In this document: positions 1-64,000 of the stretch, piece after piece | Numbering within the stretch: position 1 is the first letter of the stretch | Layout of the letters: each line of letters opens with the position of its first letter | NCBI GenBank assembly: GCA_008632985.1 | Contig: QPGO01000082.1 | Span: 62,001-126,000, forward strand | Length of the DNA: 64,000 nt | Direction: 5' to 3' | DNA from: Psammoneis japonica | Taxonomy: Eukaryota | Notes under the pieces: generated by a model | Seen by the model: only the letters and a program-made list of their open reading frames with translations | The model's database searches: none | What the model was told of the DNA's origin: nothing | Translations under genes and position numbers: made by a program

Positions 1-489
1 AACTCGTCGGAACGATCTCGATGAAGAATAAGGTAGAAGACAACTGAACGTCGCGCCGGCTCATCACATCCACGCTCCACAGTGGGTATCCATACCGGGA
101 GGAGTCGCCGTGCCCGTATCCATCCCAGCAGCGAGACGCGTCCTCATGGTCGGATGATGATGGAAGTTCTTTTTCAGGATGTCCAAAGTCAATCTGGTAA
201 TATTCATGGAACAAACGTGACAGACTTGCGACGACTCCACGTTATAGGAATTCAATGCCTTCACGTCGGTCCATCCAAGAATGTCCTTACTCCAGGGTTT
301 GAGCGACGAAGGATACGCATGGACCCTTTGAAACCCAAGACACTCGCCATGGTACTGAACGGAATAATGCGATATCTGACGTGCTCATGTATCAATTCTC
401 ATTGTTGAATCGCCCATCAAGGTCAATTTGCGTGCGTCTCACGCTGAACAAAGAAGACACTTGATCATAGGATCGACGTCGCAGAAACT

Positions 490-1020
490 CGTACCCGAAT
501 TGGCTTTCCAAATAGCAATCAAGCCCCACCAACACTGGCTGGAGTGTACTCAACTCGAACGACAGTAGTGACACCATCTTCCATCACAAAGCCCATCATT
601 TTTGCTGCAAATCGTATTTTGGCACCAGGCTGCCGTGTTTCGCCGCGCAGCAACCGAACACGATTTTCAGTACCCAAATGCGGAGAGCCGTCCACAAGTA
701 TTCTCTCAGGCGTCCCATGCTTGCTAAGTGTCTGCAAGACATGTCGTAAATTGTGCGAGGTTGCGTCCAATGTGTGTCGTGAGCTTTCGATCACTGCACG
801 TTCCGGCGCCACAAACAATATTTGGAATCCTTGTTCAAGAAACGTCTGCGCACGAGAGTTTCGAAATTCAATATCCTTTCCTCGTGCTTCAATTGGATGA
901 CCACGTTCAAGCAGTATAGGCAAACAGGCGCCTAATACTGCCAATTATTGTAGCCCACAAATAACCTCGCAGGTCCAGCTCCAACAATCACTACACGGGG
1001 CTCGTCTGATTCTGACGTAC
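490..1020 (-). pseudogene. Fragment of FAD/NAD(P)-dependent dehydrogenase gene (copy 1, TpA intact)
   Basis: Minus strand reads PRVVIVGAGPA, then after a frameshift PILLERGHPIEARGKDI...GSPHLGTEN. Truncated and frameshifted. Aligns by eye with 4730-5290. Confidence 0.7.
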
Positions 1021-1391
1021 GGTTGTTTTCAAACAACCTAGCCATCCATGTCGTAAGAGTAGAGACGGTTCCCCTGCTTATACGGTAAGTACAAAGACAA
1101 GAGTCAGATTCGGTCGCTTATGAGGTATTGTGAGAATGAAATGCATTATGATGAATTACATACCTTTGTATCAAACTGGAGGGATGTACAAGACAAGGCA
1201 AACAATAGTGGAGCCTGCTCAAGCACAAAAGTGTCACTGTCAAGCTCAAGAGTGGATAGGATACGGGTGGCTCTGAAAGAACAGATTATGGCAAAAGTTG
1301 GACAAGGTGACAGGCAAGTGCGGAATGCTCTCCTCGACCCAACTGCTTAACACTGACTCTCCCTCTCAATTCCAATAGTCCAACATGTCCC

Positions 1392-2060
1392 TCACAATTC
1401 CTCCACCACTCTCTCAATAGCGAACGGCAGCATAGTGTAATGCGTTCCGAACAACCAGCCACCTCTGGCCTCGGCCATTTTGACTACGCCGCACATGATA
1501 AGCAGCGTATCGGACGTCACTTTCTTAATCGCCAATGCAACCATTTGAGGCAAATCCGTAGCCCTCAAACACAACTTGGTCAGGCAGGAAGCTAGAATGG
1601 TTCAAAAGAAGACGTTGCCACCAATCATCATCATGCGCAAATGATAAGCATTATCCGACTCGTCCGAAAGAACGGCTTCGGAGTAGACAGTTTGGGTTGC
1701 ATAAGTAACGTCGGCCGACACAACGTTCTTTTTGGGAGCCTCTCCTTCTTCGTGCTTCTCTTCATGATTCTCTTCCTTGGCAATCAAGAATGGGGTCGGA
1801 CCTAACTGATCGAAAATAGTTTCAAAGGCCTCCATGTCGGTTTCCTCCGTATCCGAGTGTAGTCTATGTATTCACCCAAGATCCAGAGACATACGTGCAT
1901 TATGCTGCTGGAAGAAATGTCCTCGACGAAGCCCAACAACTTGGGCGAGATAGATCCTTGCAGTGCGGGGTACTGTTCCACAATGGCTCCGACAAAAAGA
2001 GCAACCTGCATAGCACCATCCGCGCCTAAAAAGTCCAGGATGTTCCGGTAGTCCGTCGTT
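1392..2060 (-). pseudogene. COPB1: Coatomer subunit beta (beta-COP) internal fragment
   Basis: Motifs DFLG...VCLWILGEY and ADVTYATQT...LRMMMIGGNVFF match beta-COP (LWILGEY, DGTYATQS, GDFF). Spread over three broken frames with no N- or C-terminus. Confidence 0.7.
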
Positions 2061-2567
2061 GGATTCAATTTGCAAACAAACACAATATTCTCAGGAGCTC
2101 TGACATCTATAAAACGAAACACAGTGCATATAAGAGAACAAGAAGCAATGTGGTCGAACGCTTCCAGCTTGCAAGTGCTTGCTCACCGGCATATGGCAAT
2201 TCCCCCAGCACTTACAAAACGACGGCACGCGATTTGTCTTCTCGTTTGTGAATCTCTTCTTCTCACTGTCCAGCCTTTTTCGTGCGTTTCATCTACCTCT
2301 TACTCTTCTTCCACTTCGTTTGCTTGATTGCGGTGCTCAACGAAAGTAGCCCAGGTCACTTTCTGCAATTTCCATTTCAGCGTCACTGTTTTTCATCTTC
2401 AGCTTTCCCACACATTCAACATGCGGCAACAATACCTTTTCCAGTGTTTCTTAACCATGTCGGCGGGAGACTCTCCATCCGCAAAGAGCCCTGGATTCGC
2501 CCGTCGTAATCTGACGGTCTCCAATGACATCTATATGAAAGCCAGAAATGCAAACGTGAAACTCATC

Positions 2568-3024
2568 TTAAAAAAATGTAATAACCTCTAATCCATGTTC
2601 TGCCTGAAGCTCATAGCAGCAGTAGATTAGTCGCACGCTTTTAAAGAAGGAACAAGGGCTAAGAGACGAGAGACGAAACATTGTACATATCAATACGCCA
2701 ATCAATCCAAACAAACAAGAAGACAGTTCGAAGACACCTACGTTCCAAATGTCTTTGGTGGGTAGGACGTAGAGATCGAGGCCTGGAGTGTTCTTCCGTA
2801 AACCGCAACCAACAGTGTACCAAAAGTTGGCCATTCTCCAGGGCAATAAGACTCTCACCATGTACGTGAACAAACCAGTAAGCACTTGAATAGACCAATT
2901 GTAACCAAAGCTCTCGAGGTTCACAATCCGTACAAGGCTCACACATTACCACCCCACGAGCAACAAGAAAGAGAATGCAACATTGGTAATCACCAAAAAA
3001 GCGCAACTTAAAAGAAATGGCCAT
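2568..3024 (-). pseudogene. Broken fragment of an unidentified membrane-protein gene
   Basis: Two overlapping hydrophobic ORFs in different frames (WSIQVLTGLFTY...LPWRMAN...GLDLY). Family not recognised. Confidence 0.3.
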
Positions 3025-4279
3025 CGATCAATCGGAGAATATAGTCCCGTCGCGGTGGATCTATAGCTCGAATGCGAGCAGATCGCGATTGCGTCAGCTC
3101 CGGATCCGCTGACGACGGCGACTCGACAAATATATCTACTTCACTCTGCATTCTTCTCAGTTGACTCTTACTCTAGAGAGTCTCGATTTCTTCTTCTCTT
3201 CAGATAAATATTCCGTTTTTCTATCTTCAATCTGTGTTCACTTGGACCTTCATCATCATCTGATTCTCTGCTCTTCAACATCAAATTTGCTGTGGGGTGG
3301 GGGTGGGGGACGATGGCGATTTTCAAATTTGGATTTCCGAAATTTGAAGATTTTTCGTCAGTCAGTCGCTCGGCAAGTCTTTTGCATTTTCGACGGTTAC
3401 CGTAAAGTGTACGTAGGAATTAGTAATAATTTGGAAAGTACCGAGTTCCCACGAATCTTTTACATACGAAATCATGGTAGTAATTCTACAAAGATACACA
3501 CAAAATGACATAGTGATTGAGAAATTTAGCAACGGTCACGAAACAAACAAATCTCTGTCTCGGAAATTCTTTCGTTTCGATCACAACTCGTCGTCTCGCA
3601 CCATGTGCTTGTTGTTTGCCAAGCCGGAATGCCGCTGTCGCCAAGGATGGCTCGCCCTTCCTCTGGATTGAGACCTTGCATTCGTTTGGCATTCCACAAC
3701 TCATTTGGCTTGATGGCGTGTTGTCTCTGGGTGGCGCAGGTGTTGCCAGTTAAGTCCGGAGGTCGGGGCAAATCGAATGCGTCTCTCCGGCCTTGAGTCC
3801 ATGTCACTCTCGTGTCTTTGAGCACAGGAAGTTGCCTGTTCGCTTGACCCATCAGGTCACGGCTGTTGAAACAGGCAGCAGCGTTCGTCTGTGAAGCAGC
3901 AAAAGCTCGCCGAGCAGATCACACTGTTGACGGAACACAGGTTTGGGGTTCTGTCGCATCATTGACATGATGCGGTGAGTCTTCACTCGCAGGGAGTGTT
4001 GATTTAGAATGCGGTTGACTCGCAAGTTTTCTTGTTGTCTCCGCAGTGCGTCCCCCCTTTTGCTTTTTTTTGAGTGACACTTTTCTCTCTGAAGATGCGC
4101 AAAAGCTTGAGCGCCATCTTTTGATGGAGCTCTTGAGGCAACGTCGCCCTGCGCAACCGATTTCTGTGTCAACTTTTGATGTTGGTGTGTCTCAATTTCA
4201 TTGAAACACTCTTTGAACCTTTACAATGGAAGTGGAAAAACTAAAAGCACCAGATGGCATTCCTCACTTGCATGCAAGT

Positions 4280-4720
4280 TGTTCCGCACACATGTCAACA
4301 GACTGCAATGACGGTCACAGCGCTTGCGATGTCGTTGCACATTGTGTTGTCGTTGTTTCACAGGATTGAAAGGTGTGAGTCGAGAACATCTGTTTCGAAG
4401 CCATTCCCTCCCATGCAAGTTCACACTTGTTGTCCGGATTAAACTTGCGACTGGCCGTTTCGCCATCTTCATTGTCTTCGGCTTGTTCCTCCAGCTCTTC
4501 GAGCCCTTCTCCAGTCCAATTCACGGATCATCATGAGTCGAGCATGACGCTTGATCGCTTTGGGCCCGCCCTCGCAGATGACACACGCCAGGCAGTGACG
4601 GGCTTTTGCACTCCAAGACACCACCCGTGATGTAGTTTTGCTGCGCTTTCAAACCAACCTTGGTCCGATGGCATGCATTGACGTCGCAAAAACTTGCACA
4701 GAAACAAGTCCATTCTATTC
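4280..4720 (-). pseudogene. PRPF3: U4/U6 snRNP protein Prp3 C-terminal fragment
   Basis: HRTKVGLKAQQNYITGGVL...CEGGPKAIKRHARLMMIR/NWTGE...NKCELAWEG match the Prp3 C-terminus (AQQ.Y.TG, EGGPKA.K.Y..LM..RI.W, NKC.LVWEG). Frameshifted, with conserved Y->H. Confidence 0.75.
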
Positions 4721-4729
4721 CCTTGTGAT

Positions 4730-5290
4730 TTCGTTGTCCAAAGGGCAATCAAGCCCCACCAATGCTTGCTGGAGTGCACTCAACTTGAACGCCAGCAGTG
4801 ACACATCGCCTTCCATCACAAATCCCATCATTTCTACTCCCACTCACATTTTGGCACCAAAGCTGTCGTAAATCTTGTCTTGCATTTTGCAGCAACCGAA
4901 AACAAGATCATCAGCACCCAAAAAATGCGGAGCGCCATCCACAAGTGTTCTCTGAGGCACCCGACACTTGATCAGCGTCGCCAGGACACAACCAAATCGT
5001 CCGAGTTGCGTTCAATCCGTGTCGTGAGCTTTCGATCACTCCACGTTCCAGCGCCACAAACAAAAGTTGGAATCCTTGTTCAAGAAACGTCCGCGCACAA
5101 GAGCTCCAACATTCAACATCCTTTCCTCGCGCTTCGTCTGGCTGACCACATTCAAGTGGTGCAGGCAAACAGGTGCCTGACACTGCCAATTGTAGAACAC
5201 AAAACAACCCCGCAGGTCCAGCTCCCACAATCACGACGCGGGGCTTGCCTGATGATTCTGTCATGCGGTTGTTTTCAATGCCCGCCTTTG
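4730..5290 (-). pseudogene. FAD/NAD(P)-dependent dehydrogenase fragment (copy 2, TpA-mutated)
   Basis: KPRVVIVGAGPAGLFCVLQLA. Collinear with 490-1020. Confidence 0.75.
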
Positions 5291-5899
5291 AGAGATTTTT
5301 GTTCTTAACATTTTCATCCAACTCCAATCGCCCCGGTTGATGGCACATTTTGAGTTTCTTGGCAACAGATGGCAACATGTTTACGTCCATAACGTGAGAA
5401 CATCCTTGACAGCACATTCTCCACAGATTGCGTCTGAGATTGAGTCGCTTGGAAAGAGCTGTCAAGACTGGGATGTAGAATGTTCTTTTCCCACTCCCAA
5501 CTGGTGTGTGTGTGTTGGGGTGTTGGATCCGTGGGAGGGTGTTGCATGCAGCATGAAGAGACGCATGACCTCCACCGGAAGATCAACCCACTTTTCTACA
5601 ACAGCAAGACGAGCTTTGCAAGTGGTGTCAGTGAACACAACTTGGCTTTGTCACTTTGGCACTGCCCATGCTGATCTTACAATGCACTGGAAGGCGGCAG
5701 CATCCGGCTCCGCCACTGCATGTGCTGGTTCTGCATCGACTGTTTTTGACATTGAGAGAGAAGTGCGTGAGAAATTCAGCAAAACACACCGCAGCCATAG
5801 ACAACTTCGGAACGTAGACTACCTTGAACGCTCTTGATGCTTTCCTGCAACTTGGAAAGCAACTTTTAAAGGCATGTCACGTCGGGCTCATCACTGACA

Positions 5900-7575
5900 T
5901 GCTCTCGGAAGTGACTCCTGGCTGGTGTGTTGAACTTTTGGCAAGCTGCAACCATGCATGCGGAATGTGCGTGCTTGATGTGGACCAACCATGGCATGTA
6001 CTTGACAAACAATTGGATCTTCCCCCCTTTACATCCTTGATGGCAAAGCCCCTAGATCGGCAATTTTCGCTCGCAACGAATCCGCCAGCTCACTGACCAT
6101 GGCCCGATGCCACCATCTCTGCCTCTGCATCCTCATTTTCCTTGTCTGCCAGAGGAACTTGAAGAAAGAGATTAAAAACCTTGTCCATTTGGTCCACGGC
6201 ATCCTTGACGGCTTTCAAGCAGACCAAATCTAACGGAGTTGCGTCACCCCCTGTCTTTTGCTTTCTTGACGCGTTTGCATTCATTCTTGGCAGCCTTGGC
6301 ACAGGCAAAGAGAGAAGCTGCCACACGTGGCATGCTCAAATCATTCACCCAGGTGGCTTTTAAATTGCAATCTCTGCAGGAACCAACTGCCAGGCAATCT
6401 CACTGTCCTTGTCAATCACACCACTAGAATCCTCCAACGTCTTGTCGGTTTGTGCAAATCTTGTCCATGGTTTGAGCTCTCCTTGGCAGCTCTCATGGCC
6501 TTTAGAGCACAACTGAGTGGATTTCTAAACTGTGAGCCTGCCACCAAGCAATGACAAGCATGGCCTTTTGTTTTGGTTCAAGACACGCCGCTCGCAAGGT
6601 CAGAAAGTTGAGGCTGAGAGCCGAGACTCTTCAACATTTTCTCATCGTTGACATTGAGAAAGCGATTGCGGATCCAGGAGTTGCAAAAGACCCTTGTCGG
6701 TGGCTCCCTGGGATTGAGCAATTTCATTCTCGTGAAGGGGAAGGTCGAATTCATTCCAAAGCAATGCACGTCGATGGTGTCACCCAAGCACTTGCGAGCC
6801 ACAGCGGAGCATTCCCGATGCCTTCCTGGCCTTCCCTCTCCCAACTCCTTTCCATCCCACGTGGCATCTTGTTCCAAATCAATGCCGGGTTTAGAAGCTT
6901 TCAATGGACAAAAGTCATTGTCATCCACTGGGCCTCTTTTTTGTCCACTGAAGAATGCCGCGATCCTCGTCAGTTTGACAGGCAAGTCTCTTGGTTCTCA
7001 GCGTGAGCACCAACTCGACAATTTCAAGCATTCTGTTGCACGGGGGTCACTTGGACCACCGGCCAATGTTGAGCGCGTCTTTCTCGTAATGGCACACAGA
7101 TCCATGTTCATGTCCTGACACTTCTCAGCAATCTTGTCATCCACGTCGCTTAGTTGCGAATGTCTCTACCGAGTGTCCCAGCATCCAAGATGTGGCAAGA
7201 CATGTTTGAGGACATCGCAATGCACGAGAGTTTGCAACGTGCACACTGTCTTAGATGGCAGGACCGCAGTGCAGCTGCTGACTGACTTTCTTTTTGAGCT
7301 TTTGAAAGGGTTCCTTTTGACGTGTTTTGAATTGTAGAGAAAAAATCGTTTTGTGAAATGGCGTGGAGTGAAGCAAGATGAAGATGTTTGATGCGGTGTC
7401 GTTTTCCATGCAATCCCATGTTTCTTTGAAAGGGCATGCAAGCAGCGGGCGACCACGCATCGATGGGAGAGGTGCCAAAGACAACAAAAAAGGCAGCGGC
7501 AAGGGACAAGCGTGACCATGGTGAACATTGCGAAATTGTGGAAGAAGGTTTGTGCGCGCACGACGATTCACTCAC
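5900..7575 (-). pseudogene. Degenerate gene-like sequence with signal-peptide-like N-terminus
   Basis: ORF at 7575 has a hydrophobic stretch (LSLAAAFFVVFG...DAW) followed by broken frames. Family not recognised. Confidence 0.3.
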
Positions 7576-10500
7576 TCACGCGCGCATTTTGGGCCATTTG
7601 GTGACGCACAGATCACAGACCAACATCGAAATGCAATGGATGGATGGACGGCCGGAGCGGATGGACCGGACGACACACGCCGCAGTCAGCCAATCCAAAG
7701 CAGCACTGGGACAGAGTGTCTTCCCATGAACCATTTGGAGCCAAAATGACCCATTGGCACGTGTTTCTGTTGATGTCATTTTGAGGTGAGGCCAATGCCG
7801 CTTCTTGCCGGTGTTGTTGCGGGACATGCTTGGCAGAGAGCATGGTCTCTCCTGCCTGTGTGGCTGCATGCCAGCAACCCAGGCAACACTCCCACTCTCC
7901 ACCGCAGCAAAGAAGCACCCAAAATTTAAAAAGGGGTTTTCCTTGATGTCATCTTCTAAAATTTGAGCACAATCAATGTGGTGCATGTGGGACATTTGAA
8001 GACATCAAACACACACCTTTTTCATCAAGCTGAGTGGCAAAATTCTTCCCCAATGGACAAAAGAAAGATGATGAGAGAGCTGTGTCTGACTCTTTCTAGG
8101 TGTTGTTTGTGTGCATTTGTTTTCAACTCACAACACTTGTGACTGGACATCATGCATGTTCTGACATTGTGGGGCTCCCTGATGAGGCCTCCCTTTTTTC
8201 AGTGTTTTTCTGTTGTTGCGTGTTGTGCCCAGCAGAGCACACCATCGCCCTTGCTTCTTCTGCACCACCACCTCATTTGTGTTGTTTTCTTGGAATGGTG
8301 CCGCAATTGTCTGAAAAATCTGCACAAGGGACGGGGCAGTCAGAAAACCTTGCACATCTGCACTGCATGTGTGTGGCACCCAACTCTGACACCAGAAGCC
8401 TTCTTTGTCACCTTGCTGCCAACTGTTGCACGTGGTGCTGGCACAGACTGAGTCTTTTTGCATTGCATGTGGATGGGACCCAGATCTGACAGAAGCCTTC
8501 TTTGTCACCTTACCAGCAACTCTGAAAATTGGCCACAAGCATTTTGTGGTCAATTGAACAAAGTGCAAAATGGCTTGCATTTGCACACAAACAAGAACGC
8601 CAGCGATGGGGTCTGGTCATTGTTGCTTGTGTGCATGTCAGAGGCAGGACAAATTGAGATGCACCACCCAACAAAGCACAAAATCATTTGCTTGCACTTC
8701 CCTTGCATGGAATGAAAAAGTGGCCAGTTTGTTTTTGTGGCCAATTTTCCTTGTCACTGGCTTGCTGCCAACTGTGGCATGCATTGCTGGTGCAGACAAA
8801 GCCTGCCAGCTGCCTGTGGTCAATGCTGTTTTGTTGGTGCTCCAAAAGAAAGGCCAAGCTTTGTTTTCTTGAAGCACCAGGCCATTGTCCTCAACAGCTG
8901 GTCCTTCATCTTTTCATCTTGCTGTGTGTCTGTTGCTTTGTCACACCACACCCCACAACCACCAACACCAACACCTGTCTCTTCTGTGGTGTGTGACAGT
9001 CCAAAATGCCTGCACTCCTGAGCCACTTTTTCCTTTTTGCAGCATTGCCCAGCACCTCAAAAGCACACATGCTCTGTCAACAGTTGAAAGCCATTGCCTC
9101 CAAATGGATGCAGCCCGTCCTGGTGATGTGGGTCCTGGCAACAATGAGTTCATCCCTCCTCTTTTGACAAGCCTCCACAGCAGCCCAGTTGCTGGACCCA
9201 GCATGCACACGCCTTTTGTCAGACAGTCCAGCCCCACTCGCTCATTTGTTTCCAGGGAAAGCCACTGTTCAACCTCATCCACAGTTTTCTTGTTCTCCCT
9301 TCTGATGATGGCATGTCTGCCCTTGGAGAGGGTGTCCCTGTGCCAGACATTCCAACAAGATTGTGCGGTGGAGATGTTGGCAACACCACTTTGTTGCTCC
9401 AGCATCTCAGCTGCTTCATGCCCTGTTGCTGACTCCACTCCTCTTCACTTTCTTTTTCTGATGACTTGAAATCCTGCTCTTGACTTGGGTGCACCTCTGC
9501 TTGGTCTTGCACAAAACTTGCATCCCAGCACAAATTTTTGCAATTCCTCCCACATGCTTGCCCAGCACCGGGCTGATTGTTTGTCCCTTCTGCGTGCATG
9601 TGCCAACACAGGATCCACTCTGACTTTTCTTGGGTCTACATTGCTGTCTCCACAGAGTCCCTGCCCTTGTCTCTACATGTGTTTTGCAGTTGATGTCATC
9701 AGGCAGGTGTGCTGACCACATGCTCATGCAATGACTGCCTTGTTGATGTCTGCATGAGTGTGACATCACCATCTCAGAAGCATTTTCAGCAGCCCACCCC
9801 ACTCTAGATCTTTTTTTGAATCTGTGTGTGCTTCAAAGCTCTGCACAGCAGCCAACCTGCTGCTGAATTTTTGCACACTTGTGCATCTCCTTGCAAAGTG
9901 GGTGCATCTTTTTTCCCCCACAGGAGGCTCCAATTGTCTCTAAGATGCCTGTGAAAACATCACGTTCAGATCTCCACAGGGTTGCCCAAATCACTTGGAT
10001 TCTTGCCAAGCTTTTCCAAGTCCTTTTGACACTCTGTCATGGCAGAGAGGAGCTGCTGGATGCCTCATGTGCGTGTTTGTTGTGTGGTGTCATGATGGGT
10101 TTCCCATGGCCATTTTTCTCCTTGGTTTGACACCAAAATGGTGTGAAAATGACAAGGCCACAAGCAACGTTCAAGCATGTGCAAGGGAAACGGATTGATG
10201 TCTAACTTTGCTGGGTGGTCGTGACTTTGTTGTGGCAATGTCCTTGGACCAACAATTCACCATGCTGCTTCCATTTCCTTCTGGTCTGGGAGCATCATGT
10301 TTCCCTTCACCCAACAACAGCGCCTCCCTTCCTTTGGACAAAAAGACAGAGCTGTCGCATGCAACAAGTGCCATGTGTTGGCGTCATTCTCTCCTGTGGT
10401 TTCGCGCAGAATTGCATTGTGCATTCCAGCTCGTTGACTGGAGTCGTCGCGTCGTTTGTTCCGGGGCACTGTAGAAGAGAAAAAACAAGAAAGAACTGCC

Positions 10501-10649
10501 ATCAATGTTTTCTCGGATAGTGCGTTGCGCTAGTTTTCGTGAGCAGGTTTGCAGTGCAAGCAGAACCGCCACGCAGTCTCTAGTCTAGCTAGAGTGTATA
10601 TGGGCAAGTCTGAAGAAATAAAATTTATATCGTACATAGTATTTCATTT

Positions 10650-12236
10650 TTAAATAGAAACAAGAGTCGTTCTGTGGCTGCTGCGCTTGCGATGATGCTT
10701 GGGAACAAAGCATTCTAGCGCTCGAAAGTGTCGCTTTGATCTCGAGGGTACTTGTTGTTGTTCTGCAGCAACAAGACTCCCTAGAGACTCCTTGACAATG
10801 TCTTGGTGATGCTTGACAAAGGGCTGCAAGTCGAATTGAAAAGGCCGATCACCAAAGTTGCAAGACACGGGATGATTTGTATCCACTCCAACGGTTGGAT
10901 ACAATCCATCATAGGGCAAAAAGCTCAAGTCCAAACCAGTCCAACCATAACCCAGAAACTTGCCATTGAGGGTAAAAAAGATGCCGCTGCAGACGTAATC
11001 GACACCACACCCCACGACGTCGCCCACTCCAAATTTGGGTCCAAAATGCTTGTAGGCCGTGCCCGAACCGTGAAAAATGCCACCGTCGTCGCCGTGATAA
11101 CCATACGAGTATCGGTCCCATCCCGGTAGGCGTGAACGAAACTTGAACCCATTGACCGACAAGCCAATCGCGACACAGTCCGTTGCCGAGGTGGAAGAAT
11201 CATCATGATTGCTGCCATGATTTAGAGGCGACGGTTCTTGGGATTCGTCGCGGCTCAAAATGGAAACTTCAAAATACGACACGAGACGCGGTGTCAAGTG
11301 TACCTTGTCATCACAATCTGGAGTCATGTAGGGAGCCACAAAGGGTTGAGAATAAGGAGACGGTTTCGATGACGACGACTTGTTGTTGTGCCTTTGTTGA
11401 AGCCAGTGGCGGAGACTTCGTCGATGGGTTGTTTCGGCAACTCCTGATGGAAAGATGGGAGGTTCCGACGTGGAACGTTTATGGTAAAAACGTTGATTGG
11501 ATGAAAGTCCTCCACGAGGCCTGGGGAGTGGATCATCGGCCCGAATCGATCGATTTTCTGTTCCAACCTGGCCCATAAATTGAACCACAGGCACTCCATC
11601 CTGCGTGAATTCCCGAAGTACGGGACTGTGTCTAGATTCCTGTGATCGTCTTGGATCACTCACCAACGTCTTGTCGTTGATACAGGAGGGATGTGACCAA
11701 CTCGCCATGGCCAATAGCACAGAGAGATTGGGTCTCGAGGATGAATGTGAAGAACTGAGAGCTGTCGGTAGGTGCATGTCGTTGGAAAACGTGAGTTTCT
11801 GCGCAGAAGTACTTGACAGCACGGGCCACTGAGCACGGCACCACTGTGTCCATACGTAGAGAGCGTCCTTGGAGAGTAACAATCGACGAAGCCTATGACA
11901 TGTCACCAGTACGGATCGAGCTTCGGAGGGCTTGAGGTACGTTAGAATGTTCAACTGAACGTCAGGGCACAAGTCACAGATGCCGAGCGAACCGCTCTTG
12001 CTCGATGAAGGAGCGAGTGCCTGCAGAGACAGCAGAGAATGCGGCGGAGTCGATGACGAGTCCTCTGTATCGCTCGTATCATAGTTGACACCGCTGGTGG
12101 AACTCGTTTCGGATGCAGTCCCATCTTCCCATGACGGTTTCGGCACTTGCATCGGATGTTTGTATGGATACGTCTTGTTTGGTGACATGCCCATGATGGG
12201 AGTCACTGCAATCTCTTTGTATTCACAAGGAGGCAT
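10650..12236 (-). CDS. F-box-like plus SPRY (RanBP9/10-type) domain protein
   Basis: 528-aa intact ORF. LCPDVQLNILTYL is F-box-like. YFEVSI, LPGWDRYSYGYHGDDG, FGPKFGVGDVVGCG, IFFTLNGKFLG, LYPTVG and NFGDRPFQFD are SPRY motifs. Confidence 0.9.
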   Translation of the reverse strand: MPPCEYKEIAVTPIMGMSPNKTYPYKHPMQVPKPSWEDGTASETSSTSGVNYDTSDTEDSSSTPPHSLLSLQALAPSSSKSGSLGICDLCPDVQLNILTYLKPSEARSVLVTCHRLRRLLLSKDALYVWTQWCRAQWPVLSSTSAQKLTFSNDMHLPTALSSSHSSSRPNLSVLLAMASWSHPSCINDKTLVSDPRRSQESRHSPVLREFTQDGVPVVQFMGQVGTENRSIRADDPLPRPRGGLSSNQRFYHKRSTSEPPIFPSGVAETTHRRSLRHWLQQRHNNKSSSSKPSPYSQPFVAPYMTPDCDDKVHLTPRLVSYFEVSILSRDESQEPSPLNHGSNHDDSSTSATDCVAIGLSVNGFKFRSRLPGWDRYSYGYHGDDGGIFHGSGTAYKHFGPKFGVGDVVGCGVDYVCSGIFFTLNGKFLGYGWTGLDLSFLPYDGLYPTVGVDTNHPVSCNFGDRPFQFDLQPFVKHHQDIVKESLGSLVAAEQQQVPSRSKRHFRALECFVPKHHRKRSSHRTTLVSI

Positions 12237-12559
12237 TGTACGATGTGATGAGTTCGTTGGGATTTGCGTATGTGTTTGAACGATGTTTGAATGAGTAGTC
12301 GTTTTTTGTGCGAAGAATGCAACGGAGTTCGGGACTGTTCATGGCGGCGGAAGTGCCGAAGACATCACTTCTGCCCGAGCAGCTGTTTGAAATCGGCGAA
12401 CATCGAAAGTGCGTTGAAATCTAAGATGGCCACAAAATGCGAGAATTTTATATAATAGCACGTTCTGTTATTTAACAACTTTCAACGTAAGTTCAACGGA
12501 GCCTCAACGCAAAGAAGGATGATGCTCATCTCTTCTCTGGATGTTTGCTTGCTAGGATG

Positions 12560-15380
12560 TCTGTGACATTCGAGATTGTTGTTCTCCCTCCATCGCATCC
12601 CATGCTTTTGAAAATCCGACGCCCCAGCGTGCATGTCTTCCCAAGTCTTCCTCCATGATGTGACGCCGCATCAGTTGCGTGTTGACTTTCCTCAGAAACA
12701 AAACACAAAAGTTTCTGAGCGTGGGAGTCATGCTAAGACTTGTTCTGTGGGGCTTGTGGCTTTTTGTGCTGGGCCACCATCTGGGTGCTCTCTCGTCCTT
12801 GTTTCGCATCATGCAGGGGAGCTGGCTGGTGTGGGAGCCGCTGCGTGTTTGCTCGATTTCTCAAATGTTGTCTTTCTCTTCAGCCACACTCAGCCAGTTG
12901 AGAGCATGGTTGTCCAGCATGCTCATGAGCAAAGATGTTGTCTTGCAAAATCTCTCTCTCTTTTCTGGGGAGAGGCACAGACTTGTTGTCAGCTCTGCAG
13001 CCAGTGCGTGGTTCTGGTCATGGCTGGTGCAGCTGTCACATGCCAAGTTGAGCTCAGCAACAAACCAGCATGTTGTTGCAGTGTGAGCATGCACAACCCA
13101 CCTCTAAATGACCAATTCTTGGCAAGAGCAGCAAGCTGCATCATTTGCATTTTTCTTGCTGCTGGGATGTCTCCTGTCCCCATCACTTTTCTAAAGCAAG
13201 TGCAACATCTGTCATTTTTCTTTGCAGTTGCTGAGTGCTGGACTCTTGCACTCTGGCTTCCAAAGAGTCTTCTTTTTCCTTTTTCAGTTTTTCTTTTCAT
13301 TTGCAGGCAGGCCAACAAGAGCAGTGTCATGCATTTGAGAGGTGTCTGTGAAGAAAGACATTGTTCAACCAACAAATGCACCTTGTGCAAGCATGTCTAA
13401 AGCCACCATGCCAACTCCTTCCCATGACCTTTCTTGTGAAACAGCGGGCTTTGTTGTTGATCAGTCACAGAAGAGCATGTGGGCATCAGCAGCAAAAACA
13501 CCATCACACAAGTCATCCTGATTTGTGGCTTTGATGTTTTGTGTCTCCATGAGAAAATGACAGAGAAGACAACCTCTGAAAGTTGATGAAATGCACATGT
13601 TCTGTGTGAGAACTACAATGAAAACAGAAGAGAAGCAGCCTTTGCCACAGCATTGAGCTGCATTGTTGTGCATTTTTTCTCATGGCTGTGATGCAGCTGT
13701 GTGAAGGTTTTGTGCATTTTTAAAAAGGTTTTGAATTTTGAACATGCATGGCCAGGCTGGCAGATCTCAGCACCAGAGTTCTGGTCTCAGGAAGAGCTGG
13801 TGAGATCTCACTCAGCTTGCAAAATGTGGTGTGCTCCTCAGTGCAAAGGTTGTCATCAACGTCAAGCTCTCTTGTGTCGCCTCCACAGGCTGATGATTTC
13901 TCTTGCCTGCCCAGACCAAAATGTTGCAAAAAGAGAAAATCCACTGTGACATGACAAGTTTTTGATGTGCTTGTGCTCTCCAACTCCCTTTGCCAGGTGC
14001 TTCTTGTCACTCTGTGAAATTTTAAAAGAAACTGCTGTGCTGTGCTCTGAAAAGGCAAATGATGAGCAAAAGAAGAACTTTGCTGTGCCCTGTGTGGGAA
14101 GCTGCTGCTGTTGATGGAGCTCACACAACCATGAAAGAGGAGGCCAGGGGGGTGCAAAGGAGATTGGGGAGTAGAGAGAAGAGCCTGAGACACTGCACTT
14201 GAGATGAGAGAAGTGCAAAAACACAGAAGCAATGCCATTTGCAGCCACACTTTTCCTGGGACATTCTTTTGTGGCTTCTTAAAGATTCAACAACTGCTGA
14301 GATGTCTGAACTCCTTTTCCATTTTCTCGTCATCTTTCCTGCTTTGCTTTTCTTGTTTTGTTCTTTTCCATTTTTCACATTTCAAGTTGCTTCTCTTTTG
14401 TTTTGATTGGAAGAGTGCTGCAGCCAATCATCTCTGACCGACAAAGATGCTTCCGAATCACCACTTCCTGTGGTCCTTTTGCGAAGACTGCCATCAAACG
14501 GAAAGTGAGACAAAGAATGAGTCTCAAGAGGATCAGTCGAAGAAGATGCAGTGTCGCTTTTGGTCAGGAAAACAATCTGCACTGGTTTTTTTTAGAAGTT
14601 GGTGTGCACTGCTCTGGCTCTCGCAAACTGCACATGATGGCCCAACTGTGATCCCAAACTGGACAAAGAAGCGAAGCGGAAACGCCTGGCCTGCAATCAG
14701 TGACACCACAATCAACCCGCAAAGCACAATCGCTTCGATGAAGACGAGAACCATGAGAAAATGCCAAGAGGCCTTGAGAGGATCTCCACAAACCAGATTG
14801 CCACCAGTCATGAGCAAAGTGGTCATTTCGTTGTTGCCGCCATCGGCACTTGGTTTCATCACCTTGGGAATTCCATTCACGCAGCTGGCTGCAAACTTGG
14901 CCATCTCCGCACCGCTTGCAAGACACGCCAATCCTGCCGTCAGGCCCAAAGAAAGATGCATGTGACCCTGTGTTTTGGTCAAGGTGTCATCTTGAAGCTT
15001 GTGAGCCAGAATGACGGCAATGATGCATCCACAAATGGCAAGGACACCCGAAATGACAATGGGGACAAACGACAAAAATGTGCCTCGGGCGTGTTGGGCA
15101 AAGATGCCAGATGGCACTGATGCAATGCAACTGCCCAAGCTCACAAAAAAGACAGAGAGAGCGGCACCGAGGCCTCCGAGGAAATGGGGTTGGTCATGAC
15201 ACCGCATCTTGAGTGTCAAAATGCTTGGAGCAGCCGTCCTTCAGAAGCAACGAAGGGATTGTGTGTGCTCAGAACAAAACATCAACAACTTCTGCAATCC
15301 GCAACGCATCTTCAACAGAAGATTTTTGAGTCGTGGAGTTCTCTCGTGTTCGTGCGGGCTTTCATCAGGGGCTTTGAGCT
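12560..15380. other. TpA-depleted domain 2
   Basis: Few TA dinucleotides, mostly in YTAR context. CpG is also nearly absent from about 13.0 to 14.4 kb. Contains the mutated V-ATPase copy. Confidence 0.85.
14680..15207 (-). pseudogene. V-type H+-ATPase proteolipid (subunit c family) copy with Tyr->Cys/His changes
   Basis: FVPIVISGVLAICGCIIAVIL (consensus GVLAIYG), QGHMHLSLGL (GY.HL), LVFIEAIVLCGLIV (EA..LYGLIV). Four-TM proteolipid layout. ORF track shows the frame open to 14533. Confidence 0.8.
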
Positions 15381-15429
15381 TGAGATACGGTAGATGAGCG
15401 AGTCGTCGAGTCGTCTTGTCACATTCACC

Positions 15430-15800
15430 GTAGCACCGATAGGGTTAGGGCTACTTACTTTCACCTCTCGGCGGCCTCGGGCGGGCGTTACTATGTACTA
15501 ACTCTCTACTATTAGCTAGCTAGCTATGGTACTGTAGCTACCGGTAGAGAGTAGAGAGTAGAGCATGTTCCTCTCTGCTGCTACTCTAGCTAGAGAGATG
15601 AGGGCTCTAGAGAGGACACTGCTTAGATATGACTTACACCAATACCTATATGACACGTTCAGAGTGGCCCCACCTTGTAGCCTCTCTCTCTACGTACTAG
15701 CTAATGGAGAGAGAGCGCTATGTATGCAACACTAGAGACTATAAGACACTCCAGTAGTTTCAAGAGCAATAAAACTCACGCTAGGGCCCTAGAATTTCCA
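15430..15800. repeat. CTAG/TAGAG-rich low-complexity patch
   Basis: attagctagctagcta, gtagagagtagagagtagag, ctctagctagagag and ctagggccctag, lying between domain 2 and the PLAC8 3' end. Confidence 0.7.
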
Positions 15801-15907
15801 AACGGATCGATAGTATAATTTTCATTGCATCCCCCTCATAGTATTTTTGTTCGCGCTTCACTTCTTATACACACATAAACTAACCATGAATTTTCCCCGA
15901 TCCGTCA

Positions 15908-16967
15908 TTACACAATAATCGCTGCAATATGCGAAGGCAATCCAGTTTCTGTGCAACACGCCGCTACGTACGTGTCGTAATCGGCCGTGTGTCGCGCCAT
16001 TTGTGTCAAGGTGCAACATCCACAGCAAACAGAGCAGCACACGTCCTCGCACCCATGGCAGCGACGTTCTGGAATGGAGTACTTTCGGCGGATAAACTTG
16101 CGCGTGACAATCAGCAAGTAGAGCATGTAGAACGCAAAGGCTGTCTGGAGAATGCAATCCAAAACATAAGACACCATTGAAACCACGGGAAGATCTTGTA
16201 AGGCATATGAATCAGCATGCAGAGGAAGATACGACCTGTACAGGCTCTTAAGGAAAGCATTCAAAACAATAAAGGCGAAGAACACAAACAGAATGTTTCG
16301 AAAGGTGTTTGTTCGCTCGCCGACACGGCCCTCTTGCCCACACCAAGTGAGCCTCATTCGTGTCATGACTTGGGCTAGAGAGACTTTACAAAATTGATAA
16401 TACCGAGAAGAAGATAGTCGTTAGAAAAGATGTCGTTGCAAAAAGGAATGACATCACGCGCTCCTGTTCCGGACGTACTTGGGTGACACCAGAGAGTGAG
16501 GCAAAGCAACGGGTGGCAACATCCGAGACTGCAGCAATCACACAACCCATCTTTCCAGCGTCCCGTAGGAATTTCAAATGCAGGACCGCCAGATGGCCCT
16601 TCTGAAGACAAAGGTACTGAAAAGGTTTGGCCTTCTTCGACTCCTCCGCTCGGCTGAAAGAATAAAACGAGGTGTAAGAAGTAAGAAAGCGAGACTCACA
16701 CGCGAGACAAGTTTTGAGCTCCAATCTCCTAAATAAGCAATGCGCCCATTTCCACAATATCCGACGTACCACTACAACTGTTATGGGCTTTCCATCCGCA
16801 GAGGTGGCCTCAAAGGTGTAACCTTCTGACAGTACCGACGGCGCAACCACCTCAACCAGAGGCGTGGCTGTTGCCGAAGGGATAGCCGCTGATTCTGCTG
16901 GGGCCTCATCCAAGGTTTGGTATGCTGTCCCTGGGGCCGGATCGTTGTCTGTGGTATCAGCTCCCAT
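15908..16967 (-). CDS. PLAC8-family Cys-rich membrane protein (3 exons)
   Basis: GRWKDGLCDCC, AQVMTR, RRKYSIPE...CEDVCCSVCCGCCTLTQMARH. GT-AG introns at about 16655-16769 and about 16377-16478. Confidence 0.85.
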
Positions 16968-17766
16968 GGTTCTTATGCTGAACGCGGTCGGCTAGAGTGC
17001 TCTCTCCGTTGTGCAATGGTTGTGACGTGTTTGTTGCGTGCCATGGTTACGTTGAACGTGTTCGTGTACGCGCGTTGCGCGTTGCGGCGAAGCGAGCGAA
17101 GCGAAGACCGTTCGTCAGTCAGTCGGTCGGTCGGTCGGTCGGTCGGTCCTTCGTAGGTTTCCAAAAACTAACCGACAAAGAGAGTTGCTAGGGCCCTAAT
17201 TCCTCACCACGGAAATCCTCACCAAATCCTCACCACGGAAATTTCGTTAAATGTTTTGGCGTCACATGCGAACTGCCACATCACAACATCAACGGCTGTC
17301 CGAGCACTGGAACAAAGTCCATCACTTGAGCAAACACCTCAGCCCCGGCCATTGTCTGCATGCACAGCAACGTCTGCATCTTCCCTCTGTGGCGCGCCGC
17401 TTTACAGCGGCACCTCACGATTGTCACACTTTTTGTTTCAATTGATGTGCACTGGAGTCTCTCGAGTCATCCATGGTGTTGTCTTGTTTTTGGCTCTAGT
17501 TGAGTTGCCTTCCAATCTGCAAAGGCGGTTTGAGACACGACCTGAATGACTTTGGGTCGTTGTCAGGAACGACTTGCACCTTGACAATTTGGGGTTGTCG
17601 TTAGAAGACCATGCTTTGTGGCCACCAGGTGTCAACGATGCGAGTGTCACTCACTGAAGACTCAAATCCGCTGGCGTCAATGAGTGTGTTGGTTGCGCTG
17701 TTGTGTGGCCGGTGCTTTGCCATTTTGTTCGTTCCCTGAGATTCTGCTGGTAGATTGTAGTGTGTC

Positions 17767-18726
17767 TTGCCCATGCCGGCAGCACGGCAACACATTTCTG
17801 CTCTGTCAGACGACCCTCAAGACGACCCTCAAGGCAGCTTGCACCATGCCACGACCACACGGCTCCCCCACGACCCTCACAAGATTCACGTGAGCCCTCA
17901 TCACGAAGCATTTTATGAGAGCAACATGAGGGCGTTGGCCATCGTCGATGACAACGCCGAACCTGGCTGCTCATTGGATGACGACGCCAACCGCAAGCAG
18001 GCCAAAGTCGAGCCCGGCTGCTGCTCACTGGATGATGACTCTGTTGTCATCACTCTTGAAAAAACACCTGACTTTTCTCTGATGTCCACGCTTGGCCTTG
18101 AGCATGTTGCCGACCTGGCAAAAATCGGTCGCTCTGTTGCTGTCCCTGCTGATGGTAACTGTGGATGCCACGCTGTGCTGAAGGGACTGGAGGAGGCTGG
18201 CTTGATCAAAAAAGGCACTTGCAACAAGGACATGACTGGTTTCCGAAAACACATGCATGGTTTTGCTGTGCAGAACTTTGAGGGCTTGTGCGGTCGGCCC
18301 TTGGACAATGGTGCAGGTGAGGACAGAGGTCTCTCGGCGGCTGTGTGCGATGGGAAAGTTGTCGGGGAATTTGTTGTCGACAAGAGGAACGAGCACAATG
18401 CTGGTGCAAGCCAGAAAGCTCGATTTCTAAAACTGCTTGCTTGCATCTGGAAGACCGGGATTGACTTCAATTCTGGTTGTGGCAAAGGTCATTGGCATGA
18501 TGCGAATGTGTGCAGCACCATTGTCACTCTCAAGCATGAGCGATCGATTGTCTGCTGTGGAATGGGAAGCAACAAAAACACGTCCATGCACCATCATTCC
18601 AATGGAAAAGTGCAGTTGTCATTTGCAAGAGACACTTGGCTCTCTCCTCCGGCCAATTCCATCACCATGACCCACGACGGCGGCGGCCATTTTGAATGCT
18701 TAAGTCCAGCAAGTGCAAAAGGAAAG
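17767..18726 (+). pseudogene. OTU-like cysteine protease (deubiquitinase-fold) domain inside the MULE
   Basis: VPADGNCGCHAV (OTU DGNC catalytic loop) and a distal HFECL His motif. Probable intron at about 18727-18831 links it to the transposase part. Confidence 0.7.
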
Positions 18727-19186
18727 GTGTGTTGTTGTGTGCTCAGCCAGAGTCATTTTATTTTAAAAAAAGCAATCTCACAATTTGCTCCCATTGTGCT
18801 TGCTTGCATCATCAATGCATTCTCGCCTCCAGCCGTGAAGGATGTGGTTCCTGCCGTTGCCACTAAAGCGAGTGCCGAAGCTGACAACAATGAAAAGGCA
18901 GCGGCAAGTTTTGAGGTGTGCCACAGTTTGTCATGAAGCACAAGGCAATCTCTCACTCTTGTTTTTCTTGTTGCTGCAAGCTTTGCTTGCCAACCACCAC
19001 AACAATGAGTTGCGTTGCTCGGACGAGCACAACGTTGCACCATCCTGACTGGCTCGATCAGTGCAGTGCAGACACCACAACGCATGACGAGCTCCAAATA
19101 CAAAGCAAGGAACTGCAAGGCCAAAACTGGGTCACAACTGGCTTGGAGGATGAGATGCGACAGCACGCTCCTTCCAACAAGGAGAC

Positions 19187-22072
19187 ATGTCGCGAGAGAG
19201 ACAACGAGCATTGCAAAATGGCTTTCGAGCAAAAGGCTGCTCTGCTGTTCCCCATCGGCGACAGTTTGCTGGTCACACGCAGCTCGTGCAGGCCGCAAAG
19301 GAATTTCTGGAGATGTGGGGAGCCATGGGAGTGCATGAGCGTAAGACTGTTGGCTGCCACTTCTCTGAAGCCAAAAAGAAAAAGAAGCTCGCGCCACTTG
19401 TTGACCGATCGAATCGACGAAAAGTTGGCCCAACCATGAAAAGCCAGTGCAAATGCCCGTTTGGCATCACGCATGGATTTGTCGAAAAGAAAAAGGATCC
19501 TTTCACGAACAAGTTGAGGCCTGACATTTTCTACAAAGTGAAGACAACAGCAGCAGTGTGTCAGCACACGTGTGAGCTGAACACAGTGTTCCATCGCAAG
19601 GCAAAACAAGCAAGCGGCGGCACTCAACCTAGCTTGGTCGGGCTCCAAAGCATTGCAGAGGATCTCCGAATCAAGCCATCCATGAAAGCAGAAGACCTGC
19701 GCCCAAAACTGACAAAGTGTTTGCCTTCGCATGTTGATGCCGATGCAAAATGTGTCAGCAACTTCCGAAGCCGCGCAGCCACCTGGATTCTGAACAACGA
19801 GGAAGACGAAGAAGTGTCACATGATGATTTAAAGCGACTTACATCTAAGAAACCAATTGCAGCTGATGAGCTGGTTGTGACCGACAGCTCTTTAACCAGA
19901 GTCAATCTGAGAAAAATGCCAAAGAAGACAATGCAAGAAGACGGCTCGACATGGGATGCGCTGTGGTGTTTGCAGGATTTGAAGAAAATGCTGCTCGGTT
20001 TCGACTTCCACTTGAAGCACGATGCGACCGGCCGCCCTGAAGCTGTTTGCCACATGACAGCAGAAATGCGATGTGATTTGATTCGGCATGGTGATGTCCT
20101 TTTTCTGGACAGCCAGAAAAGGCAGCACAACAATCAAGGATGGCCGTGCATTGGGCCCGCCACAAAGGATTGCGAAATGAAAGTTCGATGTGTGACAGAG
20201 TGTGTTTGCATGGAAGAAGCACACAAGCGCTGTTGCTGGATGCCACTTTCTGCTTCCGAAATGGAGCCACGCTGGAGCTTTGACAACACAAGAATGACAT
20301 TTGCAGACCAGCACATGATGCAAGGCTTCGTTGATTCACTTCAAGCTCAAAGGGACCAACGCCTCCTTCAAATCCTTCTCCGAGGAGACCACTGTCACTT
20401 GCTGGAGGAAGTTTTCCCAAGTGAAGAAGGCTTTGGATTGGTGCGCTGCATGCAAATCCGGAATCAACTCTGTGCAATGCTCCAATCCAAAACCCAAGAG
20501 GAATGGGACACTGCGTGCCATGCTGCCAAGGAGGTCATGAAGGCTGATGCCGCAAAACTGCAACTGCTTTGTGCAACTCACGACAAGCCAGAGTGCTGCG
20601 CTGGGTGTCATCTGCGGCAACAGGAAATGAATCTAAATCTTAAGGGTTCTGTTGCTGCAGAACAAAATCATGCAAGCATTGTTGCTCACCTTGGTGCGGG
20701 CGCCAGTTGGTCTGTCGCTGAGCCCATGAAGCACCTGCTTGAGCGCCAGGAAATGCTCACCCGCAAGCGGAGAAAAGAGGAGGACAATCTTCACGTGGTT
20801 TCCTCAAGGCACAAGTCTGGCAACCAAGGTCAAGCTGGTGTGGATGATGAGTTGGCAAAGAGCACTTTTTCCAGGTGTGCATGCAAGAACTTGCATGTCG
20901 CTGAGATGAACAAGAGCAGGAAGCTGCAAGCGAAGATGGCAGAAAACGATGCAATGAATGTTTGGCCTTGTGGCAAAGAGGCAACCTGCAAAGAATCTGT
21001 GTTGATGCAACAAGGAAAGCGATGCCCATGTCGCGAGAGAGTGGCCTTTGGCCATCAATGCAGACACGAACTCAAAGCCGACGGCAAGCTCGACACATCC
21101 AAATGGTCAAATCGATGGCTGTCGGAGCGAGCATGCTCAGTGGCAATGCCAAGTCATGCTCACACATTGTCAGATGTCAAGAACAACGAGAGGATGTCCT
21201 TGAACGATGGAGATTCGAACGATGGAGATTCGTTTTACGACCACCAAGAGCCCCAACAACATGGTTCGCCAACCTTGGATGCCGACCGGGACAACACCTC
21301 AGATGAAGATGACGACAGAACTGTGTCAGGTGATTTGGCGGGAGACAACTACAATGAAGAGGACCAAACACCGCATCTCACCTGCCAAGACTTGACATTT
21401 CAAGCATCCAACCTCATTGGGTTAGTTCAAGGAGACCAACCCAACATGGCCGCTCTTTCCTCACCACTCCAAACAATTGCAGACAGGGCGAGACGCGGGT
21501 TGAGAATCCACGCTGCCTTTGACACTGCAATGTCAGAAGTTGTTGACAATCCAGCAGCTGCCTCACTGCCTGGCATCCTGCAAGCAATGCCACGAGCGAG
21601 CCGCCAAAGACGCAAGCAGTCCCGACAAGAACTCCGGCGTGACGCGATGCATGCATCAAATGGCTCCAACCAATGCCGTGCTACATCAAGCAACCGTTGC
21701 TCGATAAGATCTTCCAATGATGGCGAATGTCTTCAACCACCAAAGAAAAGGAAGAGTGCATGCAGTGCTTGTGCAAAACCCAAGCACACCACCCGCACTT
21801 GCCCAAGCCTCCACAAGTGCAAGAGACCACCACTGGCACCCGGATCACGACCAGAACGCGAAACGTTGCAGGCCCAACTTCTGAATCCTCAAGTGTTCCC
21901 TGCAATCCCAAGAGCTCCAACGGATGAGCGACTTATTTCTCAATCAATCAAAAGCGATTCTGATTGGCTGGTTGGTCTGACGGTCACCCAATGCTCAGTG
22001 CAAATTGGTGCGGGCGGGGTGGGAAGGATTCGTGAGAACGGATGGCCGACAGGCGTGGTGAGGATTTGGTGA
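19187..22072 (+). pseudogene. MULE transposase with SWIM and zinc-knuckle motifs (hypermutated, frame open)
   Basis: CKCPF...H WRKY/FAR1-like N-terminal part, GDVLFLDS...GWP.IG, LRGDHCHL, SWIM-like CPCRERVAFGHQCRH, knuckle CSACAKPKHTTRTC. Only 3 Tyr in 961 aa. Confidence 0.8.
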
Positions 22073-22202
22073 GGATCTCCGTGGTGAGGAATTAGTAACT
22101 CTCCCGACAAACTCCGAAAACTCAGTTGCAGATTTGAAGTTGTGAGTTGAGAGTTGTTGAGTTGTGATGAGGGTGTGTCGGGTGTGAGTTGCTGCAGTCG
22201 AA

Positions 22203-23392
22203 ATGGTGTCGTCTTCGCCGTCTCGAAAGCGCTCACTGGAACAGAACAGAGAAAGAACAAATGACAGAAATCAGAATGTGAAAGCACCCCGGCATTCTCC
22301 CACAATCCCGGTCTTGGAATCAGTCGAGGAACTTACCAGCGCCTCCTTTTGGGACGATTTCCATAGCTACTCCGCTGTCCATGTTCCTCGAGAAGTTGTC
22401 AAAGCGTTCATGTCGAGAGTTAGCGAAACTGCTGCCAACACGTTGCCGGAAGAGGGAGGCCAGAGCGAAAGAAAATTCAGCTGGATGGACATACAACGAT
22501 TGTTTCAGTCGCTAGAAGAAAAGATCAATCAACGTGGTGTATCGAGAATTCTAGCAAGTCTCAGAAGAAATCAAGTGAAACTGGCATCGCTTCTGACGAT
22601 TTCCTGAGGCCTCACTTGTCGAGTCCCGATGAAGTGGGATACTGCAGCTTTCTTGTACAACACGACAAAGGTGCCATGAAAACGACCCTCGATCGGGTGC
22701 CCATATCAACCTTACCATCTCCGTCTTTAATGAAATTGAGATATGGACCTTGTCTGTGGTTCTTCTTTGGACGAAATTCTTCATCGACACTATTGGAAGG
22801 TCGCCCCGAGCACACAGACTCGGTCTCACATGACGGCACATGGCATTATCAATTGTCTGGATGCAAGACCTGGTATCTAAGACCCACGAACGAGTTGCTG
22901 GATACCTTGAAGAGAAAGCACGTGAGCGATGATTCGTGTGCTCACTGGTCGTCGACACTAACCTTTCGAGTCGACTGTCAGGAGGGTGATGTCTTATTAG
23001 TGAATACTCGTTTGTGGTGGCATCGAACTGTAATTCCGCATAACCAGAGTGTTCCTTCTGTTTCGTATGCACGAGACTTCTTCCTTGATCCGCAATCAGA
23101 CACCGACGCTACGAAACAGAAGAATCCAGAAAAAAATGCCATTGAAGCTATGGAAGATACAATGACAAACGTGGATGGATTGTACGCAGCGAATGATATC
23201 GAACAAGGCACGGTGATCTTTTCAGAAAAGGACATGCCAAATTGCGAATTGCACAGATCATCTACGAATCCGAATTGCGAAATTGTACAGCTGGAAGATG
23301 GGACTGGGGCAGTGGTTTCGTGTCGAGACATTAGGGCCGGAGAATTCTTTTGTGTACCAGAATCTTCCGACGAAGAGGAGGAGGAAGAGTGA
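22203..23392 (+). CDS. JmjC/cupin-like 2-oxoglutarate oxygenase-fold protein
   Basis: GRPEHTDSVSHDGTWHYQLSGCKTWYLRP...GDVLLVNTRLWWHRT gives an HxD...H triad. A frame break at about 22550-22615 is an intron or indel. Confidence 0.7.
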
Positions 23393-23617
23393 CCTAACAC
23401 TTTGATCCATAGGGCCCTAAGTTATGGCCACCTACTCCAGACTACACTTCGAGTTCAGAATTGTGCACCGTTCGAATCGAGAAGGAGATCCATAATTTAT
23501 GACCACAACACCAAAGAGTGTGCGTGTACGTAAGGTATGCGGTGTCGCGAATGGTTCCACATTCCGTCGTTCAAGGCGAAATCACTTTAATCGCAAATAT
23601 GTACCGTATGTGAATAC

Positions 23618-26600
23618 TCATCTCGTTGCCACAACTCCTCCACGAAACCTTTTGATCCTTCTTCCATTCTTGTCCAAAATGAGCTCGACAACTTTCGACT
23701 TCTTGAAAACGCGTCGAGGGGCAGCATCTTTTGCTGTTTGGCCGTCCCCAGGTGGCAAATTTGGTACATCAATCGTTGTATTTTGAGAGAGATAGTATAT
23801 TTCTTTTCCTGTTCCGTAGAAGACTTTCACCTTGACCAACGATTCAACACCTTCCTTAACTGCTTCGTCCACTCCTCGAAAGTCACCGTATACACTTGTC
23901 CTCAAGAACAATCCCGGAGGCAATGGAACCGGCTCTTCCCTCACTATCGCCTTACCATTTCGTCTCAATCTCACTTTCACAAGCACTGGATCTCTCACAA
24001 AGACGTATTTGGTTGTCTCAATGTTGACATCAGCGTCGAAAAGAGGCATGGTGGATGCTTTGATCTGGAGCGCGATATCGTTCTCGTAGCTTGCTTGTCC
24101 ATATCGTTGATAATCATTATTCTTACAGTAGTCATGAAGATAGTTCGGAGGATTATCAAAGACATGACAGTACTGCGGGATGGACTTGGTCAACGCTATG
24201 TATGTGCAACACGTAAAGCGTTCATTGACAGCTCCTACGGGCGCACCAAGGTCTTGCATGTACGTCAATCCAGAGACGAAGTATTTGTTGCCTTCGCATC
24301 CAGGGACACACTTCACAGGGTCAAAGTTTGGGGGCGTATTCCCGATCAGATCGGACCATTGTTTGCATGAACTTGAGGCGGCACAATTGGGATCGTTGCC
24401 ATTTCCGTCTCCGGATGGGTACTCATCGTTCAGCTCAAATAGCGAGGACCAAGCTCATGTACTGCGACGAAAGCTCCGTCTGGGTGAGTAGAAATCGTGG
24501 CAATGTTTTTGTAAGGATATCCAGCTCCTCCGTACGTGTAATCATCACTATGGATCACCACGGTTTGGAGGTTGGCACCGACGGAAAAACACTTTGTTGC
24601 CAAACTCTCTGTAATGGCGACGTCACAGCACCTGCGGTGAAATGTTTTGAATGTTTAGCGAATCAGCAAACGAATACTTTCAAAGGCACTTCAGAATATG
24701 TTGGCAATGACTCACAGCAGACGATCCACTCCCTCGCACCCGAAATGACAAAATGATTCACTCAGTTTTGAGGGATCAACAAAAAAGACGTTTAGCTGAT
24801 CAACTTCTTTTCCAAAAGCGCTGTAGTTTTCAAAAAAGCGATTTGTCTTTTTGACCTGTCTACGCCATGCCTTGTGCGTGGTTGTGTTGAATGCCGAGCC
24901 CACAAAAACAAGATTGATTTTGTTTGTGTCAAATGGTGTCCCGTAGATGTGTCTTAGCGGGTAGCATTCAGAAGAAGCCATGCACGCACCGTTTCGACAA
25001 GTGTTCGAAATGCAGTCATCGTCTTCGCTGCAAACCATTCCCGTTTTTCTAGGTGTCGGAACAGAATCGAGGAATACACTTGATCGTGCCTCAGAAACTG
25101 CAGTATACGAAGCCGTCGGTGACAATGTTGACGTTGGCGTTGGCTTCATAGTTGGCGAAGCTGTAGGTCTGCTTGTTGTTAGCGAAGATGTTGATCCAGA
25201 AGTTGGAGGTGATGTCGGTGGTGATGTCGGGTCGGCAGTAGGCTGACGGGACGGTCGTCTTGTAGGAGAAGCAGTTGTTTGGGTCGTAGGTAGTCCTGTG
25301 GGCAATGCTGTTGGCGGATCGGTTGGAGACAATGTAGGTACAGTAGTTGGGATTGGGCTAGGCGAACGCGTTGGAGAAGATGTAGGTACTGTTGTTGGTG
25401 TCACTGTTGGCTTGGACGTGGGCCAATTCGTCGTTTTTTTGGTGGGCGATGGCGTTCTAATCAGCGTGGGCAATGGGGTAGGTGAACGTGTTGGGGAATA
25501 TGTAGGCTCAGCCGTCGGGGACACCGTGGGTTGCTTAGTCGGCGATGGGGATGGAATTGGGGTGGGTGATGGGGTAGGATTTCTGGACGGGGACGTCGTT
25601 GGGGGCAGTGCCTGAGGCGCACTTGTTGTGGAAGTCGCTGTTGATTGCGCTGCCTGAGCTGCAACGTGTTGCTCTGCAAACTGAAGTGCACGAGGAAGAA
25701 CGTCGATGGCCAATGGTTTGTTTCTGTTCGGGCAGTTTACGTGAGTACCGACTCCCGGGATACTAGTAGAGTGACCAGCATTGTAAAAGTTCCAAGCATA
25801 AAGAATAACGAAACCGGACCCGAATGGAATCACGCTCAATATGTGCTTTTCTTTCGTTCCATATATTGGTGTGCATGCTGATGCGTCCCCGCACGTGAAA
25901 AACTTGGTAGTTGAAAGGCATTCCACAGAGCTCGGTCCACCTTGAAACACGGTACCCGCAGCATTTCTTGAGTTGAGTTGTACGAACGTTCGAATATCAC
26001 AGTAGCCAGCGTCGCCGATGTTCCAGCCAGGGAATATCAAATTTATGAAGGCAAGACTACTCGTCTGCAATGACATCAACAATAGTACACCGCCGTTCTT
26101 GACATACTCCCTCAGGGTCTTCTCCGCTGTAGCCCCCCAGCCGTCAACGAAGCTAAGAGTTGGTTGAATTGGAGGCATGATGAAAGCACTAAAATCTTTC
26201 AATTTCAATGCCAGATTTGGAGCTGCGAACGTCTTTATTGACGTGTCAATGTTGTAGTTGTTGAAGTCTCCGTTTGATTGTGTCAAGTACTCCAGGCTCG
26301 ACAATACATTAAGAGTGTCATCGTTGCACTGGCCAATGCCTGGCCCATTAAGTCCGTCTTGAGCATATATCCCCACAGCTGAAGAAGACTGCACCTTCGC
26401 GTCGCTTGCAACCATTTCACCACCGCCACATGAGCAGCAAGCATTGATCGCGAATGTACCCAAGTTCTCGAAGATGTTTCCATATTGTTGGCAGTTGTCA
26501 TCAATCGCGTACCAATCGCAATTGTACTGTTTACCATCCCCATCGTGCCAACCTATTGGGGAATCGCGGCATACCGTAGAAGAGGGGGCGCTGGGCACGG

Positions 26601-27570
26601 TTGGACGTGGGCTTGCCCCCTGAGCCGTAACGTGTTGTTCTGCAAACTTTAGTGCCCGAGGAAGAACTTCGGTGGCCCATGGATCGTTTCTGGAGTAGCA
26701 GTTAACGTGGGTACCAATGCCCGGGATGTTGATTGCATGACCTCCATTGTAAAAGTTCCAAGCATAAAGAACAACAAAACCGGAGCCGTATGGAAGCAGA
26801 GTCACTACTTGCTTTGCCGTCGTTCCATATATGGGTGTGCACGCAACGTCCCCGCAGGTGATTAACTTGGTAGTTGAGGGGCAATGAACATAGCTGGGTC
26901 CGCCCTGAAATGTAGTACCAGCTACATTTCCTGAGTTGATTTGTATGCGCTCTCGACAGTAGCCATTGTCACCAATGTTCCAGCCGGGGAAGATCGAGTT
27001 CACGAAGTCGAGACTCCCCGGTTGCACCGACATTGTCAACAAGACACCGCCGTTTTCAACATATTGCTTTATGGCGTTCTGTGCTGCAGTCCCCCAGCCA
27101 TTAACATAGCTAACAGGAAGCGGAATAACAGGCATGATAAAAACACCAAAGCCTTGCAGCTTCGATGCCAAATTGGGATCAGCGAACGTCGTAATTGATG
27201 TATCAATTTTGTAGTCGCTAAAGTCCCCGTTCCTTTGTGTCAGGTACTCCAGACTTGACAATACATTAAGAGTTTCATCGTTACAATTCCCTAACCCTAT
27301 CCCACTGCTAGGGCCATTGAGTCCCTCTTCAGAATAAACGCCCACGGTCGGAGCAGAATGAACGTTGTCGACCAAGACAACAAGAAGTAGAGCCAACAGG
27401 ACGAAACGAAAAGCTCGAAGGGAGGGAGCTACGGAATTCGTTGTTCGATCAACTGGTGATCCATGCTGTAACTGCATACACCTATCGGTGAACATGAGGC
27501 GTTGCTTCGTTGGACTTTCCTCCATGGTGTTTGTCGCTCGTCGCTTGGCGTCGCTTTTTGTGTTTCTCAT
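23618..27570 (-). CDS. Secreted multidomain protein: two tandem repeated domains, Cys-rich module, Pro/Thr stalk, C-terminal peptidase M64-like metalloprotease
   Basis: Hydrophobic signal (FVLLALLLVVLV), two paralogous domains of about 240 aa, PT-rich linker, then KINLVFVG, YGGAG and VAVHELG(H)SLFELNDEY. Apparent indels near 24712 and 24449. Confidence 0.75.
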
Positions 27571-27810
27571 CGCCGTTCATGGTCACAGCAAAATTCTTCG
27601 AAACAAAAGGGCTTATGATTTTTCTTTTTACAGTGACCTCTCGTAAATAATAGGTAGGACTGTACTGTGCAATAGACATTATGGCAGGCGTAGAAAACAA
27701 CTACCGACCATTATGACATATGCCTTAGTTTTTTAGTACATGTGTGTCATATCGGGAAAATACGGGATATTTATGCCCTTTTTTAATGCCTGGCGTCCGA
27801 ACGATGTCAT

Positions 27811-28336
27811 GTAAGGGCTGAGATGAGCGCGCGGATAAAGGAAGTGGTCAGTCCCGCCTACTCGTGACTCAGTACTTTCCTACGGTGAAAATTGCGTAGA
27901 AATCCAAAGATGACAAAAACGGTCCGATAACTTCCGCTAACAATAATATCAACTGCATGTAATGTACATTCATTGTTCTTTAATATGTGAATGAACCACT
28001 TTAAGCGTTGGATGCAGTTATTTTGACGAATTGGAAGGTGCTCCGAACAAAAGACGAATCGTACGGAGCACCGTAGCTTTGTACGTAAAGTAGTGCTAAG
28101 CGTTATTTTGGCGAAGTTCGTCAAAGTAACTGCATCTAACGCTTAAAGTGGTTCATTCACATATTAAAGAACATTGAATGTACATTACATGCAGTTCATA
28201 TTATTGTTAGCGGAAGTTATCGGACCGTTTTTGTCATCTTCGGATTTCTACGCAATTTTCACCGTAGGAAAGTACTGAGTCACGAGTAGGCGGGACTGAC
28301 CACTTCCTTTATCCGCGCGCTCATCTCAGCCCTTAC
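27811..28336. mobile_element. MITE/foldback element with near-perfect inverted arms of about 220 bp
   Basis: gtaagggctgagatgagcgcgcgg...tttgacgaa (27811 to about 28030) is the reverse complement of ttcgtcaaa...ccgcgcgctcatctcagcccttac (about 28116-28336). Spacer about 85 bp. Probable TA target duplication. Confidence 0.9.
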
Positions 28337-28550
28337 TCCGCAAGGATGGACAGACAGGTATCCGACATGGACGTACGTATTACGACTCCTTCGACCCCCC
28401 GTTGGCGAGCAACGAGCAAGGCGAAGCATGGAAGCATGCGAAGCAACAAGCAACATAGATGCTGAGCGCTGAGCGCTATTGGTACAAGCAAACCTGATGT
28501 CGCTGGTCCCAACCATCGCTTCATAAAGACAGCCGTAGATTTGTAGGAGG

Positions 28551-30191
28551 ATGAGGAGCGTTAATTTTCTCATTCAGTGTTGCAGCAAGCGCCGCAGAAT
28601 CAACTATTTTGTCGGCAACACGAGATCCTTATCATCGACATCTTCCGGGGAACGTCTCCGCGTAGCTGTAGTGGGTGGAGGAGTGGCTGGTCTCTCTTCG
28701 GCTCTCCATTTGTCCGAGTTGGTAGAGAAAGGATTAGTGCAGGGTCCGATTGATGTTTTCGAGGGCGGTAGGAGCGGAGACGAAGAGGAGTTTCCGAACG
28801 GCACCGGTCCCGTTGGCAGGGATATAGGCGTTGGAGTCTGGAGCACTGCACTCAAGCCACTTTCTGGACGGAAATCCTTAGATCTTGCGTTTGCCAATCT
28901 GACAAGTGCCGGAAAATGGGTAGGAGAAGTAGGATACACAACACCCGAAGGAAAGTGGCTAGCGAAGAGTCAGTTGCCCACCACCACCGATAATGAGATG
29001 CCGGCTTTGCTGTTTCTCAGAGAAAAGGATTTACTTTCTTCGCTTCGTCAGGCTGTTCATCTGGAAGAACGAGCTGGAACTATCAAGGTTCATTGGGACA
29101 AACGTGGAAACACAACTAGAGCTAATGGTATTTTTGACAAAAGTCTAGGGCCTTTCTCAGCATCCGTTTCTCTCGATGGCGAGGATTACTCTAGTGAACA
29201 TCACTACCATTTGATTGTTGCAGCCGATGGCATTAATTCAACTTTGAGAAAAGCCTATGGTGGTTATCATCGACAGCGACGCTTGATTGGTACAGCAGCG
29301 TTACAGCAGGATGAAGCCCAACAAAGATCTTTGTATGGATCCCAAGGTGGTCACGTAGCTGCAAATGCCATTGAAGATCGGAGGTATACTGTGTTTCGGG
29401 GTAATGCGAACATGACGGTGGACGAAACAGGCATGGGTGGAGTTAGTTTTCAAACATGGGGAATTGGTAAAAGCATGCGCTTTGCCACTGTGCCGATGAG
29501 CTACGGTGAAGCTGGAGCACGTGTTGAGAAGCAAGTGTGGTTCGTCACAACCGCAGACGATTCCATCTCCTCAGAGAAGGATGCTACAAAACGACAGGAG
29601 ATGTTGTTGTCGTCTTTTGCTGAATGGCATGATCCGATCACACAGCTCATTCGTAATACTCCAGCAGAGGACATACTAATGGAGCGAGCAGTCGCGCACA
29701 GACACAGTATGGGACCTGTTGGCAATGTTGCTGAAATCATCTCAAGTCGAAGTGAAGCCTCTACGAACTCCTTCAACCCAGGTCCTGCGTTAGTGTTTGT
29801 GGGGGATGCTCACATGGCGGTGGATCCTATATTGGCGCAAGGATTCACGATGGCAATGGAAGGTGCTCATGAATTGAAACTCACTGTAGAGAAAAGTCTC
29901 GGCACAAGTTCAAGTCTGTCGACTGGCCCATCGTCATCGTTGGCATTCGATCCATATGCGTTAAGATCGGGGCTGCAAGAGCGTCATGTTCGTCGAGGTC
30001 GGCGACTGTTGTGCCTATTGAGAGCGACGGAACTAGTGCAGAGCCTTGGCCAACCTGATTCGAGAACACTATCAGGCCTGTTTAGTCGTAGCGTTATCCG
30101 GCCACTTATGCGCATTTCTCCGGACGTTATCAAGCGGCCAATTTTTGATGCCATGCTAAAATACTCCTTGGGAGTTCACTCTAAAAAGTAA
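28551..30191 (+). CDS. FAD-dependent monooxygenase (aromatic-ring hydroxylase / zeaxanthin-epoxidase-like fold)
   Basis: Intact 546 aa. Three flavoprotein hydroxylase fingerprints: VAVVGGGVAGL, LIVAADGINS, FVGDAHMAVDPILAQG. Confidence 0.88.
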   Translation: MRSVNFLIQCCSKRRRINYFVGNTRSLSSTSSGERLRVAVVGGGVAGLSSALHLSELVEKGLVQGPIDVFEGGRSGDEEEFPNGTGPVGRDIGVGVWSTALKPLSGRKSLDLAFANLTSAGKWVGEVGYTTPEGKWLAKSQLPTTTDNEMPALLFLREKDLLSSLRQAVHLEERAGTIKVHWDKRGNTTRANGIFDKSLGPFSASVSLDGEDYSSEHHYHLIVAADGINSTLRKAYGGYHRQRRLIGTAALQQDEAQQRSLYGSQGGHVAANAIEDRRYTVFRGNANMTVDETGMGGVSFQTWGIGKSMRFATVPMSYGEAGARVEKQVWFVTTADDSISSEKDATKRQEMLLSSFAEWHDPITQLIRNTPAEDILMERAVAHRHSMGPVGNVAEIISSRSEASTNSFNPGPALVFVGDAHMAVDPILAQGFTMAMEGAHELKLTVEKSLGTSSSLSTGPSSSLAFDPYALRSGLQERHVRRGRRLLCLLRATELVQSLGQPDSRTLSGLFSRSVIRPLMRISPDVIKRPIFDAMLKYSLGVHSKK

Positions 30192-30458
30192 GTTACGCTC
30201 ATAGTTAATTGTTGAAATTACTCGAAGCTGAGAATTTGTGTTTGACTAGAGAGCAAACGTCGATTACTTGTGTTTTGATTTCAGCTTAAGGTGTTGTCAA
30301 ACGTTCCAGCAAGCGCAACCGTTCTCTTAGTACAACTCCAGTAAGACTTCTATCATACTCTCTACATTAAAAAGATTTTGGTGCCAGTAGCCCAGTACGT
30401 CCGATACAGGTCTACTTCCTAAGCTGTTTAATGTGTTTTCTAGTACCAAAGAAAGGAT

Positions 30459-33400
30459 TTAGTAAGGGAAGGTGCCGCGAGGAAAGTACTTCCTTCGAAA
30501 CCGACTTTGACGGAGCGAGCTTGTGTAATTCGGATGGACACGGCTCACGTGCTCGCCAATCTTTTGACGGACATTTCGGATTGTTCCACATTCTTCGTCC
30601 TCGTCATCATATTCTGCAGCTGAATCAACATCATAGCTGCCGACATCTGAACAATAATCTTGAGTGTAACATGATCCACTGCTTTTGCCACAAGCGGGCT
30701 CTGAATCCGACGCGTCGAACCCTTCTGTACCGGTACTCGCAAGCACGGTTTCTTCAAAGTCACTATCTTGTTCAAACTCATCACTGAAAGAGGAGTCACT
30801 GGATGAGTCACTATTGTCGCTACTAGCAGATGAATCATCCTCACTTTCTTCGTGACGATTCTGTAATTGCCACCGAGAATTCCAGTCGACGGCGTTCATT
30901 TGGTCGTGCATCAGCATCGACTGTGGACGACACACGGGCTCGCGATAACGATCATTTCCTCTTGTAGAACGGAGATGCCCTGCAGGAAGCGAAAGAAACG
31001 AAAGAGTGTAAGGAAAGGCGGAACAAACACGAAGTTGATACAGAGTATACAAAAAACCTACCGAACCAATTTCTTGAAAATGACATGCTTTTCTCAAAAA
31101 GAAAACGTTGCTTCACGTCGCGATCTTCCCATGCGAACTCGTCTAGAACGTCAGCTTCGGGAGAATAGAATGTACTTTCATAAATGGAAACGACGTCAGC
31201 CAACAAATACCCAGGGTGATTCTTCGTTCTAACTTCGTAGCGGCGCTTCCAGTGATGTTTAACGGTAGCCACAGAGCGTCTGAACTGCCTTGTTTGTCTG
31301 GACCACCTGGCCAAAGCCCTCGCGGCTGACACACCACTTAGTGAGGATGGGCTCCGTGTACCATTCACAGTATCCTGAGTCCGCTTCCATCTCAGTTCCC
31401 AAGGGCTTTTTTCTCTTGTTACCGCGCGAGCTAATCTCCTTCCGGATTGTGTTGATTCTTCGGACCTTTTTGAAGATAGGTCATCAATGTCTGTGGAAGT
31501 ACGCGAGAAGCTACCACTGATGTGGTCTGCATATTCATTGTTCACAACGGAGGGAGCATTTCTCCCATTGTCTCCCGGCCTTACTCGTGTTGGTTAGGAG
31601 CGTGGTGAGAGCCATGCTCCCATGGATTCGTATTCCTCACCACCGCGCGGGCTACTCTCCTTCCGGATCGCGTCGATGCAGACATTTTTGAAGATAGGTC
31701 ATCGCTGCCAGTGGAAGTTTGCGCAAGACTGCCGTTCACAATGGGCTCTTCTGGTCTTTGTGGTCGGTTTGGAGCTTTATGAGACGCGTGGTCCCATGGA
31801 TTTGTATCCCTCACTACCGCGTGGGCTACCCTCCTTCTGGATCGTGTTGGAGACATGCTTGACGACAGGCCGTCGGTGCCGGTGGAAGTCTGAGAAAGGC
31901 TACTGTTGATGTGGTCTACATATTCGTGTCTCACTGTGGAGGCAGCCTTTCTACCGCTGGGACGGTACGTACCGTGATCTCCTGGCCTTCCTTGTGTCTG
32001 GTAAGGAGCTCGGTGAGAACCTTGATCCCGTGGCTTTGAATCCGTATCCGTAAACACTGCGCGGGCTAATCTCCTTCCGGATCGAGTCGATACCGACATT
32101 TTTGACGATAGGTCATCAGACTCGAAAAAGGTATCGGTAGACGTCTGCGCGAGACTATTGTAGTCTTGGTCGGTAGATTCGATGTTGTCAACGTCGGGAG
32201 CCTCTTCTGCACCAGTGCGGTATGAGATGGGGTTTCCTGGACTTCCGTGCACTTGGTAGGAAGTATGGAGGGACTTATGATCAAGTTTCGGATCCAGTTC
32301 ACGAGAACGCATTGGAATCTGATGTTGACTGGAGATAGAGCGGGGTGAAGTTGCCGGTGGGGAAAGAGGTGCTGGTGGTGGAGGAGGAGGGGGGAGCGGG
32401 TGGGATTTCCCGCAAAGTATGTCACCTACTTGAGTCGCATCCGACGCGCTTCTGCTGTCGTTGCTTGCTTGCCAGTCAGCGTCGTCATCGTTTACAGAAT
32501 GTGACCCCAAGCGAGTTTGCTTCTCGCGATCGATATCAAGCCCATCCTCACCAGTCGAGTATTGCTTGCCGGAATTTTGGGGGGAATTCCTTACAATTTG
32601 CGACGGGACATTGAAGGCGGTGGCGTCTGAGGCGGTGGCGGAGGGGGGCCTTGGAAGTATCTTGGTGAAGTCGGATGGGGGTTAGGTATTGATTCACGCG
32701 AGAAAACTGACACTGTTTCATTCTGCCTATGTGGGACTCTTTCTTCCTTGATATTCAATGCAAGTCGTTCCATTTTACTTTCGAGCATACCAGTTTTATC
32801 GTTGTTGCTTGAGTTGTCTTTCATCTGTGGGCTACGCGACTGCATTGCCTTCAAGTGGTGCGGAGGCGGCGTCTGAGGAGGGGGCGGAGGGGGGTCTTGG
32901 ATGTATCTTGGTGAAGTCGGATGATCAATTTCATCATTGTTAACTGAGTTCTCTGTCACACGTGGGCTACGCGACTGCACTGTCTTCAAGTTTTGCCGCG
33001 GTGGGGGCGATGGTGGAGGAGGTGGTGGTGGAAGAGAGAACATTGGATGACCAGACGCTACACTCAACGTAGAATGGCTGTTCGATGACCAATAATTGCT
33101 CTGCGTACTAGATTCATCGCAAGAGGCTCCCTGCCCTCTGCTTCTGCCCCCACTTTGTCCGAGAAAAAACTGCTCTCCGTTCTCTCCGCATGATCTCGGG
33201 CTAAGTGGTGGTTTTGAGTGATGCCAAGACGGAGGCGGCGGCGGGGGAGGCACTTGCGCTACGAGATCGAAACCCTTTGCGGCTGCATCTGAGCTTGTAC
33301 AAGAGTGCACCTCGAGCAACGTTTTGCTCTCGTCGGGTCTCTTGCACTCTTCGCAGTCATGATTCTCGCTATCGCTCTGATGTTCCATCATGGCGGAGTC

Positions 33401-34930
33401 CATGGTCAGTTCGGAGTTTCCAGTATAAGACGATTCAACGAGCGGGAATTCGTCAAAGTCGCTGCCTGTATCCACTTGAAGCTGCACTTTCGAGGACGCT
33501 GGTGAATTCTGATCAAGGCCGTGGGGTATCGCTTCGGTGTCCGTGCATTGCGGGCTATCGACTGATTCGGAACTTTCCTGGCGATCCTTCTCACAACTAG
33601 CATCTACTGGCTCGTCTCTCTTAGACCTATCTTCCACAGTAGTATCCTGTGCAATGTGATTTTGGCAGGAAGATTCTAGTGCTGCTCTGGAGTTCACTGA
33701 TAGTGCATCGAATGAATGGAGTTCATGTTTGTCAATCTCGTCCACTGCAACGGGCGATTCTTCGCCGCTAGCTTGTATTTCCATTGTTGACAGTTCTCGT
33801 TGATTCTGATGAAGGCTTTCGGACGACATAGAAGCATCAAGTGTCTGGCTTTGTGCTGTTGTGCCATTTTCAACTCCATGACTGAATTCGTCGCCGCGGT
33901 GCTCTTTGCTATCACCGTCCTGCTGTTCCAACGACGAGGAAGAAGACGTCTCCTCAAAGAAAGTGAACACATCCTGAGTCTTACCACTAGTTGGAGCATC
34001 AGGAGATTTCATTCCAGAACAAAACCGACCCGCGCTAGGTGATTCTGGCGGCGGTGCTACATCAGTTTGCGATGAAGGAGAACGGACCGCAGACTGAATG
34101 GTAGCTTTTCTGTCTGGCGTCCCCGCAGGGCTTGACATACCGGTGTAATAAGGACGATTCGCTCCGAAGTTTCGCCTAGAGCGTCGACGCGGCGATAGAC
34201 ACAACTGTTGAAGTAGCGGGGACACTGGAGCGGGTCTTTCCGGTTGCTTATCAAGATCCACACTCACCTCGAGTTCGCGAGGTTTAGCGGTCTGTTCCTT
34301 TGCAGCGTCGTTTTCATTCGCGCCACTATCGTTCTGTTTTGATTTTTCTGCAACCTCGAGCTGGAGAGTTTTCTGTTGACGAGCTGAGCCCAATGGGCTA
34401 CTAGACCAACGCGCTCCATTCAAACCAAAGTTTCTGTTGAATCGATGCGGGGAACGGCGAAGCTCACGAAACAGCGACGGCGAGGTTGGGTATGCGTTTT
34501 CCACTTGTTTCTTTTTGTCGAACATTTCGCCTTCGTCTTCTTCTTTGATAGAGTCATCAACAAAACTTGCAGTCCAGCTCCCGCCATCAAGGTCGTCGCC
34601 TTTCTTTGGTGTGCTTGGTTTACTTGCCTGCAGCTGTGATACTGTCTTCAAACTCGACCATTGATCAACAACAGTTTCTCGCCGAGGTGAAGTGACGCTA
34701 GAACACGGTTCTTCGGCATCCTGGGATGTTAACACGGTTAGCTGTTGCTTCCTCGTACTTTCATTGCTTTGCTGAATTTTCTGCTGCTGCTTCGCCTTGT
34801 TCCGTTGCCTCACTTGTTTTAGTTTTTGTCGACGCATCTCGCCAACACTGTTCCTTCGCGTCGTTGATTACTCGCTCGATGCTCAAGACTACAATGCCGC
34901 TTTCTCTCTCCTCCTCCAAAATGGAACATT
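30459..34930 (-). CDS. Large Ser/Pro-rich low-complexity protein of unknown function
   Basis: Four consecutive same-strand ORFs (748, 309, 197 and 212 aa) share internal repeats (HPTSPRY..PPPPPPQTPPP x2; S.SQTST..D.LSS..S...S.RR.A.AV x4). Breaks are probably indels or introns. Start uncertain. Confidence 0.6.
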
Positions 34931-35389
34931 GAACTCAACTCAGCAGTTCTCACGCCCCAAAGTTTACTATTTGCCTCTCTCTGTCGGTTTTGTTTGCAAC
35001 ACTGTCCCATGAATATAACACTGTCCTTTTTCCTTCTTCCCTCCTTCTTTTGCGTGTGGTGTGTCTTGTGGCAACAAAAACGATGTTCATAAAATACCTC
35101 CAAAATTAAAATTGAAATAAATATAATGAGCTACATTCACTAATATGCTATAAATATTTTATATCACAGAATGCTCAATCGCTTATGTGAAAAACTTTAT
35201 CAACAACATATATAAATATATAGCGGATTAAACATCGATGAAAATCATACAAGAGTCAACAAGTCGCATTCGCCAAACGCGCACTCCGCACCAATGCACA
35301 TGCAACGGACCACCTACAGGTTACAGGCTGCGCGTCGAATCTATGTAATGGTCTGCGACCGGCACTGCAGAGTGGCTGGCTGGCTATGA

Positions 35390-36135
35390 CAGTGCCACTC
35401 TCCAAACCATCGGACCCCTGTCAGGACTGTGCGCCACCTCCTCAGACGTGCATCATGAACCCACCAACCTCATTCCACATTCACCACTCAAGCGCCCTGC
35501 CGACGTTGGATTCAAACTCACCCCTGTCTCCTCTGCTGCTGCGCCCACCACCCATTCCTGTTTTTTGCCATCGATGTTGCCACCCCCAAACCCACACCAC
35601 CACTTCCAGCTCCTCTGGCTTGCCGCCCCCATCCAAGACCCCATGACCAAGGCACACCATGCGAGCACAAAACAGGAAATTCCATGGGACTCACGAAACC
35701 CAACGTGGCACTGCCGGCACCCACCTTGCACCATTCACAGTTGATCACCTTGGCTCGCTTGAATGCTTTGCTCATCACCACCTCTTTGGCGACACTCAAA
35801 AACATCCACTCCCTCCCCCACCTCCTCCACCCTGGAACTCAGAATCCTCTTTTCAACACCCATCTGCCTGCGCGGCCTTCTTCCCAATGCTGCAACTGCT
35901 TGGAATGTCATCACCTTCACCAGGTTTGGTCTCACACACCACACCACCACCCCAAGCCAATGGGCCTTTCAAAGTCTCAGTCTTGTGGCCCAAATCTCTC
36001 GCCAACCAACTTTTGCGCCACTCCACCAAACTTCAATCACAACTTGTCAGTCCAACCCCAAGAACCCTCCCCCGCTCCCCACCCACATGACACCATTTCA
36101 TCCCACCACACCATCTGCACTTCACACCACACTGC
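35390..36135. other. Small TpA-free island (degenerate repeat) upstream of APC5
   Basis: About 740 bp with no TA that I can see, C/A-rich, flanked by TA-rich intergenic DNA. Confidence 0.7.
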
Positions 36136-36362
36136 TTACGGCAATGTTCCGGATGACATTTCGTCTTGGTGCCAGCGGCAAGTGCAAAAGTGAGAGCGAT
36201 GGACAGACCGTACTAGTTTCTCCTTCATACATCATAATCATACAGTACAGGGTCTATTACTGTGTCATTCGACGGATCTGTTGTTGCGTTGCTTGCTTGC
36301 GGACGTTGTTTCAGACCTCTCCCTCTCCCCAATTGAGATACAAAAGCAGTGGTGATAACGCC

Positions 36363-38781
36363 ATGGCGGAACGACCGACGCCGCATGCCGTTGCGTTGTG
36401 CACTCTGATTGCGCTGCACTCCGATCCTTCTTTTGATTTGTTTGGCGGAAGCAATGAGGAAAGAAAGGAAAGAGACAAAAGCTTTGGGAACTTATACAGC
36501 ATCGTGTGGTGCTTGGCGAAGGAGTCGACCCTAGCATAAAGGATCTCTTACTTCAAGTACAGGCTGGTGCCGGACAAAGAAGTTGTGATTTACTACTGGA
36601 GTATGTCGGAATGTCTGCATCATCTGTCGATGCGTTGGTGGACCTAATGGAGTCTCTCCGGTCGTCCGTGTCGGAGGGTATTGTCGACGGAAACAGTTCT
36701 TATGGTATTTATCTACGCCAAATGTGTCTTGGATTCGATGAATTGTCTTTTGAGGCCATGACGAGGCTTTGGGAGTCCTTACGAGACAGCGTTGAAACCT
36801 TAAAACAGGACAAGCTCGAGGATCCTCCTTCTTCGTCAAGCAATGATGGGATCGAAGAATCGAGAAAGGACGCCGCTTCCTTGTGGCCGCCGTCATGTCA
36901 GCAAATAGAAAATTCATTGAGGCGTTTGTGTCTAGAGATGGATATGGGGAGTCAGCATCGTATGAGGATATAGAGATGAAGGTCCAAGGCATTCTGAAGC
37001 GCGATCCAGAACTTCCTACTGCGCACTTCTTACGGTTTATCAATTGCCTCCACAATAACGAGAGGGTTGGAGCAATCGATGCACTCCACCAGTACTTTGA
37101 TTACGCCATGATCCAAGACCGGAAACAAGCAAAAGGAGCTCCAAGACAGAACATACTTCAGTACGCTGCGGTCTTATTGGCGGCTCTTCATTCATCTTTT
37201 GGTGACAGGGATCTTTCTTACAATGCCACGGAGGAGGCTGTCCGTGTTGCTCAGGCAAGCGGTGACAAAGCGTGTGTGGCATATGCTCTCGGGTGGTTGT
37301 ATCATAACAAAGCGAAGCAAGGTACGGAATCAGAGGAGCTCTTGGAGCGATGTTCGAGTCGTGCGGCCGATAGTAAACTGCGTTGCCTCGCTGGTGGCGC
37401 CAACATGGAGCTTGCACGACACTATCTCATGTCGCCCTCTCATGGAGGGAGGAGGGCAGGTCAACATATGGCTCCAACTAAAGCTTGGAAACGAGTCATG
37501 GAGGCTGTTAGAGATCATGGCGCTTCGTCGGCGGTACCCGCGATGGACAGCCCGACGCATATGACTGACTTCCCGTACAGTGGCGACGCTTTGCACCTTC
37601 TCGGTCGACAGTGTCTCTTGGCATCGGGTGTTTGGGACTCATTTGGGTTCGCGCCACTGTCAGGCCTTTCTTCTTTCGCGGCTCTCCACTGCTTCAGAAG
37701 TCACATGTCGTCTCAAGATGTTTCTGTCGCTATGCAAGATATCGCCATGGTCGCACTTCATGGATATGGTCCCGAAACGGTTTCCATCGTTCGTAAACCG
37801 GGTGAGCTTGCCATTTATCCAAAAGGACACCCCTGCGATCAGAAACCGGCCAATTCTTGTGTGTATGCAGGGTCCCTCAAGAAGCTGATCGACTTGAAGC
37901 GAGAGCACCCCAATCATGAAAGTCCTGAATGGAAAATCAGCGTTTACCTGAACTTACTTGAATGGGCGATTCGACGGGGTGATTTATTCCATGCCAGGTC
38001 CTTGTCGAATATGCTTCAAAGCTGCCTACATCCTCGGATTCCCAACTATCGCGAGGTTGTTGTAGAAGTGCACGGGCAACACGCGCTTCTCTTGTCTAGA
38101 GAAGGTTCGTGGGAGCAGGCTCATCACCTGACAAAGGTGCTTTGTGGTATGTGCAAAGACTGGGGGTTACGAACACTGCACGCAAAGTTTCTCATTCAGC
38201 TTGCGGTTGTCAGATTCGAAGCTAGCCCTCATAACCATATCAGCGCCCTTTCGCCGCTTTTGGAATGCCTGGCCATTTGTGAAGAATTTTCCATGGATTC
38301 GCTACACGCCACTGCGTTGTCTCTTCTTGGAAAGGTCCATTTAGAACTCGCAAATGTGAAACGCGCAGTGTCATTGCTGAAGGCTGCACTCCCTGTGCTA
38401 CTCCGAGGCGCGCACATCTGGTTTCAAGGCGAGGCACTACTTACGCTAGCAAAATGCGATCTCTACAGCGCAAAACAATGTCAAAGGGTACAGGACGAAC
38501 GGAAGATGCATAAATATCTAAGGTCGGGATCTAGATATCTTGAAAGAAGTTGCGGCGCTTTTGAGAGATGTCAGGACGTTGTGCGACTTCGTGAGATCCT
38601 TTATTTGCAAGCTCGGGTACCTAATGGGAATGTCAAGAAACGAAATGACTCTTCTAAGAGATTCCAACAGGCTTGCAGGCATCTTTCCAACGCAAATTCA
38701 CCGGTTTGGCCCGATGCATTGAAGTCTATCGAATGCGTTTCTGGTTTGGAGCAACTTGCTTCTCGAGGATTGCCACTCTGA
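36363..38781 (+). CDS. APC5: Anaphase-promoting complex subunit 5
   Basis: N-terminal PTPHAVALCTLI. APC5 core AHFLRFINCL...AIDALHQYFDY...QYAAVLLAALHSSFG...EEAVRVAQ...D..CVAYALGWL. Frame breaks at about 36500 and 36950. Confidence 0.85.
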
Positions 38782-38987
38782 GCGCAATTGGGTCGGTCAA
38801 TCATCTTTTTTCTTTCTGTTTCGTACGTTCTGGTACTGAGGTTCCTGCTCTTACTGTTGTACGTATAGCGATTCTCCTCTAGTAGTTACCGGTATTTATA
38901 CACCAGGGGCGTAAATGCTTGTCATAATCTTCTCGCCACTTACTCGTCAAGGACCAGGTCAAGTGGTTCCACCTCACTTGGCAGCGC

Positions 38988-40487
38988 CTATAGAACTGGC
39001 ACAAGTAGCATGATGACTTCTTTCACAGCACTTTTCGTCTTTGCATCTGGTGATGTTGCCGCGACCTGGACCAGCCCATTGAGAAGTCCAGAGTAGGTAA
39101 CCATTCGTTTTCTGTTGGAAGCGAGTGATGCTAAATTAGCCATGGCGCGGGCAGCGTTACGACGTACACGCGAGCTCTCATCGCGAGCATCAAGGATGCT
39201 TTTCACAAGAGCCACCAGCACCACTTCTGTAGCCATTGTTTCTCGGTTAGATTCTTCATCAGATAAGTCCATAAGAGTGCAGATGGCGTATTCCTTGGCA
39301 TTCATCGACGATAACTCGCTAACCGCTACTTCGCATAAGGCCGACAACAGCCCGCTATGATTTGCCATGGAAACTCGGTTGCTTGGACAGCCCGCCTTCT
39401 CCTTCAAAGCTTTCGTTACAATGTCCGGGACTACGGTTTGCCTGGTTGCAAGTCCCATCAACGTCTCCAACACCCTTTGGTGGTGAGGCATCTGTGCTTG
39501 AATCGATTCTGTACAGCAGACAAAGGCTTCCGCAGCTTCGAAACGGACATCATGACTCTCATCGTTCATTGCACTCTTGCCAAGTGCATCGATCAGAGCT
39601 GTTTCATGAAAAATGAGCGGCATACCTTTGTTCCTAGCAAGAAGTCGAATTGCTCGAGCTGCTCTTCGTCTTAAAACCGCATTCTTATCATCCTGTACAA
39701 GCCGTGCCAACACATCCAATAAGATTCCTTCTCCATGCGTAACGAGTAATATGCAAGAATGGGTATCCATAGCAAGACTCAGGACTGTGCTCAGCATGTT
39801 TCGCGTCGTTCGCGGATGGGGACACATTGAAAGGGCGATAATTGCATTCAGCGTGTCTTGATTTCGGGCAAGCACGATTCTTGTATTTGGAGCACCGGCC
39901 AGGTTACGGAGTACGGCCGAGAGACGTGCCATCAGTTTCTTGCTGCGCAAAGTTGCAGTTCTTGTTAGAGAAGTAAGCATGCCTGGGTGTTGCAACAGAT
40001 TCAAACGATAGTCCTCGGCATAATATGAAAGGTTTTTCACGACACCGAGGGCTTCGTTTTTTGCGTCCGCACAACTGCTATCAGTACCATCTTCTTGAAG
40101 CACCTTCACGAGCGAATCTAGTATACCAGGGAACCTGAGGACCATAGTTGCTCCCTGAATGCCTCCCGAGCAGGTGTGCCAGATGGCGATTACCTCACGA
40201 ATCGTGTTTGCTCTTTTACAACGCCAAACAGCCCGCAGAAGAATCGAAAATAAATCAGGTCCGACATCCCGTAAAGAGCGTTCTCTTGTGGATCTGGAAC
40301 AATGATACACAAGATCGACCGCCTGACATAGACACATAATTTCCTCTTCTGGCCTATCTCCATTCATTACGTAGCTGAGCTGAAGACAAAGTGCTTGTAA
40401 TGCTCCAGCTTTTACTAGATCCTCAAGTAGATCTTCCCCACCTTCAAATGATCGTTTTTCGTTGTCATACGAGAGGTAAGAGAACAA
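38988..40487 (-). CDS. Armadillo-repeat protein
   Basis: 499-aa ORF with repeated helical ARM-type units (ALGVVKNLS, AVLRNLA, AARAMANLAS..NR..M). True start is probably slightly upstream. Confidence 0.75.
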   Translation of the reverse strand: MFSYLSYDNEKRSFEGGEDLLEDLVKAGALQALCLQLSYVMNGDRPEEEIMCLCQAVDLVYHCSRSTRERSLRDVGPDLFSILLRAVWRCKRANTIREVIAIWHTCSGGIQGATMVLRFPGILDSLVKVLQEDGTDSSCADAKNEALGVVKNLSYYAEDYRLNLLQHPGMLTSLTRTATLRSKKLMARLSAVLRNLAGAPNTRIVLARNQDTLNAIIALSMCPHPRTTRNMLSTVLSLAMDTHSCILLVTHGEGILLDVLARLVQDDKNAVLRRRAARAIRLLARNKGMPLIFHETALIDALGKSAMNDESHDVRFEAAEAFVCCTESIQAQMPHHQRVLETLMGLATRQTVVPDIVTKALKEKAGCPSNRVSMANHSGLLSALCEVAVSELSSMNAKEYAICTLMDLSDEESNRETMATEVVLVALVKSILDARDESSRVRRNAARAMANLASLASNRKRMVTYSGLLNGLVQVAATSPDAKTKSAVKEVIMLLVPVL

Positions 40488-43400
40488 ATTGTAGAGTCCG
40501 ATTCTTCTCTGCTCTACAGTGACCGCTTGGCTCAGTGCTGCAAATCATGAGAAATCTTTCACTATTAGTTGTAGAGGCACATATTGAACAAAATAACAGC
40601 CACAGCAACTACACACCTGAAACGATTCGTTGCACCTCGACAGTCAGAAACGAAGAGTCGCGCCCCATCAAAATTCGACTGCGCTTTGTAGCGGCTGTAT
40701 ATTCCATTGTTTCAAGGCTTTATAGCAATGTAAGCACGATCTTCATAGCCCATTCATTCATTGTTCATTCACACATGATGATGTGACGGAGAACTTTTGA
40801 TTCGGCTATTGTCGGTCGTCTTAGGGTCTTGGGTCTCAGCGAGATTTTCTGTTTCTTGCTGTTTCTCTATTTTTTTTTTCATCCAAAATCTTGAAGTTCA
40901 AAATGCTCATAATCATATTCAAAAGTGGATAATGTTAACAAAAATCAATATCGTCATAATTAGTGACTTTAATGATGATATTATGACATGCATGATTACC
41001 TCCTGCATATCTCATACCGGTAAAAGGTTTCATCTTCATCGATCGGAGGGAGTTTTTACATTCGAAAAGCGTTGCAACGGAAAGAGCTCGTGGTGGGTTT
41101 TCTTCATCAATCCTGTCGCTGCTGCACACAAGCAAGCAGTGTAACAACTAACTCCTCCTCTCCTTTGCCGCACCGGCATGGTGCCCTCTGTGTTTGTCAG
41201 CGTGGCAACTCAACTCACACAACCGTGATGATCTTTGTGAATCAACAACCAACAAAGTGGCTCATTCACTTTTTGCGGACGACTTGAAAGGAAAGGTGAT
41301 CATGTGTGACTTGATGGAAGAAAGCAGTTCTCATGACAATGACTCCAATGCTGTTGATTTTTTGGACTCATCAGCAATGTCCCATTTGCAAGAACCTCAT
41401 TCAGAGCCCATGTCTTCCACTGCAGATGATGATTGCAACATGTCACTCTCTGAAATTGTGCTCCGTGATTCCTGCCAAGGTCATCAGCTGATTCCGTTGC
41501 TGCTGAAAAAGCAAATGGCTGGAGTGGCGCCCAAAGAAGCAAATCCATTGCACCTTTGCACCTTCCTTGATGACAACCTTTGGCCTGTGTAGAGTGCAAA
41601 CAACATGATGGGCCATGCACAATTCCTGTCCCATTTCAGCAACTGCGCACATGGATCAAGGCAGATGCATCAGGTCCGTCGTTCGAAACGACCGGCAAGC
41701 AAGGACTGCAGAACTCATTTTGAAAGTGGATTGAGGGCCATCCCAACATGCTGAGCCATGTTTCATTGACTTTTGATCAACATTTCATGTTTCCTTTCCC
41801 AAATGATGGAAGGAAGCGCAAAAACACGACTTTCTTTTTGGGTGCAAAGGACGTTGCGCTGCCTCGTCTGATGGTTGTCCAATGTTTTTTACAGCAGGTT
41901 TTGATGAAGCCAGCCTTCAAAGAATGACTGCATGTCCTGCTCCTGAAACCATTTCTCTTTGTTTGACCTTCACAGGAAATTGTCTTCATGTGAAAGGGGA
42001 GAGCCAATGAATCTGCTTGACAAGTTCAGAGCTGGCGGGAAGATGCCGTCCAAGTTTGCAAAGGGAAATTTGGCAGAGACAACAGATGCATTGTTTCACA
42101 AGGCCAATTGCATTGCACAGCCATCAAAGGACACCCATCTGCAACATTGCCAGAGAGTCAAAAGAAAAGACATGGTTGGACCTTGGCTTGGCGAGGTGCA
42201 CTGTGAGCAACACAATCAAATTTGGCAAGATCTGGGACTCAGATCTGGAGGAGCAGCAGAACAAGCCAAAGGACAAGATGACTCACCTCCCTGGCATTCT
42301 GCTGCTCAGTCAGCTGTTCCCTTCCTTCAAGATGCATTTGCACACAAAGCAAATGGCCCAAATCATGTGCACACTTCTGGGCACAGGACAACTTGTTTTG
42401 TCTGTTGATGCCACCGGAAATTTAATCAATCCACAAAGATTCTCCACACAAAGATTTTGGTGTTGCCACAACATGCAGTGCCAGCTTGTGGTGCCAACAT
42501 GAATTGGCAAGACACTGCACATCTCCTTGCAACACTCAATGTTGCCAAGATGGTGAGCAACAGCAACACAGGTTGAGACTGTGTTGCCTTTTAAGACAGT
42601 TTTCTGGCTGACGTTGCCAAGTGTCAAGAGAAGAACTCACCAAATGCCCTCCACAGAAGCCATTGCTTTGTTGCACAGACTGCTTGCCTCAGCTGCAAAG
42701 CAGTGCACTTGTTTCATTCTCTGACAAAGCTGTCAAGCTGGAACCAATTGAGTGTGGCAACCTTGTGTTGCCACATTTGTGCCACTTTGACAAATTTGGC
42801 AAGTTGTCTGATGCTGCAAGGTGTGATGCAGCCAAAGAGATTTATCAAGAGTTGCGTCAGGGCAATGTGGGAGTCTCCTTGAAGCTGTGCAAGTCACACG
42901 CATGTTTCAGGCACTGCAGCACTGGGTGACAAACAGCAAAGAAGTGCCCAAAGCCTTGGCCAACCAATTTGCTCAGTTGTTCTTCAACAAGACACTTGTG
43001 TGCAAGAACCAAATCTCTGCTGTGATTGCACAATTTGTCGTTGTCATTGCTGTGTTGGAAACACCTCATTTTGTTGTCAAGGAAATTTCTTGCAGACAGG
43101 CAAATGCAAGAGCACCATGGTGCTGTCAAACAAGAGAGCAAATCACAACTTGCACAAAACATCAGAGAGTTTGTTGAAGATGAGTCACAATGGCTGGTGA
43201 TCCCATTGTTGGATGAGGCAGGACAAATCATTGAAGAGACAGACATGAAAGAAAAGCTGATCCTTTTGCACAAGGAAGTTGTGAGCCAAGCCATGGAGCT
43301 TGTGAAAGGGCAGTGTTCTGTTTGTCTTCACACTGTCACAATTGACAATGACAACCTGTCAAAGAATCTTGGAACTCTCAAAGGCGCAGTTGTGTGCAGT

Positions 43401-45053
43401 TGTGACACACTTGACTGGGGCAGCATGGAACCATGGGCTGAATGGGGATTTCAAATGTCCATGTCATTGCTGTTTGTTCTTGGTTGCAACAGCATTGTCA
43501 AGAATCTTTTGTACAACCCTGGTGTGGCAAAGCATGTTCACAGCACTTGGATGCAACAAACCTCATTCTGGAGTCATGGCACCATCAAGCTCTTTGAGGA
43601 TGTGATGGGAATGGCTGAGATTGAGGGCAGAAACCAGTGTTCTGAAGGAATGATCAACAACTCAAGGGAGCAGAGAAATGCCTTGGTGAACTGGCAGCTC
43701 AGAGAGTCGGCCAAGAATTTTGTCAGCCAGCATGATGTGCCAGAGCATTCATTCCATCAAAAGCTTGCTTGACGGGAGAACAAAAGGCGTCAATTAACTG
43801 CTGGCAGTGCAGAGGATGGCAATTCAGTTGTGTCAGCAGAGACCCCCAATTACAAAGTCATCACCCAGTTGACCCAGGACCAGATGATTCAGCAACAAGA
43901 GAACGTGGCTCAGGAAATGTGGAAGCAAGGCAGTGGACACAAGCCGGATGTGAAAGAGCAAGATGGACTGCTGAGGAACAGCCTCAGCTGCATTCTGCGT
44001 AAAGTTGCTCTGGAGGCAACCACAAACAACAGCATGCGCAGCTGTTTGGACAGGCATTTTGGAAAGGACAAGAAGAGAAAAGCTGCACTCATGTCATGCC
44101 CAACATTCAACAACTTCATGAGTGGCACATTGACCACAAAGAAAGATTTGAATGAGTGTCAATTTGATCCATTGCACCCAGGGAATGGCAACTCCATGAT
44201 GCTGTTGTCTTCTTGATCTGATGACAGCAGCTCATTGCCACAAGTGGAAGACTTGGCCATTGCACACTGCTTCTTTCCCACAAAAGGTGACTCCAAAAGG
44301 CTGTCATCTGACAACAAAGAATTGCACATGCCAAACCTGGAAGCCAGAGAAAAGCAGGAAGCAGCCATTGCCACAGCGGGGATCTTCTTGCACTTGCCTT
44401 GAATCCCTTTTGTTGTGCAACACAAGTTCAGACCTGAAGAAGCAAAAGGGGAGCTGCTGTCATCATCCAACAACACTGACAACTCAGACAAATGACCAAT
44501 GGCAGTGCAAGAGGTTGCCGGAGATGCCTTGCTGATGATGTCCCTGGGCAACAAGGCTCCACCTCCATGAGCACCCTTTCTAGCCTGACAATTGCAACAA
44601 GGCATTGTCATGGTGAACAAGTTGTCAGACAATTGAAAAATGAGAATTGAATTGTGACACAGCAGATGCAAGTGCTGCAGCAGGGTCACAATCTCACTCA
44701 CATGCACTTTGAGTCATGACAGGATGAGCAAAATTGTTGCTCAACATTGGGGCTGTTGCAAGAGCAGCATTCAGTTGACAGTTGGAATGCCACAAACGTG
44801 TTGTCGTGAGAGGGTTGGCACATGAAAGTGAACACAAAGAATGATGGAGCGCATCATGTGGATCTTTTGTGGCACTCCTTTAAAGAAGCCCATTTTTTTT
44901 AAAATGGGGTGACGTCAGCGTTTTGCAAAAAAAGAGGATTCATTTTAAAAAGACAAAAGAATTTTTTTTTAAAGAAGCACAAAAGAACTGTGACATTGTG
45001 CTCATGATCACATGCAAAAGTGCACAATGTAAACAAAAATCAATTCCGGAGCA

Positions 45054-46082
45054 GGAACACTGACAAAAATGTTGCCAACATGGAAAACCGCGACATTTTG
45101 TACATCCGTGTGACATTTGCGCACACTCTTGGCAATCTGGTTGATTTGTTGCTTGAAACCATCAAACAATGTTTGATTGCCAATTTTTTTGTGACACTCT
45201 GACAGTGTTGCTAAGATCAAACATTTTTCTCAAGTGATCTGGAGTGCTCCTAAGTGTTGCATTGTGTGCATGGAAGTTTCAGAGAAGGGAGACACGCAGA
45301 GACAAATGGAGACAAACAGAAACAAATGGAGACATTTGGTGACACACATGGAGACAAATGTGGATTTGGCAACTCATGTGGAGACAAATGGAGACAACAA
45401 TTCTTTTCATTCAGAAATGCATTGCTGCATTTCGGTTTGCAGAGCTGCTGTGTCACTGCTGTGTGACCACTTGCACCACATGGATGGCATCAGAGACAGC
45501 GCATCTTGTCATGCAGAAATTGAATGTTTCTGTTCACAACAACAATTGCTGCTGCCAGACCTGGCAGCTGCCAGAAGCTGGAGCAGCTGCCGGCACTCCA
45601 CTCCAGCCTGTGGCTGGCGGCGGAGAGCAGAGCTGCTGCACCACCACTCTGCAGTGCAGTGCTTGCACTGTGTGTCGAGCGATGGCCATCTTCTGTCAAT
45701 CTGTTGATGTTTTTGTTGTGTCATCACATGGGGGGGAAAACAAAAACTGTCTCCATGTGGTCGCCAAATGTCTTCATGTGTCTCCACTTGTCTCCACTGC
45801 CAACTGTCTCCATTTGTCTCCTTTTGTCTCCCTTTGCATCCCTCTCCCTTCTTCCAAAAACTCACATGCACACAAAACAACACTTGGGAACACTCTAGAT
45901 TGCTTGAGTCCAGCTGGTGATTTTGGCAACATCGTCGGAGTGTCACATGAAAAAGGGTGATTCATGTTTGTTTAATGGAGCAATTTAACAAACCAACCAG
46001 ATTGAAACAATGCATTTGATTGTCCCACGCAGATGCAAAATGTTGCATTTTTCTGTGTTTGCAACATTTTTGTCAGCGTTCC
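45054..46082. mobile_element. Degenerate foldback element with long inverted arms
   Basis: ggaacactgacaaaaatgttgc at 45054 pairs with gcaacatttttgtcagcgttcc ending at 46082. Inner arms at about 45228-45400 (ggagacaaat repeats) pair with about 45745-45910 (tgtctcc repeats). Confidence 0.75.
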
Positions 46083-47170
46083 AGAAGCCAAGGACACTTG
46101 TGGGACAGGCCAGCCATGTGCTGGACCAGAACCAAGCATCAAAGGCACCATCCACACAATGAGCATGCTCTGGGAGCAACACGAATTTGAAGATGACTGC
46201 GGATTTCTTTTTGTTGACGCCTCCAACGGGTTCAACAAAGAGAACAGGGTTCTAATGCTGCACATTGTAAGACACCTTTGGCCAACTGGTGCAAGGTTAC
46301 CTTTAACAGCTGCAAGCATTGGAGCATTTTGATCATCTGTGGGAACTTTGGAAGTGCCTTCATTTTGTTCAGCAAAGAAAACATCACGCAGGGCAACCCA
46401 CTTGGTGTGGCAGCATGCGGGCCAGGACTTCTTCCATTGGTCTGTGAGATGAATGAACATTTCAAAGACGCACTCACCCCTTGGCATGCCAATGACTCCA
46501 CAGCAGTGGGAAAATTCAACATCCTGTAGGAATTTTTCATGACTCTCCAAGTTGAAGGCCCCAAACACAGATGCTGCCTTGCCGACAACTCCAAGAACAT
46601 CCCAGCAGTCCCAGAACACAACCTGGAAAATGCTGGAGCATGCTTTGGAGATCTGGGCTTTACCATCAAGTCTGGAAGCCACCACCTTGGAGGCTTTGTT
46701 GGAGAGACGGATGCACGTGACCATTGGTTGGTGGAAAAAGCCGAGTCATGGGCCTTGGTCATCCAGGACTCACCAGCAATTCCCACCCTCAGACTGCCTG
46801 TGCTGGTCTGCAGAAGTCCCTGTGACACCAGCAGCAATGTGTCCAGCATGCAGCAAAGGACTGTGGTGAATTTTTTGCCAATGCAGAGTGTGTGATGTAG
46901 CACAACTTTCTGCCGGCGCTAATTGGTGAGACCCCAGCTGACAACAACCCAAGACCAGCCCCACCCGCCCTCCCAATCAAATTTTTGGGACTGTTCATCC
47001 CTCTTCCAACAGAGTCTGCAGCTCACAACTGGGAAGTGAGCAATCTCACATGCTCCCACATGATTGACTCACTCTGTGGCCACTCCCAGTTCTCCTCTGC
47101 AGTCAACAAGGACACCATGTGCAGAGTGAAACAAGAAGCAGCTGATCAAAAAGTTAAAGCACGCAGGGAG
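46083..47170 (+). mobile_element. Non-LTR retrotransposon RT relic (CRE/early-branching type)
   Basis: QPCAG...GTIH, FLFVDASNGFN..NR, TQGNPLG, PWHAND (from WYADD), HHLGGFVG. Multiple frameshifts. Confidence 0.8.
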
Positions 47171-47177
47171 ACATCTG

Positions 47178-47465
47178 TTCTTTTTAAATCAGTGGATTTC
47201 ATGTCTGGCCATTGTGTGTTCTTTGTGCTTGCAAGATTTGTTGTCTTGCCATTGTCCATTCTTTTTGACTCAGCACATTTCATGTCTGGCCGTCATGCAT
47301 TCTTTGCACTTGCAAGATTTTTCATCTTGCCGTCGTCCATTCTTTTTGACTCAGTGCATTTTGTGTCTGGCCATTGTGCGCTCTTTGCGCGTTCTTTGAG
47401 ATTTTTCCTTTTGCCATCTTTTGTTCTTTTTGAATCAGCAGGTTTTTTGTCTGACCATTGTGCGA
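47178..47465. repeat. Minisatellite, unit about 81 bp, about 3.5 copies
   Basis: ttctttttga.tcag...tgtctggcc...caagattt recurs at about 47178, 47259, 47340 and 47423. Confidence 0.8.
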
Positions 47466-49099
47466 CAATTGATTGTCTGGTTGTCGTCCACAGTCCATGC
47501 ACTCTTGCCAGTTGCAAGGTGTCCATTTCGTTCTTTCTCTCTCTCTTAGAAAAAAATGCCAAAACTCAAATTTGAGCACAGTGGTCACTCGTTACTCCAA
47601 ATGACATCAACAAGCCATCCGTTGGTGCAAACACACAAATGGCCATGTGGGTGAAGAACAAGCATGCAGGAATTTGTGTCAATTCAAGACCCGCCCTGTT
47701 GTCCTGGAGATTGTTCAGATGCAAGGAGAGTGTGACTTCAGTCAGGTCACTGCAAACAAAATTTTTGTGCCCTTCCTCACTGAAATTGCACTTGTGAAGT
47801 TTCCTTTCTGGCCTTGGTGAATGCAAAGTGGACACAGATGACCGGAAGAACCAATGTGCCATTCTTGCTCAGTCCATCTTCAGTCTGTCTGCCAGTCACC
47901 AATGCTTGTCATCGTCCCTCCATTGTCCAGCAGTCCAGAAGGCTGCAAACACTTTGCATGCAACTGTTGACCACATGCATGGCGAACAAACTGAGATGCT
48001 GTGTGGTTGCATTGGAGCAGCTTTGTGCTCGTCTCTGTGTGGAACCTCTGTGGTGGTGGGGCTCACATGGGAGCACGCTGTGTTGCCGGATTTGACGTGC
48101 CTGAGAGCAGTGACAGCAAAGGCAGCCAATGGACAAAAACTCTGAAAGACCTGGTGTTTTCAAGCACATCCTTTCCAAATGAATCTGTCACTTCCATTGA
48201 CGGGAAGCCGCATGATGTCGAGGTGCGCTCTGCTTTGTCCCCATTCCACCATCACAAAAGTTGTGATGTGGATGGAGGTGCAATTCTTCACATCGTGTTG
48301 GACATGGGCTCAGTTTGATCAATGCAGATGCCACTTGAACGGGCAGGAATGACATGCATTGCATTGGAGGAAGACTGCTGATGCAATGGATTGAGCTGTG
48401 ATGTCAGGATCAATGCATCTGGAACAATTTGTGTTGTGACTGCAGACCAAGCAAAGCTTCTTCACAGCAATGATGGATTGTCTTGTCCTTGCTGTGTCAA
48501 GTGGGTGAAAGGTAAAAAAGGATTGTGGTGGCATCAGCAGACTCTCTGTGGCAAGGGCTAACTCACAGCAAAGCTCCCTGGAAATTGTGGTGCACAACAA
48601 AGGTTTCCAGATGCAAGAGCTGCAGGCTTCTAAACGGAGTGAGTCTAGACAACCATCTCAGTCATCTCTTTGTTGGAATGAGCAAGTCTTTGAATTTTTC
48701 AAGCAAGGAAATTTAGATGGATTGAAGCATGCAGTTGTGATGGGTTTCAAACAGATGCAGTGTGGTTGAATGTTGAAATGCTGTGCAAGACTGGCTCGCC
48801 TTTGTTGCTCGGCACCGGGACTTGCTCAGAATGGATTTGACCCAAAGCAGGAATTGGACAAACACGGCGCATTGGTGGTTTCTGGGCTGCTGGATCAGGA
48901 AAATTAGATGGTCTCAAGTGTTTGACAGAGAAGTGTGGATGCTCTGCTGATGTGGCTCAACGCAGACACCCCCCATTCATCCAAAAATGGTGCCTGGGGC
49001 CTGCAGTGCAGGAGGTGCACCATTGCCACACATCAAGTTATGCACTGATGATGGCTCTTTGCAACAACCCACATCTCAAGGCAAAATGAACTGGGGGGG

Positions 49100-52000
49100 A
49101 GCCCTCGCAACCCCCTGAACCCTTTTGCCCAACTCTTGGACACCCTCAGAAAAAGCTTGACTTTGCTTTGTTGCAAAAGGCAGGGGCAATGACCCAAGTG
49201 ATTTCTGATGTTGGGGTGCTGTGCTGACTCATGTTGGCACTGCATCTCTCTCCTTTCATCCTGGCTGGCATTGCATTGCATGCTGGTTGGAATGACATGG
49301 CCATGCAGCCTTTTGATGCCAGTGCTCCTTCTAGGTGGTGCATCTCCTGCCAAGAATCCACCTCCCTCCCCACTGTTGATCCTAGGAGCAAGTTTGCCAA
49401 AGCTTTGGCCAATCTCATCCACCTGGTCCTGCTCAATTTGAGAAGGCCATGACACAAGTGTTGAGTTCAGTGCCTTCTCATTGACCTCTGCAAGTGCTCC
49501 ATTGACCACAACATCTCTTGCCTGCTTGTTCAATCCCAAAAAAATGCCCTCTGGTGTGTTGGCAGGCATGGTGCAAATGCAAGAAGGATGGAAAGGTCAT
49601 CTTGGGCAACTCTTTGACCTCCTGCAAACATGGAATCATGCATCATGAAGATGGCACTCAATGCATCTTTCTTTGTGACAGCTCTTTGTTTGTCGTCAAG
49701 CCCAGTTGGAGTCCCAATGCTTTCCCATGTACAATGCTGTGCTCAGCTGTGACAACATCTCACCTCAAGGCCTTTGCACATGGTGCGGTGCTCTGATTGA
49801 GCAGGCTGTGTCATGTGCTTTCCACATTCACTCACACTTTGGTGCTTTGTCCCGGGCATTTGTGGCAGGTCTTTCACATCTGGAAATGCCAAAACAGACA
49901 ATCTTCCTCAAGGCATGACTCCACAACCTTTGGAACAGATTGCTCTCACAATTGTTTTGCACCTCCAGAAGCAAGACTGGTCTTTCCCCCCTGCAGGCTC
50001 CAAGTTCCCTGACATTTTTCACCAACATCATGGAGATGGTCATTTGGTCCTCAAGACAACTCTCTTTTTTGACTGCCCATCTGGCACAATCATCTTCATC
50101 ATGATCTCATCCAAGACAACACAACCATCCTCAGCCACTGTGCTCTCTTCAAGGATTTTCTTCGAGCATGAGCCATTGTCTCCAACGTTGAAGTGTCAGA
50201 CATTTCTGGTGAACTGGGTGTCTTCATCAGCAACATGAAAAAAACACACATTCATTGCAAGACTGCCAATGCTTGCAAGGACAAAAACAAGACCAACCAT
50301 CTCAAGGCCAAGAAGATTTTTGAGACCCTGACTGTCCTTCTCAATGAACCAGATGGTCCTGCACAGCATCTTGACACTCCTCCTGGTTCCAATCATTGGA
50401 TTTTGAACCTGAGTGACTGCTCCCCCATGAAATGCATGCAGCGGTGCACTGCTTCATCAACTGACCCAACCACCACAGTCACTCTAAAGAGAGCTGGTGC
50501 TGGCTCTGGGAGTTGAGGGTGCTGCTTTTTCTGTTGAGCCTCTTGAAGATGCTGTGGAAGCATTGGTCAGTGAATTGACTGCTGTTGAGATCCCCAAAGA
50601 TGACACACCTCTCATGCAATGCATTGCATGGACTGTGAACTGTTGGTGTCTGCCAGATCAAACAGAACACTGCCACTGTAGATTGCTGACTGTGTCTGGC
50701 ATGCAATGGAGTGCACAAGATTGCACAATGTCATGTCTCAAACAGTGCTGCCTCTCTTTGTTTGCATGTGATCCCCCACTTCTGTCAATTCACTCAACAT
50801 GAGCAGCACACACTCAGGATGAATCTGCATTGCAGACAAACAACCTTTTGATTTATTTTGGTTTGAGCCATCATCAAGTTTGGGCACATGAACCTGCCCC
50901 CAGCTCTTTCTGCTCTGAACACAACAAATGAACATGAAGTGACTGTGGAAGAGGGTCACATTGACTCATCACCAATCACTTCCATGCCTCTTTTTCTGTC
51001 AAACACAGTTGCTCATGATGTTCATCAAGCTCCTGCCAGCCCTCCTGATGTGATTGGCCCCATGTGGAACACTCATGTTCATCTGCAGAGAGTGCAATTC
51101 ATGCACTTCTCATTGGCACCAATCTTCCTGTCCTCCAATTTTTGGTGTTTCTGATCATTGTCCTCACATCAAGAGCTCCATTCCTTTGAAGGACCAAGCA
51201 AGACTCTGCTCCAATTGCTGTCACTGCTGGCAAGACAGATGACCTTGCTTTCTCTTTGTGCCTTTGGACATCATGTGTGGGCTTGGATGCCTGGTCATTG
51301 ATTTGCCAAGTTGCAGACTCACTCTAAGAAGGGTGCATCCCTTGGATGCTTGCTGAACATCACCACAAAAAGAACATTGTTTGGTGGGACCCCTCTGCTG
51401 ACAAGGTCAAGATCACCAAGCATGTTTGTTTTGATGAAAATGTGAATGATTTGCCCATGGATGAGCCACCTTCAAATGTTGTTCACCTTCAATGCATGGA
51501 ACATGGCCTTTCCTTCCCTGTGGACAAACCAGCAGAGACCACTGTTCCTGAGTTTTCAACACCTGTCAATCCATTTGCAAGATGACTCTTGTGTGTGCTG
51601 TGAAATGTTGTCAGTGCAATTGGACCCGCAATCTTGATTTGCCAAAATCTGGTGTCATGGATCGGGTTTGTGCATCTGGAGTCAAGCCAGGCAGACCTGC
51701 TTTTGTCTTTTCTCACACTCCCCATGCACCCCCCCCCCCCCCCACACCACACACACACACACACAAACACAACAAGCTTGCTGGGGCCTGCATTGTCCCC
51801 ATCTGTCAACAAGAGTGAGGTTTGCATGGTTTCAGGCACAAGAGTGAGGTTTGCATGGTTTCAGGCACCAAGTCAGAACTGCATCGTGTCTTTTTGATGA
51901 CTCAATGTCATCTTTTGACATCATCATCTTTTGTGCCCAAATGTCACTTGGATTCATGCCAACTCCATCATGCCATGGACCATGGAGGATCACATGAGGC

Positions 52001-53310
52001 ATGGGTGCAGATTGTCTGATTGATGACAAGGCTTGCATCCCTGAGGTCTCTCTTGAAGAGGTTCATGAAATGGCACCCATGCTCTGTCCCAAGGATGAAT
52101 TTTCTGAAGGTGCCATTCTGGATGTCACTTTTTGTGCACACCTCAATGCTGGCTCTTCCCACACCATTGCTGAGATGGAAGTGGCCCAAGACTGTCCAAC
52201 TCATGCTCATCTTTGTGAACTTGCTGCTTGACCAGAATGGCAAGCAGAAGAATGAAAATGGCTGGATCAACTCCATGCTCTCAGCATGTGTGAACCACCA
52301 CTGCAACCTTGGCCACGGGGTGCTCATGTCATGCAAACACACAGGGAACACAATCTCAAGCTAGCTGGTGAATGTCATTCTCCCAACAATGTGGAGATGA
52401 ATCTTAGAAAGTGATTCCAGCTGTCCACAAACTCACATTCACTCACTCTTTTGAGTTGATCAGCTGACTCAATGTCCTTTTTTTGCCTTGAGCACAGGCA
52501 TGGTTCATTGTGTCTGTTCTGGAGATTTCCACAAGGCATGTGCTCACTCACCTCCTCCAACCACTCAAGTTCATGTTGCCATTGACAATGCCCATCGTGA
52601 GTGGCACAAGGCATGGTTCAGAAAAGACATGAATCCCAGCTGTGCTGTGCCTGCTCTCTGTGCTCTTTAAAGACACCACAAGGCAAGTTGTTTTGTTGGA
52701 AAAGCACATTGGTGTGGCACTCTCTGATGCCAAGTCATTGTTTTGCAATGCTGCTCATGACAAGTGCATTTGTGCTGGGACTTGTGAAGGTGCCAAGGGG
52801 CTTTTTTGTTGTGACAGATTGATGATTTTTCTCTTGCATGTCCAAATGAGAACATTGCTGTTGCAATTTTTATCCTGTGTCATGGCAAAGAGCTTCAGCC
52901 ACTCAATGAAGAGACACCTCCTTTTCAGTGCCTTGGACTTTGTGTTGGATTCAACGAACTTGATGTGATCCAGAATGATGGGGCCCCATCACCATCAATG
53001 TTGCAGCTGCATGAGCAGGTCTTGCAAACCCATGTTTCTACATTTGGAACAAAATGGGTTTGAAGGAGTCTGTCATGGATTTCAAGGCCACTCCCATCCC
53101 AGTTGATTGCAGTGCAGTGTCATTTGGCAACTCTGGGACCTCAAGAAGGTGCTGATGCTCGTGCTGAGCTGGAAACCGACCACAAGTTTCTGCACTGCTC
53201 TCTTTTGGGCAAATTAATTTTTGCACACCACACTTGTTGCCGGTTTGACATCGGGCACCCCATTGTCACACTGTCCAAGTTCTCCGAGGCTCCCACTGAC
53301 ATCCATTGTG
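49100..53310 (+). mobile_element. Ty1/Copia (CoDi-like) LTR retrotransposon pol relic
   Basis: Post-integrase NIVWWDP...VKITKHVCFDE..NDLP. RT region ACAHSPPP...VAIDNAHREWHK...PALCAL and RQIDDF. Also SLLGKLIFAH..CRFDIGHPIVTLSKFS. No LTRs found; 5' limit approximate. Confidence 0.8.
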
Positions 53311-53480
53311 GCTAGAGTGTGTAGAGACCTGCACAACTTGTAGGCACAGTAGTGGCTCTAGAGTAGAGCAGAGACTACTGCTGATTAGCTAGAGGATGAG
53401 GGTACTTCGTAGGTCTATTGCCAACATACACTACATCATAGATCTCTAGGAGCTAGCTAGCAGAGGTTACATAAGGTATA
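53311..53480. repeat. CTAG/TAGAG-rich patch
   Basis: ctctagagtagagcagagactac, attagctagagg and ctctaggagctagctagc begin immediately where the Copia relic ends. Confidence 0.65.
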
Positions 53481-53773
53481 CGCAACGCAATCTCCCAAAC
53501 AAGGGTGGCCGGGGGATGGGAGGCCGAGTGTGTTAATGGCCCTCTAGAACCTCCCAAAAAACCGGAGCGCCGGGAGTTATAGGCAAGAGAGAGCAGCGAC
53601 CAAAAGATGCTTGTCATCTCTCCCTCTATTAAGCCTCAAAATTCAATACATCGTTGCGGTCGATAACTAGAGATTCTTTAGATTAAATTACAGGAAATAT
53701 CGGAGGACCTCCGATAAAAACAAGCCAGCGTTCAATCGCCGACTTGCACAACAGGGATATTGATAAAGGGGTT

Positions 53774-55941
53774 TCAGGCCATGTATCCAGAAGATCCCTG
53801 AGTCTTGGCGTTAGAGTCAGCAACGCCAGTCTCGGAGCAACAGTGGGCCTCATAATGTTCATAGTCCGCCGTGTGGCGCCCCATTTGACAAATGGTACAA
53901 GGCATGCAAAACGTGGCACAGCAGCAATCCTCCAAATCGTGGAAGCGCTGTTCCGGAATGACATACCTCTCGCGGAGGGAAGCTCTCGTTAGAGCTGTGG
54001 TATAGACAGAAAAACCACCATGAAAGTATTCAGAAGAACAATTGCCAGCTGATCGGGGCCAGAGAGTTCCAATCCACGGCTCCACTTATAGTTGAAAGCC
54101 AAGATGATCAACAGGTTCATAACGGCCCAAAAGACCACAATCGATCTCATCGTCGAGAAAGTTTTGGGATTCTTCTTCCCGTCGACTGGGTGTGCGAAGC
54201 AATCAATGTCAATGCGAGTCATGACTTGACCGAGAGCAACTGGGACACGCAGAGAACGCAGAAACGGCGGAGGTAAGTTGCCGTGACTATGCAAGAATGA
54301 GAATGCCTCGCCAAGCTAGCACGGTACTTACTCAACGGACAGAACAAGCTATTCATAACGAGGGGGTGGCAGAGACCATGCTTCGAAAAGTCACTTAGGC
54401 GGTCCTTCCACCTTCCAACGGGAGGCTCAGACCCACTGTCCAACTCACGCATAATGCAGGAAAACGTTTCTCCCTTCTTGACTCCACCCATTGGCTGTAC
54501 GAGAACGATTATCGGCCATCGTTGTTAGTTTGCGGTTGGGGACAACAATCATACTAGGACGATGATACAATGCATACTCACCACGACTGCAATGAAACGT
54601 TGATCGTCAATTTCCGCTTCAAAGCGATATCCAGCGGGCAATCAGCAGGAGCAATAACATCCACCATGGGAAAGCTACCTCCAGCCGATTCCAACGGATG
54701 CTCCGACTGGGGAGTTTCGGGGCTCTTGTCATAGATATTCTCAACATTGGTGTTGTCATCTCCAGAAAGGCCACGCGTGTTGGAATAATTCTGAGCAAGT
54801 TGCTTTGTCCGTCGGTCTTGTGCGCCTGCTTGGGGGTATTGCCTCCTTCTCCGTGAAGAGCTCTGAGGCGAGCTTGAAGTTCCAACACGTGTTGTCTCCA
54901 AAAGGCAGCGGCTTCCGGAGTGACAGACTCTGCCATGAAATTGGATGCTTCCCTGAGCTCAGCCATGACTTGCTGGCGTTCCAAGGACTCGGAGGTGCAA
55001 GTTTGAGCGTCGTTGGTACCACCCGAAGTGGAATCGCCCAAGCTGTTTTCATCACGAGCCGACATGCCGCTCATCAAGCGATTCTTCATGTCTTCGTGTT
55101 GCTTCCGCAACTGCCTACGCTGCTCCTCCAGCGTCCTACGAAGCTGACTCTCGTCATCGATAGGGTATGGTGGGGGGAGACCAGTAAGGTCTGAATCCGT
55201 GCTCTGGATAGTAGGGGCAGGCATGAGCGCAGAAACGTCCTGTCAAAGAACACACATCGAAAGAAAAAAGCCCAATCAGTGAGGAACAAGAAAACGTAAA
55301 TTCAAGTAGGAGTACTTTCTTTCAGATGGACTTACGGTGATGGTAATGACACGTTTCTCGGAAGGCGAGATCAAGAGAGCGTTGTCGTCTCCCTCGCGGT
55401 CAAAGCCAAGCTCCTGACACTGCCGCGTCAATACATGAATGTTAGCATCCGAGTCCACAGGACAGTTATGCTCCAAACGGTACCTGAGAGCCTCCACAAA
55501 GTTTAAGCGCACGGACGGCTGAAGTGAGGTATGCAAGTATTCAATATCACTCTCGGTGATCTCCAGCGTAGTAGACGAGGCGCTTTCGTTCAAGCGAGGG
55601 AGAAATCGGCCCGTAGCTAGATTGGCGATAACATGAAATGCATCGTCGTTGTTCTTCATATCCAAGGTGCCGGTAGACTTCTTACTGTCTGCAGCCGCCG
55701 TCATGCTTGCCACTCCCGACGCTGTGGCTAGAGCAGCTTCGGCCTTATCAAGCGCGCTAATGACTTGAAAACCAGAAGATGTCTCGCTTCCTCCGGACGA
55801 AACTGACTGTTTCACTTCAACTTCTGCAGTTGATGACTTCTTCGGAGAGCGAGACGGAGAACGATCCCCAAAGCGATCCATGGCCAATTGTGTTGGCGAC
55901 TTGAATGCCCCGTCCGCTTCCGCGGCGTTTTTGTCAGACAT
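53774..55941 (-). CDS. PLAC8-family protein with long N-terminal extension (multi-exon)
   Basis: GRWKDRLSD, ALGQVMTR, RERYVIPE...EDCCCATFCMPCTICQMGRHTADY. GT-AG introns at 55240-55335, about 54495-54580 and about 54240-54331. One-base frameshifts (e.g. A-run at about 54012). Confidence 0.8.
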
Positions 55942-56689
55942 GATACAATGATGAAGCTCTGCCAATAAAACTAACACAAGTTGTGACAGATGCTATAGCT
56001 GGAGGAGGAAAACAAACACCTGTTGTTACAGTGTATCCTTGAGGAGTCAGTCCAAGTCGATGAATGACACTTGCAACGTCGCTTCGTGTTCAGCGATGAG
56101 CGATGATGCAAATAACTTTCAGCGGCACTTTTTGTGGATCGCGCAACGGTGTGCCTTTTCAAATTTGGCGGCGTATTGCCCACTAACGGTTATCATTACA
56201 TTTAAACATTTAATGACTTTCTTTAATGTATTTATTAATGCTTAATACGGATCAGGGTGAAACAATTCGTCATTGCTATCGGCTATTTTTGCTCCTACGT
56301 ATTCATAGTCATATATGTGAATATTACACAAGACTGAAATGTACTTCTCATTATTCAGGTAGTCGAAGGGTTGAATAAAAGAAGTTTATAAAATATTCAC
56401 GACATGAATATTTCTAATGCGGTAATCAGGCATGCATCAAATTTCGCTTCGCGCCACAACAGGCAGGGTGTAACCTTACTCACGCATTGCGCGTCTACCG
56501 TAAACGGGCATCTTCGTCAGTGCAACCGATTGTTGCGCCCGGTGGTTGCCACTGCCGTCATCGGTCGTGCAGAGGCCACGTCAGATAGGAACCCAGAGTG
56601 GGAGGACCACTGTCACAAAACTCAAAGCAGCTTGGTCTACCCACCAGCTTGTCCAGAAACAGGATGAAGCGGTGCATCCTCGCGCTTAG

Positions 56690-57251
56690 ATCGCAGTGTT
56701 TCGGGTTACCGTCGGTTTGGCAAGCAAGATCGATCGCCTGATAAAGTTGCGCCTAGATGTTATGAGGACGTGACGCCGTCGTACTGAAACAAACCAATGA
56801 ATCCACAAACAGCTCTGTTGCACTCGCAGCGGCCTTGCGACTTCCAACAGCAAGAATGTGGCGTGCATCCGAGAGTGGCACGAACCAAAAACGCGACAAT
56901 GCGGCTTGTATGATTACACAACCAAGCGTGTGTGAACGGGTGATCTTTGGAAACAGTGCCGTTGCCTCGCTCTTCCTTCCGTGCGGTGTTTCAGGTTACC
57001 GTCGCTTTGGCAAGCAAGATCGATCGCCTGCTAAAGTTCCGAGTAGCTGTCATGAAGACGCGACGCCGTTGTACTGAAACAAGCCAAAGGATCCACAACC
57101 AGCTCTGTTGCACTAGTAGACTAGCAACCTTGCGACGTCAAACAGCAAGAATGTGGCATGTATCCGAGAGTGGCACGAACCAAAAACGCGACAATGCGGC
57201 TTGTATGATTACACAACCAGGCGTGTGTGAACGGGTAATCTTTGGAAACAG
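56690..57251. repeat. Tandem duplication, two diverged copies of about 290 bp
   Basis: gtgtttc.ggttaccgtcg...gcaagcaagatcgatcgcctg...atctttggaaacag occurs at about 56696-56956 and about 56986-57251. Confidence 0.9.
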
Positions 57252-59086
57252 ACTGTGGTCTTGACTGCAACTGTAAAGAGAGGAGAGGAGCACAAACGAA
57301 AGAAGTGCGGTTGTCGTTGGGGTAGTGCTGATGCATCGTACCGTGCTTCACGGATGATCGATCTGTTTTTCAATGCAAACGGCGGAGAAGAATGACCCAT
57401 TACTGCAACTCCCTCCAAACCAACTAGCCCCGGTGGTCCCCTGATCGATAACTAGCTGCTTGGGATTTCTGCTGGGGAGTCACAAGTCTTCCACAGCCGT
57501 AAACATCACGCTTTGCAAGCTCACCTAGTCCCTGGCTCTTCAGCTCTTGGCGATGTACCGGTAAGAGCGAGACCCGATGCACTTGGAACTGGATTGAATT
57601 CTTGGTGCTCCTCTAAAAGCACAGGAAAATTTGCCAAAGACTAGTCATACACGCATCACCAAAAGTAGTTGTTGGGCACCCGAGACAAAGTGCAGATGGG
57701 ACCACCAATGTCTTTCGCATCTCAAATTGTTCAATATTATTCGTGTCGAGCAGTGGCGACAATGATGGCAACAAATTTGCCTTGGGTCTGCTTCCTTTTT
57801 GTATTGTACACATTGTTTGTAGGCACTCAACTGCTTCTTGTTGATCGACCGACTCATTGGTGGGCGACTCCCCTTTCGTTGACTACAACCATTGCAAAAA
57901 TTCGTTTTGGATACTGGTGTATCAATTTCGGAACGGCTTGCACGTCAACGCACTTTTCAGCTGGTAATACAGCAAAATACCTCTATTGCTCACGTGAAGC
58001 AGAGACGTCGTCGGATTTCTGAAAGTCTTTGGCAACCACGCTGGTCAAAACGGCACGTAGATTGGCCAGGACTTCCTCTGAATTACGCATTGTCTCGTTT
58101 CAACAGTCGAAACATTGCTAAAGGGTCGAGACGTTCCGTCTCGATGACAAAATTGATAGGTCATTGACTTCAGAGCCGCCATGTCTTTACTCTTCTTGCC
58201 TATGAAATAGTTGGTGTCTTTCATTGGTGGTGCAGCTCCTTGCCGCTCCTTTTCGCAAGCGTTTGCAGCAATGGGGATAAGCCTATGTCCTGCCTCCTCC
58301 AGTGGAAGTGTTGTGACATCTTCCTTAGCGCCTGCGGGAGTGCGGCGTTTTCCGTACCGCACTCGTGGTGTCCGTCCCGTTGTGTCCATGCTGTTGACAA
58401 GTTCAGGTACGGTAGTAGATGAAACAAAGACAGATAGAGCGCGGCAACGAAGTGGAAAGCGATGATATAAGCAGCGTCAGTCATGACTTTCATTGCTTCG
58501 GTTTTGCTCGCGAAACAAAAACGAGCGAATGCCAATGTTTCAAAACTGGGCGCCTGCCGCCTGCCGGCCTGTGCCGCCCGTTCTCCTTCGTGAGACAGTC
58601 TTCATGCATAGAGAGTCATGTGCGATGGCCTGGAAATGAAGCGAACGGCTCAGTGAGATCCATGACGAGTTATTTTGAAGAAGTGCCACAATCCAGGGTT
58701 CGTCTTCTGTGCAGAACCATGGAACAGCTCGGAAACTCTTCACGTACCTGAACATCAACTTGCCATCGCACTACTCGTCACGCGTTGTTGCAGAATTTGC
58801 GTGATTGCCAACAAGGGTGGGGAGGATCGTGAGTCTTTCCTTCTCTCTGTTCTTGTCGTCGTTGTGAGCACCACCGATAGTTGGGCTGCATAGCCTGTAG
58901 TGCATGGCAGTTGTCAGAGTAAGTGTGGTAGGAGTACATTTTTTATGCTCTCTCCTTTCCAGGCGGTGCCTCGGCTTCCTGGGAACAGGGCGGGAAAATG
59001 AGCGAGTGCTGATCTTCGATTGCTTTCGCTGGAATGATATGAGCAGTCTAAGTAATTCGAGGGAACTTCAAATCCCTCCACTGAGT

Positions 59087-60190
59087 CTACACTTTCGTCA
59101 AAAGTCGTGCCTTTTCCTTGTTGACCTTGGTGCTAAACTGCGGTTTTACAGCCGCAAAGTTGGTGAGTGAAGTCATCGCGCCCACAATGTTCCCCGAAGC
59201 TTCTTGTGCGTCCGCAAGAGTTCGCCAAGCCGTCGGGTGTGAGGGGCAGATTTTCGTAGCTTGCTGGGCATCTTGTACAGCATCTTTGGGTCTCCCAAGG
59301 TCCAGCCGAATGATTGCTCTCAAAACGTGGGCGTGAGCAATGGCATTAGATTCCGAAGTGTCTGGATCTTTTTCCAAGACCTTGACGACAGAGTCAAGAA
59401 ATTGCTCCTTTCTCTCCAGCGAGTCGACTGGCGAGTAGTAAAAAGGATAAAACTTAAGTGTTAGACTCGCCAAGACACACAAACTACTAGCTGAATGAAA
59501 ACATGTCGTAGATCCAGAATTTCCTCCAACATCAAATACCGTTCCTACTCTAACCCAAAAGGACCAGAGCAAGTCGATATGTTATGCAAAGGTCGTTCCC
59601 TTGACAGTTCGTGTTGGCTTCAAGTAGCACCGGATAAGATACGTAGAAATAAATCTTGCCGGCGACTCTATAAAATGAAGCCGCTCTTTCTCTGAACAAG
59701 AACAACAACGCGATACAGATACTATGTACGCACCTAATTGTGCCTTCTCCATGACTGTACTGGCCGCCAAGAGCGAGGAAGGAATCGTCAATCCGTCGAC
59801 TGCCATTTCCAATACCGCGGCAGCAGCTTGCGCGTCTCCAACACTGTTATACATCTTGTCCCCACATGCTACGTTGGGTCCGAAATCACATTTCGATTGA
59901 CATCCCGTCGCCTCGATTGCAATGTCAGACGCGCTTGTCGGCAACAGCCGTTCAAGCGTTTGTACCAGATTGGCGTGACGCAAGCCGAACTTCTGACAGC
60001 AATATTTGTTCTGGCATACCGACAAAACGACACGAGGCGACTTGCTCACGGTGCTCAACGAATTTATAGCGTGTCGCTCGCCGATTAAAAAGAATAGCAC
60101 GAGTACCGAAATGAAAAGCGGAATCTCCATGAGGCTACTTGTTCTCCGACAGCGTTGTGATAACATGTTTGACGGCAATCTCTCAGTCAT
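59087..60190 (-). CDS. Thioredoxin-like [2Fe-2S] ferredoxin domain plus TPR protein, with signal peptide
   Basis: VCQNKYCCQK...ATGCQSKCDFGPNV has TRX-like ferredoxin Cys spacing. Exon 2 has TPR-like AVQDAQQATKICPSHPTAWRTLADA. Intron at about 59428-59734. Confidence 0.7.
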
Positions 60191-60541
60191 GCACAGAAAT
60201 GATTCCTTTGGTCTTGAAATTGAAAATCTGAAATCTTTGTTGATCTTTGCGCGAAAAAATGAACGGTCGAAATCGAAAAGATTGGTGTATTTATCACTCG
60301 TACAAAATCATGTAAGTGAAATCATTACCATGAGTCTCGTACCAAAAAATTAAAAATGAGAAGGGGATGATTCGTCCGTCCTTCTCCTCATTGAAGTGAT
60401 CCAAGAACCCGGAAAATGGTACGTGTTTTTGATTTTTCTGCGACAGCCGAGGGGCCACTTGGCAACACATTGGCATTTCTGTTCAAGTTGAAACTGTAGT
60501 CGAAGCAAAGCTTGAGTTGTCAGGCCGGAAAGACAACGGAA

Positions 60542-62356
60542 ATGAGATTCTTTCAAGCACTCATCGTTGCCATTGCCGCGGCGAGCGTATCGGCATTTTC
60601 TCCTTCATCATTGGTTGTCCCGAGACAAAGCAATGTCGTCCAAGAAACTCCCATTTCTTCGCTAGGTGTGTCGGCCACTTCTAGTAGCACTCGACTCAAC
60701 ATGATGGACCCTACCGTGATCGAAACGTCGTCTCAAGTTCTAAACAGCGTCGGAACCAGTCCCCTCCTTTCCTTTTCGGATCAAGGACAAAACTTGGCTG
60801 GTATCTTTTTCCAATCATCCCTCCTTCCCTATCTCATCTTTTTGTACTTTTTGCAATTCCGTGGCAACCGCACACCCGAACTCGGAAACTTTGGTTTTCA
60901 ATTTGTCCTCTTGTTCGTCTTTGCTACAATTCCGTCTGGTATTATTTCCAAATCAACCTATGGATGTTCGCTGGCCAATGTGGACTGGCTGCATGGAGGG
61001 GCCGAGGCGCTGTTGACGACCGCAAACGTTGCAATCGTACGTGAAAAAATGCTTTGCTATTTTGAAAGACGTGGGTGAATTAGGATCTCATGTTCTAACT
61101 TTTCTCCTTTTTATCATTCAGGTGTTGGGTTTCAAAGAGGCCGCCTCCAAACTCAATCCGCCTAAACTTGACCCAGGTCGGCTACTTTCCCTTGCAGCCG
61201 CTGGGGCATTTGCCGTCGCATGTGCTGTGGGCCCCAGTCTTGGAGTCGAAGCTCACTCACCGTTTTTGTTTGGCATTGGAGATTTGAGCCCTGAAACGAC
61301 CTTGTCCCTTCCCTGGGTACGCGTAATGGAATCGCAGCGCGTTGGTCCGCACATCTAGAGTTCATACTCACGTTTTTTTTTCTGTTTCTGCAGGTGACTC
61401 ACTCGGAACCCGAAAATGCCTTGTCGATTCCGACTTGGGCGATTCACTTTTCGTCTGTATTTGAATTTCTCTTTGCAATGGGATATGTATGGCAATATTC
61501 GGAAGCCACGAACAATCCCAAATGGAAGGGTCTCACTTGGGGAATGCTTCCCCTGCACGCTTCTGGGATTTGCGCGTGTACCTATCATTTCTTTTACAAT
61601 CCGGCCGTCCTTCAGCTTCTTGTCACCATGCAGGCTGGCTTGACGTGTTTGGGTAACATTACATGCGCCATTGCAGCATACCGTATTGCCAAGAGCAATG
61701 GCTGGACGTTTGACGATTTGAATCCTTTCCCCAAGTCGGATACCAACCCCGTTGGATTGGTTTCAGATGCGGTTGCTGCGACGCCTCTCAAAGTTAACAC
61801 TGCCTTGGCAGAATCCAATGTGCAGATCTTTGGCAAAATCGTGGCGGCGACCCTTGTGGCATCGTATGCTATCAAGTATGGTGAACTCGGTTTGGATATA
61901 CCGTTCACTCCCAACCTCCCCGTGGCCTTGGGTCTTGTCGTTGGTATCCCTGCCATTACTGCTTATCAATTCGCCAACCGCTCAAAGCAAGAAGGCGGTG
62001 AATTGGCATTTCCTCTTCCCAGTTTTGGTGGAGGCGATGAGGGTGAGGGTTTGTCCATGGATGATGTCAAAAAGTATGGAGTTGCTGGAACTGTGGCCTA
62101 TGTTTTGACGGAGCTTGCCTTTTGGGCCGTGGCGTTTCCAGTAGCAAGCACGGCGCTTTACCAATCCACTGGACACTGGCCTGATGTCATTAATGACGCA
62201 ACGGATCGAACCACGGTTTTGGGATTCATCTTTGCTGGAGCTAACATTGCACGACTCTTGGTTCCTCTTCGACTGGGAGCCGCCCTTGCTCTTGCCCCAT
62301 GGGTGGACGAGAATATTCTCAATCGGGATCAACAAGTGACAGAGACTGAGCAGTAA
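60542..62356 (+). CDS. Plastid-targeted Ycf49-like (DUF2499) / DUF3593-type membrane protein
   Basis: Bipartite signal ...AAASVSAF. Motifs SLLPYLIFLYFL, LANVDWLHGGAE, NALSIPTWAIHFSSVFE and WGMLPLHASGICACTYHFFYN. Introns 61037-61121 and 61317-61393. Confidence 0.85.
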
Positions 62357-62654
62357 TATATAACATAGTATTTAAATTAGAATGGAAAATGGCACTACAG
62401 TACCTCTAATCTCTACTATTCCTACTCTCTAGAACTCTAGAGGGTATGAGTAGGTATCTTGGACCTTGGACCATCGTCATGGAGCATGCTGGGATGAGTC
62501 GAACGATTCCAATAGGTCGAACAATTCGAATGATCCGACGGATGAAGAAGCAAATCGAAAAATGTCTGCCCATCCCCCCTCACCGTTCGCCACCACGACG
62601 ATGTCATTTCGCATAGGTACAATTTTCACCGCCGTAACCGCCGTATCATTGACC

Positions 62655-63992
62655 ATGTCGACGGAGGAAACGGCACCCGCTCCTGCCCCAGAGCAAGCTG
62701 AGGACAATGCTGCTGCGGCTCAAGCCGCTGCTGCGTCGCAGGCTCAGTCGGAACGCGAACAAGTGTTGGAGCAGTATCGCGCTAAGATCCGCGAGCACCG
62801 GGAAGTCGAAGCTCGGTTGAAGCGCATGCGAGAAGACGTCAAGGGCCTTGTGGCACGCTATCAAAAGACCGAAGATGATCTTGCGGCTCTCCAATCAGTC
62901 GGTCAAATTATCGGTGACGTGCTGAAGAAGTTGGACGCGGAGCGGTTCATCGTCAAGGCGAGTTCCGGACCGCGTTATGTTGTGGGAAGTCGCTCGAGGC
63001 TCAACCACGACAAACTGAAACCGGGAACTCGTGTGGCGTTGGATATGACAACGCTGACCATTATGAGGGTCTTACCGAGAGAGGTAGACCCGACAGTCTT
63101 TCATATGCAGTCATCAGAAGAGGACGCGGTGTGAGCTTTTCTGATATCGGTGGGTTGAACGAACAGATCCGTGAACTGAGGGAGGTTATTGAGTTGCCTC
63201 TTACCAACCCGGAACTCTTTCTTCGGGTTGGAATCAAGGTAAATGGTTACAGAGGATTGAAGTTGCAAACTTGTGTTACGCCATGAGCTTACTTTTGTCT
63301 TTTTGTGTCTACTTCAGGCTCCAAAAGGTGTCTTGTTGTACGGTCCTCCCGGCACAGGCAAGACCTTGCTAGCACGTGCCTTGGCATCTAACATTAACGC
63401 CACATTTCTCAAAGTAGTGGCCTCCGCTATTGTCGACAAGTACATTGGAGAGTCTGCCCGTATCATTCGTGAAATGTTTGGTTTTGCTCGCGACCACGAA
63501 CCCTGTGTCATTTTCATGGATGAGATTGACGCCATTGGAGGATCTCGTTTCTCCGAAGGTACCTCTGCAGATCGTGAAATTCAGAGAACACTCATGGAAC
63601 TCTTGAATCAAATGGACGGTTTTGAAGAACAGGGGCAAGTCAAGATGGTAATGGCTACGAACCGGCCCGATATTTTAGACCCTGCGTTGCTCCGACCGGG
63701 ACGTCTTGACCGCAAGATTGAAATCCCGGAACCCAACGAAACGCAACGATTGGAAATTCTAAAGATTCACGCTGCAGGTATTACCAAGCGCGGTGATGTG
63801 GACTTTGAGAGTGTCGTCAAGTTGGCTGATGGACTCAACGGAGCCGACATGCGCAATATTTGCACCGAAGCGGGTCTCTTTGCGATTCGGTCGGACCGAG
63901 ACTACGTCTTGGAAGAGGATTTTATGAAGGCTGCAAGGAAAATATTGGACTCGAAGAAATTGGAATCGAAATTGGATTACAGCAAGGTCTAG
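62655..63992 (+). CDS. RPT4: 26S proteasome AAA-ATPase subunit Rpt4 (10B)
   Basis: [63 protein letters not shown]. Intron 63239-63317. One-base frameshift at about 63127. Confidence 0.95.
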
Positions 63993-64000
63993 TGGAGTGT

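What the first reader, a model, noticed from the sequence alone, without database searches (positions are those of the whole stretch)
490..5290. Internal before/after pair showing the direction of mutation
Two copies of one dehydrogenase fragment differ systematically. At least ten TpA sites in copy 1 are TpG or CpA in copy 2: ggagtgTAct (541) vs ggagtgCAct (4771); cagTAgtg vs cagCAgtg; tcagTAccc vs tcagCAccc; caagTAttc vs caagTGttc; tcaaTAtcc vs tcaaCAtcc; gTATAgg vs gTGCAgg; ccTAaTAct vs ccTGaCAct. Copy 1 is also a dead fragment yet kept its TAs, so loss of selection alone does not explain the pattern. Position (chromatin domain) seems to matter more than merely being duplicated.
Basis: seen in the sequence. 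Interest (0 to 1): 0.85.

Follow-up and report, generated by a model that had tools for sequence, protein, structure and literature searches.

The report
TpA-erasing hypermutation domains in a diatom
Two copies of a dead gene fragment show that in some stretches of this diatom genome nearly every TA has been turned into TG or CA, a localised DNA hypermutation so far reported only in one unrelated alga.

Summary
Copy 1 (~497-1040) and copy 2 (~4727-5280) are about 80% identical. At 14 sites copy 1 has TA where copy 2 has CA/TG; the reverse occurs once (p~0.001), and no TA is shared.

- Protein outgroups: 6 informative positions have TA ancestral, 1 has CA ancestral.
- A MULE-like ORF in another TA-poor domain: of 27 conserved Tyr columns it keeps Tyr in 1 and has Cys in 10 and His in 8.
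- A high-copy repeat: in 6 of 9 listed rows this copy has CA/TG where other genomic copies have TA.

The window is a mosaic. About 26.7 of 64 kb lies in sharply bounded domains with 5 TA/kb (39/kb elsewhere), excess CA/TG on both strands, and often CpG decay. These domains are single-copy and hold transposon remains and host-gene fragments.

The organism is a diatom. The same TpA>TpG/CpA regional hypermutation was shown experimentally in Bigelowiella natans (bioRxiv 2026). Six literature searches found no diatom report.

Verdict: a new member of a known kind. The enzyme and the targeting cue are inferred, not shown.

The parts
497..1040 (-). Copy 1: dead N-terminal fragment of an FAD-dependent dehydrogenase, in a normal-composition domain; keeps 20 TA
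4727..5396 (-). Copy 2: same fragment (homology to copy 1 at 4727-5280; protein homology continues to 5396), inside a TA-poor domain; 3 TA, none shared with copy 1
3528..10517 (.). TA-poor domain A. CpG partly kept at 3.5-8 kb, nearly gone at 8-10 kb. Single-copy depth from ~4.8 kb on. Reproduced by an independent k-mer contig covering 4701-10885
3205..4272 (.). High-copy repeat (summed depth 4485-6887) with a repeat junction at ~3504-3512 that coincides with the TA boundary. Beyond 3512 this copy has CA/TG where other copies have TA
6581..6997 (-). Degenerate cysteinyl-tRNA synthetase catalytic-domain fragment: a second host-gene fragment in domain A
10650..12338 (-). Intact SPRY-domain ORF with normal TA content, an untouched island between two TA-poor domains
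12554..15385 (.). TA-poor domain B (CpG nearly gone at 13-14.5 kb)
17500..22093 (.). TA-poor domain C (CpG obs/exp ~0.65). Holds a 391-aa ORF (17761-18933) and a 972-aa MULE-like ORF (19154-22069)
19154..22069 (+). MULE-like transposase ORF, Tyr 0.3%. Of 27 homologue Tyr columns: Tyr kept 1, Cys 10, His 8. TA obs/exp 0.09 against 0.43-0.70 in 44 environmental relatives
35386..36136 (.). TA-free 752-nt island D between two genes
41150..53038 (.). TA-poor and CpG-poor domain E (TA obs/exp 0.03-0.09, CG 0.06-0.29, CA and TG 1.7-2.0). No Pfam hit in any ORF scanned

Best explanation
The two copies descend from one already dead fragment of an FAD-dependent dehydrogenase gene. Copy 2 lies in one of several sharply bounded genomic domains in which TpA has been converted almost to completion into TpG or CpA (A>G or T>C transitions, on either strand). 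Copy 1 lies 4 kb away in ordinary DNA and kept its TpAs. The pair therefore records the direction of the process: TA is lost and CA/TG gained. This is the reverse of fungal RIP. The process is regional and independent of copy number. It affects transposon remains, one copy of a high-copy repeat and captured host-gene fragments alike, and it spares an intact gene lying between two such domains. In the same domains CpG also decays to TpG/CpA, most simply by deamination of methylated cytosine at a slower rate, so that all pyrimidine-purine steps converge on CA/TG. Because TA>TG/CA cannot turn a sense codon into a stop and removes TAA/TAG in every frame, mutated genes are inactivated by missense changes (Tyr>Cys/His, Ile>Thr/Val/Ala) while long frames stay open. 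Shown here: the direction, the regional limits, the action on both strands and the independence from copy number. Inferred: that the lesion is enzymatic deamination of adenine in DNA at TpA, as proposed for Bigelowiella natans, and that targeting follows silent or methylated chromatin.
For: Asymmetry 14:1, p=0.00098, no shared TA. Outgroup polarity: 6 TA-ancestral, 1 CA-ancestral, 6 uninformative. Codon 82 (outgroup Tyr in 10 of 14) reads CAT in copy 1 and TGT in copy 2, each one transition from TAT. Ancestral CpG lost in copy 2: 4 strong + 2 weak cases against 1. Polarised amino-acid-changing differences: copy 2 derived 20 (6 TA>CA/TG, 2 CG>TG/CA), copy 1 derived 6 (5 transversions, 1 CA/TG>TA). 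Independent test 1: MULE-like ORF keeps Tyr in 1 of 27 homologue Tyr columns, with Cys 10 and His 8, while other residue types are kept at 21-82%; Tyr is 0-0.4% in 7 ORFs of TA-poor domains against 0.9-3.2% in 7 normal-domain ORFs; all 44 environmental relatives have TA obs/exp 0.43-0.70 against 0.09 here. Independent test 2: in the high-copy repeat, 6 of 9 listed rows at >=3512 show window CA/TG against TA in the other copies, compared with 2 of 31 rows at <3512 (Fisher p=0.0005). Domains: 26,723 nt with 140 TA (5.2/kb) against 37,277 nt with 1466 TA (39.3/kb); CA 2816 and TG 2834, so strand-symmetric; sharp edges. Single-copy depth and an independent contig covering 4701-10885 with 11 differing letters and 1 gap. 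[quoted passage not shown]
Against: The polarity test on the pair alone is small (6:1, two-sided p=0.125). It rests on protein outgroups only ~45% identical, and 6 of 13 positions are uninformative. One site shows copy 1 gaining a TA (934) and one shows copy 2 gaining a TA (604/4836). Only 6 of the 20 polarised copy-2 changes are TA>CA/TG; the branch also carries 5 other transitions and 5 transversions, so TpA editing is not the only thing that happened there. One search prints only 40 of 857 'other letter' rows (the best supported). All read data come from one sample and study, possibly the assembly's own source. None of the 44 environmental relatives is hypermutated, so nothing here shows the process outside this genome. 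No chromatin, methylation, expression or de novo mutation data were available, and no deaminase was sought because no whole genome is held. The TA boundary at ~3510 coincides with a repeat junction, so 'per inserted element' and 'per position' cannot be fully separated.
Confidence: 0.8

Rival explanations
1. Classical RIP direction: copy 1 gained its TAs by C>T at CpA (G>A at TpG) after duplication, and copy 2 keeps the ancestral CA/TG.
For: One of 7 informative sites (934; outgroup Ser in 9 of 14) shows CA ancestral and TA derived in copy 1. The two copies are a duplicated pair, the substrate that RIP needs.
Against: 6 of 7 informative sites have TA ancestral. Copy 1's TA obs/exp (0.55) is ordinary for this window's normal domains (0.5-0.75), while copy 2 (0.09) is the outlier. 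Copy 1's polarised changes are 5 transversions and 1 transition. The wider domains are TA-depleted, not TA-enriched. The organism is a diatom.
Confidence: 0.03
2. Selection rather than mutation: copy 2 (or its domain) is under selection against TA, for example for RNA stability or codon use, while copy 1 drifts.
For: TpA avoidance is common in expressed sequences. Copy 2 has a 223-aa open frame.
Against: Copy 2 carries a CGA>TGA stop and frameshifts, and shares the destroyed FGEGGAGT motif. Conserved Ile, Tyr, Thr and Arg codons were changed in copy 2, not kept. The depletion spans 7-12 kb of DNA in which 106 of the 108 ORFs scanned had no Pfam hit at E<=0.01, and it is equal on both strands. 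Long open frames are expected once TAA/TAG are erased.
Confidence: 0.03
3. The TA-poor state travels with the inserted element and does not arise at the position. The elements were edited during their own life cycle (for example ADAR-like editing of an RNA intermediate) or came from a TA-poor foreign genome and brought copy 2 with them.
For: The left edge of domain A coincides with a repeat junction at 3504-3512. Domain C is a MULE-like element. In B. natans the targets are integrated viruses.
Against: Both strands are hit about equally: 9 CA vs 5 TG in copy 2; Tyr>Cys 10 vs Tyr>His 8 on the coding strand; CA 2816 vs TG 2834 overall. RNA editing followed by reverse transcription would mark one strand. 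Domain A is a patchwork of a repeat copy, two unrelated host-gene fragments and a CpG-free stretch. Most other copies of the repeat family still have TA. A MULE is a DNA transposon.
Confidence: 0.1
4. Artefact: modified bases in these domains are misread, so the TA>TG/CA differences are base-calling or assembly errors.
For: Modified-base domains can cause systematic errors on some platforms (general knowledge). All data are from one sample.
Against: A k-mer contig of run X1 (31-letter words, depth ~64) reproduces 4701-10885 with 11 differing letters and 1 gap. The changes are embedded in ordinary divergence with indels and transversions.
Confidence: 0.02

Closest known systems
Regional TpA hypermutation of integrated viral/foreign DNA in Bigelowiella natans (Mettrop et al., bioRxiv 10.64898/2026.01.13.699255; abstract, Results and Discussion read)
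   Same: TpA>TpG/CpA transitions on both strands. Confined to discrete regions. Acts on single-copy DNA, so it is not repeat-induced. Leaves TpA-depleted, CpA+TpG-enriched clusters. Transposase-type genes are among the depleted sequences.
   Different: Different lineage: a diatom (stramenopile) rather than a chlorarachniophyte (rhizarian). Far more complete: TA obs/exp 0.03-0.17 here, against 0.45 for their NCLDV region and a cluster cut-off of 0.43. About 42% of this window is affected. Targets seen here are a MULE-like element, a repeat copy and host-gene fragments, with no viral gene recognised. CpG decay co-localises here and is not mentioned in the sections read. Only the long-term footprint is seen here, with no de novo mutations.
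Repeat-induced point mutation (RIP) of fungi
   Same: Dinucleotide-specific transition hypermutation that disables mobile DNA and leaves compositional islands.
   Different: Opposite outcome: RIP makes TpA from CpA, this process destroys TpA. RIP needs duplicated DNA and hits both copies, whereas here one of two copies and single-copy DNA are hit. RIP creates stop codons and this process cannot.
CpG decay by deamination of 5-methylcytosine in methylated repeats
   Same: Explains the CG>TG/CA component (CG obs/exp 0.06-0.3 in parts of the domains, and ancestral Arg CGN codons lost in copy 2).
   Different: Cannot remove TpA. TA loss occurs with or without strong CpG loss: domains at 3.5-8 kb and 17.5-22 kb keep CG obs/exp at 0.63-0.75.
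ADAR / APOBEC editing of viral and retroelement nucleic acids in animals
   Same: Deaminase-type hypermutation as defence. ADAR prefers a 5' U, which gives UA>UG.
   Different: Those act on RNA or single-stranded replication intermediates and mark one strand. Here both strands of chromosomal DNA, DNA-transposon remains and non-mobile fragments are affected.

Membership tests
B. natans-type regional TpA hypermutation | Changes are A>G/T>C at TpA, giving TpG/CpA | tested here: met
   14:1 asymmetry; 6:1 polarity; Tyr>Cys/His in 18 of 27 columns; 6 of 9 repeat rows
B. natans-type regional TpA hypermutation | Confined to discrete genomic regions with TpA depletion coupled to CpA+TpG enrichment | tested here: met
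   Five domains, 5.2 against 39.3 TA/kb, CA+TG 211 against 145 per kb, sharp edges
B. natans-type regional TpA hypermutation | Both strands affected | tested here: met
   CA 2816 vs TG 2834; 9 vs 5 in copy 2; Tyr>Cys 10 vs Tyr>His 8
B. natans-type regional TpA hypermutation | Independent of copy number (single-copy target) | tested here: met
   Depth ~60-107 over 4807-10146 and 12283-16000, while repeated DNA at 1069-3204 keeps normal TA
B. natans-type regional TpA hypermutation | Targets are of foreign (viral or transposon) origin | tested here: inconclusive
   MULE-like ORF (atlas 0.96, Pfam only E=0.11) and a repeat copy, but also two host-gene fragments. 106 of the 108 ORFs scanned have no Pfam hit
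B. natans-type regional TpA hypermutation | Ongoing rate about 1000-fold above background, active only in some lines | not testable with these tools
   Needs mutation-accumulation or population data
B. natans-type regional TpA hypermutation | ADAT2-like adenosine deaminase candidate in the genome | not tested
   No whole genome held; none among the 20 window ORFs scanned
Fungal RIP | C>T at CpA producing excess TpA and loss of CpA/TpG | tested here: not met
   Opposite polarity and opposite composition
Fungal RIP | Requires duplication and mutates both copies | tested here: not met
   Only copy 2 is affected; single-copy domains are affected
5mC-driven CpG decay | CpG depletion with TpG/CpA gain | tested here: met
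   CG obs/exp 0.06-0.3 in sub-domains; ancestral CGN Arg codons changed to TGN/CAN in copy 2. Methylation itself was not tested
RNA-level ADAR-type editing of retroelements | Strand-specific A>G on the transcribed strand | tested here: not met
   Symmetric on both strands

The most novel reading that the evidence does not exclude
Diatoms possess a chromosomal, region-targeted TpA>TpG/CpA DNA-editing defence of the kind just discovered in a chlorarachniophyte. Here it runs to saturation over a large share of the genome and acts on any DNA placed in a silenced island, whatever its copy number or origin. It has an extended context preference: ATA/TAT is removed most readily and TTA/TAA survives. 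It inactivates genes without ever creating stop codons. If the two systems are homologous, this is an ancient genome-defence mechanism of the SAR eukaryotes. A bolder version is that one deaminase with dual A/C specificity drives both the TpA and the CpG conversion.
Probability: 0.5. Interest if true: 0.78.

Novelty: new member of a known kind. Interest (0 to 1): 0.65.

Why it matters
If confirmed genome-wide, a mutational genome defence reported so far only in one 2026 preprint on a rhizarian alga would also operate in diatoms, one of the most important groups of primary producers. It would explain a large compositional mosaic in their genomes. It offers a natural before/after pair and a saturated end-state from which the sequence preference of the unknown enzyme can be read. 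It also has a practical consequence: TA-free DNA lacks TAA/TAG stops and produces many long spurious ORFs (116 of at least 90 aa in 26.7 kb here), and Tyr-free pseudo-proteins, which gene predictors may call as genes.

Tried and rejected
The 550-aa FAD ORF at 28539-30191 was tested as the parent and rejected: it is an unrelated monooxygenase with no nucleotide or tblastx similarity. The rest of the dehydrogenase gene is not in the window. No close parent protein is on record; the best hit is ~46% identical. No RNA holder was listed among the sequencing runs. Run X2 has no cover over 5341-10146 and 12817-14418 and X3 laid nothing; neither is used as evidence. The CysRS fragment was tried as a further polarity test but is too degenerate. 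Pfam gave nothing above threshold for the MULE-like ORF, its three homologues or the 391-aa ORF; my by-eye OTU-protease reading of the 391-aa ORF is therefore recalled and unsupported. 8 of the 116 ORFs in TA-poor domains, all lying within 19627-21732 and overlapping the 972-aa ORF, were not sent to Pfam. Earlier scan notes: nothing for this genome or for these words. Literature searches for a diatom report found none; only listings and abstracts of the other papers were seen, and the preprint's supplements are closed. Among 44 environmental relatives of the MULE-like gene, none is hypermutated. The alignment patch at copy-1 626-650, next to a 10-nt indel, was excluded from the branch counts as unreliable.
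Full report
OBSERVATION. The window holds a direct repeat: copy 1 at about 497-1040 and copy 2 at about 4727-5280 (blastn 79% over 547 nt, no further copy in the window). Over 534 ungapped aligned columns 428 are identical, and the 106 differences comprise 64 transitions and 42 transversions. Counted over adjacent aligned columns, copy 1 has TA where copy 2 has CA (9) or TG (5), 14 in all. The reverse occurs once (two-sided binomial p = 0.00098). Copy 1 has 20 TAs and copy 2 has 3, and none is shared.

WHAT THE COPIES ARE. On the minus strand both encode the Rossmann start and the following ~170 residues of the 'uncharacterized FAD-dependent dehydrogenase' family. The best full-length relatives are 550-840-aa proteins of diatoms and environmental stramenopiles at only ~45% identity. 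Copy 2 covers about residues 64-279 of a 643-aa relative and copy 1 about 110-279; the rest of the gene is not in the window. Both copies share the loss of the invariant FGEGGAGT motif (FVAPERAV and FVALERGV), so their common ancestor was already a dead fragment. Each copy also has private lesions. Copy 1 has an in-frame TAA, a frameshift, Gly>Arg in GxGxxG and a 10-nt deletion. Copy 2 has CGA>TGA and two frameshifts. The 550-aa FAD ORF at 28539-30191 is an unrelated monooxygenase and not the parent.

THE CONTEXT THAT EXPLAINS THE PAIR. The window as a whole has TA obs/exp 0.38 and CA/TG 1.38, but this average hides a mosaic. Five domains have almost no TA: about 3528-10517, 12554-15385, 17500-22093, 35386-36136 and 41150-53038. 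Together they make 26,723 nt with 140 TAs (5.2 per kb), against 1,466 TAs in the other 37,277 nt (39.3 per kb). In these domains CA and TG are about 1.5-2.0 times expectation and equal to each other (2,816 and 2,834). CpG is mildly reduced in some of them (obs/exp 0.63-0.75 at 4-8 kb and 18-22 kb) and nearly gone in others (0.06-0.3 at 8-10 kb and 42-52 kb, with only 2-5 CpG per 500 nt at 13-14.5 kb). G+C content is the same inside and outside. Edges are sharp, for example TAs at 3511 and 3527 and then the next at 3751. Copy 1 lies in normal DNA (TA obs/exp 0.55) and copy 2 in the first TA-poor domain (0.09). An intact SPRY-domain ORF at 10650-12338 with normal TA sits between two TA-poor domains.

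DIRECTION, TEST 1 (the pair itself). No DNA outgroup was obtainable: no genome is held and no close parent is on record. I therefore polarised differences by the residue that 14 outgroup proteins have at each codon. There are 13 nucleotide positions in 531-965 where copy 1 has TA and copy 2 CA/TG. At 6 the copy-1 state is ancestral: Ile in 14 of 14 at codons 16 (two positions), 31 and 88; Thr in 14 of 14 at codon 98; Tyr in 8 of 14 at codon 139. At 1 the copy-2 state is ancestral (Ser in 9 of 14 at codon 10). Six are uninformative. At codon 82 (Tyr in 10 of 14) copy 1 has CAT and copy 2 TGT, each one transition from TAT. For CpG, copy 1's CG is ancestral in 4 strong and 2 weak cases (conserved Arg or Ala codons) against 1. 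Over all polarisable amino-acid-changing differences, copy 2 has 20 derived changes (6 TA>CA/TG, 2 CG>TG/CA, 5 other transitions, 5 transversions, and 2 scored as CA/TG>TA, one of which appears to belong to a double change). Copy 1 has 6 (5 transversions, 1 CA>TA). On its own the 6:1 result is weak (p = 0.125).

DIRECTION, TEST 2 (a different domain). A TA-free sequence cannot encode tyrosine. Seven ORFs in TA-poor domains have 0-0.4% Tyr with raised Cys and His, while seven normal-domain ORFs have 0.9-3.2% Tyr. The 972-aa ORF at 19154-22069 has three homologues at 34-40% identity. There are 27 columns where at least two of the three have Tyr. In these the window ORF keeps Tyr once and has Cys 10 times and His 8 times, each a single TA>TG or TA>CA transition away. 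Other residue types are kept in 21-82% of their columns. All 44 environmental loci that encode relatives have TA obs/exp 0.43-0.70 over the match, against 0.09 here. A feature search places the family with MULE transposases (top score 0.96, 197 shared features, PF10551 in all ten best hits). Pfam itself gives only a sub-threshold ZSWIM1-3 RNaseH-like hit (E = 0.11), so 'MULE-like' is a supported lead and not a membership.

DIRECTION, TEST 3 (other copies of a repeat). Contigs of one public sample were laid on 1-16000 at 80% likeness. Positions 3205-4272 belong to a high-copy repeat (summed depth 4,485-6,887, against ~60-65 for single-copy contigs). Loose ends at 3504 and 3512 coincide with the TA boundary. 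Of the 40 best-supported 'other letter' rows printed (817 more were not shown), 9 lie at or beyond 3512. In 6 of these the window has CA or TG where the other copies have TA (shares 0.42-0.94), in 1 it has CA where they have CG, and 2 are transversions. Of the 31 rows before 3512, 2 are of that kind and 2 are the reverse (Fisher p = 0.0005). So this copy of the family, sitting in this domain, lost TAs that most other copies keep.

OTHER PROPERTIES. The TA-poor domain from 4.8 to 10.1 kb and the one at 12.3-15 kb are at single-copy depth, whereas the repeated DNA at 1069-3204 has normal TA. The process therefore does not depend on repetition. A 6,186-nt k-mer contig reproduces 4701-10885 with 11 differing letters and 1 gap, which argues against an assembly-specific artefact, although the run may come from the same sample as the assembly. 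Domain A is a patchwork: a repeat copy, the dehydrogenase fragment, a cysteinyl-tRNA synthetase fragment at 6581-6997 (Pfam E = 1.7e-17) and a CpG-free stretch. The TAs that survive in the domains are rarely ATA or TAT (5' A in 6 of 140 against 390 of 1,466; 3' T in 9 of 140 against 383 of 1,466) and are mostly TTA or TAA. This suggests an extended context preference. By the genetic code, TA>TG/CA cannot convert a sense codon into a stop and removes TAA/TAG in every frame. That accounts for the 972-codon open frame of a gene that lost nearly all its tyrosines, and for 116 ORFs of at least 90 aa in 26.7 kb.

ORGANISM AND WHAT IS KNOWN. An intact ORF (28551-30188) has its best named relatives in pennate diatoms (Fragilaria 52%, Cylindrotheca 50%, Nitzschia 49%, Mayamaea 48%, Seminavis 45%; best unnamed 56%), and the dehydrogenase relatives are also from diatoms. 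A 2026 preprint (bioRxiv 10.64898/2026.01.13.699255; abstract, Results and Discussion read; supplements closed) reports mutation-accumulation lines of the chlorarachniophyte Bigelowiella natans. Two integrated viral regions there mutate about 1000-fold faster than the rest of the genome. Of 231 mutations in them, 230 are A>G or T>C, all at TpA, giving TpG or CpA. One of the two regions, the inserted giant virus (NCLDV), is single-copy and transcriptionally silent. [quoted passage not shown] The footprint here matches that process in dinucleotide, direction, strand symmetry, regional confinement and independence from copy number. It differs in lineage, in degree (TA obs/exp 0.03-0.17 against 0.45 for their viral region), in the targets recognised (transposon, repeat and host-gene fragments, no viral gene), and in the co-located CpG decay. 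Six full-text searches found no report of such a process in diatoms.

MECHANISM AND RIVALS. Best reading (0.8 for the process, much lower for the enzyme): a region-targeted TpA>TpG/CpA hypermutation acted on the domain holding copy 2, with slower CpG decay superimposed. Adenine deamination in DNA and targeting by silent chromatin are inferences borrowed from the preprint and from the pattern of spared genes. RIP in the classical direction is rejected by polarity and composition. Selection against TA is rejected because conserved codons were changed in a dead fragment and the depletion covers many kilobases in which almost no ORF has a recognisable domain, on both strands. Editing of an RNA intermediate, or import of intrinsically TA-poor DNA, is made unlikely by strand symmetry, by the patchwork content of domain A and by TA-bearing sister copies of the repeat. 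It is not excluded for individual elements, because one boundary coincides with a repeat junction. A sequencing artefact is unlikely given the independent k-mer contig.

VERDICT. The thing itself is a new member, in a diatom and in a saturated state, of a kind of localised hypermutation described once before.

Noticed in passing
window 26.7 kb of TA-poor domains (3528-10517, 12554-15385, 17500-22093, 35386-36136, 41150-53038): 116 stop-to-stop ORFs of at least 90 aa on both strands, because TAA/TAG are absent. Only two of the 108 scanned have any Pfam hit. Gene predictors are likely to over-call genes here, and the 'proteins' are nearly Tyr-free.
   Followed up: partly
window 646-752 and 4999-5106 (record 3): A 1,597-nt contig at single-copy depth aligns partly to copy 1 (18 differences in 107) and then to copy 2 (11 differences and 8 gaps in 108). 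A third paralogue of the dehydrogenase fragment exists elsewhere in the genome; its sequence could not be obtained.
   Followed up: partly
window 6581-6997 (-): Degenerate fragment of a cysteinyl-tRNA synthetase catalytic domain (Pfam E=1.7e-17) in the same TA-poor domain as copy 2. This suggests a graveyard or carrier of captured host-gene pieces.
   Followed up: partly
window 15386-15800: Directly beside TA-poor domain B lies the most TA-rich patch of the window (TA obs/exp up to 1.44), full of CTAG/TAG-containing short repeats. Its nature is unknown.
   Followed up: no
window TA-poor domains: Surviving TAs are almost never ATA/TAT (5' A in 6 of 140; 3' T in 9 of 140) and are mostly TTA/TAA. 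This is a possible extended sequence preference of the mutator, not reported in the sections of the preprint that I read.
   Followed up: partly
window 53001-53500: CpG is still low (8 per 500 nt) although TA is back to normal (24). CpG depletion extends a few hundred bases beyond the TA-poor edge, which hints that the two processes have different limits.
   Followed up: no
window 35386-36136: An isolated 752-nt stretch without a single TA between two apparently intact genes (ORFs 32591-34867 minus and 36847-38781 plus); content unknown.
   Followed up: no
window 17761-18933 (+): 391-aa open frame just upstream of the MULE-like ORF, Tyr 0.3%. It has a Cys-protease-like motif by eye (recalled OTU resemblance), but Pfam finds nothing even at relaxed thresholds.
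   Followed up: partly
window 61295-62356 (+), 36847-38781 (+), 62454-63992 (+): Ordinary host genes in normal-composition DNA: DUF2499 (a family I recall as plastid-related), an ANAPC5 homologue and a proteasomal AAA-ATPase in two ORFs. Long uninterrupted ORFs suggest an intron-poor genome.
   Followed up: no

What the first reader, a model, noticed from the sequence alone, without database searches (positions are those of the whole stretch)
3530..53310. Repeat-targeted TpA->TpG/CpA (A-to-G) hypermutation: candidate RIP-like genome-defence system
Seen: five blocks (3.5-10.5, 12.6-15.4, 17.2-22.1, 35.4-36.1, 41.2-53.3 kb) have lost nearly all TA dinucleotides, while the host genes between them keep normal TA. 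Affected DNA is class-independent (MULE, LINE, Copia, foldback, host-gene copies). Conserved Tyr codons become Cys (TAY->TGY) or His (TAY->CAY), so both strands are hit. The MULE ORF has 3 Tyr in 961 aa against 18 in 528 aa for the SPRY gene. Established: fungal RIP is C->T (mainly CpA->TpA) and creates TA, and 5mC decay hits CpG; neither removes TA. Inference: an adenine-directed mutagen acts on silenced or repeated DNA. Candidates are a TadA/ADAT-like DNA deaminase, a Pol eta-like WA->WG polymerase, or deamination of a modified adenine. I know of no described pathway of this kind, but could not search the literature.
Basis: partly seen in the sequence, partly recalled or inferred. Interest (0 to 1): 0.95.

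Follow-up and report, generated by a model that had tools for sequence, protein, structure and literature searches.

The report
TpA-erasing hypermutation of diatom insertions
In this diatom DNA, five inserted or duplicated segments have had nearly every TA converted to TG or CA while neighbouring genes are untouched, the same odd mutation process so far reported only in one unrelated alga.

Summary
Five sharply bounded blocks (27.75 kb) hold 139 TA where 1124 are expected at the rate of the flanking host DNA. The lost TA (985) plus lost CG (963) equal the gained TG+CA (1897).

Direction is shown three ways:
- Of 28 majority-Tyr columns of a transposon ORF, the window copy has Cys 12, His 8, Tyr 1.
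- All 3 conserved Tyr of a V-ATPase proteolipid pseudogene are Cys or His.
- In a TA-normal paralogue, 12 of 19 TA are CA/TG in the block copy.

All 44 relatives of the transposon ORF from metagenomes are TA-normal.

Loss depends on flanks: RTAY is erased and YTAR partly survives. The host is a diatom.

A 2026 preprint measured TpA->TpG/CpA hypermutation live in integrated viruses of the chlorarachniophyte Bigelowiella natans. Eight literature searches found no diatom report.

Not shown here: dependence on repetition, adenine rather than thymine as the target, and the MULE, LINE and Copia labels.

Verdict: a new member of a very recently described kind, with the enzyme unknown.

The parts
3551..10450 (.). 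Block 1: composite TA-depleted segment. The left part (to about 8000) has CpG o/e about 0.5-0.9. The right part (about 8000-10450) has CpG o/e about 0.1-0.3.
   Evidence: TA o/e 0.10 (44 TA) and CG o/e 0.54. TA+CG deficit is 410 against TG+CA excess 412. An X1 contig supports 4701-10885.
4737..5278 (-). TA-poor copy of an FAD/Rossmann-type oxidoreductase-like gene fragment, paralogue of 507-1032.
   Evidence: 79% identical to 507-1032. Of the 19 TA in the normal copy, 8 are CA and 4 are TG here, and 1 is kept. A GxGxxG-type motif is seen in the ORF translation. The Pfam hit is only weak (HI0933_like, E=0.026).
507..1032 (-). TA-normal paralogue outside the blocks. It serves as the unmutated comparison copy.
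   Evidence: 19 TA against 3 in the block copy over the aligned stretch.
6581..6997 (-). Degraded cysteinyl-tRNA synthetase-like fragment inside block 1.
   Evidence: Pfam tRNA-synt_1e E=1.7e-17. 37-48% identity to 150 listed representatives, with conserved catalytic columns changed.
12501..15350 (.). Block 2: TA-depleted segment.
   Evidence: TA o/e 0.06 (11 TA) and CG o/e 0.36. Deficit 214 against excess 175.
14536..15240 (-). V-ATPase proteolipid (subunit c)-like pseudogene copy inside block 2.
   Evidence: 28 homologues at E<=1e-5, named V-type ATPase proteolipid. All 3 conserved Tyr columns are Cys, Cys and His, and the copy has 0 Tyr against 2-7 in homologues. A contig of run X2 at depth 972 matches 14586-15134 with 44 differences, so an expressed paralogue exists.
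17251..22300 (.). Block 3: TIR-bounded DNA element carrying a 972-codon open frame.
   Evidence: TA o/e 0.10 and CG o/e 0.68. X1 contig depth is about 200-270 against 50-63 nearby, so there are several copies at 90% identity or more.
17196..17237 (+). Left terminal inverted repeat of the block 3 element.
   Evidence: 42 bp, 97.6% complementary to 22054-22095. Sequence read. No clean target-site duplication was seen.
22054..22095 (-). Right terminal inverted repeat.
   Evidence: TA depletion runs on about 240 bp beyond it.
19154..22069 (+). Large ORF of the element (P0001). It is still open but heavily missense-mutated.
   Evidence: 3 Tyr, 43 Cys and 38 His in 972 aa. Homologues at 31-49% identity occur in 44 metagenome loci. 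Of 28 majority-Tyr columns the window copy has C 12, H 8, F 4, Y 1 and other 3.
35401..36200 (.). Block 4: small TA-free, strongly C-rich segment. Its membership is uncertain.
   Evidence: 1 TA. CA excess is 55 but TG excess is -6. GC skew is -0.35 to -0.50. No Pfam family was found.
41151..53300 (.). Block 5: 12-kb TA- and CpG-depleted segment of unidentified, probably old mobile DNA.
   Evidence: TA o/e 0.06 and CG o/e 0.19. Deficit 1024 against excess 1000. Six-frame read-through found no Pfam family at E<=0.05, and the only hint was SH3_retrovirus at E=0.13.
10653..12338 (-). Spared host gene (F-box/SPRY) lying between blocks 1 and 2.
   Evidence: Pfam SPRY 1.4e-16. 18 Tyr. TA o/e 0.51. 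Covered by run X2 contigs.

Best explanation
A locally targeted mutation process has changed TpA to TpG or CpA in this diatom lineage, on both strands. It acted in place on particular inserted or duplicated segments. These are a TIR transposon, decayed unidentified insertions, and gene fragments lying inside them. It ran almost to completion, while host genes a few hundred bases away were spared.

In the same segments, ordinary decay of methylated CpG to TpG/CpA removed about as many CG. That is why G+C did not change.

The TpA process acts on each strand on its own and reads one flanking base. The A:T pair in 5'-T-A-Y-3' (opposite strand 5'-R-T-A-3') is hit fastest, so RTAY sites vanish and YTAR sites linger.

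I take this to be the same kind of process that was measured live in integrated viruses of Bigelowiella natans. The most likely chemistry (inferred, not shown) is enzymatic deamination of adenine to hypoxanthine in DNA that the cell has marked as silent or foreign. Hypoxanthine is then read as G.

The process cannot make stop codons. It disables genes by missense changes (Tyr to Cys or His, among others) and by erasing TA-rich signals, and it leaves long false ORFs.
For: Shown:
- 139 TA are observed against 1124 expected in the blocks.
- Only TA and CG fall and only TG and CA rise among the 16 dinucleotides.
- TA+CG deficit is 1947 against TG+CA excess 1897, and the balance holds within each block.
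- TG is about equal to CA in the four large blocks.
- Polarity: of 28 majority-Tyr columns in 11 dereplicated homologues, the window copy has C 12, H 8, F 4, Y 1 and other 3. Control residues are kept at 35-78%. With a stricter cut, 0 of 7 Tyr are kept, while F is kept 11 of 11 and W 8 of 8.
- In the V-ATPase pseudogene, 0 of 3 conserved Tyr are kept (C, C, H).
- In the paralogue pair, 12 of 19 TA became CA/TG.
- All 44 metagenome relatives have TA o/e 0.43-0.70, and 0 of 628 1-kb windows fall below 0.25.
- Edges are sharp.
- Survival by flank is RTAY 0.014, mixed 0.099 and YTAR 0.387. This holds in the four blocks with enough surviving TA; block 4 keeps a single TA and cannot show it (chi-square P=3e-27). 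CpG loss shows no such dependence. An additive one-flank-per-strand model fits all 10 site classes.
- A paralogous contig shows TG-versus-CA double differences at 4545-4546 and 4676-4677. This is as expected if copies were mutated independently.
- In the less decayed blocks TA loss outruns CpG loss about 3-5 fold (my arithmetic).

From print:
- TpA->TpG/CpA at about 6e-7 per site per generation in integrated NCLDV and virophage DNA of B. natans. That genome also has 124 TpA-poor, CpA+TpG-rich clusters, and transposon Pfams are enriched in its low-TpA CDS (Results and Discussion read).
- Diatom transposons carry DNMT5a-dependent CpG methylation (PMC9998398, passages read).
Against: - No enzyme, base modification or rate was observed here. 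The whole genome is not held.
- The target base (A or T) cannot be told from sequence.
- Which flank is read is unresolved. 4 of 6 non-palindromic site classes favour T-A-Y and 2 favour the other reading.
- A preference for T then C at +1 does not match natural ADAT2/3 substrates, which as I recall have G, C or A at position 35. It also does not match ADAR's recalled 3' preference.
- Whether other copies of the block 3 element share the same TG/CA states could not be read, because the difference table was cut. If they do, one mutated copy may have amplified afterwards.
- The mass balance assumes that the ancestral composition was like the host's.
- Block 4 is strand-asymmetric and may be something else.
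- No viral genes were found, so the link to the B. natans case rests on the signature alone.
Confidence: 0.6

Rival explanations
1. The process is thymine-directed. A TET/JBP-type dioxygenase or similar enzyme modifies T in 5'-R-T-A-3' within silenced DNA, for example to 5-hydroxymethyl- or 5-formyl-uracil. The modified base sometimes pairs with G, giving T->C, which is the same TpA->CpA/TpG outcome.
For: TpA is self-complementary, so every count here fits equally well. The favoured context is an immediate-neighbour motif in this reading too, R-T-A. In dinoflagellates, another SAR lineage, a TET/JBP homologue makes 5hmU in DNA. There 5hmU is enriched in repeats and linked to transposon silencing (PMC11572971, abstract and passages read).
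Against: No 5hmU or TET/JBP is known to me in diatoms, and I did not test this. The passages I read give no TpA motif for 5hmU. By my recollection 5hmU itself is only weakly mutagenic.
Confidence: 0.2
2. It is a by-product of repair. Frequent deamination of methylated CpG in these segments recruits error-prone patch repair (Pol eta type), which mutates nearby A:T pairs.
For: TA loss and CpG loss occur in the same blocks. They correlate across 53 windows of 500 bp (Spearman 0.50, P=1e-4).
Against: AA/TT are not depleted (o/e 1.24 and 1.22 against 1.15 and 1.11 in host). Pol eta's WA motif would hit AA as well. Products are almost only transitions, since the mass balance is 1897 of 1947. In block 3, 175 TA were lost against 71 CG, so TA loss outruns its supposed trigger. 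CpG loss lacks the flank rule of TA loss.
Confidence: 0.07
3. No hypermutation took place in this genome. The segments were TA-poor when they arrived (foreign or element-specific composition), or selection removed TA, for instance to avoid a TA-cutting enzyme or TA-seeking transposons.
For: Edges coincide with the ends of inserted DNA. The block 3 element is multi-copy, and I could not see whether its copies share states.
Against: - Conserved Tyr are replaced by exactly the two single-transition products.
- Copies of host-type genes are affected, while a paralogue in the same window is not.
- All 44 relatives are TA-normal.
- Non-coding DNA and all six frames are affected alike.
- TG-versus-CA double differences occur between copies.
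Confidence: 0.05
4. RNA editing was fixed by retrotransposition. An ADAR-like enzyme edits A after U in transcripts, and the edited RNA is copied back into DNA.
For: A 5' U/T neighbour is the ADAR preference cited in the preprint's Discussion. Block 4 shows a one-strand pattern.
Against: - The best-defined block is a TIR DNA element.
- The four large blocks are strand-symmetric.
- Non-transcribed-looking DNA is affected.
- ADARs are a metazoan family by my knowledge.
- No reverse transcriptase was found.
Confidence: 0.03

Closest known systems
TpA hypermutation of integrated NCLDV and virophage DNA in Bigelowiella natans (Mettrop et al., bioRxiv 10.64898/2026.01.13.699255, 2026; outline, Results and Discussion read)
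   Same: Changes are exclusively TpA->TpG and TpA->CpA. [quoted passage not shown] The long-term footprint is TpA-poor, CpA+TpG-rich clusters, with transposon Pfams enriched in low-TpA CDS.
   Different: - The host here is a diatom (stramenopile), not a rhizarian.
- The targets here are a TIR element, unidentified insertions and host-type pseudogenes, and no viral genes were seen.
- Erosion is near complete (o/e 0.03-0.10, against 0.45 for their NCLDV region).
- CpG is co-depleted here. The preprint's main text never mentions CpG, flanking context or other species.
- Here there is only a footprint, with no measured rate.
Fungal repeat-induced point mutation (RIP)
   Same: It is a transition-only, sharply bounded mutational wrecking of mobile or duplicated DNA that leaves a dinucleotide signature.
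   Different: RIP is C->T, mostly CpA->TpA. It creates TA and stop codons. Here TA is destroyed and TAA/TAG stops fall from 35 to 7.6 per kb. RIP hits both copies of a duplication, whereas here one copy is spared.
Decay of methylated CpG in silenced transposons (diatom DNMT5a-dependent methylation, PMC9998398)
   Same: It explains the CpG loss and about half of the TG/CA gain in the same blocks.
   Different: It cannot remove TA, and it shows no RTAY/YTAR flank rule.
Deaminase-based restriction of mobile and viral nucleic acids (APOBEC3 on retroviral cDNA, ADAR on dsRNA) and tRNA adenosine deaminases TadA/ADAT2 (general knowledge and the preprint's Discussion)
   Same: It is editing used as defence. 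The A is preceded by U/T, as at tRNA position 33-34, and as in ADAR's 5' preference.
   Different: Those act on single-stranded DNA or on RNA and leave strand-biased footprints. Here both strands of resident double-stranded DNA are hit equally. No natural enzyme with this activity is identified.

Membership tests
B. natans-type TpA hypermutation of integrated DNA | Changes are TpA->TpG and TpA->CpA transitions only. | tested here: met
   Among the 16 dinucleotides only TA (plus CG) falls and only TG and CA rise. The mass balance is 1947 against 1897. Tyr goes to Cys or His. In the paralogue pair, 12 of 19 TA changed.
B. natans-type TpA hypermutation of integrated DNA | Confined to integrated, non-host segments, with surrounding genome normal. 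| tested here: met
   Five blocks have sharp edges, and host segments have TA o/e 0.51-0.87. The blocks hold a TIR element and pseudogene fragments. No viral genes were seen.
B. natans-type TpA hypermutation of integrated DNA | A directly measured de novo rate about 1000-fold above background. | not testable with these tools
   Only contigs of one sample were available. Of 10 differences in the single-copy part of block 1, 2 are at TpA and 7 at CpG.
Fungal RIP | C->T transitions, mainly CpA->TpA, which raise TA. | tested here: not met
   TA o/e is 0.08 in blocks against 0.61 in host, and CA rises.
Fungal RIP | Triggered by duplication, with both copies mutated. | tested here: inconclusive
   Copy 507-1032 keeps 19 TA while its paralogue keeps 3. 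Short host repeats keep their TA, but they are under 300 bp or highly diverged. Genome-wide copy numbers are not available.
5mC-driven CpG decay | CpG deficit matched by TpG/CpA gain in methylated repeats. | tested here: met
   The CG deficit is 963. It accounts for about half of the TG+CA excess and for none of the TA loss. Methylation itself was not measured.
Pol eta-type WA->WG mutagenesis | AA as well as TA is targeted, with transversions mixed in. | tested here: not met
   AA and TT o/e are 1.24 and 1.22 in blocks against 1.15 and 1.11 in host. The products balance as transitions.
ADAR/ADAT-type adenosine deamination | A->G with a 5' U/T neighbour. | tested here: inconclusive
   The pattern fits, but T->C on the other strand fits equally. 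The flank order T>C>G>A at +1 (or its mirror) does not match my recollection of ADAR or ADAT2/3 substrates.
ADAR/ADAT-type adenosine deamination | The substrate is RNA, so a genomic footprint needs retro-copying and is strand-biased. | tested here: not met
   A TIR DNA element is affected. TG is about equal to CA in the four large blocks.
MULE transposon (label given to block 3) | Mutator-type transposase domains (Pfam MULE / Transposase_mut / SWIM). | tested here: not met
   No Pfam family was found in the window ORF, nor, at E<=1, in 3 intact homologues. A PDB profile search gave nothing. CxC..CxH and CCHC patterns are visible in alignment A1, but that is only my reading.
MULE transposon (label given to block 3) | Long TIRs with a 9-10 bp target-site duplication. 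| tested here: inconclusive
   42-bp TIRs are present. No clean duplication is seen next to them.

The most novel reading that the evidence does not exclude
A dedicated DNA base-editing defence is shared by distant SAR algae (diatoms and chlorarachniophytes). A still unidentified enzyme reads 5'-T-A-Y-3' one strand at a time. It rewrites the A:T pair to G:C in resident double-stranded DNA that the cell has marked as foreign or silent. It works several times faster than methyl-CpG decay and with base-pair-sharp borders. It would be the first natural adenine (or thymine) editor of genomic DNA used as genome defence, and diatoms would offer a way to find it.
Probability: 0.45. Interest if true: 0.85.

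Novelty: new member of a known kind. Interest (0 to 1): 0.65.

Why it matters
The only report of TpA-directed hypermutation is a 2026 preprint on one chlorarachniophyte. Its enzyme and targeting rule are unknown. Finding the same footprint run to saturation in a diatom points one of two ways. Either the process is old and widespread in SAR algae, or it arose more than once.

This window adds facts a mechanism must explain:
- strand-independent action with an RTAY over YTAR flank rule;
- borders sharp to tens of bases;
- sparing of an expressed gene 150-250 bp away;
- sparing of one paralogue;
- a rate above that of methyl-CpG decay.

There are practical consequences. Such DNA loses TAA/TAG stops, so gene finders will call long false ORFs. 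Its proteins (Tyr to Cys or His) escape Pfam. Repeat finders will miss copies that have diverged in this way.

A natural editor of A:T pairs in double-stranded DNA would also interest base-editing research.

Tried and rejected
- Whole genome: not held. No genome-wide scan, family consensus or proteome search for deaminases was possible.
- Pfam on 98 block ORFs of 100 aa or more: only the CysRS fragment passed.
- Six-frame read-through of block 5, with X at stops: nothing at E<=0.05. SH3_retrovirus at E=0.13 was the only hint of a Copia-type remnant. The Copia-like motifs I saw by eye near 51.4 kb and 53.2 kb are unsupported.
- Pfam on three intact homologues of the block 3 ORF, and a PDB profile search: nothing.
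- TIR search in five related metagenome loci: none flank the ORF, so the relatives may be cut contigs or host genes.
- CysRS fragment for Tyr polarity: only 1 conserved Tyr column, which is S in the window copy, so it is uninformative.
- Which flank is read (-2 or +1): the product-excess test split 4 to 2, in all blocks and in the low-CpG-loss blocks alike.
- Sequencing runs: no RNA holder listed. Three runs of one sample and one study were kept as contigs only. Run X2 shows intron-like CT..AC joints, and its contigs lie on host genes but hardly on the blocks. It is not on record as RNA, so I draw no conclusion on expression. The difference table was cut (396 rows not shown), so copy-to-copy states in block 3 and the 44 differences of the V-ATPase paralogue could not be read.
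- Earlier findings of this scan: nothing on this genome or this signature.
- Literature: eight searches found the B. natans preprint and no report for diatoms. That preprint's supplementary tables (mutation contexts) are closed, so I could not compare flank rules.

Full report
OBSERVATION

In 1-kb windows, TA observed/expected (o/e) drops from 0.4-0.97 to 0.01-0.21 in five stretches. TG+CA rises to 1.4-1.97, and G+C hardly moves.

A two-state segmentation on TA counts places the blocks at 3551-10450, 12501-15350, 17251-22300, 35401-36200 and 41151-53300. Together they hold 139 TA in 27,750 bp. At the rate of the other 36,250 bp, 1124 would be expected (log10 P = -303).

Edges are abrupt. TA runs densely up to 3527 and the next is at 3751. 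There is none between 41149 and 41590. After 53215 it is dense again from 53313.

Among the 16 dinucleotides only TA (o/e 0.08 against 0.61) and CG (0.40 against 1.00) fall. Only TG (1.74) and CA (1.65) rise. AA and TT are not depleted.

A 6186-nt contig of a public run covers 4701-10885 with 11 differing letters. The bases are therefore not an assembly artefact, although that run may be the assembly's own source.

HOST AND CONTENT

The host segments carry ordinary eukaryotic genes: APC5, a proteasome ATPase, adaptin, PLAC8, and the plastid-type DUF2499 and DUF3593. All named relatives of the APC5 frame are diatoms, namely Attheya, Cylindrotheca, Epithemia, Skeletonema and Thalassiosira. The best hit is only 52% identical, so this is a diatom that is not itself in the protein collection.

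Block 3 is bounded by 42-bp inverted repeats at 17196-17237 and 22054-22095. It has about four times the contig depth of its surroundings. Its large frame has homologues at 31-49% identity in 44 metagenome loci.

Neither that frame nor three intact homologues match any Pfam transposase family. I also saw no clean target-site duplication. I therefore call it a TIR element of an uncharacterised family, not a MULE.

The only Pfam-supported content elsewhere in the blocks is a degraded cysteinyl-tRNA synthetase fragment. A homology search adds a V-ATPase proteolipid pseudogene in block 2. Self-comparison adds an oxidoreductase-like fragment in block 1, whose paralogue lies outside the blocks at 507-1032.

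Block 5 (12 kb) gave nothing in six-frame read-through. LINE and Copia are not confirmed.

DIRECTION OF CHANGE

I dereplicated the homologues of the block 3 frame to 11 sequences. In 28 columns a majority of them have Tyr. In those columns the window copy has Cys 12, His 8, Phe 4, Tyr 1 and other 3. Control residues are retained at 35-78%. With a stricter cut, 0 of 7 Tyr are kept, against 11 of 11 Phe and 8 of 8 Trp. Cys (TGY) and His (CAY) are exactly the two single-transition products of TAY. The three Tyr codons that survive sit in CTAC, TTAC and CTAC.

In the V-ATPase pseudogene all three conserved Tyr columns are Cys, Cys and His. The copy has no Tyr at all, against 2-7 in 27 homologues.

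In the paralogue pair, 12 of the 19 TA of the outside copy are CA (8) or TG (4) in the block copy, and one is kept.

All 44 relatives are TA-normal (o/e 0.43-0.70). None of 628 1-kb windows in those loci falls below 0.25. The family is therefore not TA-free by nature.

Between copies there are TG-versus-CA double differences: 4 in the paralogue pair, and at 4545-4546 and 4676-4677 in a paralogous contig. This is what independent resolution of one ancestral TA or CG in two copies gives.

TWO PROCESSES, ONE PRODUCT

Taking host frequencies as the starting point, the blocks lack 985 TA and 963 CG and have 1897 extra TG+CA. The balance holds within each block: 410/412, 214/175, 246/262, 53/49 and 1024/1000. 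The A:T->G:C changes at TA and the G:C->A:T changes at CG are equal in number, which explains the unchanged G+C.

CpG loss varies (o/e 0.68 in block 3, 0.19 in block 5), while TA loss is near complete everywhere. The two correlate across 53 windows (Spearman 0.50). I read the CpG loss as ordinary decay of methylated CpG. CpG methylation of transposons by DNMT5a is documented in a diatom (PMC9998398, passages read).

In the less decayed blocks the log loss of TA is about 3-5 times that of CG (my arithmetic). The TpA process is therefore the faster one.

FLANK RULE

Surviving TA are not random. Relative to host DNA, RTAY sites survive at 0.014 (5 against 454), mixed sites at 0.099 and YTAR sites at 0.387. 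The order is the same in each of the four large blocks (chi-square P = 3e-27). CpG loss shows no such rule (0.37-0.48).

By site class, ATAT survives at 0 of 113, GTAC at 0.04, CTAG at 0.21 and TTAA at 0.70.

A model in which each strand is hit independently, at a rate set by one flanking base, fits all ten site classes with four numbers: 2.9, 1.6, 0.8 and 0.1. This speaks for an agent that reads about three bases on one strand. It speaks against one that recognises the 4-bp palindrome as a unit.

By symmetry the flank is either -2 of the A (A>G>C>T) or +1 of the A (T>C>G>A). A product-excess test favoured +1 in 4 of 6 classes and -2 in 2, so this remains open.

TARGETING

The F-box/SPRY gene sits 150-250 bp from blocks on both sides and is TA-normal. 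One paralogue of the oxidoreductase-like fragment is spared. The V-ATPase pseudogene has a parent at about 92% identity that appears at high depth in a run with spliced contigs.

A 220-bp inverted repeat with 97.7% identical arms, and a 269-bp tandem repeat, both in host DNA, keep their TA. Most of blocks 1 and 2 are single-copy at 90% identity or more.

Repetition as such is thus not shown to be the trigger. Place or mark (inserted, silent DNA) fits better. This is inference.

MECHANISM

The four large blocks are strand-symmetric (TG about equal to CA). This argues for action on resident duplex DNA and against RNA editing followed by retro-copying. Pol eta-type WA mutagenesis is excluded by the intact AA/TT and by the transition-only balance.

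Two chemistries remain that sequence cannot separate:
- deamination of A in T-A-Y, which I prefer;
- modification of the paired T in R-T-A. A TET/JBP enzyme that marks repeats with 5hmU exists in dinoflagellates (PMC11572971, abstract and passages read).

The process cannot create stops. TAA+TAG fall from 35 to 7.6 per kb, and frames of 100 codons or more rise from 2.3 to 3.5 per kb. Inactivation is therefore by missense changes and loss of TA-rich signals, and the DNA fills with false ORFs.

WHAT IS KNOWN

Mettrop et al. (bioRxiv 10.64898/2026.01.13.699255; outline, Results and Discussion read) found the following in mutation-accumulation lines of Bigelowiella natans:
- 231 of 302 nuclear mutations fall in an integrated NCLDV and a virophage.
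- All but one of these are A->G or T->C, and they fall on TpA.
- The rate is about 6e-7 per site per generation, seen in 11 of 15 lines.
- The genome holds 124 TpA-poor, CpA+TpG-rich clusters.
- Transposon Pfams are enriched in low-TpA CDS.
- They propose an ADAT2-like DNA deaminase.

Their main text does not mention CpG, flanking context, diatoms or other species. Eight literature searches found no such report for diatoms.

The finding is therefore not categorically new. It places the process in a second, distant algal lineage and adds the flank rule, the sharp borders, the coupling with CpG decay and the state of saturation.

OPEN POINTS

- Block 4 gains only CA and is 40% C on the plus strand. 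It may be a one-strand version of the process or something else.
- I could not see whether the copies of the block 3 element share their TG/CA states.
- No genome, methylome or rate data were available.

Noticed in passing
window 35401-36200: This TA-free segment differs from the others. It has 40% C and 15% G on the plus strand. It gains CA (+55) but not TG (-6), as if both TA and CG had been changed on one strand only. Its 244-codon frame is rich in Pro, His and Thr and has no Pfam match.
   Followed up: partly
window 3001-4334: Summed contig depth in run X1 is 2080-5960 here against 50-63 for unique DNA. A high-copy repeat therefore straddles the left edge of block 1. Its TA-normal part (to 3527) and TA-free part (from 3551) both show high depth. 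No tandem repeat was found.
   Followed up: partly
window 27811-28336: An inverted repeat lies in host DNA, with arms 97.7% identical over 220 bp and normal TA content (16 and 17 TA). It is a foldback that the process has not touched.
   Followed up: partly
window 15386-15850, 53313-53480, 3398-3527, 40910-41021: Very TA-dense tracts lie directly against several block edges (for example 52 TA in 465 bp). They may be gene-flanking AT-rich DNA or preferred insertion sites.
   Followed up: no
window 16383-16479 and 16653-16770: Contigs of run X2 skip 95 and 116 bases with CT..AC ends. These are two introns of a minus-strand gene (PLAC8-like frames 15911-16991). The run behaves like RNA although it is not recorded as such.
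   Followed up: no
window 4701-10885: There are ten single-base differences between the window and the run's contig inside single-copy block 1. Seven are CpG<->TpG/CpA and two are TpA<->TpG/CpA. In the neighbouring host gene, 5 of 8 differences are transversions.
   Followed up: partly
window 25653-26328 and 26619-27285; 56693-57251: A 676-bp internal repeat (76% identity) lies inside the 954-codon frame that carries PT repeats. A 269-bp tandem duplication (88% identity) lies further on. Both have normal TA.
   Followed up: no
all five blocks: TAA and TAG have nearly vanished, so stop-to-stop frames of 100 codons or more occur in several overlapping frames (98 in 27.75 kb). Automatic annotation of such DNA will report many false genes.
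   Followed up: yes

Follow-up and report, generated by a model that had tools for sequence, protein, structure and literature searches.

Organisation of the transposon locus

The window, the whole 64,000-nucleotide stretch of DNA that was analysed, contains a transposon copy and a neighbouring ANAPC5 gene, for which all named relatives are diatoms. The features of the element are listed below.

17180-22103 (4,924 bp): transposon copy, between two 8-bp TSD copies
17172-17179, unstranded: left TSD CCGACAAA, identical at 8/8 positions to 22104-22111
22104-22111, unstranded: right TSD CCGACAAA, identical at 8/8 positions to 17172-17179
17180-17237, + strand: left TIR, with a 42-nt arm (17196-17237) that is 98% complementary to 22054-22095
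22054-22103, - strand: right TIR, with its 42-nt arm at 22054-22095
17761-18936, + strand: upstream open frame of 391 codons, first ATG at 17773; possible OTU-type cysteine protease
19005-19259, + strand: N-terminal part of the transposase, ATG at 19005, in a different frame from the rest of the gene
19154-22072, + strand: stop-free frame of 972 codons (961 from the ATG at 19187); Mutator-like DDE transposase, Tyr replaced by Cys/His
19258, + strand: 1-bp deletion relative to sibling copies (frameshift)
22097-22333, unstranded: TA-free stretch of 237 bp, from the element edge into unique right-flank DNA

The two TIR arms match at 41 of 42 positions, and both termini start with GAGAGTT, the left terminus having 8 bases more than the right. 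The first-pass annotation of a perfect TSD and near-identical TIRs is therefore upheld. Its assignment of the element to the MULEs is well founded at the ends, as TSDs in this superfamily are 8-11 bp long, and both the 8-bp TSD and the 42-nt arms fit a Mutator-like element, but the profile evidence from the transposase is weak. The transposase family, of approximately 2,800 relatives, has no curated name, and no Pfam MULE model matched at the thresholds used; PF21056 (ZSWIM1-3 RNaseH-like) was detected in four of nine family members (best E 6.4e-4, below its cut-off), and weakly in the window copy itself (E 0.11). The alignment retains the catalytic D...D...E columns (LFLD, F[AG]D and AEQNH) and, downstream of the catalytic domain, a C-x-C...C-x-H zinc-finger pattern (window RCPCRERVAFGHQCRHEL), which the Pfam SWIM model did not match at the thresholds used. 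These features, together with the long TIRs and 8-bp TSD, resemble those of Mutator-like or ZSWIM-type transposases, from which the element differs in the missing Pfam matches and in its upstream OTU-like frame, which has no counterpart among 50 related loci. This frame had no Pfam match at E<=0.1, and 20 of its 30 nearest clusters fall in a set with 35% PF02338 OTU members (score 0.93); an OTU-type cysteine protease is possible, as a lead only.

The 961-codon frame was likewise found as annotated, and runs on into the right TIR, with its stop in the TIR arm, but the transposase gene is not intact. The first ~80 codons sit outside this frame: residues 65-140 of the relative P0003 align to 19023-19259, and residues 128-1007 to 19220-21946 in another frame, the two meeting at 19220-19259. 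Four sibling contigs have an extra C behind position 19258 (depth 182/289).

Directional loss of TpA

The element contains just 33 TA dinucleotides (o/e 0.11) against 217 CG (o/e 0.67), with CA and TG at o/e 1.43 and 1.71. Among 50 related transposase genes from metagenomes, TA o/e ranges from 0.43 to 0.70 and CG o/e from 0.41 to 0.82, hence only TA is abnormal in the element; unaffected 1-kb bins of the window have TA o/e of 0.4-0.9 and CG o/e of about 0.8-1.2. The original observation that TA is almost gone while CG remains is correct, but the description of the element as CpG-rich is not: its CG stands at the normal level of the family.

The loss is specific to TpA, and its direction is from TA to CA or TG. 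Within the transposase region there are 5.5 TA per kb compared with 38.4 in 13 relatives, and 192 CA+TG per kb compared with 160.5, such that the TA deficit of 33 per kb is approximately balanced by the CA+TG surplus of 32 per kb. The stop-free frame encodes Tyr at 3 of 972 residues (0.31%), while Cys and His make up 4.4% and 3.9%. At the 24 columns where at least 60% of eight relatives carry Tyr, the window copy has Cys at nine, His at seven, Phe at three, Trp at two, and Lys and Tyr at one each; other conserved residues were largely kept (Cys at 13 of 15 columns, Trp at 9 of 11). The proposal that the protein was killed by missense change of Tyr to Cys or His is borne out by these 16 of 24 columns. 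The window copy was also the most extreme of 142 family proteins (Tyr at 1 of 22 columns), and in the 20 with the lowest Tyr retention the Cys+His count never exceeded 6. Tyr loss is therefore not a trait of the transposase family. The same direction is evident in a paralogue pair elsewhere in the window, in which 12 of the 17 TA of the TA-normal copy (507-1032) are CA or TG in the TA-poor copy (4737-5278), with two changes in the opposite direction. The former has kept its 17 TA, with a TA o/e of 0.55 in its 1-kb bin, and each copy has 28 CG.

The TA loss is independent of CpG loss, as first suggested: CG in the transposase region stands at 43.6 per kb, where 13 relatives average 36; a CpG-type product is seen at only 2 of 46 conserved Arg columns; and 20 in-frame CGA codons, each one CpG transition from TGA, are intact. 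The claim that the change erases stop codons needs to be narrowed. TAA+TAG fall from 17.4 to 4.1 per 1000 codons, but TGA climbs from 18.4 to 23.7, so that all three stops together drop by only 22%.

Context dependence and regional restriction

TA survival depends on the preceding base, per-strand survival being 0.06 for ATA, 0.22 for GTA, 0.51 for CTA and 0.86 for TTA. Relative to a background of host genic DNA, rather than the elements' own ancestral sequence, retention is 0.74 for TTAA, 0.44 for CTAA, 0.23 for CTAG, 0.17 for GTAA, 0.14 for CTAC, 0.07 for ATAA, 0.04 for GTAC, 0.03 for ATAG, 0.007 for ATAC and 0 for ATAT. A model of uniform retention is rejected (chi-square 226, 9 df), whereas a per-strand multiplicative model fits (chi-square 3.07, 6 df, p 0.8), and the order of contexts is identical in CG-poor and CG-moderate blocks. 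Some deaminases are described as leaving long processive single-strand tracts; there is no sign of these here, because TG and CA outcomes along the element lack strand runs (15 runs in 27 events, p 0.72).

The depletion is regionally restricted, with TA-poor islands covering ~42% of the window. There are four main islands, with edges that are sharp at 250-bp resolution, and their features beyond the transposon are as follows.

3501-10450, unstranded: TA-poor island; 3501-7950 CG-moderate with host-gene-like pseudogenes, 7951-10250 CG-poor
4737-5278: TA-poor paralogue of 507-1032, inside the island 3501-10450
6581-6997, - strand: cysteinyl-tRNA synthetase fragment (PF01406, E 1.7e-17), continuing in another frame
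12501-15250, unstranded: TA-poor island; 13001-14300 CG-poor, flanks CG-moderate
14536-15240, - strand: V-ATPase proteolipid-like dead copy (PDB 5vox_S, E 9.4e-10), in which AIYG reads AICG
41100-53250, unstranded: TA-poor island of 12 kb; 42001-53250 CG-poor as well

The targets include not only the transposon, but also the host-gene-like dead copies in the islands. The largest island has o/e values of 0.06 for TA, 0.19 for CG, 1.78 for CA and 1.84 for TG, and its scanned open frames gave no significant Pfam match; CG-poor blocks in which the scanned open frames hold no Pfam-recognised content total 14.9 kb. The blocks at 7.9-10.1, 13.0-14.4 and 41-53 kb do lack both dinucleotides, as previously noted, with TA o/e of 0.01-0.06 and CG o/e of 0.05-0.07 at 49-53 kb, for example. 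CpG loss with a gain of TpG/CpA is present in the sub-blocks 7951-10250, 13001-14300 and 42001-53250, and is missing from the element. Every TA-poor block has a TA o/e of at most 0.11, while CG o/e spans 0.05 to about 0.8, and no block in the window is CG-poor yet TA-normal. The CG-poor sub-blocks end sharply inside the TA-poor islands. Hence, of the two layers originally proposed, the separateness of CpG loss stands, but the sharp edges do not suit a slow-decay clock. The TA-poor paralogue also speaks against such a clock, as it is 21% diverged from its partner (33 transversions in ~520 aligned bases) and has lost TA with no net CG loss. CpG loss is a separate, block-specific layer, and no simple clock. 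One study places diatom 5mC chiefly at CpG sites, with a concentration in repeats (PMC5124317), and methyl-CpG decay of such repeats would resemble the CG-poor blocks with their matching TG/CA surplus; it is comparable to the second layer only, and cannot remove TA.

Timing relative to insertion

The view that the insertion is young, and TA loss hence fast, is only partly supported. The gene carries a frameshift. Editing may partly predate insertion, since an edited copy could be moved in trans, and the fresh TSD gives a date for the insertion rather than for the editing. Most TA loss might accordingly have preceded insertion, if an autonomous relative supplied in trans the transposase that moved an already edited, transposase-dead copy with intact ends; the perfect TSD and TIRs would then say nothing about editing speed. 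We regard this as a serious contender, albeit the less probable order of events. The ends needed by a transposase are intact, the frameshift is already in the copy, and the sample holds many related contig pieces (286, of which 83 are >=99% identical, 62 are 95-99%, 83 are 90-95% and 58 are <90%), so the TA-poor state would be largely common to siblings that differ by only a few percent. Against this, the TA-free stretch reaches 237 bp and enters unique flanking DNA. None of 34,410 background 237-bp windows is TA-free, the longest background gap being 186 bp, and the right flank (22104-22333) has a TG o/e of 1.54 and a CG o/e of 0.91; this is probably spill-over of editing, although it is a single case, and TA o/e in the left flank is an ordinary 0.71. 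The termini also differ by one TA>TG change (TTAC at the right end, TTGC at the left), and among the 40 best-supported differences from siblings, eight pair CA or TG in the window with TA in the sibling, compared with three in reverse. Earlier loss is nevertheless compatible with local editing, if editing goes on across rounds of transposition. The same 40 listed differences include 18 at CpG and 11 at TpA, hence CpG change is not negligible within the family.

Mechanism and alternative explanations

The element is very probably a Mutator-like DNA transposon copy in a diatom nuclear genome, inactivated by TpA-specific A:T to G:C hypermutation of DNA. In the mechanism we propose, A:T to G:C change would occur only at TpA, turning TA into TG on one strand and CA on the other, through independent single-strand events on 5'-NTA-3' with a preference at N of A > G > C >> T, such that TTAA would be almost spared. 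An element comprising TIRs, an 8-bp TSD, a putative DDE transposase with a SWIM-like zinc finger and an upstream OTU-like frame would be one target of a process confined to bounded islands of transposon DNA, unidentified repeats and dead host-gene copies. As this process creates no in-frame stops and removes TAA and TAG, while converting Tyr to Cys or His, frames stay open; CpG to TpG/CpA change forms a second, separate layer in some blocks only. The sequence comparisons above show the direction, the dinucleotide and trinucleotide specificity, the confinement to particular regions and the independence from CpG loss. The enzyme would most likely be an adenine deaminase of the nucleus with DNA as its substrate, producing inosine that is read as G, and we infer both its trigger, silenced or foreign-marked chromatin, and its speed.

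It is scarcely tenable that the family natively avoids TA, for example for reasons of codon usage or RNA stability, or to evade a nuclease that cuts at TA. A mild TA deficit is found everywhere, relatives included (0.43-0.70), but 16 of 24 conserved Tyr columns hold exactly the one-step products Cys and His, depletion is equal in non-coding parts, in all six frames and in host-gene pseudogenes, the change between paralogues is one-way, and the pattern is missing from the 20 lowest-Tyr proteins. An error of assembly or base-calling at modified bases is hardly more credible. Some long-read base-callers do make systematic A>G miscalls at methylated adenines, but the pattern extends to CpG and follows the trinucleotide rule on both strands. 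Contigs from a sequencing run, which is probably from the sample of the window's own assembly and not independent, have 0-1 other letters over 16500-17225, 18951-19226, 19241-19543, 20827-21092 and 22065-22800.

Two alternatives concern the chemistry of hypermutation. The thymine of TpA might be targeted, for instance by oxidation to 5-hydroxymethyl- or 5-formyl-uracil that mispairs with G, causing T>C. Protists possess thymine-modifying enzymes, T>C mutations can arise from 5-formyluracil, and in strand-symmetric data 5'-NTA-3' with a changed A is indistinguishable from 5'-TAN-3' with a changed T. We consider this unlikely, as nothing in the present sequence data points to it, and the preprint on Bigelowiella natans favours adenine deamination as its hypothesis, with an ADAT2-like candidate (bioRxiv 10.64898/2026.01.13.699255). 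More doubtful still is a single deaminase acting on both A and C in DNA, fast at TpA and slow at CpG, which would make CpG loss something other than the passive decay of 5-methylcytosine. CA/TG is the end product of both dinucleotides (o/e as high as about 1.9-2.0), the same preprint cites ADAT2 enzymes for which editing of both A and C in DNA has been reported (bioRxiv 10.64898/2026.01.13.699255), and CpG retention in CG-poor blocks varies with context, from 0.04 at TCGA to 0.40 at CCGG, albeit on 3-21 counts per class. However, CG is normal in blocks where TA has been fully lost (the MULE and 3501-7950), the CG-poor sub-blocks are sharply bounded within TA-poor islands, and the repeat-concentrated CpG methylation reported for diatoms would be enough to explain CpG decay (PMC5124317).

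Significance and comparison with known systems

A nuclear adenine editor might have a wider role, and we put this forward tentatively, as falling a little short of an even chance: diatoms would run an enzymatic genome defence that mirrors RIP, based on a DNA editor in the nucleus that turns A into G at 5'-[A>G>C]TA-3' across silenced islands of transposons, unidentified repeats and redundant gene copies, with a spill of a few hundred bases, killing proteins without stops. As a rhizarian alga has the same signature, the system would either have a long history in the SAR supergroup or have spread horizontally, and would be a major overlooked force on diatom repeat landscapes. Diatom genomes abound in unclassified repeats, and the group ranks among the foremost primary producers. 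If the proposal is true, "unclassifiable" repeats and orphan open frames would be due in part to TpA editing, with Tyr-free, Cys/His-rich proteins and long open frames on both strands explaining failed annotation. It would also carry a mutational defence known from one preprint on one rhizarian alga into a second major lineage. Any candidate enzyme must reproduce the trinucleotide rule ATA > GTA > CTA >> TTA, and with TpA editing and CpG decay as separable layers, the order and targeting of two silencing marks become testable in transformable diatoms.

Fungal RIP changes C:G to T:A, mainly at CpA, thereby raising TpA; it creates stop codons, and mutates both copies of a duplication. The process described here is similar in the mutational inactivation of repeated or mobile DNA, the dinucleotide preference, the sharp limits and a possible leakage into flanks. 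Yet it runs in the opposite direction, and removes TAA and TAG while creating no in-frame stops, consistent with the distinction from RIP drawn at first pass, and one paralogue (507-1032) is untouched where the other (4737-5278) was hit. Neither TpA removal nor the single mutated paralogue fits RIP itself. ADAR hyper-editing in retroelements shares the A>G change with a 5' U/T neighbour, but needs a reverse-transcribed RNA copy, whereas the TIRs and TSD here are those of a cut-and-paste DNA transposon, and editing covers its non-coding ends and flank.

No literature report of a TpA-editing signature in diatoms was found, and the footprint has so far been measured directly in only one other alga, B. 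natans, for which the preprint of Mettrop et al. (2026) describes hypermutation targeted to TpA in integrated DNA of giant viruses and virophages (bioRxiv 10.64898/2026.01.13.699255). Of 231 de novo single-nucleotide mutations that it counted in two viral integrations, 230 were A>G or T>C, all of these at TpA, and the rate was about 6e-7 per site in each generation (bioRxiv 10.64898/2026.01.13.699255). A per-generation rate about 1000-fold above background would be expected of this kind of hypermutation. That host is a chlorarachniophyte (rhizarian) rather than a diatom (stramenopile), and rates were measured in it. The Results and Discussion of the preprint describe no preceding-base dependence and no CpG layer, and the term "CpG" is missing from its main text. 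Depletion is near saturation here (TA o/e 0.01-0.11, against a Rho of 0.45 in the virus region there), affects ~42% of the window and has a DNA transposon and dead host-gene copies among its targets. The two systems nevertheless share, as far as the preprint's text describes, A:T>G:C change confined to TpA and yielding TpG/CpA, TpA depletion coupled to a CpA+TpG surplus, regional restriction, with integrated or mobile DNA at least among the targets, and TpA-poor coding sequences, which in B. natans are enriched in DDE-endonuclease and reverse-transcriptase domains.

Structure and identity of the element

The direct 8-bp duplication CCGACAAA, at 17172-17179 and 22104-22111, bounds an element spanning 17180-22103, the inverted ends of which have 42-nt cores matching at 41/42 positions. 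Both termini start with GAGAGTT, the left differing from the right by 8 extra bases, and by having TTGC where the right has TTAC. The element contains two open frames:

17761-18936: upstream frame, 391 codons
19154-22072: large frame encoding the transposase, 972 codons, stop-free; the 961-codon frame of the first-pass annotation is this frame counted from its first ATG

A word-indexed search with the large frame found eight relatives (28-44% identity), and a profile search found 2,797 at E <= 0.001. The only Pfam match was a weak one, to PF21056 (the RNaseH-like domain of ZSWIM1-3), found in four of nine family members (best E 6.4e-4) and reaching E 0.11 in the window copy itself. Columns of D, D and E (LFLD, F[AG]D, AEQNH) are conserved in the family alignment, as is a C-x-C...C-x-H pattern. 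Taken together, the terminal inverted repeats, 8-bp target site duplication, D/D/E columns, zinc-finger-type pattern and weak PF21056 match fit a putative Mutator-like element. No match to the upstream frame was found in Pfam, nor any counterpart among 50 related loci; its candidacy as an OTU protease, from a feature search, is a lead only.

The relative P0003 aligns to the element in two frames with a junction at 19220-19259, and siblings assembled from the same sample have, in four contigs, an extra C after 19258. The transposase gene of the window copy is therefore not intact: a 1-bp deletion cuts it off from its first ~80 codons, which start with the ATG at 19005.

Loss of TA from the element, and its direction

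The element had been described as stripped of TA while retaining CG, and the counts bear this out: its 4,924 bp contain 33 TA (observed/expected ratio, o/e, 0.11) and 217 CG (0.67), with CA at 1.43 and TG at 1.71. In 50 related transposase genes from metagenome contigs, o/e was 0.43-0.70 for TA and 0.41-0.82 for CG.

Dinucleotides per kb of the aligned coding part
Window copy: TA 5.5; CG 43.6; CA+TG 192
Mean of 13 relatives: TA 38.4; CG 36; CA+TG 160.5

A TA deficit of 33 per kb is thus matched by a CA+TG surplus of 32 per kb, with CG unreduced. Judged by these sequences, TA is the only abnormal dinucleotide in the element relative to its relatives, which supports the proposal of TpA-specific A:T>G:C editing, uncoupled from CpG loss.

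The consequences for the protein were also as proposed, with the transposase killed by replacement of Tyr with Cys or His. In the large-frame protein, Tyr makes up 0.31% of residues, Cys 4.4% and His 3.9%. Tyr occurs in at least 60% of relatives at 24 alignment columns, where the window copy has Cys at nine, His at seven, Phe at three, Trp at two, and Lys and Tyr at one each; Cys and His are both one-step products of Tyr codons (TAY>TGY, TAY>CAY). It retains conserved Cys at 13/15 columns and conserved Trp at 9/11, has a CpG-type product at just 2/46 conserved Arg columns, and keeps intact 20 in-frame CGA codons, any of which a single CpG transition would turn into TGA. Comparison of 142 family proteins at the Tyr columns places the window copy at the extreme (Tyr at 1/22), and in the 20 with the lowest Tyr retention Cys and His together never exceeded six. 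Three relatives (P0198, P0197 and P0066) among the best 150 of the 2,797 have below 1% Tyr; P0066 was rejected as an edited family member, its Tyr being replaced mainly by Phe (10/24) rather than by Cys or His. No second edited member was found among these best 150 public proteins.

A second comparison for the direction of change, independent of the transposase family, comes from direct paralogues of an FAD/NAD-binding-type gene, 507-1032 (TA-normal) and 4737-5278 (TA-poor), which are 79% identical; a GAGPAG motif lies in 4914-5582 (minus strand). Of the 17 TA in 507-1032, 12 are CA or TG in 4737-5278 and one is kept, with the reverse change occurring twice, while the CG counts are 28 versus 28. 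Hence TA editing is found in the downstream copy only, and the process does not strike both members of a duplication. Nor can CpG loss be the simple clock once suggested, as a 21%-diverged paralogue has lost its TA yet kept its CG.

Stop codons

The suggestion that editing erases stops holds for TAA and TAG only. Across six frames, their combined frequency drops from 17.4 to 4.1 per 1000 codons; TGA rises from 18.4 to 23.7, such that all stops together are down by just 22%. The long reading frame (972 codons) therefore did not arise through stop depletion; it is the old coding frame, and has stayed open because no TA>CA/TG change can introduce a stop in frame.

TA-poor islands across the window

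Four blocks of the window are TA-poor islands:

3501-10450: TA-poor island
12501-15250: TA-poor island
17180-22103: TA-poor island, the element itself
41100-53250: TA-poor island

Their TA o/e is 0.06-0.11, they total 26.8 kb (42% of the window), and their edges are sharp at 250-bp resolution. Within them, CG is low as well (o/e about 0.05-0.3) at 7951-10250, 13001-14300 and 42001-53250, the CG-poor blocks, where CA and TG o/e is up to 1.8-2.0. The CG-moderate parts contain dead host-gene copies, among them the paralogue 4737-5278 and two more:

6581-6997 and 6645-6779, minus strand: fragment of a cysteinyl-tRNA synthetase (PF01406, E 1.7e-17)
14536-15240, minus strand: V-ATPase proteolipid-like frame, 235 codons (PDB 5vox_S, E 9.4e-10)

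The continuation of the former (the HENEIAQ stretch) sits in a different frame; this is a frameshifted pseudogene or captured gene fragment. In the latter, the conserved AIYG motif has become AICG, and the frame is an edited extra host-gene copy that is probably dead.

Two Pfam scans, of 61 open frames of at least 110 aa (all TA-poor islands plus the block at 35.3-36.2 kb) and of 102 open frames of 62-109 aa from the CG-poor blocks, yielded no accepted identity for the CG-poor blocks among their 163 proteins. The sole match there, PF25597 (retroviral SH3-like) at 51328-51582 (E 0.0058), was discarded because about one such match is expected by chance over 163 proteins. Neither target site duplications nor LTR pairs, which bear on the order of nested insertions, were found at the junctions between CG-poor and CG-moderate blocks. 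The block at 35301-36200 is C-rich, CCACC-type low-complexity sequence (GC skew -0.36, TA o/e 0.14, TG 1.96), and TA-poor by composition. It was not counted as an edited island.

A 46-nt direct repeat, 87% identical, has one copy outside the 41-53 kb island (40904-40949) and one inside (44999-45044), the inner copy having TG or CA at three sites that are TA in the outer copy. The TA- and CG-poor island also contains, at 47178-47388, a tandem repeat with an 81-bp unit (80% matches over 2.6 copies), and 250 very TA-rich bp (15501-15750, 32 TA) abut a TA-poor island edge.

A trinucleotide rule, and a separate CpG layer

Relative to background, the extent to which the islands retained TA depended on context, at 0.74 for TTAA, 0.44 for CTAA, 0.23 for CTAG, 0.17 for GTAA and 0.14 for CTAC, followed by 0.07 for ATAA, 0.04 for GTAC, 0.03 for ATAG, 0.007 for ATAC and 0 for ATAT. 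A model in which strands are struck independently, and survival is set by the base 5' of TA, fits these values (chi-square 3.07, 6 df, p 0.8) with per-strand survival of 0.06 after A, 0.22 after G, 0.51 after C and 0.86 after T; uniform TA loss was rejected (chi-square 226). Strand-coordinated runs of TG versus CA outcomes were not found along the element (15 runs in 27, p 0.72). The context order is identical in CG-moderate and CG-poor blocks, and each of the five most-retained contexts is lower in the CG-poor blocks. Therefore the slow TA contexts are still declining where CpG is also lost.

Remaining CpG in the CG-poor blocks was retained at 0.04 for TCGA, 0.07 for CCGA, 0.10 for GCGA and 0.40 for CCGG (3-21 per class); hence, on these small counts, loss is strongest at TCG/CGA. 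The simplest reading of this second layer is methyl-CpG decay, because diatom methylation is mostly at CpG and concentrated on repeats (PMC5124317).

Flanks, sibling copies and timing

On the left, the DNA is normal as far as the target site duplication (TA o/e 0.71 over the final 500 bp), whereas on the right TA is absent between positions 22097 and 22333. Among 34,410 background windows of this length (237 bp) none lacks TA, and background gaps reach at most 186 bp, which points to spill-over of editing at the locus after insertion, in a single case. The element copy carries a frameshift, and may have been edited before it moved. The earlier argument that the copy is young, and TA loss therefore fast, is consequently not established.

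Sibling contigs came from one sequencing run, probably from the source sample, in the form of a Logan contig summary. Summed contig depth over the element exceeds that of the flanks 3- to 9-fold, a depth that is not a copy number, and 286 contig pieces match the element at 80-100% identity; hence several related copies exist. There were 499 differing places, 352 of them transitions, and the best-supported 40 were classified.

Classes of difference between the window copy and sibling contigs, best-supported 40 of 499 places
Window CA/TG, other copy TA: 8/40
Window TA, other copy CA/TG: 3/40
Window CA/TG, other copy CG: 12/40
Window CG, other copy TG/CA: 6/40
Other changes: 11/40

Therefore the copies have diverged at both TA and CG dinucleotides. 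One more distant contig, with a loose end at 20164, still has W-P-Y-I, where the window has W-P-C-I. No RNA run was among those listed for the stretch, which counts neither for nor against expression.

Neighbouring DNA

The genes next to the element are long and nearly without introns. The named relatives of the ANAPC5-like gene (36847-38778) are all diatoms (Attheya, Cylindrotheca, Epithemia, Skeletonema and Thalassiosira), the best at 52% identity. A 954-codon frame (24712-27576, minus strand) has a PT-repeat match and an internal 676-bp direct repeat (25653-26328 and 26619-27285, 76% identity). Otherwise normal DNA at 27811-28336 forms a large imperfect palindrome, 526 bp matching its own reverse complement at 89.6%, and a 295-bp unit is tandemly repeated at 56696-57251 (1.9 copies, 89% matches).

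Comparison with known systems

A process of this kind is already described for one rhizarian alga. Two viral regions integrated in Bigelowiella natans are reported, from a mutation-accumulation experiment, to mutate ~1000-fold faster than the rest; every change falls at TpA, and nearly every one is A>G or T>C. Coding sequences poor in TpA are enriched in DDE-endonuclease and reverse-transcriptase domains, and the authors propose DNA adenine deamination, naming an ADAT2-like candidate (bioRxiv 10.64898/2026.01.13.699255). The terms "CpG" and "diatom" are absent from the main text of that preprint, in which a term search found no wording on flanking bases. Mutation accumulation in P. tricornutum is described as GC>AT biased, in a paper that lacks the word "transposable" (PMC6604790), and the literature searched contained no account of diatom repeats losing TpA specifically. 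What is new relative to B. natans is the occurrence in diatoms, the trinucleotide rule, the classes of target, and a separable CpG layer.

Follow-up and report, generated by a model that had tools for sequence, protein, structure and literature searches.

TA steps have been almost eliminated from relics of mobile elements in the diatom Psammoneis japonica, and those that survive lie mostly in YTAR contexts, a bias confirmed in 41160-53310 of the window, i.e., the whole stretch of 64,000 bases analysed here, to which all positions refer. That a context-biased mutator lies behind it is regarded as nearly certain. The interpretation offered in a first-pass annotation, namely that surviving TA sites reveal a target preference, is supported.

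Surviving TA steps and the elements that carry them

An NTAN count of 41160-53310 found 53 TA steps in 12,151 bases (4.4/kb), compared with 33-56/kb in six normal segments of the window. In strand-collapsed classes, 32/53 are YTAR (TTAA 14, CTAA/TTAG 12, CTAG 6), and six of the 53 lie in TTTAAA; the others are GTAA/TTAC (9), CTAC/GTAG (5), ATAA/TTAT (4) and GTAC (3), while ATAC/GTAT, ATAG/CTAT and ATAT each stand at 0. In normal DNA, YTAR accounts for 124/636 TAs outside ORFs (block vs non-ORF, Fisher p=6.7e-10) and for 136/832 within them, and a share of 0.30 would be expected from the block's own dinucleotide composition where 0.60 was observed (p=7e-6). The same class ranking was found in four other depleted segments of the window (YTAR 45/86), and ten arbitrary 10-kb stretches of the genome gave 132/275 in depleted and 295/1740 in normal DNA. 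These counts bear out the earlier statement that the remaining TAs are mostly ttaa, ctaa, ttag or ctag: depletion is not uniform, and the YTAR excess is missing from intact DNA. ATA had been called absent and TAT rare, which holds for the forward strand (0 and 4), the two being reverse complements and hence one class of 4 sites.

CG is likewise depleted in 41160-53310 (10/kb vs 54-63/kb in normal segments). A-runs and ApT persist as had been claimed, with observed/expected ratios of 1.04-1.30 for AA/TT and 0.70-1.05 for AT and a GC of 0.45-0.50, and therefore no general GC drift has taken place. Near saturation of TA loss was found in 57% of a 100-kb genome sample, composed of ten 10-kb stretches all taken from large contigs. 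Within the window the depleted segments are element relics, and host genes are normal for TA. The features are as follows:

3528..10471, unstranded: TA-depleted segment, from segmentation
12489..15385, unstranded: TA-depleted segment, from segmentation
17196..22095, + strand: MULE-like DNA transposon with 42-base terminal inverted repeats, from self-comparison
19154-22072, + strand: MULE frame of 972 codons, only 3 of them Tyr
35386..36210, + strand: small TA-depleted island, Copia fragment, 1 TA in 825 bases
41043..44948, unstranded: repeat element, family unknown; a single further copy was found, G000:C90 (74-83% identity), likewise TA-depleted
41150..53312, unstranded: TA-depleted block in which old relics of mobile elements form a mosaic, from two-state segmentation, NTAN counts and sharp TA edges
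45054..46082, unstranded: inverted repeat, arms 45054-45386 and 45748-46082, 71% identical, from self-comparison; by inference MITE-like
47178..47464, + strand: tandem repeat, unit of ~81 bases, three to four copies, ~77% identical, from self-comparison
50124..53310, + strand: Copia-like retrotransposon relic, TA and CG nearly gone, 48 other matches in the genome

No Pfam family matched the six frames of 41150-53312 (X at stops), nor was any found for the frame at 43.0-44.4 kb or for the words resembling reverse transcriptase near 46.2-46.9 kb. The Copia-like relic was matched at 51516-53309 by tblastn with the L030 ORF (26-45% identity), itself a weak RVT_2 match (E 2e-4), and 35403-35978 in the small island by an ORF of the young Copia family (34%). 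Between the element at 41043..44948 and its C90 copy, 70 columns are TG/CA discordant. At 4737-5278, a 79% copy of the normal DNA at 507-1032, 12 of 19 TAs are now TG/CA and 1 is kept.

In the MULE frame, whose homologue P0001 gave a weak ZSWIM RNaseH-like match (E 0.008), 24 columns are mostly Tyr in outside homologues and now hold 14 Cys (TGY), 7 His (CAY), 1 Tyr, 1 Phe and 1 Lys, and the 21 Cys or His columns give the direction of change; split by preceding base, the Tyr-to-Cys/His sites are too few to orient the motif. All three surviving Tyr codons are in YTAC context as had been stated (cTACa, tTACg, cTACa), although the frame lies outside 41160..53310, for which this was claimed.

Course and sequence context of TA loss in young copies

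TAY reads as RTA on the opposite strand, and a 3' pyrimidine rule therefore cannot be told from a 5' purine rule by survivor counts alone. Rates were measured in young copies of a Copia family elsewhere in the genome, in which the process is half done; they had to come from other families because TA depletion extends to every copy of the elements in the window. The context fit comprised 4331 observations at 239 sites in 25 full or partial copies, 239 of 274 sites being kept once those in TATA or in the 3' LTR had been removed; L140 (no edits) and L149 (changes in common with L151) were left out. The negative log-likelihood fell from 2296 (uniform) to 2250 with position -2 only, 2110 with +1 only, 2060 with both and 1953 with four positions. 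Where one strand reads TAY and the opposite one TAR, edits fell on the former 657 times and on the latter 245 times, in both orientations, and at 95 of 106 decided sites it was the A of TAY rather than that of TAR. Two of three other families replicated this (TAY strand 106, TAR strand 52), the third, F3, giving no alignments at the thresholds used.

An A followed by T or C is changed at about 3.5-5 fold the rate of an A followed by A or G, an A at -2 raises the rate ~2 fold, and further effects were found at -3 (A) and +2 (pyrimidine), so that AAT[A]YY is the fastest context and TTTAAA the slowest. Of the proposed order TAT > TAC >> TAR, the preference for TAY over TAR stands on either strand; TAR is slowed 3-5 fold rather than spared, and the advantage of TAT over TAC is modest (5.3 vs 3.6 with two positions fitted, 4.1 vs 3.6 with four), the order being inverted for GTAN and in the raw counts, which are saturated. 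The fitted rates rank the survivors in the window (Spearman -0.89, p=0.0006, 10 classes) and also separate those within YTAR (p=9e-5).

TA is lost from chromosomal DNA once the element has inserted, and either strand can be hit. The young Copia copies hold 944 TA to TG and 807 TA to CA changes over both strands, and palindromic sites are hit on both strands (215 vs 264). In LTR pairs of ten copies with matched target-site duplication, 59 TAs were lost in 5' LTRs and 3 in 3' LTRs, and in all 14 full-length copies 86 and 3; the test is given with and without L112, L115, L116 and L120, whose target-site duplications are unmatched and which may be chimeric. In this one family, tracts start at the 5' LTR and extend 1.5-5 kb inward, and copies of 98-99% identity combine saturated 5' halves with untouched 3' halves and 3' LTRs; the windows centred on the reverse transcriptase in two other families are compatible with both the presence and the absence of such polarity. 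Editing proceeds one site at a time, not in single-strand bursts, and largely independently per copy. Neighbouring edits lie on the same strand in 434/830 cases (~52%) where 50.8% is expected, i.e., there are no strand runs; copies agree at 62% as against 56% predicted under independence, and the counts therefore hold some shared history. One host gene was edited as well, an intron-containing gene beside an LTR, with one allele affected. As a separate observation, sequencing run X2, not on record as RNA, contained three intron-like skips.

In nine tracts, A>G was found at 807 of 1859 TA strand-sites (43%), with 4 transversions. Other adenines range from 0.65 to 1.6% (AA 40/2540, i.e., 1.6%; CA 45/3238; GA 21/3248). 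Among non-TA adenines in tracts, 69/6438 with a 3' pyrimidine were changed vs 28/7371 without, as would be expected for the leak of one enzyme; outside tracts the same split gave 6/4480 and 4/4905. TA tracts coincide with CpG-type C>T decay: private CG>TG changes number 58/1233 in tracts vs 14/2257 outside (odds 7.9). These changes carry no 5' base bias (p=0.27), and the preference for TCG that a promiscuous deaminase might show was looked for and not found. Per site, TA edits are 14 fold more frequent than CG changes (43% vs 3.2%).

Related systems and candidate chemistries

TpA hypermutation is already known from Bigelowiella natans, where integrated DNA of NCLDVs and virophages is affected and 231 mutations are tabulated (Mettrop et al., bioRxiv 10.64898/2026.01.13.699255). 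A TpA-only spectrum was measured there in mutation-accumulation lines, with activity in vegetative growth at ~1000 times background, TpA-poor coding sequences were reported to be enriched in DDE and reverse-transcriptase domains, and an adenine deaminase was proposed, not shown; the main text of the preprint contains no analysis of flanking context, strand, polarity or methylation and does not mention diatoms (bioRxiv 10.64898/2026.01.13.699255). Our literature search found no report of a TpA process in diatoms. In both organisms, the one a rhizarian and the other a stramenopile, A>G/T>C occurs almost only at TpA, on both strands of chromosomal DNA, and is confined to foreign or mobile DNA except for the one diatom host gene beside an LTR. 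However, the affected DNA reported from B. natans consists of two viral regions, each single-copy and retaining much of its TpA, as against the near saturation of the diatom sample.

Among engineered enzymes, ABE8e was reported to make guide-independent DNA edits at a TAT motif with T over C at +1, and ABE7.10 to prefer YAY (PMC11983105); for ABE8e variants genome-wide A>G at TA was described, 66-89% of off-target changes being A>G/T>C with TA preference (PMC13225742), although one paper saw no strong dinucleotide preference on target (PMC13403082). Like the diatom process, these editors are reported to change A to G in DNA, require a 5' T and prefer a 3' pyrimidine, but they act on single-stranded DNA with weaker TA selectivity, and no upstream-A effect was found described in the texts cited. 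The likeness to TadA, at first considered suggestive only, is stronger than was supposed, though still a likeness. The one natural ADAT2 reported to deaminate DNA adenine, amphioxus ADAT2/3, favours GAA when it edits A and TCG when it edits C (PMC10354150), unlike the TAT/TAC and the CG changes without 5' T bias found here, which counts against a TadA/ADAT reading of the motif.

The survivor pattern is best explained as the shadow of a host mutator's sequence preference, A:T being turned into G:C at TpA in inserted mobile elements. On balance, adenine deamination is its probable chemistry. A zinc deaminase of the TadA/ADAT fold may convert adenine into hypoxanthine in cytosine-methylated, silenced chromatin, where transcription or a recruiting complex would briefly open base pairs, and subsequent replication would fix G. 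The effect would be genome defence, because codons that contain TA, those for Tyr and Ile among them, are lost on a massive scale. More tentatively, and short of calling it probable, we propose a natural enzyme, present in diatoms and in Bigelowiella and dedicated to deaminating adenine in DNA, with a preference for 5'-AAT[A]YY. It would be recruited to methylated chromatin at transposon promoters and downstream of them, by promoter position and not by homology, and would have rewritten about half of the diatom genome.

Profile searches for such an enzyme, which divergent ones could escape, yielded only housekeeping types by motif with PF00383 (10 matches) and PF14437 (6); these include a single ADAT2-like gene, at G000:C26, with Asn at the position of TadA D108, and a single TadA-like gene, and PF02137 (A_deamin) found two ADAT1/ADAR-like genes, at C40 and C79. 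TadA-type enzymes need single-stranded substrates, and the lack of strand runs speaks against long ones. The tRNA substrates of TadA and ADAT2 have a pyrimidine at -2 and, to our knowledge, never U at +1, and so differ from the A and T favoured here.

Since every A>G change reads as T>C on the complementary strand, the lesion base cannot be told from sequence. A thymine oxidised or alkylated in 5'-RR[T]ATT in silenced chromatin and pairing with G would leave a signature formally equal to A>G in AAT[A]YY, and acting on double-stranded DNA it would fit the missing strand runs; yet it would have to escape repair for near-complete conversion, one search with the TET/JBP profile PF12851, which is not proof, returned 0 candidates in the genome, and we know of no natural thymine-modifying system that is mutagenic by design, so that this lesion is considered unlikely. 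Similarly improbable is a methyltransferase route, through an enzyme like RID/DNMT4 or DNMT5, or through an adenine methylase that acts at TpA and whose 6mA is then deaminated. It would be the chemical mirror of RIP, the change being the exact reverse of CpA to TpA; the edits coincide with CpG decay, and the genome holds 29 PF00145 matches, several of them RID/DNMT4-like by motif, with DNMT4-like genes at C10, C59 and C34, diatom DNMT4 being reported as related to RID (PMC9998398). C5-methyltransferases, however, target cytosine, DNMT4 is described as widespread in diatoms (PMC9998398) whereas strong TA loss is missing from 78 of 80 metagenomic Copia loci (in a search that favours intact elements), and the homology trigger is missing, many nearly identical 3' halves being untouched. 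RIP in ascomycetes (RID/DNMT4) does resemble the diatom process in dinucleotide-specific transitions on both strands, ruined transposons, a link (presumed in the diatom) to cytosine methylation and sharp edges with some spill into neighbouring DNA; but its C:G>T:A change at CpA is of opposite chemistry and scarcely seen in tracts (C>T at CA 6/3235), and neither its triggering by duplication over the whole shared length nor strand-coordinated bursts were found in the diatom.

Somatic hypermutation produces promoter-proximal tracts of one to a few kb, which the diatom tracts resemble, and Pol eta likewise favours A>G at TA within WA. Error-prone repair, in which T:G mismatches from 5mC decay lead to patch resynthesis by Pol eta or iota with G inserted opposite T at WA, would fit the co-location of TA edits with CpG decay and the reported infidelity of Pol eta at WA motifs (PMC9054841). 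WA comprises AA and TA, but AA is edited 28 fold less than TA; transversions are nearly absent, loss reaches saturation, and the TA edits far outnumber per site the CG changes meant to trigger them. TA selectivity, pure transitions and the lack of same-strand clusters disfavour Pol eta, and this route is judged distinctly improbable; of the two comparisons proposed in the first-pass annotation, the motif agrees with that reported for ABE8e. Editing of RNA or cDNA during retrotransposition by an ADAR- or APOBEC-like enzyme, inherited by copies, might be suggested by a retrotransposon supplying most of the data and by one metagenomic element whose changes are mostly shared between two samples. 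It is refuted as the main route, and scarcely credible, because the two LTRs of a copy differ and one allele of a host gene is edited; both strands and a DNA transposon, the MULE, are also affected, whereas APOBEC/ADAR editing of retroelements would mean one strand, identical LTRs and retroelements only. The context bias might also reflect the elements' original composition, or TAs newly arisen in T/A runs after loss of the old ones: few TAs are common to the window element and its C90 copy, the oldest DNA, and therefore some survivors may be new, and slippage is possible at the TTTAAA sites. As the sole cause this is refuted and thought very unlikely, since rates measured directly in young copies give the same ranking and predict the survivors, intact DNA lacks the excess, and new TAs would meet the same filter; part of the residual sites may nevertheless come from it.

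Implications

Homology-based annotation fails in such genomes, Pfam being blind to 12 kb of relics. Up to 14 TA edits separate the LTRs of near-identical copies, and LTR-pair dating fails there too; host genes adjoining an LTR can acquire a heavily mutated allele. The start of tracts at the 5' end informs on targeting and cannot be explained by a RIP-like homology search. With the strand-resolved motif, the putative enzyme can be assayed directly in both of these distantly related algal lineages, and the candidate chemistries can be told apart.

According to a review, no adenine deaminase naturally acting on single-stranded DNA was available for base editing (PMC10960570). The match with the preference of laboratory-evolved adenine base editors points to a putative natural enzyme that edits adenine in DNA; if this is true, diatoms would possess a natural adenine base editor serving genome defence.

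Contexts of the surviving TAs

Two-state segmentation divided the window into normal DNA and five TA-depleted segments. The largest of them, 41150-53312 (hereafter the block), contains 4.4 TAs per kb as opposed to 33-56 per kb in normal DNA. The block is pieced together from several relics, and Pfam recognised no family within 41150-53312:

41043-44948: repeat, one further copy found (contig C90)
45054-46082: inverted repeat
within the block: short tandem array
50124-53310: Copia-like relic

Two frames at 46201-46890 contain words like those of a non-LTR reverse transcriptase, with no Pfam match. For the APC5-like gene in the window, every named homologue came from a diatom.

The first-pass annotation had described the residual TAs as mostly YTAR, with ATA essentially absent and TAT rare, and this finding is real and its reading correct in the main. 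YTAR makes up 32 of the 53 TAs in the block (TTAA 14, CTAA/TTAG 12, CTAG 6), compared with 124/636 in normal non-ORF DNA (Fisher p=6.7e-10) and 136/832 in normal ORF DNA; its share of 0.60 stands against 0.30 predicted from the block's own dinucleotides. ATAC/GTAT, ATAG/CTAT and ATAT are missing and ATAA/TTAT occurs four times. NTAN depletion is thus non-uniform, with YTAR enriched only in depleted DNA. The same ranking of contexts recurred in the other depleted segments (YTAR 45/86). It recurred too in a genome sample of ten arbitrarily chosen 10-kb stretches: YTAR amounted to 132/275 TAs in depleted and 295/1740 in normal DNA, depleted DNA making up 57,158 of the 100,000 bases sampled. General GC drift, already doubted, does not apply, as GC is 0.45-0.50 in the block and AA/TT are undiminished. 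CG is depleted there too (10 versus 54-63 per kb). The most frequent surviving hexamer is TTTAAA (6/53). Few residual TAs of this oldest DNA are common to the block repeat and its C90 copy, and some may therefore be newly made rather than survivors.

The three tyrosine codons of the MULE-like element do stand in YTAC context as annotated, but their ORF lies at 19154-22072, outside the annotated interval 41160-53310. Most outside homologues have Tyr at 24 columns; the element reads Cys (TGY) at 14 of these and His (CAY) at seven, which fixes the direction of change. Elsewhere in the window, 4737-5278 copies normal DNA at 507-1032 with 79% identity; of 19 TAs, 12 read TG or CA there and one was kept. 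Internal or tandem duplications in normal DNA (25653-27285, 31397-33031, 56693-57251; 70-90% identical, up to 680 bases) kept their TAs.

A young Copia family and the strand-resolved motif

A search for Copia reverse transcriptases led to a family whose copies share 98-99% identity and have largely kept their TAs. One real intact copy served as reference alongside three witness copies, and against it each other copy had turned TAs into TG or CA (edits) in a private pattern. Of 1346 doubly edited sites in six copies with TA-losing tracts, 840 (62%) concur, close to the 56% that independent editing with context bias predicts. Nine tracts showed A>G at 807 of 1859 TA strand-sites with four transversions, and changes at other adenines were few (AA 40/2540, CA 45/3238, GA 21/3248); C>T at CG affected 86/2724. 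Another Copia pair, L052 and L078 (89.6% identical), retains 124 versus 11 TAs and 124 versus 111 CGs, TA loss being far ahead of CG loss.

TAY and RTA are reverse complements and hence inseparable from survivor counts. They were resolved by strand with 239 sites in 25 copies (4331 observations): TTAT was edited 136 times versus 33 for ATAA, TTAC 183 versus 55 for GTAA, CTAC 213 versus 84 for GTAG, and CTAT 125 versus 73 for ATAG. With one vote per site, TAY prevailed at 95, TAR at 11, with nine ties; the preference held with TAY on the sense (519:200) or antisense strand (132:34) and in two further families (106 versus 52). A likelihood fit gave rates relative to A of C 3.6, G 1.4 and T 5.3 at +1 and of C 0.44, G 0.41 and T 0.46 at -2. 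A four-position fit was better, with A 1, C 0.39, G 0.62 and T 0.24 at -3 and A 1, C 2.3, G 1.55 and T 2.7 at +2; AAT[A]YY emerged as the best target and TTTAAA as the slowest. The proposed order TAT > TAC >> TAR accordingly stands for TAY over TAR, whereas TAT exceeds TAC modestly (4.1 versus 3.6 at +1 once -3 and +2 are fitted) and raw saturated counts are reversed (TAC 58-61%, TAT 48% edited). TAR is slowed rather than spared, with TAG 29-30% and TAA 21% edited. Fitted class rates correlate with window survivors (Spearman -0.89). Even within YTAR, survivors and normal sites are told apart by the hexamer model (p=9e-5).

Timing and position of the tracts

When an element inserts, its two LTRs have the same sequence. 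Over 14 copies, 86 TAs were lost from 5' LTRs and three from 3' LTRs (59 versus three in the ten copies with matched target-site duplications); hence the edits are chromosomal and later than insertion. As many as 14 TA edits separate the 5' and 3' LTRs within near-identical copies (L112-L126), and insertion ages estimated from LTR pairs would come out too high. Four full-length copies (L112, L115, L116, L120) have unmatched target-site duplications, and the downstream flank is common to L114-L116, each of which has a different one upstream; these copies may be recombinants or mis-joins.

In 13 full-length copies TA loss peaks over the stretch spanning the 5' LTR and the first ORF, ends after 1.5-5 kb and is almost nil past 5600 bases, L126 being exceptional in that its tract begins about 400 bases in. 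The 3' halves, common to many copies at 98-99% identity, carry no edits, which means that duplication by itself does not set off the process. Neighbouring edits are without strand coordination (434/830 on the same strand, 50.8% expected; 25/48 in lightly edited copies). Private CG>TG changes (58/1233 at local TA loss of 60% or more, 14/2257 at 10% or less; no 5' base bias) look like putative methyl-CpG decay in the same domain, to which longer exposure could contribute.

Directly downstream of one 3' LTR lies a host amidohydrolase gene, present in two versions in the assembly (L124:1403-2463 on contig C139; L120 on C388). One version has lost 25 TAs between about 160 and 1200 bases past the LTR, the other none. 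Both occur at equal depth in three bubbles of short-read contigs, from runs that may stem from the source sample and are not independent; this indicates a heterozygous pair, and assembly error was rejected. Evidence on polarity comes from one Copia family and this gene, two other families being uninformative.

Candidate chemistry and occurrence elsewhere

As to enzyme and chemistry, we infer that adenine deamination fits best and is somewhat probable, given the strict 5' T, the 3' pyrimidine, the pure transitions and leakage to adenines outside TA, which keeps the 3' bias (69/6438 before pyrimidines versus 28/7371 before purines). The likeness to TadA, earlier called suggestive only, is closer than supposed but remains a likeness, the strand-resolved motif agreeing with engineered TadA editors: guide-independent ABE8e edits have TAT as their motif, T at +1 being favoured above C, and YAY is preferred by ABE7.10 (PMC11983105). 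Counting against deamination, no dedicated deaminase was found among 10 PF00383, 6 PF14437 and 4 PF02137 matches (labelled by motif reading), amphioxus ADAT2 prefers GAA (PMC10354150), and PMC13403082 reports no strong dinucleotide preference for ABE8e on target. A modified thymine as the lesion would leave an identical signature, yet no TET/JBP gene was found in the genome, and we consider it unlikely. Equally doubtful is a methyltransferase route, for which several RID/DNMT4-like genes (by motif) speak; the function of diatom DNMT4 is given as not known (PMC9998398). Error-prone synthesis by Pol eta, active at AA and TA (PMC9054841) and suggested earlier for comparison, is a poor fit and very improbable, since TA is in 28-fold excess and transversions and strand runs are missing.

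Two separate ADAT1/ADAR-type deaminase genes were noted (L203 on C40; L204-L205 on C79, with HAE, PCG and CSDK motifs but no visible RNA-binding domain). L166 (C79) combines a deaminase and a 2-oxoglutarate oxygenase-like domain in one frame, and L171 (C151) is a TA-depleted broken deaminase copy. RID/DNMT4-like genes recognised by motif are L173, L174 and L180; L177-L179 and L183 are duplicated, TA-depleted copies of one of them, on C297 and C301.

No diatom report was found in the literature covered, most subscription papers lying outside it. A preprint on B. natans (bioRxiv 10.64898/2026.01.13.699255) reports 231 mutations from two viral regions. Almost all of these are A>G/T>C changes at TpA, and a deaminase is put forward; the preprint's main text neither analyses flanking context nor mentions diatoms, and its supplementary mutation table bears on context. 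In a metagenomic survey of the best 80 of 467 Copia loci, biased to intact elements, strong TA loss appeared in two, one element from two samples (L243, L248; 98% identical; 736-codon frame with six Tyr). A transposase-like ORF beside it is partly TA-depleted. One conserved Tyr reads Cys in one sample and His in the other; the process thus reaches at least one more host. It belongs to a kind reported once before; added here are the motif resolved by strand, the match between that motif and engineered TadA editors, and the tract start at the 5' end.
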